A stretch of DNA of 38,924 nucleotides. Origin: Octopus sinensis (lineage: Eukaryota). The notes below the pieces were generated by a model. That model ran no database searches. It was not told where the DNA came from and saw only the letters and a list, made by a program, of their open reading frames with translations. The translations under genes and the position numbers were made by a program. Positions 1 to 38,924 of this stretch are shown piece by piece; within the stretch, counting starts at the first letter, position 1; every line of letters starts with the position of its first letter. The stretch covers positions 1-38,924 of the forward strand of contig NW_021833467.1 of assembly GCF_006345805.1 (NCBI RefSeq), read 5' to 3'.

Positions 1-49
1 TTGTCAAGCAATGCTAGGGGGACAAACACAGACACGCAAACACAAACGC

Positions 50-87
<38 letters not shown>

Positions 88-221
88 GAAGGGCTTCTTT
101 CAGTTTCCGTCTACCAAATCCACTCACAAGGCTTTGCTCGGCCCGAGGCTATAGTAGAAGACACTTGCCCAAGGTGGCACGCAGTGGGACTGAACCCGGA
201 ACCAGGTGGTTGGTAAACAAG
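1..221 (-). mobile_element. Octopus-type SINE, left part (interrupted at ~221)
   Basis: Recognised SINE body 'gggcttctttcagtttccgtctaccaaatccactcacaaggcttt...gacacttgcccaaggtggcacgcagtgggactgaacccggaacc' with an internal (TA)n. The minus strand carries the box-B-like GGTTCAGTCCC. Confidence 0.8.
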
Positions 222-850
222 GCACCTCCTAAGCGTGACCTAGATAATTTCGAGCAACATCTTACCAATCTGATGTAGAACATCAATTTTCAACCTAGAA
301 AAATAACACTCAAACCCCACCTAACTAAAATCAATAATATCCTCAAGAGTCTTCAAAAATACTCTGAAATTCTCTTCCAAGCCGTCAAACCCGGCAACTT
401 TATAATGCTCCTCAAGATAAATACCGAGAGCTAATACACAAATAACTACATAAATGATACCGTATTGTACCAGTCTCCGTTCTAACAGACATTTACATGA
501 AGAATCGTGATCTCGTTTTTAAACGCGCATTAGAAGATAGGACCGGACGTTCCTCAACTCGCTCATTTCATATTAACGTAGAGGACCATAAAATAAAATC
601 TGCCGAGAACCCTTCTGGTCGCCTCATTTGCCCCTTCAGTTCAGATATAGGTAAGATTAGCAAGATTTCATCAGACAGGATTATACCCCCAACTGCATCC
701 AACGTACACACTACACCTATGGACTGAAATTACTCTAGCCGTCCAGTGGTTTAATTCCTAAAGCCCTAAACATACTTTTAAATTCATCCAGATCGACATA
801 GACCAAATTACTCTAGTGTATCCCCTATCCTTCTCAACAAAGTCCTCCCA
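222..850 (+). pseudogene. Penelope-like element reverse transcriptase fragment, decayed
   Basis: Frames give DLDNFEQHLTNL, EDHKIKSAENPSGRLICPFSSDIGKISKI, AVQWFNSL and FKFIQIDID. These resemble the PLE RT pattern LKDHK..NP..RLINP..S.IGKISK..L....WF...FIQFDI. Stops and frameshifts are present. Confidence 0.7.
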
Positions 851-2809
851 AATAATAACATACAATAATATACAATAATATACAATAAAATATTCAATAT
901 ACAATCAACACTAGTCCATTTACAAGTGAGGCACTGAGCTACTTACACATTATAACACTGAGGCTTTTCAACCACTTGTCAATCCTCATCATCGCTTGTG
1001 TACGTGTACTGCACCATAGCCCATGCTTGCTTTAAAATCAAGTTATGCTCAAAGTTGGCGTCACCCGGCCACGAGCGATATTCCTCTTTTAATCCCCCAG
1101 CCTATGTAACATGCGCAACGTTATGAACTCCACAGCTATCTGCGGAGGTCATTCGGGTAACCGTGCGAAGGCCAAAGGTAAACCCTTGTAGTGTTCTTCT
1201 ATTACCTTTTCCACCACTCCCCCTCTATAACAGAAGACCAGCAGTTCTTCCTCCTCCGGGTCCGAGGTAATCAATTCTGCCGTTGGCGGCACACTTCTTA
1301 CCAATTGTGTCTAAGCCAACCCCCACCAGTGGCACGACCCCCCACTCCACACACCGATGAGGCTCCATGGCTCCGATTGTCAGCAATATCCCGTTTCTCC
1401 TCTTCCTCTTTTTTCCTTTTGACTGTGGGAGGGTACATCCCCTCCGTGACCAGGACATGTGCTTCCCTTCCCTCATTCCCAGAATCCTTCGGTGAGCACC
1501 CATTATTACTCACCTTCTTCCTTTTGCGGCTCTTCTTTCAGGCATCCTCTGTCTCCTCGGCCGCCTTCATTCCTTCTTCTACAGAGGTCTCCGTCAACCG
1601 CTCCAGGACTTTGCTTTGCCGTTGAGGACAGTTCTTTTTTTATATGGCCAGGCTCCAGGCACCGATGACACTTGGGGGAGGGGGCTCCTTCAAGCATCAC
1701 CGGATTCTTCGACCCGCCCATTCTTAAAAAGTCTGGAAATACCAGACTTTCGGCTGACTGGATCTAGAGGGTCAAAACGGCATTTGACATCTCCCAGTCA
1801 GCCGCAGGCAGAATATTTACATTGAAGAGCTTGGTGCTAGCGCCACGAAGACCCCGGCGGATAGTATCTCCTATCCACTCGGGCTCAGCACCGGGTGGAA
1901 AGCCGCAAACCCAAGCCCTCGTCAACTTCTTCCCACAATAAGCGGGAAGAAACAAAATGTCCTTGCCTTCCAGGAGCTGGCTCGCAAATTCCCAATCCAT
2001 TTCTGGGGAGTCAAACAGCAACCACACGGTTGCATATTTGACCCTCCGAGTGATAAACTTAATAGCTGGCTTAAATTCTGCCATCTCTCTTTCGATTATA
2101 TTTTTTCAAATTGGCAATGGCGTCGAGGATCCTAGAGTAGGTCCTCAAAACCACCGTCTTACTTTCAAGTTCTTTTAATCATCTTTTGGGTGGTATAAAT
2201 TCCCACTCCACCAAATTTCCATTGTTCTTTGCCATGTTTCTTTTTAAAAAAAGTCCAAAAAACACCTCATAAAATACAAAATAATTAAGGAAAAAGAAGG
2301 AAGAGAAAAAAGTTCAAACAAAAAAGAAAAAATTAATAAAGAGTCGTTTTTTAAATAAAAGAGGGGTGAAGAGAGAGCAGCAGTTCAAAACACTGCAAAG
2401 GCCACTCGGTACTCCAGGTCAAAATTTTAACGCAAATCATTCCAATTTTCTTCTCATAGGTAATCCTTACAGGAACAATATTGTTGAAATTTTTTCTAAA
2501 AATTCGCAGAGTTATTCCTGGACAAACACGATTCTCAAACAAAATTTTGCGGTAGGATACGCCCACAAAAACAATAATTTTCACAGTTAAGTGAAAAAAT
2601 ATTCACTCAGCTACAGGTAGACTAGAATCCAGTGAGGACTTCTTGTTTGTAAACAACAATTGTGGCGGACAACATGCCCCCACTAGACCCCCAAAAATGT
2701 CTTACCTTACAATTGAGTTTCAAATATCTTCAATTTAAGACGGCTTCAAAAACACGTCTTTACTGCTTCAGTATCAAACACAACTCTGATTCGCACATGC
2801 TCAATGAGA
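851..2809 (-). mobile_element. ORF1-only L1/Tx1-like non-LTR element (HAL1-like)
   Basis: 5' UTR ~2809-2236, decayed ORF1 2235->979, ~75-bp 3' UTR, then a (TATTATTGTA)n-type tail at ~851-905. No endonuclease or RT motifs are seen. Confidence 0.6.
979..2235 (-). pseudogene. LINE ORF1 (gag-like, zinc knuckle) with stops and frameshifts
   Basis: Pieces: MAKNNGNLVEWEF..., MAEFKPAIKFITRRVKYATVW...VCGFPP, the knuckle PKCHRCLEPGHIKKE, a K/E-rich linker, and C-terminal ...LKQAWAMVQYTYTSDDED* (stop 979-981). Confidence 0.65.
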
Positions 2810-2845
2810 TAAGCAAGCTACTTACCACTCAGCCACTCCTGCACT
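2810..2845 (-). mobile_element. Continuation (5' head) of the SINE at 1-221
   Basis: 'taagcaagctacttaccactcagccactcctgcac' is the sequence that normally follows 'tggttggtaa(g)caag' in this SINE. Confidence 0.65.
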
Positions 2846-2859
2846 CGTTCTGGTGATGA

Positions 2860-3900
2860 TTTTCAAATTTTATTTTTCACCTCAACGTTTGAAATGATGG
2901 CAGGAAGCTCTTTAAAAATTGTTTGAATGTTTTGATTTTTTAAAATCCCCAATCCCAATCGGTACCGATTTTGGCCAATGCTTTTGAACGACGCATTAAC
3001 AAAAGTTTTAAATGAAAAATTTTGGAAATCATTGATCACCATTATAATCCACGCTTTTTTATCAAACAAAATATGAAACGTAGTTTGAAAACAATGGCGA
3101 CATTTTAAAATTTTGTTCATTAACCTCGCATATTCCCATAACGATGTTATTTTCCCAGCAGCTTTTGCATTTTTTGTCCCATTTTAATGAAAATCGATGA
3201 GCGAGCAAGGCTCATGGCAGTGAGTTGATTTCAGTATATGAAGTTGAGAAAAAAATTGGTAATTGCGCCGGAGCAGTGGTTTTATAAAATCAATAGACGT
3301 TTTGCGTGCAAATACCCATAGGGGTTTTATTTTTGGCCGTAAATTTCATATTTTTTATCCGATTTTAATGAAATATGAAGTGTAGGTAAATGATTGGTGG
3401 GGGATACGGGACATGTATTTATTTAATTCAAAAGAGCTGGAAAAGGGCATAAATGTACATAAGCATTTCCATACAGACATTCTTAACGATTTTGTAGAAA
3501 TTTTACATGTGATTACAGCTCATGTCCATTAGTTGACACCAGCATTAAGAGATGACAAAAATCGATAACTGCGAGTGAGAGGGAGATTTCAAAAAAACAA
3601 TGGGCTTTTTGTATGCAATTACCCATAGGATTAGTATTTTATGCTGTAACTTTTACACAATTCATCCGATTTTGATGAACATTGACTTTTAGGTAAATTC
3701 TATTGCGGGAGTCATGTAGCGAATTAAAATTAAGATGATGAAAGTCAGAAATCGTCAGAATCATTCACAAAAATGTAATGAACTGATTTTGAAGAAAATT
3801 GAACAGTGAGTAAAATTAAGCACTTCGACATATAAAACGTCGATTATTTATACAATGTATTGAGATTTAAATGACAATGGAATATTTTCATATAAATGGT
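2860..3900. repeat. Non-coding repeat with internal ~300-bp sub-repeats (probable non-autonomous DNA transposon)
   Basis: 'tttt..atccgattttaatgaaa' recurs at ~3175, ~3355 and ~3660. 'ttttg..tgcaa.tacccatagg' occurs at ~3300 and ~3607. Confidence 0.4.
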
Positions 3901-4016
3901 CAGACGTATTCGTCTTATGTGTTTAAACACATTTAAACATAACTAAACACATAAGAGGTATCACATAAGAGGCAATGTTGGATTGCCTCATGCTTATATG
4001 TTTTAATCTAGGCGTA

Positions 4017-4086
4017 CCTGCTGATGAGGACTTCGCCTAGCAAATAATTTTATTTGCTAAAATTATGTCTGAATCCGTTGTCTAGG
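4017..4086 (+). ncRNA. Degenerate minimal hammerhead ribozyme (GAAA->GAAT)
   Basis: cctg-CTGATGA-ggac...tagcaaata/tatttgcta...gtct-GAAT-ccgtt-GTC-tagg. Stems I and II can form. Confidence 0.5.
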
Positions 4087-4227
4087 AGATAGAGTTAATT
4101 TTTTTATAATTTTCATTCCCTTCGATGATAATCCCTAATTGCGGTTTGGATTTTAACTGTTCCTTCTGGCGTGCAGCAAATCCTATGACGGGTACATCCT
4201 ATGTGTTTAAATGTACACTGTATTTAT

Positions 4228-4253
4228 ATCTAACTATCTATCTATCTTTCTAT

Positions 4254-4291
<38 letters not shown>

Positions 4292-4292
4292 G

Positions 4293-4328
<36 letters not shown>

Positions 4329-4366
4329 CCTATCTATCTATATATCTATCTATCTATCTATCTATC
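4228..4366. repeat. (ATCT)n tetranucleotide microsatellite
   Basis: Seen directly. Confidence 0.95.
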
Positions 4367-4814
4367 TGTACACATGTATATACATAGTTGAAGTAAGGTT
4401 ACAGAAAAATAAAAGAAGAACACAGATATATGAACAAGGTGTGTATTAGTTTGACACTCCGGAAAGTGTGAAAGGGCTTTAAGTTTCGAGCCTACGATCT
4501 TCAAAAGTAAAGAAAATGAGGAAATCACAGAAGTTCAAAAAGGATTAAATGTTCTAGTGTATTGGAGGGATATTTCATTAAAAGATGAGTCCCGTAAGAT
4601 CCATAAGTATATCCAGTGGCAGTCGGGTAGAGTGCAGATATGTAGAATCGGAGAGGTGCAGAAAGATCAGTCAGTAGTAAGTCCAATATGTAGGTATATA
4701 AAGCAGGATAAAACAGGTGCGACCACTTGAGCGTACAATACATTCATATATATATATATATACATACATAAATATATATGTATATCTATATAATTGTATG
4801 TGTGTATAAAGTCA

Positions 4815-5170
4815 ATGGCGTGTCTGCGTAATAAGAAGCTTGATTTCATACCACATGGAGTAGTGGTCAATGTTAATAGGTGCTGCCTTCACCAAGTGTC
4901 CACTTCTATATAACTCGTGTCGTGAGTCGATTTTGTTGTCAGAAACTGAAAGAGGCCTGTCTTATATATATACATGGGTGTATGAGTGTGTGTGAGCTTT
5001 AATTATTGTGGTTGTAATAGTCTCTGGAGATATTCCGTCCCCGTAACTTAACACTTCCTCAAAAGAAACCGATATAATAAGTAACAGACTTCCAAAATTT
5101 AAATACAGTGGAGAATATATTTGAATAAAATACCTTCTAGGAGGGTTGCCAGGATAGCTGCTGATTAACG
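4815..5170 (+). mobile_element. Highly decayed SINE copy, same family as 1-221 in the opposite orientation
   Basis: 'caagtgtccacttctata...gatttt gttgtcagaaactgaaagaggcctgtc' matches the reverse complement of 88-170. Confidence 0.55.
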
Positions 5171-5477
5171 ACTTGAATAATTGGAAAATAATATTCTCTC
5201 TCTATGTATATATGTGTGAGTGTATGTATGTGAGTGTGTATATATGATATATACTGGTATGCATGGGTATACGTATGCATGTATATATATATATATATAT
5301 ATAGGTGTGCTTACACACACATACATATATATATATATTTATATATAATTAAGAGACAGACCCTCCGTAAATTAAACCAATTAATAATGAAAGATGTTAT
5401 CTATAATAAAATATAAATATAATTATATTATTAATAATATACTAAAACATACTATACTAAATTATGCACATTAAATT

Positions 5478-5584
5478 GACGAGGCGCGTTTCGTAACCAT
5501 ATATTTAAATCGACTTAATCAAAATTGATAATCTGAAAAATGAATATTTCTTCGAACCAATGATACATATCTACTCTTCAGGTC
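5478..5584 (-). ncRNA. Type-I hammerhead ribozyme motif with extended stem II
   Basis: Minus strand reads gac-CTGAAGA-gta(gatatgta...tatatggt)tac-GAAA-cgcgcc-TC-gtc. Confidence 0.6.
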
Positions 5585-5642
5585 TAAATAGCATAAAATA
5601 AATTTGCAACATAAGTGAAGACATCAAAATTAACCCCTTAAT

Positions 5643-6501
5643 TCCATATATATATAACTGAAATGCGTTTTTACAGCTTGGATTGCTTTCAATGCCACTA
5701 CATCCCGTCCGATTCGCTCCAAAATTTACAGGGACATGTAGAAAGAAGTGACGATGCTCGTGGGCTACCTTAGAAATCCCTAGCTTAAAAGGTGTGGTTG
5801 CTAGGGTCCATCTTCCTCACTCACGCTATTTCCTCCTTTCCCTCTCTTACTTCCCTTCATTAATAACTTTGAGAATGCCACTCCCGTTATTTAATGTATT
5901 CCCCTCAACTCCCTTTCACTTTCCCTTTATAAGTTCGTCAGGCGGCTTTCTTTGATGTATCTGTTTGCATTCATAGGGAGAATTATCATCGCTACCAACA
6001 ACACACAATCATGAGAACAAATATTATGAATCAGATATTCTTGCGTTCATTTATATGTGTGTGTGTGTGTGTTCTATATATAAATATGTATATATAATGT
6101 ATATGTGTGTGTGTTCTATATATAAATATGTATATATAATGTATGTGTGTGTGTGTGTGTTCTATATATAAATATGTATATATAATGTATATATACAAAG
6201 TGTATATATCTTTATGTATATTAAACTTTATCATACGTTTTCATAGTTATATATATTTTTAAACAAATTATAAATATAATTTAATAATTTTTATTTTCAA
6301 TTTAAATAATTTACATTTTTCAATTTTATATTTTATATATTTTATATATTATATATTTTTTTAATGTTTTTGTTTTTGGTTTTTCACTGTTTGATTTGCC
6401 TATTAGTGGTTTTATCCCCAATTTAATTTATACAGATATATACCTCATTTGTATACATTTGTATACATTTGTATATATAATGCGTGCACACACACACACA
6501 C

Positions 6502-6569
<68 letters not shown>

Positions 6570-7700
6570 TATATATATATAATGTGTACATTACGTATTC
6601 GATCGATTCAGGTGAAAATATGCACACCTATGTTGAAAGTGCTGGCAAGTTTGCATGACAACTATTTTTTCCTCCAATGAAAGGCGTCACCTCTAGGACA
6701 AAATTCCTCATATTATAAAATGTGGCCCCAGTAGACCCGAATGAAATCGGGTTATATTAACCGAAATGTGAAAAGGGGTATAAATGGGGCTGGAAGGGGA
6801 TTAAAATTTCAAGGAGCGGGTGTTTAGGAATTCTCTGTTACATCAAGCTAAAAAATTTGCGCCAGCCTTTTAATCGTCAATGTTTTGCCGTCCATGATAA
6901 AGAGGTTTTGAATGCTTGCCATGGTGAGTCTACTGTCGTGAGAAAGTATCACTTCAAAACTAGGTGTTTACGAATTTTCTTTTACATCAAGTTCAAAATT
7001 TTACGCCAGCCGTTAAACTGTCACTACGTTGCTGCCCGCCAGCCATGGTGACTCTACTATCCTCAGATTCTATCCCTTCAAACTTTGCTTTCCAATATTT
7101 TATTATTTTTATTCAGCTCGCAAGTTCGTCTGTCACTTTTAAATGTTAGCGTTTTGCTGTCTGCCTTCAAGCAGACCTTTCCGTTGCCACTGCTTCCTAT
7201 TTATGATTGATTTTCTAAGTATTTTATTTCTAGACTTACTCAAGATCTTTCGTTGTTTATAAATGGGAGAGAGATAGATAAAGGTAGAGAGTAAGAGAAA
7301 GCGAGGGAGAGTCCGAGAGAAAAGAAAAGTAAGAGAGTGGGAAAGTGAGAGAGAAAGGAGAGAGAAACAAAGAGGGAGAATCATCATCATCATCAACATC
7401 GTCCAACGTCCCTTTTCCGTGCTAGCACGGGTTGGATAGTTTGACCGGGGTCTGGGAAGCCAGGAGGCTGCACCAGGCTCCAGTCTGATCTGGCAGTGTT
7501 TCTACAGGTGGATGATCTTCCTAACGCCAACCACTCTGTGAGTGTAGTGGGTGCTTTTTTCGTGCCGCCGGCACAGAAGCAAGTCAAGGCGGCGCTGCAA
7601 TCGGCCACGTTCGGATGGTGCTTGTTACATGCAGAAAGGAAGCAACAGAAAGTAACAACCACACTCTTACCCGCGCATAGAGCGGGTCACCTTCAGCTAG
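5643..7700 (+). mobile_element. Non-autonomous Helitron (possibly composite)
   Basis: 5' 'TCcatatatatataactgaaatgcg'. 3' hairpin acccgc-gcataga-gcgggt (7669-7687) followed by CTAG|T at 7697-7700. The first ~410 bp match 16317-16738 in inverted orientation. Confidence 0.6.
7380..7630 (-). mobile_element. SINE/LINE 3'-end fragment with (GAT)n tail, nested in the Helitron
   Basis: (ATC)n followed by 'cgtcc..ttttcc.tgctagcacgggttgga...tttctaca.gtggatg..cttcctaacgccaaccac', a recognised octopus retroposon end. Confidence 0.65.
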
Positions 7701-7827
7701 TATATATATATATATAAATATATGCATATAATTCTTATGCACTTAGGTATACACACAATAACGCACAAAAATACGCACTCATTCTTACATCCACGCACGC
7801 AGACATAATGGCACACACACAGACACA

Positions 7828-7877
<50 letters not shown>

Positions 7878-8220
7878 ATATATATAAGGAACACGACACA
7901 CATTCGGAACACAACACACACTTAGTGTGATTGATATACTTTCATAAAGTGCAGCAAGGTTTACTATGAGAAAAGGAAAGAAGTAAGCAATTAGAGAGCG
8001 AACTTTTCGCCTTCTGTCACAGAATTTGAAATTTATTGATTTATTCGAGAACAAGTTTAGAAAACACATCAGAGGTTCGAAGTTTTATCATTTTTACCCA
8101 ATCAGAAAACAAGATTTGGAAGCTAAGCTGTTTGTTTGTGAACACTTGTATCATAAAGTAGAAGTAGGAGATTTTAAACAAAATGAAAGCAATGATTGAT
8201 TTTTAATTCAGATACAGAGT

Positions 8221-8222
<2 letters not shown>

Positions 8223-8285
<63 letters not shown>
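8223..8285. repeat. (GA)n microsatellite
   Basis: Seen directly. Confidence 0.95.
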
Positions 8286-8286
<1 letters not shown>

Positions 8287-8761
8287 ATCAAATAGTATGG
8301 CAAATATAAGATACATGGGTAGTGAAAGATATAGAGTAGGAGGTTGAGATCTCAAAGTTGGGTTATTTCACGTGGAGGATTATGATATTTATTATATTTT
8401 ATAGACGATGTTTACCTTGGAAATCGGATTTCGAAAATCAAATTCGTTTTACTCGAGGACGCAAAGTTTCAGAGGCTCGCAGGTCTAAAAAACACAAAAA
8501 AACACATACACCCGTATTTATATAGTGTATATATAGCGTATGCATTTCTGTATGTGTGTGTGTATGTATGTATATATGTATGTATGTATATATGTATATA
8601 TGTATGTATGCATGTATGTATTTTTGTATGTATGTATGTGTGTATATTTGTGTGTATAAATGTATGTATGTATGCATGAATGTATATATATATATATATT
8701 ATTATTATATATATATATATACATTATATATATATATATATGTATATATAGTAGAAATATG

Positions 8762-8808
<47 letters not shown>

Positions 8809-9012
8809 TATTAGAAAAATGTGACAAGAAGAAAAAAGAAAATACACGTGTAAATGTAAGGGGAAAATATGAAAATTCAACGAAAATGCACATTGTAAAT
8901 ATAACAAAAAAAAGCTTTTTATGAAAGGTAACGACATATATATACCTTTAGATGGACTGAGGTAGAAATAGGAGTCAGAAGATTCATTATTATGAGATGA
9001 TTAAAGAGTCAG

Positions 9013-9052
9013 AAAGCATACCATGCTTTCGTCATAAGCCACTCATTGCTTT
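9013..9052 (-). ncRNA. Degenerate PLE 3' hammerhead-like motif (A3/U8-type core)
   Basis: aaagca-ATGAGTG-gcttatgac-GAAA-gcatgg-TA-tgcttt, with a 6-bp stem I. It lies ~200 bp downstream of the PLE ORF on the same strand. Confidence 0.4.
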
Positions 9053-9249
9053 GAATGAACACCGGCTAATGAACCGTGTTAGGTCTAATAGTGCCTGAAT
9101 AAAAAGATTATTTGTAATGGAGGTAAGTAGCTCTGGATTTTGTGCAGTAAGTTTAGATATAGAATTTGAATCTGAATTTTGTAAGGAATGTATAGTGGTT
9201 TATGGTGTTAATTGAAGGGATAGTAGTGTTCTGTATTAAGTTGTGTCTT

Positions 9250-11280
9250 AGTATTCAGTTGGGGAAGATATTTATTGATAAAAATTGCCTAATTATTCAA
9301 CCTTTGTTGCATTGATGTGTTCTGTGAACATTGATAGATGTGGAAAATTTGGAAATTAGGACTAAGATTCCTAGCACACCTTTCTACGTGTTCACTAATC
9401 TGTAACTGTCTGTATTGTGTTTGGCGAATTTGTTTCTTGTGAACTGTGGTTCTTCAACGGAGTGATATTCCTGTTTGTCTAATATAGTGGTTACCACATC
9501 CTAAGCATGTCATGGTATAGATTAGATTTTACGAGTGTCAGGTGCAATTTGAAATGATCTTAAATATTTCCTCTTGTTTGAAGTGGATTTCTGAATCCTC
9601 CAAAAGGTTGGGACATGTTCCACGGGTGAGACGACCACATATTTTCTCATTTGGCTCTGTTGTTAGTAGATATAGTCTTGCGCTGGTTAATTGTCTTTCA
9701 ATGAATTCGCTTGTAGTTTGCTTTTTTAAATTTTGTATGAGCTTAAAATTTCCTTCGTTGTTTTGTCTCCTGTGAGGATGGGAAGATTTTGGCTGATAAT
9801 ATTGAAGGCTTCGTTGTTTCTAGGGTTATGTGTGGAAATCTACGGGAGTATTTTTTAAGTCTGTTTTAGTATTTCGGCTGGCATGCCTTAATATTTGTAT
9901 ATCTATTTCCTTAGCTCTTTTAATGTCTTTTAGTTAGTGTTGATCTAATTTCAAGGAGTCTTATTCACGAGTATATGTATCCGAAAGTATGGTACAGATT
10001 CTTTTCGCTAGATTAAAAGGTGTATTAATTTTTATGTGTTTGGGGTGTCAAACAATAGGTATTGTCTAGAATCTGTGGGTTTATAAGAGAAGTCTGATTC
10101 TATTTGGCTGTTAACTATTTTAATTAAGATGTCCAGAAAAGGGAGTTGTTTACTGTTGTGTTCCATAGTGAATTGTATATTGCTATGTATGTTGTTAAGC
10201 ATTACTTTCAAATCAAGGAGTTTGTCCATGCTGTATTTCCAAAGTATGAAGCAATCATCCAAAAACCTCATCCAGTTCTCCTATAAATATCAATTAAAAG
10301 AGGCGCCATAATTTTCTAGTGATGATTGGTATAACTTCAGTTCTTGGTAACCCATTTCAACGTTTGAAATCACTGGAGCAGCTCTGGTTTCCATTGCAAT
10401 TCCACATTTTTGTCGATAGTAAGTTGTGTCGAACATGAAATAGTTGATCAGCAGGATGAATTTGAGTGCTTCGATTATGATTCTGTGGTTTATGCATCCT
10501 GAGATCTCTTCTGCGTATTTTTCTGTGACTGCTTCTATACCATTGTCGTGTGGGATATTGGTGTACAGATACCAGCAGCGTTCCTTCCTTTAGTGTATTC
10601 GGGAGGTGGTTCGGCATGTCTAGGTCATCCCTGATAAAGCTTTTCACATATTTTTAAAAAACGTTTTGAGTAAGATGTCGAGGAAGTTGCTCAAATGGTG
10701 GGTTTCACAAGAAGGGCCACCTATGAGAGGTCTCAGTTTGAGGTCAGTAGGGGGAGCGACATTAATGCATAGGCTTGTAGAGATTTGCAGGCTTCAGAAA
10801 TGTGTGGATTTTTATGTATTTTGGGTAATCCGTAGAATAGACTAGGACTGTATTTAAAATTGGGTAAAAAGTCTATTTCAAGGTTAGTGAGACCCTTTCC
10901 ATGAATTTGGAGTAAGGAGGGCAAGTTTTTCAGCGTTTACTGTGGGTGGTCATGTATTAATTTCTCATAGTAAATATTATTTTCCAACATGGAAAGTGTT
11001 AAATATTTGTAGTATTCTGTATTCACCACTACTACCGCACTTCCGTTGTCGGCTTCTTTGGAATACGTTTAAGTTGGAATTTACGAGGCAAAAGTATTGG
11101 TGTAGAGTTTAGCCAGCGTTCGTAGATTTCTGCCTTGTGGTTGTTTTTAATCGTATTCCAGAAAGAAAAGTTTCTGGCTTTACGTTTTTCATTCCATATA
11201 TGGATAATGCGGTTTTTGATAGATAGTGTGGAGGGATTGCTATCTTGTGTATCATCTATAGGAAGATTTACCAGTAGCAC
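9250..11280 (-). pseudogene. Penelope-like element RT plus GIY-YIG endonuclease, decayed
   Basis: RT motifs: FYGLPKIHK, RPLIGGPSCETHHLSNFLD, SFIRDD, RFLDDCFILW, IQFTME...LPFLDILI, YKPTDSRQYL. Endonuclease motifs: NLIYTMTCLGCGNHYIRQTG...FINKYLPQLN. Confidence 0.9.
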
Positions 11281-11328
11281 TCAAGAGCATCCTCACACAA
11301 AACACACACGCACACAACACACACACAC

Positions 11329-11429
<101 letters not shown>

Positions 11430-11432
11430 GTA

Positions 11433-12535
11433 CAGGTTACAGTAAATATAGTGTCGGCTTAATTACGCAAAAATGAAAAAACACTGACATCCCATTTTAA
11501 CAGGTATATTTACGAAAATAACAGAAAAAATATCTTGAAAGTAAATGTATTCAATAAATTCGCTATTGGCTTCAACCACGTCTTCGGTCAGCTTCGGAAT
11601 CTCCTGCAACTCCTCTCGACGGTCACCTTGTTTAATTTCGTGAATACTGCCATAATCCTTGTATTCAGTTTATCTTTGATATTACAAGGGGTTTTGCTGA
11701 CCTCTCAGTCAACTGCGCACTATGCATGATAATCAAGAGGGTTCCAGTTTGGGGAGTTAGATGGCGTGACTTTAGGGGTGATGTGGTCGCAAAATTTGTC
11801 TGACAGCCATGGCTGGGTTCTGCTGGTTGTATGGCATGGTACAGAGTCTCCCTGCTAGAGATAGGATCTTCCAGCAGCCACCCCATTGCTACAGGGAAGC
11901 ACGACCATCTCCAGGCACTTGATGAAGACCTCCGTCTGAAACCTATTTATTTACTACCAACAAGGGGCTAAACACAGAGAGGACAAACAAGGACAGACAA
12001 ACGGATTAAGTCGATTATATCGACCCCAGTGCGTAACTGGTACTTATTTACTCGACGCCGAAAGAATGAAAGGCAAAGTCGACCTCGCCGGAATTTGAAA
12101 TCAGAACGTAGCGGTAGACGAAATACCGTTAAGCATTTCGCCCGACGTGCTAACGTTTCTGCCAGCTCGCCGCCTAAATTCTGAAACCGTGAATGAAAGC
12201 ATAATCCCCATCACAAGCGATCGTTCCAAACACCATGATGTTGACTGGATTTTGATTTTTATCAGTCGGTGTACATGTCCTTGGATTGCACATTCCTCAG
12301 ACTGACACCCAAACACTCTGAAATGTTCATATTAGATCTTTCGGCGCGAATGCCAAGCAGTACAGCATGTCGTTTCCAAAATTTCTGGCAGAGTGACTTA
12401 CGCCATGGTGCTGTTTTTCTCACAGACGGTACCCAACTGATCATACTATACTGAGAGGTAGACAAAAGTCAAAAACAAAGAATGCGCATGCGCGAAATTA
12501 AAAAGGTAATGATGACAATTTCGTGTTGCAACCTG
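11433..12535 (-). mobile_element. Tc1/mariner-superfamily (maT/DD37D-like) transposon, internally deleted
   Basis: TA|CAGGTT...AACCTG|TA termini. N-terminal KRHAVLLGIRAERSNMNISECL. C-terminal TPSNSPNWNPLDY...SCRRFRS, matching the WPPNSPDxNPLDY pattern. Confidence 0.8.
11945..12175 (-). mobile_element. Full-length tRNA-derived SINE with Nin-like central domain, nested in the transposon
   Basis: Minus strand: aggcggcgagctggcagaaacgttagc (box A-like), ttcaaattccg (box B-like), then gtcgactttgcctttcat.ctttcgg.gtcga.taaataagtaccag. Confidence 0.85.
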
Positions 12536-12679
12536 TATATATATATGTACATACGATTAGGTGTTGGCATGAATGTGATATAGTATTTTCTACTGCATTC
12601 AGTCCCACTGCGTGTACTCTGGCTTACATCACAACAAACTCGTGTATATTTGTTCAAGGTAACTAAAAGAAACCCATCG

Positions 12680-13538
12680 TATACATAGAAAGTGAAATCG
12701 TAATGTTCCTGGATGAGTTATGTTTAATAAAACTAACTTATATTAACTTCATCTCATTCGGTAAAGTGACCTTGTGCAGGTATACACCGCCAAGCTTTTC
12801 GAATACACCCGATCCAGCTTTCTTGACACTTTTGGAATCCGGCCTCTTGAGGACATCTTGATCTCAACAACGGTGTTAAATTTCCTATTTATCTCGATCT
12901 ATGAACTGTATTTTCATCTTGGGGAAGAGATGGAAGTGACCAGGTGCTGAATCTGGCAAAAAGGACATGCACGGAAGCGATAGCATGTTGCTTTTGGCAA
13001 GAAACCCACGAGTGTGGTGACAGAGTGCATTGTCGTCGTGAAAAATCCAATAATTTGCGCACCACACATCCAGTCAGTCTTCTCGAATGTCATCCTTGAA
13101 AAGCTTTAAAATGTCTAAATTGATCCCTCTTTTGAACTTGGGGTTCGAATTCTCAATGCACAACCCGATGATGTAGAAACAATATTGAAAATGCTCTTGA
13201 TTAAGCTGTCATTCTCTCGTACACCTGTGCACTCGAAACATTATGTACGACCCATTGTCTCGTCGCTATTAGCTTGCCGAATAATGCTCCATCTCTCTAT
13301 AGCAGACTTCCCAATTTTTACGCAAAATTTCATGTTGGTTCTTTCGTCCATACCCGTCCTGTTCATACACGTCATCACAAAAATACAAATTCCACATCGT
13401 GTGAAGTATACACATCGATGTTACTCAGCATACTGCTTCGTGAAGGTCACTGCTCGCTATCACCGTGCTTACAATTGTGTGCATCCACGCGTTGGCGCGC
13501 AATAGAGTTTGTCCGTGAAATTTTGATACAACCGCGTA
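12680..13538 (-). mobile_element. mariner transposon relic, internally deleted
   Basis: WIFHDDNALCH...FLAK...SFLPDSAPGHFHLFPKMK matches the HHDNAP/YSPDLAP.DF.LFPK pattern. N-terminal NMKFCVKIGKSA. TIR-like TAcgcggttgtatcaaaattt at the right end. Confidence 0.8.
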
Positions 13539-13550
13539 TATATATATATA

Positions 13551-14000
13551 TCTCTTATTATAAAAGGCAGATTTTATCTGCCTCCCTTTGGGAGTTATAC
13601 AAATCTACAATATAGGATTTCTTCAATTACAATTTACCTAGCAGTTTTGAGAGTACAATGCATCGCGTCATGCCAGGTTCAGTTTTTAAAATTTAAACTC
13701 CAATTAAGCAAAATTTACAGAAAACTCACATTCTGGTGTGTGTGTCAAATGCTTTTCTTAGTCTGGTTTACACCACACGCAAACGCACACACACAGTGGG
13801 CAACGAATAAAATGAAACTAATTCACTTACTGTAGTGAGTGATTCTTTCACTCTGCCTCCCACTTCTTCTTTCCACACATACACACGCAAATATATAAAT
13901 AAAATTGTAAGCTAACGTGAGTGTGTGTGTGTGCGTGTGTGTGTGTGTGTGTGACGGTGCGTGTGTGTGTGTGCGTGTGCGTGAGTGTGTGACAGGAAAG
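13551..14000 (+). mobile_element. Non-autonomous Helitron 5' portion
   Basis: A|TCTCTTATTATAAAAGG start typical of Helitrons. No 3' end found. Confidence 0.45.
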
Positions 14001-14129
14001 TTTTTTTAGACGAATATAACACCTATATCCAAGTAGCAGAAAGATAAGACAGTAAGGTGTGATTTGGGGGAAATTTTGCTGCTATTTCTACCAGGTCTAG
14101 CTACCATGTAGAGGTCCCCCTCAATTCTT

Positions 14130-14345
14130 TTATTCTTCTGCTTTTTCCAGCCATTGCTCTGTGGCCATGCTGGGGCAATGCCTTGAAGAATTGTAGTTTA
14201 ATGAATCAACTCCAGTTTTATTTTTGTAAGCATTGTACTTATTCTATCTGTTTCCTTTGTCAAACCACTAGGTGACAGGGATGTAAACAAACCAACATTC
14301 GTTGTCAAGCAGTGGTGGAGGAAAATCACAAGCACAGACACGCAC
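14130..14345 (-). mobile_element. Decayed SINE 3' half
   Basis: 'tggccatgctggggca..gccttgaag...gtacttattctatc...gtaaacaaaccaacattcgttgtcaagc' overlaps the family seen at position 1. Confidence 0.6.
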
Positions 14346-14443
14346 ACACACACACACACATACATACATACATACATACATACATACATACATACATACA
14401 TACATACAATACATACATACATATATATGTGTGTATATATATA

Positions 14444-14700
14444 TTGCAGCGTAGAAGGTGTTTGTAAGCCATTTAAGAAACACAAAAACCGTTAAATTCA
14501 CTTCAACATTTAAATTTAATTTGCCAAAATATTTTCGTCGCTTTGAGACCGCGACCTGTTCACTGACAAAAATATCGTGCTAACAGGTCGCGGTCTCAAA
14601 GCGACGAAAATATTTTGACAAATTTAATTTAAATGTTGAAGTGAATCTAACGGTTTTTGTGTGTTTCTTAAATGGCTTATAAACACCTTCAACGCTGCAA
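14444..14700. repeat. Fold-back element: ~117-bp inverted arms with a 21-nt spacer
   Basis: 14444-14560 is a near-perfect reverse complement of 14582-14700. Confidence 0.95.
14520..14570 (-). ncRNA. Minimal hammerhead with swapped G3-C8 core
   Basis: tttgtca-GTGAACA-g-gtcgc-ggtctcaaa-gcgac-GAAA-atat-TT-tggcaaa. Confidence 0.6.
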
Positions 14701-14862
14701 CTGTTTTCGTTCCAGCACACGATCTCAGATCAAGTCACTTGCTATGCATGTACATCTCTGTAACTATATATATATTTATATATATATATATATGTATATT
14801 GGTAAAAACAGTAAGATAACAAAAGAAAGAAAGAGACCTCAATATTATGTAAATAGAGGAAA

Positions 14863-15257
14863 TCTTTATATATAAAAGTGAGGTTGTGTGTCTGTCTCCT
14901 ACGATTTAGATTCCTAACTACTCCCACATTTTGCGGTGCAGTTTAACCAAAACCGGGTATCTTATAGTCGTGATTCATATCGAGACCGTCTGGGTATTAG
15001 CGCGCGTCTACGATGAGTCTACGATTTAAAAAAAAAATTTACCATCAATTTTTCCCATTTTTAATCCATTTTTGACATATATAAGGGAAGTAACTCTCTA
15101 AAATTTATTATTAAATCTCAGAACGTAAAAAGCTACAGTAACACCCCTCCCCCTTTGAGGTTAGCCATATTGAGATGGCTATTATACTTACATCTCTAAA
15201 AATGCTTATATAATTATTTCCCTTACAAACCCGAGCAACGCCGGGCGATACTGCTAG
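14863..15257 (+). mobile_element. Complete 395-bp non-autonomous Helitron
   Basis: A|TCTTTATATATAAAAG ... hairpin cccgagcaacgccggg ... CTAG|T. Confidence 0.85.
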
Positions 15258-15310
<53 letters not shown>

Positions 15311-15606
15311 ATTATATATATATATATATCATATATATACAAGCAGTAATAATTGTCGTCGATCGGGTAATTCTACTGTTTCTCGGGACAAAAAACTTGA
15401 AAATGGGTATTTCATATAGAAAAATAGCTTTACGGTATCCAGGTCCACTATTTATGGACAACCTATAATTCGGGATTGAGAAATTTGAAAATGAAATTCG
15501 TAAGCAATCATAGATAACCACATACACTTGCATTTATACACACATATATGTATTTTTATGTCTATATATATCTGTATGTGTGTGTGTGTGTGCGTGAGTG
15601 TGTGTT

Positions 15607-15659
<53 letters not shown>

Positions 15660-15763
15660 ATATATATATATATTATATATATATATATAGAGTTGTGGGG
15701 TATCGCACGAGTGGAATTATATACGAAAGAAGGTTTGAAAATGCAATTTAAAAGATGTTTATT

Positions 15764-15805
15764 TACTTAACCGGTTTCACTCTTTGGTAAAAAATTGTCA
15801 AAAAT
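15764..15805 (-). ncRNA. Minimal hammerhead-like motif with U3-A8 core (weak stem II)
   Basis: tattt-TTGACAA-ttttttaccaaagagt-GAAA-ccgg-TT-aagta. Confidence 0.4.
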
Positions 15806-16174
15806 AACATTGAATAATATGGGTTCAAAAAAGTTTTTTACATAATTGTCACATTGAATATTATGAATTCAAAAATGTTTTTTTATACATAATTGTCACA
15901 TTACATGTATAAATATAGTGTTTGGTAACAGAGAAATTCAATAGTGTGATGAGAATATTTGGAAAAATTGGCAGAAAAGAATAAAACAAATATATTATTG
16001 GAAATTTGGTTGCGTTAATTATTGGTTGTCGCAAATTGTCACATTACATGTATATATATACAGCCTTTGGTAGAAAGGACATGTTAAAGACACAAGGAAG
16101 TGCAATAGTTTGGTGAGAAAATTTGTAATATTGCCAGAAAAAATGGATATTTTATACATCTCAGAATATTTTGA

Positions 16175-16287
16175 GTTGAAGGCGAGAATTTGTTTTTACT
16201 GACCTGTTGGCTTTAGCAGAAAAGTTGAATTGAGAGAAAAAAATGTTGTACCCAACAGGTCAGTAAAAACAAATTCTCGCCTTCAAC
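16175..16287. repeat. Perfect 36-bp inverted repeat with a 41-nt spacer
   Basis: gttgaaggcgagaatttgtttttactgacctgttgg (16175-16210) and its reverse complement (16252-16287). Confidence 0.95.
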
Positions 16288-16316
16288 ACACACACGCACA
16301 CACACACACACACACA

Positions 16317-16738
16317 TATATATAAATAAACGCAATGAATATCTGATTCATAATATTTGTTCTCATGATTGTGTGGTGTTTGTAGCGATGATAATTCTCC
16401 CTATGACTGCCGACAGATACATCAAAGAAAGCCGTCTGACGACCTTATAAAGGGAAAGTGAAAGGGAGTTGAGGGGAATACATTAAATAACGGGAGTGGA
16501 CATTGTCAACGTTATGAATGAAGGGGAGTAAGAGAGGGAAAGGAGGAAATAACGTGAGTGAGGATGATGGCCCCTAGCAACCACACCTTTTAAGATAGGG
16601 ATTTCTAAGGTAGCCCACGAGCATCATCATCTCATTCTACATGTCCCTTTAAACTTTGGAGCGAATAGGACGGGTCGTAGTGGCATTGAAAGCAACCCAA
16701 GGGGTAAAAACGCATTTCAGTTTTATATATAGAGAAGA
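16317..16738 (-). mobile_element. Helitron 5' segment (copy at 26473-26895; inverted paralog at 5643-6055)
   Basis: Minus strand starts A|TCTTCTCTATATATAAAACTGAAATGCG. Confidence 0.7.
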
Positions 16739-16749
16739 TATATATAAAT

Positions 16750-17015
16750 GAATCAAATAAACGTCCAAGGCTGTGAAAGATTTCAGAACATTTATAGAGA
16801 GGTCTTCCAGCTGTTCCAGGGATATTTTATATATCCTTTCATCGAAGACGGTGTGAGAAAATGGTTAAGCAATAGTTATTCTAGAATAACTATTGCTTAA
16901 CCATCTTCTCGCACCGTCTCCGATGAAGAGATACATAAATATCCCGGAAACAGCTGTAACGTCTTCTCTTTAGAAATGTTCTTAAATCTTTCTTAGCCTT
17001 GCATCTTTATTTCCT
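16750..17015. repeat. Spacerless palindrome of a PLE-type terminal repeat with HHR-like motifs in both arms (copy ~26907-27170)
   Basis: Perfect 44-bp palindrome at 16861-16904 with diverged outer arms. The right arm reads gtct-CCGATGA-agagata-cataaa-tatcccg-GAAA-cagctg-TA. Confidence 0.8.
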
Positions 17016-17142
17016 TCTGTTAATTTTATACATATAGATGTTAAAATATGACCAACGTTGGACTCCTCATTTGCATGTCCATAGCACTTACTCAGCTTTC
17101 ACTCACACATTTGGTTCTCCTTGACAACTTTACATCTCATAT

Positions 17143-17187
<45 letters not shown>

Positions 17188-17312
17188 ATAGTAGTAGTTG
17201 TAGTAACAGAAAAGAGGAATTTTGATTACCCCCACGTGGTGAGGTGTCATGTATATAAGAAATTAAAAAAGGAAAATACGCACACTTACATAGTTTTAAT
17301 ATAATTTTTAAT

Positions 17313-17347
17313 ATATTGACCGGTTTCGATATCGCTATTCATGATAT
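17313..17347 (-). ncRNA. Minimal hammerhead with A3-U8 core (copy 27469-27503)
   Basis: atatc-ATGAATA-gcgatatc-GAAA-ccgg-TC-aatat, ~280 bp downstream of a PLE ORF end on the same strand. Confidence 0.5.
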
Positions 17348-17627
17348 TATATTTTACTTATTTGAATATATATTTTTTCTTAGAAAGAAATTTTGTCCAT
17401 GTTATGTTTGATGAAATTCAGGAGTGAATGACTTCACAAGTGGATAAATAAGGGCGGTTATTGGTTGTCGTTATTCATGTTATTGTTGTGGGTAAGGGAG
17501 ATAACGGTTCAGCTTTCGGTAATTATATAGGAGTACAGACAGACAAGTTTCAAAAACCTTGTTTAGTAGGGGATTTATGTACAGTGATGTAATTGTGAAT
17601 TGAAATATATAAAAAGATAACAGTTGG

Positions 17628-18180
17628 TTATGCGTGGATATTAAGGCGTTTTCTTGTATTTTCAATGAAAAAAGTTTCTTTATTTAAACGCTCTAGTTGA
17701 GAGATTGCGTCTTTGCACTGGTAAAAAGGGAAGAGTGTGAAATTTGGTTTGATGTTACCTGCACATGTTTCTATATGTTCACTGAAAGAAATTTGTCTGT
17801 ATTCCGGGAAACGGATTTGCCCTTTATTTAGAGTGGTTCTCTTTCTCAAGGTCATACTCGATGGTCCAATATAGTGGTGTCATCAACCCGAGCAGGTTAT
17901 TACATGAATTTGGTTTTCAGATGCACAAGTGAAACTAGTTTTAATTTGAACCTCTGTCCTTGTTTGAAAAGTAAGTCCGAGCCTTCAAGCAGGTTGGGGC
18001 AGGTTCCACAGTTTGGGCGTCCATATTTTTCAACCATTGGTTTTTTGGTTGCTTTGTAAAGCTTCGCGTTTGTTAGTAGTCTGGATCCCATCAGACACAT
18101 CGATAAAGTTGTGTTGTGACTAAAGATTTTGAGTGTCATCTGACATGTAGTTATGCTGCCATCTAGTTGGGGAACGAATA
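17628..18180 (-). pseudogene. Penelope-like GIY-YIG endonuclease domain, 5'-truncated
   Basis: GRPNCGTCPNL...YIGPSSMTLRKRTTLNKGQIR...SEHIETCA...RLNKETFFI. Homologous to the C-terminus of the 9250-11280 element. Confidence 0.85.
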
Positions 18181-18378
18181 AAATACAAATAAGACTGCAG
18201 AGATGCAAAAGATTCAAATATGAACGAGGAAGTCTTGCGTTCCTCTTTAGATAAAGTGACCTAATGAGCTTTCGCTTTCATAACTGCTTAGAGGGAAAAG
18301 AAAGTAGTAGAAGAGAAAGAAGAAAGAAAATAGGGAGAAGAGGAAAACGAATACTCAGTCAAAAATAAATGTAATTAT

Positions 18379-18455
18379 TGGAGATCTTATTCCTTGTCTC
18401 TCTGCAGTGGAGATCTTATTCCTTGTCTCTCTGCAGTGGAGATCTTATTCCTTGT
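18379..18455. repeat. 29-bp tandem repeat x2.7 (copy ~28546-28623)
   Basis: Unit tggagatcttattccttgtctctctgcag. Confidence 0.9.
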
Positions 18456-19059
18456 CAGCTGTGTATACCTCTGTTCCTCACTTTGAGATGTTCTGTTTTT
18501 TTCGTAGTGCACAGTCTGTTCGTTTCTTGGTATGCTTCCCTTTCTGCAGCTGTCTCTCTTTCCCTGGACAGAGACATTTTTTGGCTTTACCTTGACATTG
18601 TACAAAAATTTGACACCTTCCTTCTAGGCATGGTTATACAGAAATACACGGCGAAGAAGATAGTAAACAATGAAAATAACTGGGTAACGAAAATTATATT
18701 TCTTAATACGACAAGCAGAACATTAACAAGATAGTTTTCCGGACAATAAAGAATTGTACGTGTTGAAGCGAAATTTGTTACTAACTGAACCAAAGTGCCA
18801 GTATCGAAGGAACCAGAAATAAGCCATTAACAACACATAAGCAAAAAACCGGCGCAAAAGTAAATAAGAAATTTTTAGGGAAATTAACTATGTGCGCGGG
18901 TTTAAGTGAAATGTTTGAAGTTACTCCTGGCAGTAAATTATGAACTTACATTTATTAGTAATTCCTTCAACAACAACAAAAAGAAAACACAAAACGTTGC
19001 AAAAGTAAATAAGAAATTTACAGAAGTGTACGGATTGAAGTGGAATTTATGACGTTACA

Positions 19060-19935
19060 GCCCCCGGGAACATCTGCAGAGAAATAGAAAGATTCCAGCA
19101 TCTCACCTCAACCTTTTCTTTCCAATGTCTTTAATGACTGCATCAGCGATCCCTTTCTGCTCGTTGGTAAGGGTTGCAATGAGTGGGTGGTTCATGTCAT
19201 CTTTCTGCTCAACCTGTTACATTCCAGTTGGTACAAGCAAGCTAATATTAATGCAGCTAGTGCCATTTTCAATAAACACAGAATTTATGGAGTGTAGAGT
19301 CTGCATTCAGCCCTCGGTGAGCATAATCTTCCATCATAGAATTCTTGTCAGTATTCCACAGGCGAAGAACATTGGAAGGATTTGAATAGGTGCAGAGGAC
19401 AGCAAACGTAATACGCAACTGAAATGGCATCCGATACGCAGCAGCTTCAAGTATAGTATGTTCCAAACCCTCATCATTTTGGAGGAGACCAACTCATATG
19501 TACGCATCTTTAAATGTTGCATAGATTCCACCTCCTACACTGCTCACTTCTCAAAGCGCTTAGCACCTGGAACATCCAAAATACCAATTTTGAATAAATT
19601 TTTTTTACGTCCTTAAGGTTTTCAGGGTGCAGTTATTTCATTGAAAGGGGTAAAATTGTAGCGCCTTATATAAACCGTTCTTTTGAAACGTATTTCACAC
19701 TTTCGTAATTGTACATTTTCACTCCTGGCACCTCCAATCTCTTGTTGTTCAATTAAGTGCATGTTCCCATATAACTCAGCCTAAGGATTTACTTGTTGCA
19801 CATGACATCCATTCTTTGAGAAGAGCTTTGGGAGTTCTGACTTGCTTCCACTCTGCGATGCATTAATAATATACAACTGACTGTACTGCAGGTGACCATT
19901 GACAGTTCGTAGTGTTGTGCGAAGTTTGGCCCTGA
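19060..19935 (-). pseudogene. Helitron RepHel relic, downstream part (copy ~29229-30105)
   Basis: IQGQ...LQYSQLYII, then LEAAAYRMPFQLRITFAVLCTYSNPSNVLRLW...MMEDY and LTNEQKGIADAVI just before a broken PIF1 Walker-A region. Confidence 0.85.
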
Positions 19936-19939
19936 ATAC

Positions 19940-22900
19940 GTTCTATATCCTGGTATTGGATATATAATTTAACGAATCTGTTTACACGACGCAATACGAT
20001 TACTATTACATGAGACTCGACGCTCTCTGCCAACGGATCATAGGGAAATGCTTACCAATCAATTGTTCACAATCAATTGCTTACGACTAGACTGTTCTCC
20101 ATGTAATGGAAATGTGTCAGACCACTTTTAGTCACTTGTAATGTTGTCAGAATCTTTCCACAGCATATCCCCTTTATAGAATTAGTCTCCCCTAAATTCT
20201 CCACTTGAGAATTAAAGTCACTCAGAGTTTTAATATCTCTTATGCTTAGGGCTCAATTCTTGTTTCCGTTCTTTTCGTTTTCAGGTGCTAGAACGTGTAA
20301 TTGCAAATTGTTTCTGTGCTGGTACCTCAAACGTGTCGTGCAATACTTTCATGAGAAATTCACTTCTTTTGTCTGATTTTTCCTTGAATCAGGTTTTAAG
20401 TTGGTTAATAAGTCTTTTATGTTCGATAATTGTTTTTACCTTTTACCAGGAATATCATTCTTGCAATTTATTTAACAATTGTACCATCCTCCCAGCCTTG
20501 TTTAATATATGTATAGGTCTTTAATAAAGTTTGTCAGCTAACTTGAAGAATTTTGAAATATTATTCCTTTTTTTTTTATTTTCACTCGGTATCGGCTGAT
20601 CAAAGATGGATCTGATTATTCTAACAAACATCAAATATCTTTGTAACCAGAGATGTTTGCTTTCTACGTTTATGCACTTCAGACCGTGTTGAAAAACATT
20701 CCCCAACAACGAAGTGACATGAAACCTTAAGTGGTTTTGGCCACGGGTGCCATTTTGTGACGGGTGTATTATGAGCTATCACTATATCTTCAATGTTACA
20801 GTCCGTTGTTGGCCAGTATACCTAACTTCTCATTAACGATTTCATTATTGAAATCCCTTTGACTCAATATGAAATTCCTTTAGTAATTGCTTTTGTAGTG
20901 TGGCTGGCACTACGACTCTTTGTGCATACATCAGCACATTGTCACACCTTGTGATAGGCTCGAATATCTTTTATCTCTTTTACCCTTTTGCATTTCTTTC
21001 ATTTTTTAGTGAATATATCGTTTCCCAATTGTAATTTTATATCTTGTAAGGTAAATAGCAGTTCACGCATGGAGTTATACCGTTTGCTTTTAATTTCATT
21101 TTCTATTCGCAAAGTAGCAATCACGGTATCTTCAAATGGTTCAGCATTTTCTGAAATCTGTCTTGATAAAGAATTACCGTGTCCTAATTATTTAGATGGG
21201 ATATACTCTATCTTAAATTCATAGTTTAATGATACAGTACCCCAGCGTTGCAGCCTATTAGCAGTACGGCTAGATCTTTATTTCTTTTACTCGTATACTG
21301 ATAATAACGGACGATGATCTGTCTGTATTCAAAAACGTCTGCCGTGTAAAAATCTATGCTATTTTTTAAGCCAAAAATAATTACAAGAGCCTCTTTTTTG
21401 ATTTGGCTGTGAGTTTTTTCTGCTGATATCAAGAACCACCGCCTTCCTGTTACCATCTTTTTATTTATGTAGCATTACTGCGCCAATACAGTATTCAGAG
21501 GCATCTGAAGTTACAACATTCTCCGCTACAGAATCGAAGCGTGCTAACAACAAATCAGATGTTAATATTTTAAAATTTCGTCGAATTCCCTTTGACAATT
21601 TTCAGAGCAATTTCAATTGACATTTTTTAAATACATAATCTACTGTAACGCTTACCCTATGCATATTTAGAATATAATTTTGGTAATAATTTGCTTGTCT
21701 CCAAAGCAATCATGTAAGGCCGTCATATTTGTCGGAGGGTCATGTATTTAATTGCGTCTGCCTTCAACGGATCTGGTCCTCGTCCATTTCTTTCAATTTT
21801 ATTTTCGGTAATAAAAAATTTCACGCTTTCTTTTTCAATGTAATCCCTAATTTTTTCGAACATATATATTACTTGCTCTACATGGTGATCCCGTGATTCG
21901 CATTTAATGAGTATATCATCCAGATATGGAAATGCAAATTTACTATCGCTAACACTGCATCCATAAGCTGTTAAAAAATCGGTGTGACATTAAAGACATA
22001 TAATAACCTGTTGTATATATATATATATATGCGTTAAGTTTTAGGTATTTATAGCATTCATCGTCTACGCTAATATGTAGGCACGCGTCGGAGACATCCA
22101 ATTAAGAAAATACCTTGTGGAAAGTTTTAAGACACTCATTTAAACCAGTGGAAAAAATCAGCATACACTCTGATTTTGTTTATTTGTTTCTAATGCTGCA
22201 AAAGCTTATCCGTTCCAACGATGCAAAAGTTACAGTTCGTTTATATTTAAATACCGGTTTGGCATTTACTTTTACTTGGAACTTCGTTTTCGTTGTGATG
22301 CTCAGATCTAATTTATCAGAAAGAACTTCAAGAAAAATCTTTTAAAATTATTTCTACAAATCGTCTGACGATTCATTTGTATTGGCAAGAAAATCATTCA
22401 CATTTTTACTGAAAAGATTTATGGGGAGTTCCCATAAGTTAAACAATTCTATTCAGTGTTCCGAATAAATTTGTGATATCTTTGGTTTTTATGGTTTTCC
22501 TACGAAATGGGACGTGATTTATCATTACACCATTAAAATGTAATTATTTTCCTGAAACACCACCTACAATTTTCGAAATGTCTTTTAATCTAGGAATTCT
22601 GTTTTTTTCTATATATCTGTGTTAATTATCGAGATATAACTGCCTTTATCTAGTTGCAACTTTACGTCCACAAATTTCCTTTGAGGCTGTTCGTTTTTTG
22701 GTCACCGATAACCTGTTTTCGTGTTTTCTTTCTGTTGAAATGTTTTCCAGGTTTTTTCTACAGTGTGATTGTTTATGATCTCTCTTGCCACATTTGACTC
22801 CTTTTATATTTTTAAACGGGCAATTACTTTTAAAATGTTGACCACCGCCCCATAAGATTATTCGATCTTGACATTTTTTCTCTTATTTCTTATCCGTGAC

Positions 22901-24139
22901 GCTGGAGACACTGGAATATGAGAGCAATCTCTTTCTTCAATTTCGGGCGTCGCTTTCTTCATTTTTTTCTGCGTTGTCTTTCCTGACATTCTTCTGCTTC
23001 TGTCTGTAGAGTTACTTTTTGTCCAGTTCTAATTTTGTTGACATCCGTGAACATATATCTCCATCTTTGCTTGCAGTTAGGCCTTAAACCAAAAATATAA
23101 AATTGAACATCATCTTAATTCATATAATTTGAATTATTTACACTTTCCGTTAACATCCTCGGCACAGGTGACGAAATCTTCATGTTTTTGGACAAAATAT
23201 AAAAACTGTCCTCAAAGTATTTAGCAGAGAACTTCTTTCACTGAAACGTTTAGATAAAATTTCGTATTTCGGATTTTAAACGGGCAGTTACTTTTAAAAT
23301 GTAGACCACAACATGGACTCCTTCTTGACATTTTTTGTCTTATTTCTGGTCCGTTACGGTGGAGACACTGGAATATGAGAGCAATCTTTTTCTTCATTTT
23401 TTTCTGCGTCGAGTCCCCTGGCATTTTTCTGCTTCTGTCTGTAGAGTTAATTTTTATCCAGTTCTAAATCATTTGATAAAATATTAATAGTTTTTATTGA
23501 AACAAATCTCACCTGACTTCTTCGGCAGAATATAATTACTATATATTTTTTGTATTTGGCAAAAGGATACCTGTCTTACAAGGTAGTCGTACTATTTTCC
23601 CTCTCAGATCAATTTTTAAATTCTTCTTTGAGAATTTCTTCGTATCTTCGAAATTATGCAGAGAAGGTAATCCCATCTTCTGGATTATAACTGAATACTT
23701 CAATAGAGATTGCTACGCTGTCTGGCAAGTTTAACATTAATTCCAGCAACTATTGGTTTCGTTGTTGTTGCTGTTGTAGTTGCTCTTGTTGTTGTTACAA
23801 TTGTTGCTGTTGCAACTGCACCACAGACGCCAATAAGCCTTCTATCTTAAACGATTTTTCTTTGGTTTCATACCCATCCCAAACAAATTTAAACATCCAA
23901 CGCAAACTTCGAAGAACTCTTCGCCACTTTTATACCCTGGTTTGGAACATATGATTTTAGTAATCAGGGGGAAAGAAAGTGTTTACACGATGCGACACGA
24001 TTACCCAACGCTCTCTGTCAATGGCTCACAGTGAACTATTTACCAATTAATTGATGAAGACTCGACAGTTGTCTATTTAATAGGAATATGTCAGTACCCT
24101 TCTAGTCAATTGGAAGGTGGTTGGAATCCTTCCACAACA
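19940..24139 (-). mobile_element. Gypsy LTR retrotransposon, old and decayed
   Basis: LTRs at 19940-20165 and 23927-24139 (starting TGCTGTGGAA and TGTTGTGGAA). PBS TGGCGAAGAG, PPT TAAAGGGGATA, TSD ATAC at 19936-19939 and 24140-24143. Coding motifs: gag knuckle CGLHFKSNCPFK, protease LQLDKGSYISII, RT PYLDDILI, RNase H SQIKKEALVIIF. Confidence 0.9.
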
Positions 24140-24143
24140 ATAC

Positions 24144-24915
24144 AGAAACAATGTAGACCTCTTCCTTGCGGCACAGAGAGTGTCACACCAAATGACGTAA
24201 AGGAAGACATGCAGTTGTAATTGCTGATGTTTTTTTCGAAATGAAGCAGACTCTTGGTAATTTTTTTCAGACAAACGCTTCAATGTCTGAAAGTTTAGTT
24301 GCAGTGGAGAAAAATTCACTTTATTATTGTGACAGAACAATGAAGTTTACATATTTAAAGTTCAGTGCTCCACAATACTCGCAATATAAGTACATATCAC
24401 CAATACGATAGGTTCGTTTAGGATTATTGTGTCTGTTCAGTGGTAGTCCATGTCTTCCTTCACGCTTTCGTTGCACCAGTTCATCTCGCAAACGTAACGC
24501 CTGTTCAGCATTCATACTTGCAACTCCATCTTGATGTCTCTCTGTTTGATCTTGGAGACAAGCAGCCCTTTCCAAATCATCCATATTCTCCCTTCTCTGT
24601 TACATAACATTTTTCTGTTGGTCCTGATACTGCGCACGCTGCATATCATTCATGTTTTCCATTCTCCGCAGAAATATCAATCTTTGTTGTTCCTCGTACT
24701 GTGTTTGTTCTTCCTCATCCTGTCTTCTACTTTGGTCTCGCATTCTCTCTCATTACAAATGTGCCTTGCGTTGCTGTTCATCTATTGCAGATTGGCTCAT
24801 CTGTTGGTACCATTTGTCCCTTTCTCTGGTTTCTTACCGCTGTTCTTCTCTTATACGCTGCCTGTAGTGCATAACCCTCTCGCTAGTAGCTTCTAATCTT
24901 CTTTAACTTTCCATT
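24144..24915 (-). pseudogene. Helitron RepHel relic, N-terminal part (copy ~34342-35113)
   Basis: R/E/Q-rich coiled-coil repeats, then IGDMYLYCEYCGALNF...CHNNKV...ESASFRK...YNCMSSFTSFG...GRGLHCF, the Helitron N-terminal zinc-finger region. Confidence 0.85.
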
Positions 24916-25157
24916 GTTCAGTCACGTTTTGTAATTTGCTTATTTCATAAGCACAGCTTTGGAAAAAGGATCAAATAACCTTAAATTGCGAATTTCTATC
25001 TCCCCCATAGCGGAAGCACTACCAACGGCGGCATGTATGAGAAGCAGTAACAACATTAATCGGGGTCTTGTAGAGATGGAATTTACTGTGTCCACCTTTA
25101 TTTTAATTGAAATATATATATTTTAATTATAGTGTATATTTTTCTTAACTGTAATAT

Positions 25158-25243
<86 letters not shown>

Positions 25244-25974
25244 TCGTACATATGACACTGTAAATGAGTGTGAATATTAGCAGAATTGCATTTATGAGCA
25301 TGTGTTAAGTGAAAGGTGGTATAAAATACTTAGTTCAATTCAAAAGTTACTTTGCATTATGCACTCACAATTACCACTACCACCACTACCACCGTCTCTC
25401 ACTCCCCCTTTCTCTCATTTTCTCAGTTTATCTACCTATCTCTCTATCTACCTATCTGCCTTATTTTAATCTCACCATCAGCACATCACCGTTCTACTAA
25501 AATTATATTCGTAACCCTCCTCAATATCACGACCTTCATCTAACATTTTCTTCACGTAATAAATATTACGTTCCCCCTACCACAATGTTCTCTCCCTCTT
25601 TTTCTCCCTTGGTTTTTTCTCTCTCCCTCTCTTTCTGCCCCACTCTTCGACTTACTATCGTTTTCTCATTCCTTTTTCTTTCTCTTGGTCTCTCATTCTA
25701 TTTAACTAATCACGTGAAAGCATTACAGTCACGTTCCTTCTACCTCAGGTCATGGACATTTCTCTTTCGCTCTTTTTCGTTCTCCCTCTTTTTCTCTAAT
25801 CACGAGAAAGCTTTACCGACGGACTAATTAACATAATGACAAGCAGAATGATTATAAGATCAGAAATATTATATTTAAGTTTTCTTCATGACAGACTCCT
25901 TCGTTTCCTCCTTATTTTTTACATCATTCTTTTCTTCAGCTCCTACATTTTCTGCCACTTCTCTTATTGTTGTT

Positions 25975-26059
25975 TTAACGTTGTTACCGTTGTTGTTGCT
26001 CATCATCGTTATCATCATAATCAACATCATCATCTTCTTCTTCTTCTTCTTCTTTTTCT

Positions 26060-26091
<32 letters not shown>

Positions 26092-26145
26092 TACTACTGC
26101 TACTACTACTACTACCACAACTACTGCTGCTGCTGCTGCTTCATC
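25975..26145. repeat. Compound trinucleotide array (GTT/CAT/CTT/CTA/CTG)n (copy ~36182-36355)
   Basis: Seen directly. Confidence 0.9.
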
Positions 26146-26428
26146 GTTGTTTCCTTTTTCGGCCTATTCTTCATCATCAACTTTCTCTTATGTTAGTCAT
26201 CTTCTTCATAATAAGATCTCGATATGTCATCCAATGTCATTTCCACAAACTAAATGTCTCTCTTATCTTCTTTATTTACCCTCATCCTTCTACAATTCAT
26301 ATTGTCTTGCAATTTGTGTTTGCCTGTGTGTAAGAAAGTGGGAATATATGTGAGGGCTGGAAGTGAGTGTGTGCGTTCATACATCAGGGTTTGATAAGGT
26401 ATATATAGGTGGATGTGTGTATGTACAC

Positions 26429-26481
<53 letters not shown>

Positions 26482-27298
26482 AATGAACGCAATGAATATC
26501 TGATTCATAATATTTGTTCTCATGATTGTGTGGTGTTTGTAGCGATGATAATTCTCCCTATGACTGCCGACAGATACATCAAAGAAAGCCGTCTGACGAC
26601 CTTATAAAGGGAAAGTGAAAGGGAGTTGAGGGGAATACATTAAATAACGGGAGTGGACATTGTCAACGTTATGAATGAAGGGGAGTAAGAGAGGGAAAGG
26701 AGGAAATAACGTGAGTGAGGATGATGGCCCCTAGCAACCACACCTTTTAAGATAGGGATTTCTAAGGTAGCCCACGAGCATCGTCACCTCATTCTACATG
26801 TCCCTTTAAACTTTGGAGCGAATAGGACGGGTCGTAGTGGCATTGAAAGCAACCCAAGGGGTAAAAACGCATTTCAGTTTTATATATAGAGAAGATATAT
26901 ATAAATGAATCAAATAAACGTCCAAGGCTGTGAAAGATTTCAGAACATTTATAGAGAGGTCTTCCAGCTGTTCCAGGGATATTTTATATATCCTTTCATC
27001 GAAGACGGTGTGAGAAAATGGTTAAGCAATAGTTATTCTAGAATACCTATTGCTTAACCATCTTCTCGCACCGTCTCCGATGAAGAGATACATAAATATC
27101 CCGGAAACAGCTGTAACGTCTTCTCTTTAGAAATGTTCTTAAATCTTCTTAGCCTTGCATCTTTATTTCCTTCTGTTAATTTTATACATATAGATGTTAA
27201 AATATGACCAACGTTGGACTCCTCATTTGCATGTCCATAGCACTTACTCAGCTTTCACTCACACATTTGGTTCTCCTTGACAACATTACATCTCATAT

Positions 27299-27343
<45 letters not shown>

Positions 27344-27794
27344 ATAGTAGTAGTTGTAGTAACAGAAAAGAGGAATTTCGATTACCCCCACGTGGTGAGG
27401 TGTCATGTATATAAGAAATTAAAAAAGGAAAATACGCACACTTACATAGTTTTAATATAATTTTTAATATATTGACCGGTTTCGATATCGCTATTCATGA
27501 TATTATATTTTACTTATTTGAATATATATTTTTTCTTAGAAAGAAATTTTGTCCATGTTGTGTTTGATGAAATTCAGGAGTGAATGACTTCACAAGTGGA
27601 TAAATAAAGGGCGGTTATTGGTTGTCGTTATTCATGTTATTGTTGTGGGTAAGGGAGATAACGGTTCAGCTTTCGGTAATGGGTGCGGATTATATAGGAG
27701 TACAGACAGACAAGTTTCAAAAACCTTGTTTAGTAGGGGATTTATGTACAGTGATGTAATCGTGAATTGAAATATATAAAAAGATAACAGTTGG

Positions 27795-28347
27795 TTATGC
27801 CTGGATATTAAGGCGTTTTCTTGTATTTTCAATGAAAAAAGTTTCTTTATTTAAACGCTCTAGTTGAGAGATTGCGTCTTTGCACTGGTAAAAAGGGAAG
27901 AGTGTGAAATTTGGTTTGATGTTACCTGCACATGTTTCTATATGTTCACTGAAAGAAATTTGTCTGTATTCCGGGAAACGGATTTGCCCTTTATTTAGAG
28001 TGGTTCTCTTTCTCAAGGTCATACTCGTTTGTCCAATATAGTGGTGTCCTCAACCCGAGCAGGTTATTACATGAATTTGGTTTTCAGATGCACAAGTGAA
28101 ACTAGTTTTAATTTGAACCTCTGTCCTTGTTTGAAAAGTAAGTCCGAGCCTTCAAGCAGGTTGGGGCAGGTTCCACAGTTTGGGCGTCCATATTTTTCAA
28201 CCATTGGTTTTTTGGTTGCTTTGTAAAGCTTCGCGTTTGTTAGTAGTCTGGATCCCATCAGACACATCGATAAAGTTGTGTTGTGACTAAAGATTTTGAG
28301 TGTCATCTGACATGTAGTTATGCTGCCATCTAGTTGGGGAACGAATA
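27795..28347 (-). pseudogene. Penelope-like GIY-YIG domain, duplicate copy
   Basis: Same as 17628-18180. Confidence 0.85.
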
Positions 28348-30109
28348 AAATACAAATAAGACTGCAGAGATGCAAAAGATTCAAATATGAACGAGGAAGT
28401 CTTGCGTTCCTCTTTAGATAAAGTGACCTAATGAGCTTTCGCTTTCAAAACTGCTTAGAGGGAAAAGAAAGTAGTAGAAGAGAAAGAAGAAAGAAAATAG
28501 GGAGAAGAGGAAAACGAATACTCAGTCAAAAATAAATGTAATTATTGGAGATCTTATTCCTTGTCTCTCTGCAGTGGAGATCTTATTCCTTGTCTCTCTG
28601 CAGTGGAGATCTTATTCCTTGTCAGCCGTGCAAACCTCTGTTCCTCACTTTGAGATGTTCTGTTTTTTTCGTAGTGCACAGTCTGTCCGTTTCTTGGTAT
28701 GCTTCCCTTTCTGCAGCTGTCTCTCTTTCTCTAGACAGAGACATTCTTTTGGCTTTATCTTGACATTGTAGACAGATTTGACACCTTCCTTCTAGGCATG
28801 GTTATACAGAAATACACGAGCGCAGAAGATAGTAAACAATGAAAATAACTGGGTAACGAAAATTATATTTCTTAATACGACAAGCAGAACATTAACAAGA
28901 TAGTTTTACGGACAATAAAGAATTGTACGTGTTGAAGCGAAATTTGTTACTAACTGAACCAAAGTGCCAGTATCGAAGGAACCAGAAATAAGCCATTAAC
29001 AACACATAAGCAAAAAACCGGCGCAAAAGTAAATAAGAAATTTTTAGGGAAATTAACTATGTGCGCGGGTTTAAGTGAAATGTTTGAAGTTACTCCTGTC
29101 AGTAAATTATGAACTTACATTTATCAGTAATTCCTTCAACAACAACAAAAAGAAAACACAAAACGTTGCAAAAGTAAATAAGAAATTTACCGAAGTGTAC
29201 GGATTGAAGTGGAATTTATGAAGTTACAGCCCCCGGGAACATCTGCAGAGAAATAGAAAGATTCCAGCATCTCACCTCAACCTTTTCTTACCAACTGTCT
29301 TTAATGCCTGCATCAGCGATCCCTTTCTGCTCGTTGGTAAGGGTTGCAATGCGTGGGTGGTTCTTGTCATCTTTCTGCTCAACCCGTTACATTCCAATTG
29401 GTACAAGCAAGCTAATATTAATGCAGCTAGTGCCATTTTCAATAAACACAGAATTTATGGAGTGTAGAGTCTGCATTCAGCCCTCGGTGAGCATAATCTT
29501 CCATCATAGAATTCTTGTCAGTATTCCACAGGCGAAGAACATTGGAAGGATTTGAATAGGTGCAGAGGACAGCAAACGTAATACGCAACTGAAATGGCAT
29601 CCGATACGCAGCAGCTTCAAGTATAGTATGCTCCAAACTCTCATCATTTTGGAGAAGACCAACTCATATGTACGCATCTTTAAATGTTGCATAGATTTCA
29701 CCTCCTACACTGCTCACTTCTCAAAGCGCTTAGCACCTGGAACATCCAAAATACCAATTTTGAATAAATTTTTTTTACGTCCTTAAGGTTTTCAGGGTGC
29801 AGTTATTTCATTGAAAGGGGTAAAATTGTAGCGCCTTATATAAACCGTTCTTTTGAAACGTATTTCACACTTTCGTAATTGTACATTTTCACTCCTGGCA
29901 CCTCCAATCTCTTGTTGTTCAATTAAGTGCATGTTCCCATATAACTCAGCCTAAGGATTTACTTGTTGCACATGACATCCATTCTTTGAGAAGAGCTTTG
30001 GGAGTTCTGACTTGCTTCCACTCTGCGATGCATTAATAATATACAACTGACTGTACTGCAGGTGACCATTGACAGTTCGTAGTGTTGTGCGAAGTTTGGC
30101 CCTGAATAC

Positions 30110-33100
30110 GTTCTATATCCTGGTATTGGATATATAATTTAACGAAGCTGTTTACACGACGCAATACGATTACTATTACATGAGACTCGACGCTCTCTGC
30201 CAACGGATCATAGGGAAATGCTTACCAATCAATTGTTCACAATCAATTGCTTACGACTAGACAGTTCTCCATGTAATGGAAATGTGTCAGACCACTTTTA
30301 GTCACTTGTAATGTTGTCAGAATCTTTCCACAGCATATCCCCTTTATAGAATTAGTCTCCCCTAAATTCTCCACTTGAGAATTAAAGTCACTCAGAGTTT
30401 TAATATCTCTTATGCTTAGGGCTCAATTCTTGTTTCCGTTCTTTTCGTTTTCAGGTGCTAGAACGTGTAATTGCAAATTGTTTCTGTGCTGGTACCTCAA
30501 ACGTGTCGTGCAATACTTTCATGAGAAATTCACTTCTTTTGTCTGATTTTTCCTTGAATCAGGTTTTAAGTTGGTTAATAAGTCTTTTATGTTCGATAAT
30601 TGTTTTTACCTTTTACCAGGAATATCATTCTTGCAATTTATATAACAATTGTACCATCCTCCCAGCCTTGTTTAATATATGTATAGTTCTTTAATAAAGT
30701 TTGTCAGCTAACTTGAAGAATTTTGAAATATTATTCCTTTTTTTTTTATTTTCACTCGGTATCGGCTGATCAAAGATGGATCTGATTATTCTAACAAACA
30801 TCAAATATCTTTGTAACCAGAGATGTTTGCTTTCTACATTTATGCACTTCAGACCGTGTTGAAAAACATTCCCCAACAACGAAGTGACATGAAACCTTAA
30901 GTGGTTTTGGCCACGGGTGCCATTTTGTGACGGGTGTATTATGAGCTATCACTATATCTTCAATGTTACAGTCCGTTGTTGGCCAGTATACCTAACTTCT
31001 CATTAACGATTTCATTATTGAAATCCCTTTGACTCAATATGAAATTCCTTTAGTAATTGCTTTTGTAGTGTGGCTGGCACTACGACTCTTTGTGCATACA
31101 TCAGCACATTGTCACACCTTGTGATAGGCTCGAATATCTTTTATCTCTTTTACCCTTTTGCATTTCTTTCATTTTTTAATGAATATATCGTTTCCCAATT
31201 GTAATTTTATATCTTGTAAGGTAAATAGCAGTTCACGCATGGAGTTATACCGTTTGCTTTTAATTTCATTTTCTATTCGCAAAGTAGCAATCACGGTATC
31301 TTCAAATGGTTCAGCATTTTCTGAAATCGGTCTTGATAAACAATTACCGTGTCCTAATTATTTAGATGGTATATACTCTATCTTAAATTCATAGTTTAAT
31401 GATACAGTACCCCAGCGTTGCAGCCTATTAGCAGTACGGCTAGATCTTTATTTCTTTTACTCTTGTACTGATAATAACGGACGATGATCTGTCTGTATTC
31501 AAAAACTTCTGCCGTGTAAAAATCTATGCAATTTTTTACGGCAAAAATAATTACAAGAGCCTCTTTTTTGATTTGGCTGTAATATTTTCTGCTGATATCA
31601 AGAACCACCGCCTTCATGTTACCATCTTTTTATTTATGTAGCATTACTGCGCCGATACAGTATTCAGAGGCATCTGAAGTTACAACATTCTCCGCTACAG
31701 AATCGAAGCGTGCTAACAACAAATCAGATGTTAATATTTTAAAATTTCGTCGAATTCCCTTTGACAATTTTCAGAGCAATTTCAATTTACCTTTTTTAAA
31801 TACATAATCTACAGTAACACTTACCCTATGCATATTTAGAATATGATTTTGGTCATAATTTGCTTGTCTCCAAAGCAATCATGTAAGGTCGTCATATTTG
31901 TCGGAGGGGGCATGTATTTAATTGCGTCTGCCTTCAACGGATCTGGTCCTCGTCCATTTCTTTCAATTTTATTTTCGGTAATAAAAAAATTCACGCTTTC
32001 TTTTTCAATATAATCCCTAATTTTTTCGAACATATATATTACTTGCTCTACATGGTGATCCCGTGATTCGCATTTAATGAGTATATCATCCAGATATGGA
32101 AATGCAAATTTACTATCGCTAACACTGCATCCATAAGCTGTTGAAAAATCGGTGTGACATTAAAGACATATAATAACCTGTTGTATATATATATATATAT
32201 ATGCGTTAAGTTTTAGGTATTTATAGCATTCATCGTCTACGCTAATATGTAGGTACGCGTCGGAGACATCCAATTAAGAAAATACCTTGTGGAAAGTTTT
32301 AAGACACTCATTTAAACCAGTGGAAAAAATCAGCATACACTCTGATTTTGTTTATTTGTTTCTAACGCTGCAAAAGCTTATCTGTTCCAACGATGCAAAA
32401 GTTACAGTTTGTTTATATTTAAATACCGGTTTGGCATTTACTTTTACTTGGAACTTCGTTTTCGTTGTGATGCTGAGATCTAATTTATCAGAAAGAACTT
32501 CAAGAAAAATCTTTTAAAATTATTTCTACAAATCGTCTGACGATTCATTTGTATTGGCAAGAAAATCATTCACATTTTTACTGAAAAGATTTATGGGGAG
32601 TTCCCATAAGTTAAACAATTCTATTCAGTGTTCCGAATAAATTTGTGATATCTTTGGTTTTTAAGGTTTTCCTACGAAATGGGACGTGATTTATCATTAC
32701 ACCATTAAAATGTAATTATTTTCCTGAAACACCACCTACAATTTTCGAAATGTCTTTTAATCTAGGAATTCTGTTTTTTTCTATGTATCTGTGTTAATTA
32801 TCGAGATATAACTGCCTTTATCTAGTTGCAACTTTACGTCCACAAATTTCCTTTGAGGCTGTTCGTTTTTTGGTCACCGATAACCTGTTTTCGTGTTTTC
32901 TTTCTGTTGAAATGTTTTCCAGGTTTTTTCTACAGTGTGATTGTTTATGATCTCTCTTGCCACATTTGACTCCTTTTATATTTTTAAACGGGCAATTACT
33001 TTTAAAATGTTGACCACCGCACCCATAAGATTAATTCGATCTTGACATTTTTTCTCTTATTTCTTATCCGTGACGCTGGAGACACTGGAATATGAGAGCA

Positions 33101-34337
33101 ATCTCTTTCTTCAATTTCGGGCGTCGCTTTCTTCATTTTTTTCTGCGTTGTCTTTCCTGACATTCTTCTGCTTCTGTCTGTAGAGTTACTTTTTGTCCAG
33201 TTCTAATTTTGTTGACATCCGTGAACATATATCTCCATCTTTGCTTGCAGTTAGGCCTTAAACCAAAAATATAAAATTGAACATCATCTTAATTCATATA
33301 ATTTGAATTATTTACACTTTCCGTTAACAGCCTCGGCACAGGTGACGAAATCTTCATGTTTTTGGACAAAATATAAAAACTGTCCTCAAGTATTTAGCAG
33401 AGAACTTCTTTCACTGAAACGTTTAGATAAAATTTCGTATTTCGGATTTTAAACGGGCAGTTACTTTTAAAATGTAGACCACAACATGGACTCCTTCTTG
33501 ACATTTTTTGTCTTATATCTGGTCCGTTACGGTGGAGACACTGGAATATGAGAGCAATCTTTTTCTTCATTTTTTTCTGCGTCGAGTCCCCTGGCATTCT
33601 TCTGCTTCTGTCTGAAGAGTTAATTTTCGTCCAGTTCTAAATCAATTGATAAAATGTTAATAGTTTTTATTGTAACAAATCTCACCTGACTTCATGGGCA
33701 GAATATAATTACTACATTGTTTGTATTTGGCAAGGGATACCTGTCTTACAAAGTAGTCGTACTATTTTTCCTCTCAGATCAATTTTTAAATTCTTCTTTG
33801 AGAATTTCTTCGTATCTTCGAAATTATGCAGAGAAGGTAATCCCATCTTCTGGATTATAACTGAATACTTCAATAGAGATTGCTACGCTGTCTGGCAAGT
33901 TCACACTTGAAGTATTTTTTAGACTTCTTTAACATTAATTCCAGCAACTATTGGTTTCGTTGTTGTTGCTGTTGTAGTTGCTCTTGTTGTTGTTACAATT
34001 GTTGCTGTTGCAACTGCACCACAGACGCCAATAAGCCTTCTATCTTAAACGATTTTTCTTTGGTTTCATACCCATCCCAAACAAATTTAAACATCCAACG
34101 CAAACTTCGAAGAACTCTTCGCCACTTTTATACCCTGGTTTGGAACATATGATTTTAGTAATCAGGGGGAAAGAAAGTGTTTACACGATGCGACACGATT
34201 ACCCAACGCTCTCTGTCAATGGCTCACAGTGAACTATTTACCAATTAATTGATGAAGACTCGACAGTTGTCTATTTAATAGGAATATGTCAGTACCCTTC
34301 TAGTCAATTGGAAGGTGGTTGGAATCCTTCCACAACA
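30110..34337 (-). mobile_element. Gypsy LTR retrotransposon, duplicate copy
   Basis: LTRs at 30110-30335 and 34125-34337. TSD ATAC at 30106-30109 and 34338-34341. Confidence 0.9.
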
Positions 34338-35367
34338 ATACAGAAACAATGTAGACCTCTTCCTTGCGGCACAGAGAGTGTCACACCAAATGACGTAAAG
34401 GAAGACATGCAGTTGTAATTGCTGATGTTTTTTTCGAAATGAAGCAGACTCTTGGTAATTTTTTTCAGACAAACGCTTCAATGTCTGAAAGTTTAGTTGC
34501 AGTGGAGAAAAATTCACTTTATTATTGTGACAGAACAATGAAGTTTACATATTTAAAGTTCAGTGCTCCACAATACTCGCAATATAAGTACATATCACCA
34601 ATACGATAGGTTCGTTTAGGATTATTGTGTCTGTTCAGTGGTAGTCCATGTCTTCCTTCACGCTTTCGTTGCACCAGTTCATCTCGCAAACGTAACGCCT
34701 GTTCAGCATTCATACTTGCAACTCCATCTTGATGTCTCTCTGTTTGATCTTGGAGACAAGCAGCCCTTTCCAAATCATCCATATTCTCCCTTCTCTGTTA
34801 CATAACATTTTTCTGTTGGTCCTGATACTGCGCACGCTGCATATCATTCATGTTTTCCATTCTCCGCAGAAATATCAATCTTTGTTGTTCCTCGTACTGT
34901 GTTTGTTCTTCCTCATCCTGTCTTCTACTTTGGTCTCGCATTCTCTCTCATTACAAATGTGCCTTGCGTTGCTGTTCATCTATTGCAGATTGGCTCATCT
35001 GTTGGTACCATTTGTCCCTTTCTCTGGTTTCTTACCGCTGTTCTTCTCTTATACGCTGCCTGTAGTGCATAACCCTCTCGCTAGTAGCTTCTAATCTTCT
35101 TTAACTTTCCATTGTTCAGTCACGTTTTGTAATTTGCTTATTTCATAAGCACAGCTTTGGAAAAAGGATCAAATAACCTTAAATTGCGAATTTCTATCTC
35201 CCCCATAGCGGAAGCACTACCAACGGCGGCATGTATGAGAAGCAGTAACAACATTAATCGGGGTCTTGTAGAGATGGAATTTACTGTGTCCACCTTTATT
35301 TTAATTGAAATATATATATTTTAATTATAGTGTATTTTTTCTTAACTGTAATATATATATATATATA

Positions 35368-35449
<82 letters not shown>

Positions 35450-36266
35450 TCGTACATATGACACTGTAAATGAGTGTGAATATTTAGCAGAATTGCATTT
35501 ATGAGCATGTGTTAAGTGAAAGGTGGTATAAAATACTTAGTTCAATTCAAAAGTTACTTTGCATTATGCACTCACAATTACCACTACCACCACTACCACC
35601 GTCTCTCACTCCCCCTTTCTCTCATTTTCTCAGTTTATCTACCTATCTCTCTATCTACCTATCTGCCTTATTTTAATCTCACCATCAGCACATCACCGTT
35701 CTACTAAAATTATATTCGTAACCCTCCTCAATATCACGACCTTCATCTAACATTTTCTTCACGTAATAAATATTACGTTCCCCCTACCACAATGTTCTCT
35801 CCCTCTTTTTCTCCCTCGGTTTTTTCTCTCTCCCTCTCTTTCTGCCCCACTCTTCGACTTACTATCGTTTTCTCATTCCTTTTTCTTTCTCTTGGTCTCT
35901 CATTCTATTTAACTAATCACGTGAAAGCATTACAGTCACGTTCCTTCTACCTCAGGTCATGGACATTTCCCTTTCGCTCTTTTTCGTTCTCCCTCTTTTT
36001 CTCTAATCACGAGAAAGCTTTACCGACGGACTAATTAACATAATGACAAGCAGAATGATTATAAGATCAGAAATATTATATTTAAGTTTTCTTCATGACA
36101 GACTCCTTCTTTTCCTCCTTATTTTTTACATCATTCTTTTCTTCAGCTCCTACATTTTCTGCCACTTCTCTTATTGTTGTTTTAACGTTGTTACCGTTGT
36201 TGTTGCTCATCATCGTTATCATCATAATCAACATCATCATCTTCTTCTTCTTCTTCTTCTTTTTCT

Positions 36267-36298
<32 letters not shown>

Positions 36299-36661
36299 TT
36301 CTACTACTGCTACTACTACTACTACCACAACTACTGCTGCTGCTGCTGCTTCATCGTTGTTTCCTTTTTCGGCCTATTCTTCATCATCAACTTTCTCTTA
36401 TGTTAGTCATCTTCTTCATAATAAGATCACGATATGTCATCCAATGTCATTTCCACAAACTAAATGTCTCTCTTATCTTCTTTATTTACCCTCATCCTTC
36501 TACAATTCATATTGTCTTGCAATTTGTGTTTGCCTGTGTGTAAGAAAGTGGGAATATATGTGAGGGCTGGAAGTGAGTGTGTGCGTTCATACATCAGGGT
36601 TTGATAAGGTATATATAGGTGGATGTGTGTATGTACACACACGCACACACATACAGATACA

Positions 36662-36708
<47 letters not shown>

Positions 36709-37620
36709 CTCGCTCTGATACTGAGTTGAGTTGATGCCTTCTAGTATCTCAAAATTCAATATATAATCATTTATGATTATAGTATTCTACGCTGAAGAGA
36801 ATCTACGTTATCTACGTCCGTAGATAACTTAAAATTGTATGATAGATTGCCGTCAATTCATTCTCTCTTACCTGTTTGTGTCTGCCTTCCAATTGCTGTT
36901 TTTACTGAGATCTCCCTTTTTAGTAGAAGAAATAGCTATAACTCTTTGACTGCTATTTCTAAATTCAGTATGTGGTAAGGCAATTCGTTGCTAAACCCTT
37001 TATTGCTTAGTATTACTTAAATTTTCCTCGAATGAGGCTTTTACATGCCGAAGACTACATGGTGTAATTGATAATTATTCCAAATTAATTAATTTCACCC
37101 CTCATTATTACGGATAACCATATTTTATCTCAGTAGATAACCACAGCATCTTGTTTTGGCTACACGCGGGTGGGAAGGGGCTGGTGACACAATCTTTTCA
37201 TTCAAACATTGAGTTTGGTGATACTAGTTGCGGATTCTAGCTCGCTCTGATACTGAGTTGAGTTGGTGCCTTCTAGTATCTCAAAATTCAATATATAATC
37301 ATTTATGATTATAGTATTCTACGCTGAAGAGAAAGGAAGTTTTGGTGAGATAGAATTATTTAATATTTAATATTTAATATTTAATTCTTATGCTTTCCTA
37401 AAAACTTGATTTCGAAACGTACGTCCGTAGATAACTTAAAATTGTATGATAGATTGCCGTCAATTCATTCTCTCTTACCTGTTTGTGTCTGCCTTCCAAT
37501 TGCTGTTTTTACTGAGATCTCCCTTTTTAGTAGAAGAAATAGCTATAACTCTTTGACTGCTATTTCTAAATTCGGTATGTGGTAAGGCAATTCGTTGCTA
37601 AACCCTTTATTGCTTAGTAT
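36709..37620 (+). mobile_element. Retrozyme-like / PLE pLTR direct-repeat element
   Basis: Direct repeats at 36709-37013 and 37241-37620 around a 227-bp spacer, flanked by (TA)n on both sides. Non-coding, with an HHR in the repeat. Confidence 0.7.
37318..37431 (+). ncRNA. Intact type-I hammerhead ribozyme with long stem II
   Basis: tctacg-CTGAAGA-gaaa...83 nt hairpin...tttc-GAAA-cgtacg-TC-cgtaga. GUC triplet, predicted cleavage after 37425. Confidence 0.85.
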
Positions 37621-37633
37621 ATATATATATATA

Positions 37634-38112
37634 TATTCTTGTATTTAGGAATGGTCATTTTGTCAGTTTAGCCAATAAAAACTCACGCACTATATATTTG
37701 GTGTTACTTTGATTCAGCTTTATTTATTTTTGACATTAATCTTAATCTTCTTTCGAACGTATATAAACAGGAGATACAAATATTACAGGCACTCCCTCCC
37801 ACATACACACACACTTTAACTAAATATAGACACATATAGAGGTATACACAGGCGCAAGTAAAGACACATACAATAGAAATACAAAATACAAAATGGCTGA
37901 CCGTTAGTAAGAAGAGACACACAAATATAAATGAAGAAAGCAATGAACCACTGACGAAGTCACAGGAGCGTGACGAAAGATCTCTGGCCGAAATAAGAGT
38001 AAGATTGATGTGAAAAATAAATAACGCTGAAGCAAAGTAACACCAAATATATAGTGCGTGTGTTTTTTATTGGCTAAACTGGCAATATGACCATTCCGAA
38101 ATACAACAAATA
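37634..38112. repeat. Fold-back element: ~120-bp imperfect inverted arms with a ~230-bp spacer
   Basis: 37634-37757 vs reverse complement of 37988-38112, e.g. gcactatatatttggtgttactttg / caaagtaacaccaaatatatagtgc. Confidence 0.9.
37948..37987 (+). ncRNA. Minimal type-I hammerhead ribozyme
   Basis: cca-CTGACGA-a-gtcac-aggagc-gtgac-GAAA-gatc-TC-tgg, with palindromic AGATCT in stem III. Confidence 0.8.
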
Positions 38113-38358
38113 TCTGTTTCAACACACGATTTCACATCAAAATTCTTGCAAAACAAATACATAAACGTGCATATATATATATATGTTTGCGTTTGTTTGA
38201 TGTGTGACTATAGTTTTTGTATTATATTCCTTTATTCCCACTTGTTTCCCCATTCTGATATTCCACGTTATTTTTCTTGTCTTAATATATCTTCTTTTCC
38301 TGCATTTATCGTCTTCTTCACAACTTTTTCTCTACATTCATCTTGTTCATCATTTTCG

Positions 38359-38621
38359 CTTCTTCTTCTTCTTCTTCTTCTTCTTCTTCTTCTTCTTCTT
38401 CTCTTCTTCTTCTTCTTCTTCTTCTTCTTCTTCTTCTTCTTCTTCTTCTTCTTCTTCTTCTTCTTCTTCTTCGTCTTCTTCTATTTTTCTATATCTATAA
38501 TTCTATGATTTATTTTCCTTCACCTTCTTCGTTATTCTTATCAATTTCTAATTTTTCATCAAATCTTTCATCATCATTATGGTCATCATCTTCATCATCG
38601 TCATCATCATCATCATCGTCG

Positions 38622-38665
<44 letters not shown>
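38359..38665. repeat. (CTT)n and (TCA)n microsatellites
   Basis: Seen directly at ~38359-38482 and ~38568-38665. Confidence 0.95.
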
Positions 38666-38666
<1 letters not shown>

Positions 38667-38924
38667 GTATCATCTTCAGCGCTATCATGTTCATAGTCCT
38701 TCTGCTAATCATATTTTCGTATTCACTAATTGTTATAATTTATCACGTCATCATAACTATTTCCTTCCCTCATTTACTCTGCTATTTCTAGCATGCAGAA
38801 TCATCATCACCTTCGTTATGAACATCGTAATAATCGACGTCTTCATCACCAATTACTCGGTAGCGTTTGTCATCATTTTCGATAATAATCATCATCATTA
38901 TCCCCCTTTTCCTTCTCACCGTCA

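What the first reader, a model, noticed from the sequence alone, without database searches (positions are those of the whole stretch)
14520..14570. Natural G3-C8 hammerhead candidate inside a fold-back element
The minus strand has a 7-bp stem I, the core GUGAACA, a 5-bp GC-rich stem II, GAAA, a palindromic AAUAUU and a UU cleavage site. G3-C8 is best known as an engineered compensatory double mutant. The opposite arm (14582-14622) repeats the motif but is truncated inside the core, and its tgacaaa makes stem I perfect.
Basis: partly seen in the sequence, partly recalled or inferred. Interest (0 to 1): 0.75.

Follow-up and report, generated by a model that had tools for sequence, protein, structure and literature searches.

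The report
Penelope hammerhead with swapped G3-C8 core
This is a truncated copy of the terminal repeat of a young Penelope-like retrotransposon whose hammerhead-shaped RNA carries, in most copies of the family, a naturally swapped G3-C8 core pair found in print here only as a laboratory rescue mutant; it likely cuts slowly in the parent element, while this copy is probably inert.

Summary
The minus strand at 14570-14520 forms a minimal type I hammerhead with a G3-C8 core and an extra G after A9. Both fold-back arms are 5'-truncated copies of the pseudo-LTR (pLTR) of a Penelope-like element (PLE). The parent was found, with open frames up to 1042 aa.

G3-C8 dominates the family: 86 of the first 100 of 1054 pattern hits (none C3-G8), and 25 of 25 ORF-linked pLTRs. 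An older sister family about 20% diverged keeps it (33/33 ribozyme positions identical against 131/164 elsewhere, p=0.002). Related families carry C3-G8, U3·G8 or U3-A8.

Cleavage is not shown. Copy 5' ends do not pile up at the predicted cut, and full-length solo copies often start with an extra, likely cap-derived G (24/32), so uncleaved RNA is probably what gets copied. This copy rides in a Helitron-like repeat and would fold into a long hairpin, so it is probably inert.

I found no natural G3-C8 in print, but one key paper was unreadable. The scan noted G3-C8 PLE candidates in two other genomes. Verdict: new variant of a known kind.

The parts
14520..14570 (-). Minimal type I hammerhead fold with G3-C8 core (G3=14563, C8=14558), extra G 14556, predicted cut 14527/14526
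   Evidence: sequence
14443..14581 (-). Left arm: PLE pLTR copy, positions 8-145 of the 207-nt natural solo copy in L088; lacks the inferred start site and the tail; ends in a (TA)n tract
   Evidence: blastn 94%
14582..14763 (+). Right arm: inverted pLTR copy, positions 28-207, cut inside the core, with the roughly 57-nt tail
   Evidence: blastn 94.5%
14672..14761 (+). First 30 codons of the PLE ORF, encoded inside the pLTR; the reading continues in natural copies L121/L122 and is homologous to the N-terminus of the sister PLE in L321
13551..15257 (+). About 1.7-kb non-autonomous Helitron-like repeat carrying the fold-back (5'-TC, 3'-CTAG, subterminal hairpin 15230-15245, A|T target)

Best explanation
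The motif is the minimal hammerhead in the terminal repeat of a Penelope-like retrotransposon family whose copies carry a swapped G3-C8 core pair; it likely self-cleaves slowly in the parent's RNA, and this particular copy is probably inert. Shown: the fold; its place in the pLTR, about 1 kb behind an RT/GIY-YIG ORF and just ahead of the ORF's own start codon; G3-C8 dominant in families A and B; and covariation of 3-8 across related families. Inferred mechanism: transcription starts about 17 nt before stem I. Reverse transcription begins at two internal sites (pLTR positions about 150 and 207), as described for an Anolis PLE. Copying the upstream pLTR of capped, uncleaved RNA yields short solo and inverted insertions into AT-rich targets. 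The ribozyme would need a partner copy (pairing of the AAUAUU palindromes) or the PLE protein in order to cut, and cutting would remove the cap or the priming sites. One inverted insertion landed in a (TA)n tract of a Helitron-like repeat and was then amplified as DNA; this is that copy.
For: Parent: the endonuclease-region protein search gave loci with the same pLTR behind the ORF, open frames of 715-1042 aa in 7 of 7 fetched loci, and G3-C8 in 25 of 25 pLTRs seen in 23 of 30 loci (some loci are near duplicates). Family A: 1054 hits with positions 3, 7 and 8 left free; first 100 listed: G3-C8 86, C3-G8 0. Tail-anchored copies: G3 32/36, C8 34/37. Family B, found by its downstream part: G3 9/11, C8 11/11, N7 mostly C instead of A (includes the query copy). 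A against B majority: 33/33 stem and core positions identical against 131/164 others, Fisher p=0.0018, with a T-A to G-C change in outer stem I. Family C: U3 13/18, G8 14/18. Family D: C3 96/100, G8 100/100. A Neptune-type PLE has U3-A8. No other letter at >=5% at 14563 or 14558 in 4 of 4 runs labelled as four other organisms. Extra G before the start in 24 of 32 solo copies, where ORF-linked/extended copies have C 33, T 4, G 1. Literature: the C3G/G8C double mutant partly restores cleavage, also in a PLE hammerhead that needs its protein (PMC11167929, PMC8495972, passages).
Against: No cleavage was shown. Copy 5' ends are not enriched at the predicted cut: 15 hits against 13 and 27 at control sites, and 9 of the 15 are stem-I microhomology inversions. 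The G-C state is probably one evolutionary event, so the covariation counts (on rows I chose) are weak. Sister families carry cores expected to be weak (U3·G8 in C; C9 instead of A9 in 94/100 of D), which also fits relaxed catalysis. Pfam and PDB searches of the parent ORF found nothing; its identity rests on motifs, a BLASTP match to a Neptune-type ORF (E 1e-7) and tblastn to sister PLEs. The loose-end consensus does not show the extra G.
Confidence: 0.68

Rival explanations
1. The fold is a hammerhead descendant that no longer cuts. It is kept as a structure bound by the PLE protein or as part of the internal promoter, and G3-C8 drifted in with a successful master.
For: No 5'-end pile-up at the cut site. 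Capped full-length copies. Deviant cores in sister families C and D. In the Anolis PLE, ribozyme mutants did not affect insertion in vitro and no RNA-seq reads ended at the cut (PMC11167929, passage).
Against: The core positions and the 3-8 pairing are kept between A and B while the free N7 and loop II change. Across the families sampled, 3 and 8 stay able to pair (G-C, C-G, U-A, U·G).
Confidence: 0.25
2. The ribozyme acts at this locus, processing transcripts of the Helitron-like repeat or of a host gene.
For: The core and stems are intact here, and at least 40 places are 100% identical over 81 nt.
Against: The copy starts at pLTR position 8, past the inferred start site. A read-through RNA folds into a roughly 125-bp hairpin of -196.6 kcal/mol that pairs the whole motif. 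Identity among these copies reflects recent spread of the carrier repeat.
Confidence: 0.05
3. The motif is a chance look-alike inside a palindromic DNA element.
For: No Rfam hammerhead hit.
Against: 0 hits in 200 shuffles. It sits at the usual hammerhead place in a PLE pLTR. The sister PLE has a C3-G8 hammerhead at the homologous place.
Confidence: 0.02

Closest known systems
Minimal type I hammerheads of metazoan Penelope-like elements (Cervera & de la Pena 2014, PMC4209133; parts 1-2 of 4 read, supplement searched in part)
   Same: Location in the pLTR; extra nucleotide between 9 and 10.1; G10.1-C11.1; palindrome instead of helix III; mostly solo copies and opposite-strand pairs; a natural 3-8 covariation (U3-A8) in Schistosoma.
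   Different: The pair is G3-C8, which the parts read do not report; stem I is longer (7 bp).
Natural U3-A8 core variants (Perreault et al. 2011, PMC3088659; section 8 and passages read)
   Same: Natural compensatory change of the 3-8 pair.
   Different: U-A rather than G-C; the section read names no G3-C8.
Poseidon element PAc of Anolis and its engineered C3G/G8C ribozyme (PMC11167929, passages)
   Same: Hammerhead next to the ORF start in the pLTR; two internal RT start sites giving a tail; unprocessed RNA as template; partial rescue by G3-C8.
   Different: There G3-C8 is engineered; here it is the natural state. The tail here is about 57 nt, and the ORF starts about 55 nt after the cut site.
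Nematis-clade EN+ PLEs (Craig et al. 2021, PMC8557442; passages and two supplement rows)
   Same: C-terminal GIY-YIG with CCHH-type cysteines, a short CxxxCxxC linker close to the GIY motif, inverted 5'-truncated partners, tail.
   Different: Clade assigned by eye from linker spacing; no tree with reference elements was built.
Non-autonomous Helitrons (features recalled, no call)
   Same: 5'-TC, 3'-CTAG, subterminal hairpin, A|T insertion, captured foreign sequence.
   Different: No RepHel partner was looked for; this is only the carrier of this copy.

Membership tests
PLE minimal type I hammerhead | Core U4 G5 A6 A9 G12 A13 A14 A15.1 U16.1 H17 with stems I and II | tested here: met
PLE minimal type I hammerhead | Watson-Crick pair between positions 3 and 8 | tested here: met
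   G3-C8
Canonical-core hammerhead | Identity C3-G8 | tested here: not met
   0 of first 100 listed hits; hence filed as a variant
PLE minimal type I hammerhead | Extra nucleotide between 9 and 10.1, G10.1-C11.1, palindromic 15.1-16.1 | tested here: met
   G14556; G14555-C14537; AATATT (criteria from PMC4209133)
PLE minimal type I hammerhead | Located in a pLTR | tested here: met
PLE minimal type I hammerhead | Site-specific self-cleavage | not testable with these tools
   indirect genomic test negative; needs an assay
EN+ Penelope-like element (parent) | Single ORF with RT and C-terminal GIY-YIG endonuclease | tested here: met
   Motifs DKS, YVDD and YIGET in frames of 715-1042 aa; BLASTP to a Neptune-type ORF E 1e-7; endonuclease region 43-57% identical to family D, whose relative L108 scores over the PF01541 cut-off. 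Pfam scan of L356 itself was blank.
EN+ Penelope-like element (parent) | Inverted 5'-truncated partner, one-sided tail, AT-rich targets with variable duplication | tested here: met
   duplications of >=8 nt in 8 of 34 copies examined
Nematis clade | Reduced CxxC linker | tested here: inconclusive
   resembles two Nematis rows of the PMC8557442 supplement more than the Neptune-type ORFs; no tree
Non-autonomous Helitron (carrier) | 5'-TC, 3'-CTAG, subterminal hairpin, A|T target (recalled criteria) | tested here: met
   5' end motif in 28 of 30 loci (<=2 mismatches), 3' CTAG followed by T in 29 of 30
Non-autonomous Helitron (carrier) | Autonomous RepHel partner | not tested
   no search made
Non-LTR retrozyme | Head-to-tail tandem arrays of hammerhead-bearing units | tested here: not met
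   copies are mainly solo, inverted pairs or ORF-linked; definition from bioRxiv 10.64898/2026.07.22.740005, part 1 of 5 read

The most novel reading that the evidence does not exclude
A recently mobile PLE family uses an active natural G3-C8 hammerhead, and the PLEs of this genome have been selected for slow but still paired cores (G3-C8, U3·G8, U3-A8, A9C), because the capped, uncleaved transcript is the template for retrotransposition. The ribozyme would then be a tuned brake or timer on the element rather than a maturation step.
Probability: 0.3. Interest if true: 0.75.

Novelty: new variant of a known kind. Interest (0 to 1): 0.55.

Why it matters
It would add the G-C state to the naturally observed 3-8 pairs of the hammerhead core, in a multi-copy family with long open ORFs rather than in a single odd sequence. 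Searches that demand CUGAnGA or UUGAnAA miss such families. One genome offers a series of related pLTRs with four different 3-8 pairs, plus genomic signs that uncleaved, capped RNA is copied. Together these make a standing question directly testable: what PLE hammerheads are for.

Tried and rejected
Rfam scan at E<=1: no hammerhead, only repeat-driven miRNA/snoRNA noise.

Identity among the 30 best DNA hits as evidence of conservation: rejected, since all share the Helitron-like carrier.

5'-end pile-up at the predicted cut: a hint in 40 loci (about 3 ends near the site) did not hold genome-wide (counts not normalised for how many copies match each fixed part).

L317 as the parent: rejected; it joins an A-type pLTR to a truncated Neptune-type ORF with another 3' repeat. 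The first 30 GIY-YIG loci held no A-type pLTR.

A spliced exon 1 as the source of the fixed 5' start: the upstream flank looks like a branch point and 3' splice site, but solo copies share only one extra G and nothing further upstream, so a capped start is preferred; an intron is not excluded.

Pfam and PDB scans of the parent ORF were blank. Expression: no RNA holder listed; only contigs were laid, which cannot show RNA ends. A mistyped family D pattern gave 0 hits (corrected).

Literature searches for a natural G3-C8 (supplements) found none. Lunse et al. (PMC5785218) and Przybilski & Hammann (PMC1986816) were not held, file 1 of the PMC4209133 supplement was not searched, and figures are not held; any of these could hold a prior report.

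Full report
Observation. There is one extra G (14556) between A9 and G10.1, which PMC4209133 lists as a conserved trait of PLE minimal hammerheads. Folding recovers both stems (z -2.4). A relaxed descriptor hits once in the window and never in 200 shuffles (cut-offs chosen after the fact). Rfam has no hammerhead hit at E<=1.

The carrier. The 81-nt query has 593 candidates in G000 (2.7 Gb; the repeat make-up is recalled as octopus-like, not tested), and the 40 scored are 100% identical. The 30 fetched loci share about 1.7 kb around the motif. This repeat begins with TC at 13551 and ends with a hairpin and CTAG at 15257; the 5' motif is in 28 of 30 loci and CTAG|T in 29 of 30. These are Helitron hallmarks (recalled). 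Identity among these copies says nothing about selection on the RNA. At this locus a read-through RNA folds into a roughly 125-bp hairpin (-196.6 kcal/mol) that pairs the whole motif.

The element itself. A pattern leaving positions 3, 7 and 8 free gave 1054 hits; of the 100 listed, 86 are G3-C8 and none C3-G8. Of 60 further loci fetched, 11 carry the window's junction and the rest have other flanks. These define a roughly 207-nt unit (natural copy L088) with a frequent 5' start about 17 nt before stem I and two 3' ends near positions 150 and 207. It often has an inverted 5'-truncated partner, sits in AT-rich targets, and shows duplications of >=8 nt in 8 of 34 copies examined. PMC8557442 describes such inverted partners and one-sided tails for PLEs, and PMC11167929 ties the tail to two internal RT start sites. 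The window's arms are positions 8-145 and 28-207 of this unit. In 40 tail-anchored loci, chosen without regard to the core, G3 is 32/36 and C8 34/37.

The parent. The unit's 3' half encodes a protein N-terminus that continues in L121/L122 and is homologous to the start of a sister PLE ORF; L293 and L305 hold a GIY-YIG C-terminus about 1 kb upstream on the same strand. A search with that piece gave 150 scored matches, and 7 of 7 fetched loci have open frames of 715-1042 aa with DKS, YVDD, a short CxxxCxxC linker and YIGET. All 25 pLTRs in view, in 23 of 30 protein-anchored loci, are G3-C8; some loci are near duplicates and three have a damaged stem II. Pfam and PDB scans of the ORF were blank, and BLASTP to a Neptune-type ORF gives E 1e-7. 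The linker resembles Nematis rows in the PMC8557442 supplement; no tree was made.

Is G3-C8 under selection? Family B is an older homologue. In copies found by their downstream part, G3 is 9/11 and C8 11/11, with N7 mostly C. Majorities of 17 A copies (filtered for <=4 mismatches in a core-stem motif) and 15 B copies agree at 33/33 stem and core positions but at 131/164 others (p=0.0018), with a compensatory change in outer stem I. Family C, with the same inner stems, is U3·G8 (13/18, 14/18). Family D, the pLTR of the sister PLE, is C3-G8 (96/100, 100/100) but has C9 in 94/100. A Neptune-type family is U3-A8. On 24 rows I chose, the 3-8 pair is G-C 12, C-G 6, U-G 5 among 23 distinct rows, which is likely one change of state and not many. 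Four runs labelled as four other organisms show no other letter at >=5% at either position.

Does it cut? Not shown. 5' ends at the predicted cut number 15 against 13 and 27 at control sites, and 9 of the 15 are microhomology inversions. Solo copies reaching the start carry a G in front in 24 of 32 cases, where ORF-linked and extended copies have C 33, T 4, G 1. An extra G from a copied cap is described for LINE-1 (PMC4038843, passages). The loose-end consensus does not show this G, and the upstream flank also resembles a 3' splice site. The reading that capped, uncleaved RNA is the template agrees with PMC11167929, where the PLE ribozyme needs the protein, the double mutant partly rescues, and cleavage is not needed for insertion in vitro.

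Comparison and novelty. Natural U3-A8 is reported (PMC3088659 section 8; PMC4209133). G3-C8 appears in the papers seen only as an engineered variant (PMC11167929, PMC8495972, PMC3884650; passages). Searches found no natural case, but PMC5785218 and PMC1986816 were not held and figures are not searchable. Also seen: passages of PMC6765202, PMC7229834 and PMC13282606, none bearing on G3-C8. Two earlier scan notes report G3-C8 candidates behind PLE RTs in other genomes (unchecked leads). Verdict: a new variant of the PLE minimal hammerhead, well supported as a natural family-wide core, untested as a catalyst, and probably inert at this locus.

Noticed in passing
window 37945-37992 (+), within inverted repeat 37677-38067: A second PLE minimal hammerhead with canonical C3-G8-A9 core (family D pLTR, inverted insertion with tail to about 38160). 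Most family D copies have C9 instead of A9 (94/100).
   Followed up: partly
L098:2361, L107, L111-L113, L118, L120: Neptune-type PLE family with a U3-A8 minimal hammerhead in its 3' repeat.
   Followed up: partly
L162-L179, L261-L290: Old family C with a U3·G8 majority core and the same inner stems as family A; no parent ORF looked for.
   Followed up: partly
L317:4100-7310: Chimera: an A-type pLTR pair joined in frame to a 5'-truncated Neptune-type ORF that ends in another repeat with a U3·G8 hammerhead-like motif.
   Followed up: partly
L291-L306, L356: The flank just upstream of the pLTR start resembles a branch point, pyrimidine tract and AG behind a (CATA)n tract; possible PLE 5' intron.
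   Followed up: partly
window about 16300-36700: Tandem duplication of about 10.2 kb with 100% identical 300-nt blocks; recent duplication or assembly artefact.
   Followed up: no
window 17900-18277 and 28067-28444 (-): Fragments of a Neptune-type PLE linker/endonuclease region.
   Followed up: no
window 14862-15257: A second Helitron-like 5' end inside the carrier; this part also occurs on its own in L007, L013, L025, suggesting a nested build.
   Followed up: no
window 16763-17005: Long hairpin repeat with a sub-threshold MIR821 hit; probably a small palindromic transposon.
   Followed up: no
window 31836-32159 (-): Broken reverse-transcriptase fragment with YLDD, LTR-retrotransposon-like by recall.
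   Followed up: no

Follow-up and report, generated by a model that had tools for sequence, protein, structure and literature searches.

Hammerhead motifs in Penelope-like retrotransposons of Octopus sinensis carry different Watson-Crick pairs at positions 3:8 in different families

Introduction

The tertiary base pair between positions 3 and 8 of the hammerhead ribozyme was reportedly deduced from crystals and rescue mutants. A 38,924-nt stretch of the Octopus sinensis genome (contig NW_021833467.1, hereafter the window) raises the question of whether this pair has also been exchanged in nature, as it contains six minimal hammerhead sites that, according to an original prediction made from the sequence, covary through all four Watson-Crick pairs at these positions and likely represent active ribozymes of Penelope-like retrotransposons (PLEs). 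The 3:8 pair places the 2'-OH of G8 and forms part of a catalytically primed fold (PMC3884650). Its natural covariation was previously known only as U3-A8, a compensatory change that Perreault et al. (2011) called rare (PMC3088659) and that has been reported in PLEs, with ~1,300 matches in S. mansoni (PMC4209133). Engineered G3-C8 partly restores cleavage, including as C3G/G8C in a PLE hammerhead (PMC11167929), and single changes abolish it (PMC11167929, PMC9901934; reviewed in PMC8495972); of the 3:8 changes covered by a deep mutational scan, the G:C swap alone gave rescue (PMC9901934).

Results

All six sites of the original prediction were found at their proposed positions (Table 1), and each of their cores comprises U4-G5-A6, A9, G12-A13-A14, A15.1-U16.1 and H17. 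The three variant cores lie on the minus strand, with N3 at positions 14563 (G3-C8), 15801 (U3-A8) and 17342 (A3-U8). A relaxed descriptor yielded four matches in the window, compared with a mean of 0.2 (maximum 2) in 100 local shuffles, while none of the 78 Rfam matches at E<=5 was a hammerhead, so that even the C3-G8 sites were missed. Two additional sites had escaped the prediction, namely a twin of the A3-U8 motif, located in a tandem duplication (16286-26473 / 26443-36683; 98.4%), and a member of a second A3-U8 family, A-U2.

Table 1. Hammerhead motifs and associated PLE features in the window
Feature	Position	Strand	Characteristics
C3-G8 hammerhead relic (site 5581)	5478..5584	-	long loop II, imperfect palindrome
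A3-U8 hammerhead, second family (A-U2)	9013..9052	-	decayed copy
Broken PLE RT-GIY-YIG ORF	9235..10927	-	ends ~190 nt upstream of A-U2 hammerhead
Inverted pLTR pair around G-C1 motif	14480..14662	.	81-nt arms, 96% complementary
G3-C8 minimal hammerhead (family G-C1)	14520..14570	-	7-bp stem I, 5-bp stem II
U3-A8 minimal hammerhead	15763..15807	-	slightly decayed copy; U·U at 10.1/11.1 in the family
A3-U8 minimal hammerhead (family A-U1)	17313..17347	-	decayed copy
3' fragment of PLE ORF, GIY-YIG end	17640..18082	-	tblastn 47-49% to L197
A-U1 twin site	27469..27503	-	in 10.2-kb tandem duplication
C3-G8 hammerhead (site 37324)	37318..37431	+	6-bp stem I, 83-nt stem/loop II, palindrome CGUACG, C17
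C3-G8 hammerhead (site 37951)	37948..37987	+	3-bp stem I, extra A after A9, 5-bp stem II

The window copies differ in their state of preservation. The G-C1 motif combines an extra G after A9 with GAAA, an AUAU palindrome and U17; the plus-strand arm of the inverted pLTR pair around it is devoid of a hammerhead core, and the motif is predicted to be sequestered in the single long hairpin formed by this pair. The U-A copy contains a G·U inside stem I and lacks the 10.1-11.1 pair. Compared with most of its relatives, in which stem I spans 5 bp and stem II 2 bp, the A-U1 copy has lost the first pair of stem I and one pair of stem II. The A-U2 copy has a G at position 9 and a broken palindrome, with its relatives mostly showing the core AUGAAUA and a 6-bp stem I. 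Site 37324 is accompanied by a partial tandem copy (36759-37013), and position 9 is C in all seven relatives of site 37951 among the loci compared.

When 3 and 8 were left free in a descriptor that demands a palindromic loop III and fixes the GAAA and UH elements (so that their conservation is no independent test), all 22 matches in a random 1-Mb sample (contigs C1-C10) had a Watson-Crick pair at 3:8 (13 C-G, 5 G-C and 4 U-A), whereas the reversed control gave one match and the A/T-swapped control none. Searches based on CUGANGA would have missed nine of these 22, as had been anticipated. Grouped by sequence, 26 of 26 clusters were paired at 3:8 but only three at 3:7, and none of 100,000 permutations, which averaged 13.9 paired clusters, reached 26; these clusters are related rather than independent, with 18 being C-G and many consisting of a single copy. 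The predicted enrichment of complementary nucleotides at 3 and 8 thus holds genome-wide. Non-C3 cores preceding GAAACCGGT gave 13,170 genome matches versus 1,325 in the control, and among 100 matches listed, a hand count identified 96 as Watson-Crick (79 U-A, 16 A-U and 1 G-C). Cores with A3 and a partner other than U8 occur at chance level, given 503 genome matches versus 648 in the control. Extrapolation roughly suggests ~24,000 variant motifs in the genome (about 11,000-46,000), which likely hosts thousands of putative self-cutting RNAs that standard searches miss.

The consensus sequences of the variant families do not revert to C3-G8, since the majority pair among the top relatives was G-C in 30/30, A-U in 29/30 and U-A in 29/30 cases. 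Family majorities have 5-7 bp of stem I adjoining the core, and compensatory changes are seen in the stems within families. The 10.1-11.1 pair closing stem II, which in minimal PLE hammerheads is usually G-C, is present in G-C1, A-U1, A-U2 and the C-G sites, while the window U-A family has a U·U at this position, followed by a 5-bp stem. Moreover, near-twin sister motifs exist that differ by a switched 3:8 pair (A-U versus G-C and U-A versus C-G).

The Watson-Crick rule has one amplified exception, a U3·G8 family that makes up 37 of 100 matches listed among 486 (control, 146) and in which stem I can be closed only by shifting one strand by a base. In addition, some families have spread with imperfect cores, because the relatives of site 37951 carry C9 and the window U-A family lacks the 10.1-11.1 pair. 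One other candidate, an apparent C3·U8 family accounting for 69 of 100 listed C3 matches, was discarded as a hammerhead, as both copies inspected lacked stem I as well as stem II. An apparent A3·G8 repeat (~27 of 100 listed) is a doubtful candidate, with one copy lacking stem I and another GAAA. A pattern at H17, with C17 never in the majority in G3 families and U17 never in A3 families, was too thin and is unusable because U3 with A17 is common.

Within families, the situation is different. Among 100 listed of the 189 G-C1 copies changed at position 3, C8 was kept in 96, and the four double changes (two A-U, one U·G and one C·A) provide no sign of 3:8 compensation in this set. Inserted copies therefore decay uncompensated, so that selection could act only on the source elements. 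Hence, the proposed covariation through four pairs stands between families (C-G, G-C, U-A and A-U) but not among inserted copies, and, in contrast to the wording of the original prediction, the variants in the window are not independent compensatory swaps. Dead relics make up most of the genomic copies, including those with A-U and U-A in the window.

The assignment of the motifs to PLEs is borne out for each pair type, which is found downstream of PLE protein sequence. A location in PLE pLTRs is seen for G-C1 (L303, L302), U-A (L321, L221, L222), A-U1, A-U2 and one C-G family (L226), a set that excludes window sites 37324, 37951 and 5581. A full-length PLE (L303/L302) carries the G-C1 motif in each of its direct pLTRs, which match at 94% over 659 nt; inverted pairs and (TA)n flanks also occur, in keeping with the truncated inverted copies and microsatellite insertions of PLEs. 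Of the RT and the C-terminal GIY-YIG endonuclease expected in its single ORF, Pfam matched neither, and its tblastn matches to PLE loci resembling the Pfam-positive ones are weak (E 1e-5 to 1e-6); by eye, its products (P0001/P0002) contain YVDD and VYQIKC..YIGET, which we take to be RT and GIY-YIG motifs, and a 49% relative (L208) does match GIY-YIG. The motif itself has a 3'-splice-site-like sequence on one side and the start of the ORF on the other. A link between G-C1 and the L155 PLE family, suggested by L253, was rejected, as it reflects insertion next to a (TA)n tract. The U-A motif follows RT+GIY-YIG frames of 883 and 780 aa and flanks a broken PLE ORF in L321. For A-U1, the ORF fragment in the window shares the strand of the hammerhead and precedes it by ~300 nt, compared with a spacing of 288-338 nt in 11 relatives.

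Mapped onto a tree of 19 PLE proteins, the 3:8 pair requires five switches, with G-C arising twice. Placing both G-C rows in a single clade is rejected (p-AU 5e-61), this grouping having been named post hoc; the tree has long branches and four rows that are less than half filled, and support for the A-U/G-C2 fork is 93/92. In the best-sampled clade, the path likely ran from U-A through A-U to G-C via rare mismatched or wobble intermediates. Complementarity is kept through two transitions between C-G and U-A and between G-C and A-U, which raises the chance level of single switches. At least two switches, from U-A to A-U and from U-A or C-G to G-C1, require two transversions.

Discussion

Our results indicate that minimal type I hammerheads reside in the terminal repeats of many PLE families and that their 3:8 Watson-Crick pair differs by family, probably kept by selection since cutting of their RNA by the motif is likely required by the source elements; we consider this account well favored. 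PLE hammerheads with palindromic loops III have been described as acting, weakly, as dimers. Two transcripts or tandem repeats would pair through the palindrome and the paired motifs would then cleave after H17, possibly with the PLE protein assisting their folding. The predicted dimers of A-U1, U-A and two C-G copies use the palindrome, but the minimum-energy dimers of G-C1, A-U2 and site 37951 do not.

Loose patterns do catch repeats other than ribozymes, as illustrated by the single stemless repeat behind most listed C3 matches. However, an origin of the variant motifs as chance matches within AT-rich repeats is refuted and retains next to no probability, because reversed, swapped and shuffled controls yield 0-1 matches, the motifs occupy a fixed place behind PLE ORFs and their stems covary. 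More thought is due to a neutral founder effect, in which transition bias helped a few source elements to gain double changes that happened to be complementary, the motifs now being irrelevant. The neutral decay of copies, the survival of pairing through double transitions and the small number of required switches (~5) all fit such a scenario, but drift predicts far more mismatched single-change families than double-change ones, whereas none of the 26 clusters is mismatched, A3 mismatches remain at chance level and a wobble is the sole clear exception. Together with the double transversions, these findings make it quite improbable.

It is also conceivable, albeit unlikely, that the fold was selected not for cutting but as a signal by which the PLE protein binds or folds, or one that serves adjoining splicing or translation. 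In line with this idea, insertion in vitro did not depend on cleavage, which itself required protein (PMC11167929), in vitro rates are low (PMC4209133), amplification extended to families with U·G, with C9 and with U·U at 10.1/11.1, and the G-C1 motif is flanked by a 3'-splice-site-like sequence and the ORF start. On the other hand, the catalytically primed fold includes the 3:8 pair (PMC3884650), and the maintenance of this pair through five switches together with GAAA and UH, which the descriptor fixes, appears to fit chemistry best. These data bear on the question of whether cutting by PLE hammerheads is under selection or the motifs are mere passengers. The repeated compensation argues for selection, while the U·G, C9 and U·U families illustrate the degree of weakness that can be tolerated in a motif.

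It is tempting to speculate that G3-C8 and A3-U8 motifs act as working natural ribozymes in thousands of recently mobile PLE copies, that the 3:8 pair walked through four Watson-Crick forms in one genome (from U-A through A-U to G-C in one clade and again to G-C in another) with the U·G family as an intermediate, and that neither type has appeared in print before; we propose this only tentatively, rating its chances at somewhat below even. Going by its title, a 2017 study by Lünse, Weinberg and Breaker is said to concern small variant hammerheads from PLEs with cleavage in dimeric form, and it may already list natural G3-C8 or A3-U8 families, none of which we found in print. The caution about novelty in the original prediction was apt for U3-A8, already published in PLEs. 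No 3:8 variants were found in the available parts of PMC11014351, PMC10085705 and PMC8782182, and among 56 representative motifs in Fig. S3 of PMC4209133, 53 are C3-G8, two U3-A8 and one U3·G8, with none being G3-C8 or A3-U8. Whereas engineered G3-C8 pairs are laboratory mutants, the families described here are natural, those with A-U and U-A being large, and whereas Perreault et al. (2011) reported U3-A8 only (PMC3088659), variant cores constitute nine of our 22 sampled matches. A-U represents a sharp case, because the mutational scan found no A-U rescue, and may be slow, given that only the G:C swap was effective (PMC9901934). The presence of four pairs in one genome, each tied to a retrotransposon family on a tree, provides natural confirmation of the 3:8 pair, and the variant families offer a ready set of RNAs for testing. 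In practical terms, CUGANGA descriptors overlook a sizable share of such motifs, and Rfam missed every site in the window.

The motifs resemble the PLE hammerheads described by Cervera and de la Pena (2014) in being type I, with a short stem I and a palindromic loop III, and share with them the frequent extra base after A9, the pLTR location, the inverted pairs and the many families per genome (PMC4209133). The G-C, A-U and U-A families can be filed as minimal hammerhead variants, because the published description already admits U3-A8 although this does not conform to CUGANGA. Unlike the motifs in the available part of that study, those of O. sinensis comprise four pair types as families in one genome and recurrently show U·U at 10.1/11.1, and many C-G families have a stem/loop II of 50-90 nt.

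Variant hammerhead cores in the window

All cores listed in the original prediction, which had claimed covariation at core positions 3 and 8 through all four Watson-Crick pairs, were found where it had placed them; this observation is confirmed, whereas the interpretation built on it is supported only in part. The table also contains a decayed copy of a second A3-U8 family absent from that prediction. The window is the complete contig C9938 (38,924 bases) of the 2.72-Gb, repeat-rich genome G000, and no long intact ORF was found within it. A first strict descriptor recovered the G-C site and two C-G sites, together with a chance-like plus-strand match at 9324; the A-U, U-A and 5581 (C3-G8) sites escaped it because these window copies are damaged. 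A relaxed descriptor gave four matches in the window, compared with 0.2 per local shuffle (100 shuffles, maximum 2), and an Rfam scan of the window reported no hammerhead.

Variant hammerhead cores in the window (N3, core position 3)
Feature	Position	Strand
G3-C8 variant core	N3 14563	minus
U3-A8 variant core	N3 15801	minus
A3-U8 variant core	N3 17342	minus
A-U2 (second A3-U8 family), decayed copy	9013-9052	minus

Pairing at positions 3 and 8 at the family level

Each of the three variants belongs to a large family; a first look yielded 1,970, 1,371 and 1,112 candidates, figures not to be read as copy numbers. In each variant's set of 30 best relatives, which includes the window locus itself, the pair is G-C in 30/30, A-U in 29/30 and U-A in 29/30, with no reversion to C3-G8 in the family majorities, which also restore the stems lost in the window's A-U and U-A copies. 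The 50-base motif of one G-C subfamily has 1,091 exact copies genome-wide and none in the reversed control.

The predicted enrichment of complementarity was recovered when 10-kb segments, 100 in all and spread evenly along contigs C1-C10, were scanned with positions 3 and 8 left free. In this 1-Mb sample, 11 of 12 matches of the first descriptor were Watson-Crick at 3:8, the exception being a U·G copy from a C-G family, and a scored descriptor gave 22/22 (13 C-G, 5 G-C, 4 U-A, no A-U), with one match in reversed and none in A/T-swapped sequence. When 128 distinct matches, from 2.04 Mb enriched for the searched families, were grouped into 26 clusters, the majorities were paired at 3:8 in 26/26 and at 3:7 in only 3/26 (permutation mean 13.9), although the former figure overstates independence, since the clusters are interrelated and 18/26 are C-G.

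Within the core class ending GAAACCGGT, non-C3 cores gave 13,170 genome matches versus 1,325 in the control; 100 listed matches, counted by hand, comprised 79 U-A, 16 A-U, 1 G-C and 4 unpaired. For C3 cores (1,283 versus 137), the 100 listed matches included 10 C-G, 18 C·A that are single-change copies of U-A families, 3 others and 69 copies of one repeat, rejected as a hammerhead because both copies inspected lack stems I and II. U3 with a non-A partner yielded 486 matches versus 146, one young U·G family making up 37 of 100 listed; A3 with a non-U partner yielded 503 versus 648, and G3-C8 146 versus 52, spread over several small families, one with a motif nearly twin to that of A-U1, the first A3-U8 family.

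Some families have imperfect cores. In all seven examined relatives of the C3-G8 site 37951 (L168:5194-5349, L299, L295, L227, L327), position 9 is C and loop III is not palindromic, unlike in the canonical window copy; these relatives may constitute another core variant, or their family may have spread with no functional ribozyme. A U·U at 10.1/11.1, with pairing beyond, is a recurring non-canonical stem II base in several U3-A8 families (L321, L328, L132, L205, L204). One additional U sits at the stem I/core junction in the young U3·G8 family and in the U3-A8 families that are its sisters (L337, G000:C1:46327306-46327495; L324; L332), and an old candidate repeat (L336, G000:C1:52832932-52833121) combines an A3·G8-like core and a hairpin without stem I.

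Penelope-like carriers and repeated pair switches

The G-C1 (G3-C8), A-U1, A-U2 and U-A families are linked to Penelope-like retrotransposons (PLEs); for sites 37324, 37951 and 5581 a PLE carrier is putative. A GIY-YIG search matched 147 of 150 scored among 5,029 candidates. Open frames of 883 and 780 aa precede U-A motifs, the former with Pfam RT and GIY-YIG matches, and in L321 a disrupted PLE ORF is flanked by the U-A family present in the window. In the window, as in 11 relatives, the A-U1 motif lies ~300 nt downstream of a PLE fragment; the A-U2 motif lies ~190-200 nt downstream of a different one. The full-length element L303, which has one frame break, carries G-C1 in each of its direct repeats, and another carrier (L302) retains a 793-aa open stretch; RT and GIY-YIG motifs were read by eye in this carrier protein, which a Pfam search (L303/L302) did not recognise. 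The first ATG of the G-C1 ORF lies ~55 nt downstream of the predicted cut site.

In the G-C1 terminal repeats (pLTRs), branch-point-like and 3'-splice-site-like sequences (L303:2520-2570) end directly upstream of stem I, an arrangement reportedly comparable to the D. virilis Penelope intron. Three G-C1 pLTR fragments lie within a 6.2-kb tandem repeat (L304/L305, G000:C1:212098000-212117999), beside an ORF with a start that we take to resemble dCMP deaminase.

Pair type was mapped onto a tree built from 19 PLE proteins, each assigned the hammerhead located downstream of it; of the 27 rows in a first tree, eight were omitted (four without a label, three short fragments and one near-duplicate). 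On this tree, which has no fixed root, whose long branches meet and whose L125 label comes from one copy 1.9 kb off the ORF, five switches of pair type are required (minimum 3; shuffled mean 8.3; 0/200 as low). A-U1 and A-U2 group with a second G-C family, L327 (support 93/92), and this group is nested within a set of U-A families. G-C1 lies far from it, and uniting both G-C rows is rejected (p-AU 5e-61, for a group named after the first tree had been inspected). A further G-C copy (L338) is 74-78% similar to the A-U2 flanks.

U3-A8 hammerheads have been published in nature (PMC3088659) and in PLEs (PMC4209133). The 56 representative PLE motifs in Cervera Fig. S3 include 2 U-A and 1 U·G but no G-C or A-U (PMC4209133), and no natural G3-C8 or A3-U8 family was found in the literature searched, whose coverage stops short of Lünse 2017. 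As the original prediction had presumed, PLE surveys rely on CUGANGA descriptors (PMC8557442).

Possible function of the paired core

Positions 3 and 8 form a tertiary pair within the active hammerhead fold (PMC3884650), and minimal PLE hammerheads are described as cleaving weakly, and as dimers (PMC4209133; PMC6765202). In a lizard PLE hammerhead, cleavage is abolished by single changes, partly regained by a double change, dependent on protein and dispensable for insertion in vitro (PMC11167929). Stems I and II form in the predicted G-C1 monomer; palindrome-paired dimers are predicted for A-U1, U-A and two C-G copies, whereas the minimum-energy dimers of G-C1, A-U2 and 37951 are not joined through the palindrome. 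The window's G-C copy is predicted to be buried inside a long hairpin. The short palindromic G-C1 derivative at 14445-14760 exists in many copies at 98-99% identity despite predicted ribozyme sequestration.

The motif, its place, its pairing at the family level and the repeated switches are shown by the analysis. Judging from these sequence patterns, selection probably acts on source elements to retain a putatively cleavable motif that would process tandem PLE transcripts. Counted against this reading are families amplified with U·G at 3:8, with C at 9 (7/7 examined relatives of 37951) or with U·U at 10.1/11.1, as well as a scan of mutants of a single type III hammerhead, in which the G:C swap alone gave rescue at 3:8 (PMC9901934). 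It appears unlikely that the motif is instead a structural signal that acts without cutting.

Among 189 G-C1 copies altered at position 3, C8 is retained in 96 of 100 listed, indicating that inserted copies decay without compensation. The original argument that decay would rarely exchange both positions holds for family-founding source elements but not for inserted copies. Because two transitions preserve pairing, switches between C-G and U-A or between G-C and A-U have a higher chance level; this does not apply to a switch from U-A to A-U. A neutral founder effect as the origin of the family pairs is improbable, and chance is hardly credible.

Other features of the window

The segments 16286-26473 and 26443-36683 form a 10.2-kb tandem duplication (98.4% identity); similar neighbourhoods exist on C29 and several small contigs, so it either belongs to a family of segmental duplications or was duplicated during assembly. 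An imperfect 258-nt hairpin element at 16755-17012, repeated at 26912-27168, has a weak Rfam MIR821 match far under the family threshold. The region 1182-2135, GC-richer than its surroundings and with open frames on both strands, is probably a piece of another retroelement.

What the first reader, a model, noticed from the sequence alone, without database searches (positions are those of the whole stretch)
36709..37620. Retrozyme-like element: HHR-bearing direct repeats inserted in (TA)n
Two near-identical direct repeats (305 and 380 bp) flank a 227-bp non-coding spacer. Repeat 2 has a complete HHR. In repeat 1 the stem II/GAAA part is replaced by a short locally templated patch (ctgaagagaatctacgttatctacgtccgtaga). 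With two intact HHRs a transcript would release a ~607-nt monomer that could circularise, as for retrozymes mobilised by PLEs. This may be an undescribed cephalopod retrozyme family, or a tandem PLE pLTR.
Basis: partly seen in the sequence, partly recalled or inferred. Interest (0 to 1): 0.75.

Follow-up and report, generated by a model that had tools for sequence, protein, structure and literature searches.

The report
Octopus hammerhead-ribozyme retroelement, one ribozyme broken
This is a recently inserted, one-and-a-half-unit copy of a small non-coding jumping element that carries a self-cutting RNA and probably borrows its enzymes from Penelope-like transposons; such elements are known in other animals, and this copy has probably lost the ability to release an RNA circle.

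Summary
Observation confirmed. 36709-37620 is repeat (305) - spacer (227) - repeat (380): 1.6 turns of a 607-bp, 34%-GC non-coding unit between two (TA)n runs. The repeats differ at 2 of 294 shared bases. Repeat 2 holds a full type I hammerhead with canonical animal geometry: 6-bp helix I, 4-bp helix II base, palindromic helix III, unpaired U1.7. Helix II is extended to 83 nt, and Rfam misses the motif. The spacer pairs with the sequence after the cut site in a rod of about 60 bp (0 of 400 shuffles). In repeat 1 an 11-nt fold-back patch replaces 86 nt and locks the leftover cut site in a 9-bp hairpin, so this locus probably makes no circle. The host is octopus-like (one protein hit); no PLE ORF was found in the window. 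Best reading: a non-autonomous Penelope-like element, i.e. an animal non-LTR retrozyme, inserted by a PLE endonuclease/RT into (TA)n. Copy number, cleavage and circles could not be tested. New member of a known kind.

The parts
36698..36708 (.). Left (TA)n run, following a (CA)n tract; left half of the presumed target
   Evidence: Sequence; junction context
36709..37013 (+). Repeat 1: 5'-truncated partial unit (305 bp) with a broken hammerhead
36792..36798 (+). Orphan CUGAAGA core of repeat 1; no GAAAC partner left in this repeat
   Evidence: one GAAAC in the whole insertion, at 37414
36802..36812 (+). 11-nt templated patch replacing 86 nt (most of helix II, GAAA and the start of helix III); built from inverted copies of the bases after the cut site
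   Evidence: 10-nt inverted match, 23 of 20000 random
36808..36827 (+). 9-bp hairpin created by the patch; holds repeat 1's leftover GUC cut site (36816-36818) at its tip
   Evidence: 8 of the 9 pairs at p>=0.995
37014..37240 (+). Single-copy part of the unit (227 bp), non-coding; 37127-37205 is one strand of the rod
37241..37620 (+). Repeat 2 (380 bp); with the spacer it makes one full 607-bp unit (37014-37620)
37318..37431 (+). Intact type I hammerhead: helix I 6 bp, core 37324-37330, GAAA 37414-37417, palindromic helix III 37417-37424, predicted cut after C37425; unpaired U1.7 follows at 37432
37331..37413 (+). Extended helix II (83 nt): 4-bp base, 2x2 purine internal loop ending in A37409, then an A/U-rich arm
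   Evidence: -16.2 kcal/mol; base pairs p 0.93-0.97; 18 of 1000 shuffles; arms alone 306 of 1000
37357..37385 (+). Four copies of a 7-bp unit (TATTTAA) at the tip of helix II
37442..37518 (+). Second strand of the rod, pairing with 37127-37205 and prolonging helix I
   Evidence: 61 pairs at p>0.5; z -4.9, 0 of 400
37618..37636 (.). Right (TA)n run; its first three bases also match the unit (3-nt microhomology at the 3' end)

Best explanation
The insertion is a recent, 5'-truncated 1.6-mer of a 607-nt non-coding retroelement that depends on a Penelope-like element (PLE): an animal non-LTR retrozyme. SHOWN by computation: the A-B-A layout with a 607 period, one intact type I hammerhead on the + strand, a long rod that places the ribozyme at its end, no coding capacity, (TA)n on both sides, and the lesion in repeat 1. 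INFERRED: (1) a source locus with two or more intact units is transcribed; (2) the hammerheads cut at GUC, freeing 607-nt monomers whose ends are held together by helix I and the rod and can be ligated to circles; (3) a PLE GIY-YIG endonuclease nicks (TA)n and its RT starts inside the unit, 195 nt after the cut site; (4) RT copies more than one unit length from a circle or a multimer and stops, giving the partial tandem (pseudo-LTR); (5) during that copying or in later break repair, helix II and GAAA of the second-copied ribozyme were lost and replaced by two rounds of fold-back synthesis. With one ribozyme left and the other cut site locked in a hairpin, this copy can at most cut a read-through transcript once: a probable dead end.
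For: Layout and 2 of 294 differences. Hammerhead beyond chance; the active fold costs only 1.1 kcal/mol over the minimum for the whole insertion. Geometry 6/4/2 bp plus palindrome is what PMC4209133 calls the canonical metazoan type I motif. Unpaired U1.7 and an A at the 3' side of the helix II internal loop match the contact described in PMC11875169; that it forms here is inference. GC 34%, below the <45-50% given for animal retrozymes in PMC7229834. Rod: z -4.9, 0 of 400 shuffles, while two wrong-partner controls gave 63 and 68 of 400. Circular fold z -6.0 on + against -3.8 on -; G-U pairs 8 on + against 2 on - in an unbiased alignment. Both R1/R2 differences leave a C-G pair intact in R2 (read from the helices). 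Octopus Naiad and Hydra PLEs are listed with (TA)n preference; O. vulgaris has 31 recently active PLE families; PLE RT initiates internally at AT-rich targets in vitro. A second PLE-type hammerhead element abuts the same (TA)n run. No ORF homologue.
Against: Only one copy is in hand, so neither a family nor a multimeric source is shown. No cleavage, expression or circle data. Pairing across the unit junction, which would show that the spacer start is the natural continuation of the repeat end, is only borderline (50-53 of 1000 shuffles). A folding z of -6 is not rare in this window: 5 of 26 windows of 607 nt reached it (8 shuffles each). The G-U asymmetry is weak (8 of 10, one-sided p about 0.055, hand calculation) and the rod also scores on the - strand (z -3.9). 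Helix III is formed with p only 0.04 in the monomer, and the arms of the long helix II are no more stable than shuffles; PMC11875169 notes that extending stem II can inhibit activity. Rfam gives no hammerhead match. 607 nt exceeds the 170-400 nt given for invertebrate retrozymes. No sequence link to a named PLE was found in the one library I could search.
Confidence: 0.7

Rival explanations
1. Terminus of a coding PLE. The insertion is two successive 5'-truncated copies of the 3' end of an autonomous PLE, joined by template switching; no free 607-nt unit exists.
For: 5' truncation, partial tandems and hammerheads near the 3' end are standard for PLEs. The rod could equally be a 3'-UTR structure. 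The junction helix is borderline.
Against: In the usual partial tandem the downstream copy is full length with its ORF; here 227 non-coding bases separate the repeats. The ribozyme has canonical geometry, not the minimal form of metazoan PLEs (short helix I, unpaired base before helix II), which the neighbouring element does show. None of 11 short motifs from the two elements (8 from this one) matched the 3' end of a Naiad, Chlamys or Hydra consensus; the 4 occurrences found lay in unrelated contexts.
Confidence: 0.2
2. This locus still releases a monomer, because repeat 2's catalytic strand can also cut repeat 1's leftover GUC site (5-bp helix III, 6-bp helix I) in a double-hammerhead-like fold.
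For: The pairing is sequence-compatible, and the rod can form with repeat 1 while repeat 2's 3' part is not yet made (p 0.71).
Against: That fold costs 11-13 kcal/mol more than the minimum; its helix I has probability 0.0; the patch hairpin holds the site at p>=0.995.
Confidence: 0.05
3. A miniature LTR element (TRIM or plant-type LTR retrozyme) with true LTRs.
For: Direct repeats flank a short non-coding interior.
Against: Read: the ends are not TG...CA, the spacer does not begin with a primer-binding TGG, no purine tract adjoins repeat 2 and no 4-6 bp TSD is visible. The ribozyme is type I, whereas LTR retrozymes carry type III. The TG...CA and TGG rules are recalled.
Confidence: 0.02
4. The hammerhead is a chance motif in a foldback DNA repeat, allowed by the long gap between core and GAAA.
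For: No Rfam hit; many foldback elements in this window.
Against: The shuffle test allowed the same long gap and gave 1 of 200 and 0 of 200. Features not asked for by the descriptor are present: G10.1-C11.1, palindromic helix III, U1.7. Rfam also misses the compact hammerhead next door.
Confidence: 0.03

Closest known systems
Animal non-LTR retrozymes (Cervera and de la Pena 2020, PMC7229834; Li et al. 2026, bioRxiv 10.64898/2026.07.22.740005)
   Same: Non-coding, low-GC tandem unit with a canonical type I hammerhead; highly self-paired predicted circle with the ribozyme free to fold; no LTR, PBS or PPT; PLEs present in the host lineage.
   Different: Unit of 607 nt (170-400 nt for invertebrates in PMC7229834; 51-972 bp in Li et al.); helix II of 83 nt; only 1.6 units with one intact ribozyme, so it fails the 'active' definition of Li et al.; cephalopods are not mentioned in the parts of these papers that I saw.
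Non-autonomous PLEs and pLTR partial tandems (Craig et al. 2021, PMC8557442: MRC1-type elements; Hydra-1_Obim and octopus Naiads)
   Same: 5'-truncated partial tandem forming a pseudo-LTR, (TA)n target, no readable TSD, sense-strand hammerhead within a few hundred bases of the 3' end.
   Different: No ORF and no sequence match to the consensi searched; the ribozyme differs from Hydra-1_oBim's except for the core; core-to-GAAA span is 83 nt against at most about 53 nt among the 34 motif rows of File S2 (counted by hand).
Minimal hammerheads of metazoan PLEs (Cervera and de la Pena 2014, PMC4209133)
   Same: Type I topology, palindromic weak helix III suited to dimeric cleavage.
   Different: This motif has a 6-bp helix I, a 4-bp helix II base and no unpaired base after A9, i.e. 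canonical rather than minimal. The neighbouring element at 37948-37987 is of the minimal kind.
Plant LTR retrozymes (as summarised)
   Same: Two direct repeats around a non-coding interior; monomer of similar size (about 600-700 nt).
   Different: Type III ribozyme, GC above 55%, PBS/PPT and 4-bp TSD there; none of these here.

Membership tests
Animal non-LTR retrozyme | Type I hammerhead with full core | tested here: met
   Repeat 2; Rfam negative
Animal non-LTR retrozyme | Non-coding unit, GC below about 45-50%, no LTR/PBS/PPT | tested here: met
Animal non-LTR retrozyme | Head-to-tail tandem organisation | tested here: inconclusive
   1.6 units at this locus; junction pairing borderline; no other copy in the window
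Animal non-LTR retrozyme | Two consecutive intact hammerheads ('active' copy, Li et al. 2026) | tested here: not met
   One GAAAC in the insertion; R1 site sequestered. This copy is filed as an inactive derivative, not as an active retrozyme
Animal non-LTR retrozyme | Stable self-paired monomer with ribozyme free to fold | tested here: met
   background z values weaken this
Animal non-LTR retrozyme | Many genomic copies | not testable with these tools
   No animal genome collection; the prokaryotic scan (0 matches) does not bear on it
Animal non-LTR retrozyme | Self-cleavage and circular RNA in vivo | not testable with these tools
   Needs bench work or RNA-seq
Non-autonomous PLE | 5'-truncated partial tandem (pseudo-LTR) | tested here: met
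Non-autonomous PLE | Insertion in AT-rich or microsatellite target | tested here: met
   compare
Non-autonomous PLE | 3'-end similarity to an autonomous PLE | tested here: inconclusive
   Short-motif look-ups in one library were negative; Neptune, Poseidon and Nematis consensi were not available
Autonomous PLE | RT plus GIY-YIG ORF | tested here: not met
   Longest frame inside the element 66 aa, no homologue; no RT or GIY-YIG family among 127 frames
LTR retrozyme / TRIM | Type III hammerhead, PBS, PPT, short TSD | tested here: not met

The most novel reading that the evidence does not exclude
Octopuses carry an abundant, expressed family of about 600-nt ribozyme circles whose hammerhead has a helix II several times longer than search descriptors allow (83 nt against the 7-17 nt core descriptor of PMC8557442), so a whole tier of animal retrozymes and PLE ribozymes has been missed. 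The boldest extension: the fold-back patch in repeat 1, whose inverted copies begin exactly at the first base after the cut site, is a fossil of the PLE reverse transcriptase stalling at the folded ribozyme, and the two A/G differences, both opposite a C in predicted helices, record A-to-I editing of the template RNA.
Probability: 0.25. Interest if true: 0.6.

Novelty: new member of a known kind. Interest (0 to 1): 0.38.

Why it matters
It would extend animal retrozymes to cephalopods, where my searches found no report, and it supports the view that retrozymes are non-autonomous Penelope-like elements: here a retrozyme-type unit shows PLE insertion hallmarks and sits beside a PLE-type element in the same (TA)n run. 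The practical point is that a hammerhead with an 83-nt helix II escapes Rfam and short-spacer descriptors, so counts of genomic ribozymes may be low. The class, the mechanism and the PLE link are already published, and this copy is probably inactive, so the weight is modest.

Tried and rejected
Rfam: no hammerhead family in the window at E<=1 (54 matches, all miRNA/snoRNA models and all below their gathering scores) or in 36700-38200 at E<=10 (6 matches). Uninformative, since the compact neighbour is missed too. Coding link: Pfam on 127 stop-to-stop frames of 62 aa or more gave 1 sub-threshold DUF hit and no RT or endonuclease; low-complexity frames and frames wholly inside the first copy of the 10.2-kb duplication were left out beforehand. 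The 66-aa frame across the ribozyme has no homologue. Empty-site allele: the 10.2-kb tandem duplication ends in the (CA)n tract just left of the element, so it offers no pre-insertion copy. Named PLE partner: short motifs from this element and its neighbour did not match the termini of consensi in the supplement of PMC8557442 (exact matching on line-wrapped text can miss hits); the 3' ends of Naiad_Obim, Naiad_Ovul and Naiad_Omin looked unrelated by eye. Prokaryotic genomes: 0 matches to an 18-nt motif. Pol III promoter: only loose box-like matches, and 10 runs of four or more T on the + strand argue against it. Junction helix as proof of a circular unit: not significant enough. Two type III descriptor hits in the 428-bp dispersed repeat had only 3-bp stems and were set aside. 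Long helix II in print: one search for 'extended stem II' returned 1 unrelated paper, which is a narrow search. Viral and metagenome contigs stayed unchecked.

Full report
Observation. Repeat 1 is 305 bp, the spacer 227 bp and repeat 2 380 bp. The repeats share a 93-bp block and a 201-bp block with one difference each, both A in repeat 1 and G in repeat 2. The 201-bp blocks lie 607 bp apart, so spacer plus repeat 2 is one full unit and the insertion is about 1.6 units. Both outer ends fall directly on (TA)n runs (36698-36708, 37618-37636). At the right end three bases fit both the unit and the run; at the left end there is no shared base. No other copy exists in the window.

The ribozyme. A descriptor scan of both strands found two type I hammerheads in 38.9 kb, one in repeat 2 and one 560 bp further right, plus two weak type III hits that I set aside. 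The repeat 2 motif has the whole core, a G10.1-C11.1 pair, a 6-bp helix I, a 4-bp base of helix II and a palindromic helix III. Motifs of that quality arose in 1 of 200 and 0 of 200 window shuffles under two criteria, with the same long gap allowed. PMC4209133 (parts 1-2 of 4 read) gives 6 bp, 4 bp and a 1-2 bp palindrome-capped helix III as the canonical metazoan form, and a shorter helix I with an unpaired base before helix II as the minimal PLE form; this motif is canonical. Position 1.7 is an unpaired U and the last unpaired base before helix II closes is an A, the pair of residues that PMC11875169 (passages) describes as a rate-enhancing contact; whether it forms through an internal loop here is inference. 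The unusual feature is that helix II runs on for 83 nt, with four 7-bp repeats at its tip. It folds at -16.2 kcal/mol (18 of 1000 shuffles), but its arms alone are unremarkable (306 of 1000). Rfam finds nothing here. Helix III is barely populated in the monomer (p 0.04), though the active fold costs only 1.1 kcal/mol, so activity may need a dimer or protein help.

The unit as RNA. The spacer (37127-37205) pairs with the sequence after the cut site (37442-37518) in a rod with 61 pairs at p>0.5, better than all 400 shuffles, while two wrong-partner controls were not. In the linear monomer from cut site to cut site the two ends are brought together. The circular fold scores z -6.0 on the + strand and -3.8 on the - strand, and G-U pairs favour + by 8 to 2. 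Against over-reading: 5 of 26 background windows fold as well, the rod also scores on the - strand, and pairing across the unit junction is borderline (about 50 of 1000). GC is 34%. The longest frame inside the element is 66 aa with no homologue.

The lesion. In repeat 1, 86 nt from inside helix II to helix III are replaced by 11 nt. The patch consists of two inverted copies of the bases that follow the cut site, each starting at the first base after it; a 10-nt match of this kind occurred in 23 of 20000 random trials. A 4-base self-complementarity between helix III and helix I would let a nascent strand fold back and prime this synthesis, either during reverse transcription or in microhomology-mediated break repair (inference; I cannot tell them apart). 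The patch forms a 9-bp hairpin over the leftover cut site. A fold in which repeat 2's catalytic strand cuts that site costs 11-13 kcal/mol and has no measurable probability. The locus therefore most likely cannot release the monomer.

Host and surroundings. A frame at 1767-2105 hits one protein among 97 candidates, from Octopus sinensis (73% identity, E 6e-46), so the host is probably an octopus; this rests on one hit. No RT or GIY-YIG family was found among 127 filtered frames. A 10.2-kb tandem duplication (98.4%) ends in the (CA)n tract left of the element. Right of the second (TA)n run lies another element, 37637-38170, with a compact hammerhead of the minimal PLE type (unpaired A before a 5-bp helix II, 3-bp helix I, palindromic helix III), inverted arms of 125 bp at 90% identity, and about 60 extra bases on one arm only. 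Inverted copies and one-sided tails are listed PLE features in PMC8557442 (section 6; passages).

Mechanism. PMC7229834 (passages and sections 13, 14, 17; supplement unreadable) shows that tandem low-GC repeats with type I hammerheads in coral, mussel and axolotl yield circular RNAs and proposes PLEs as helpers. The 2026 preprint of Li et al. (parts 1-3 of 5 read; supplements not seen) argues that these elements are non-autonomous PLE derivatives, reports units of 51-972 bp, and found cleavage in only 1 of 9 elements tested. PMC11167929 (parts 1-2 of 4) shows a PLE protein cutting AT-rich DNA and starting reverse transcription inside its RNA, without needing hammerhead cleavage. The supplement of PMC8557442 (parts 1, 2, 24 of 59 and term searches) lists octopus Naiad and Hydra PLEs with (TA)n preference. 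PMC13282606 (passages; supplement term search) counts 31 recently active PLE families in O. vulgaris and does not mention ribozymes. PMC7761336 was seen as passages only. Together these support: source multimer transcribed, cut and possibly circularised; PLE enzyme nicks (TA)n, starts 195 nt past the cut site, copies 1.6 units and stops. Whether the template was a circle or a linear multimer is open. If the repeats were identical at insertion, 2 of 294 differences and the scale quoted in PMC13282606 (0.09 for 25 million years) give roughly one million years, with wide error (hand estimate).

Rivals. A concatemer of two truncated 3' ends of a coding PLE remains possible (0.2) because the unit junction is not proven natural. 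An LTR-type element, a still-active locus and a chance motif are each unlikely.

Novelty. Searches for octopus or cephalopod with hammerhead, retrozyme or Penelope (listings and abstract starts only, apart from the papers named above) returned no description of this family, but the library lacks most subscription papers, I could not search Repbase or Dfam, and the unread supplements of PMC7229834 and the preprint may list cephalopod elements. The class is known, so this is a new member, with a long helix II as its one distinctive trait. Interest 0.38.

Noticed in passing
window 37637-38170: Second hammerhead element sharing the (TA)n run: minimal PLE-type ribozyme at 37948-37987 (cut after 37984), inverted arms 37631-37755 and 37989-38113 (90%), about 60-nt one-sided tail ending at another (TA)n. 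The inverted arm begins about 4 nt after the equivalent of the cut site.
   Followed up: partly
window 16286-36683: Tandem duplication of 10.2 kb at 98.4% identity with (CA)n tracts at all three boundaries; real segmental duplication or uncollapsed haplotypes.
   Followed up: partly
window 5647-6072 (-), 16304-16731, 26461-26888: Dispersed 428-bp repeat between microsatellite or TA runs; holds a CUGACGA core, a perfect 4-bp hairpin and GAAA (16436 onward) but no helix III or I; possibly a decayed ribozyme element.
   Followed up: partly
window 16755-17012, 26912-27168 and 14444-14700: Long foldback elements of about 260 bp, MITE-like; the first gives a sub-threshold MIR821 match in Rfam from its hairpin shape.
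   Followed up: no
window 16172-16290: Imperfect 120-bp palindrome ending exactly at the left boundary of the 10.2-kb duplication.
   Followed up: no
window 1767-2105 (-): Frame 73% identical to an uncharacterised Octopus sinensis protein, in a GC-richer stretch; looks like a retrotransposon ORF1 remnant (impression, no Pfam hit).
   Followed up: partly
window 31839-32159 (-): Frame with a YLDD-like motif suggesting a decayed LTR-retrotransposon RT (recalled motif; no Pfam hit); should have a twin in the first copy of the duplication.
   Followed up: no
window 36734/37266 and 36967/37574: Both differences between the repeats are A versus G at positions opposite a C in predicted helices; ordinary transitions (one at a CpG) explain them, A-to-I editing of the template is a remote alternative.
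   Followed up: partly
window 22810-23032 and 23274-23467 (twins at 32982-33206, 33447-33640): Pair of diverged direct repeats of about 220 bp (76%) inside each copy of the duplication; unexplained.
   Followed up: no
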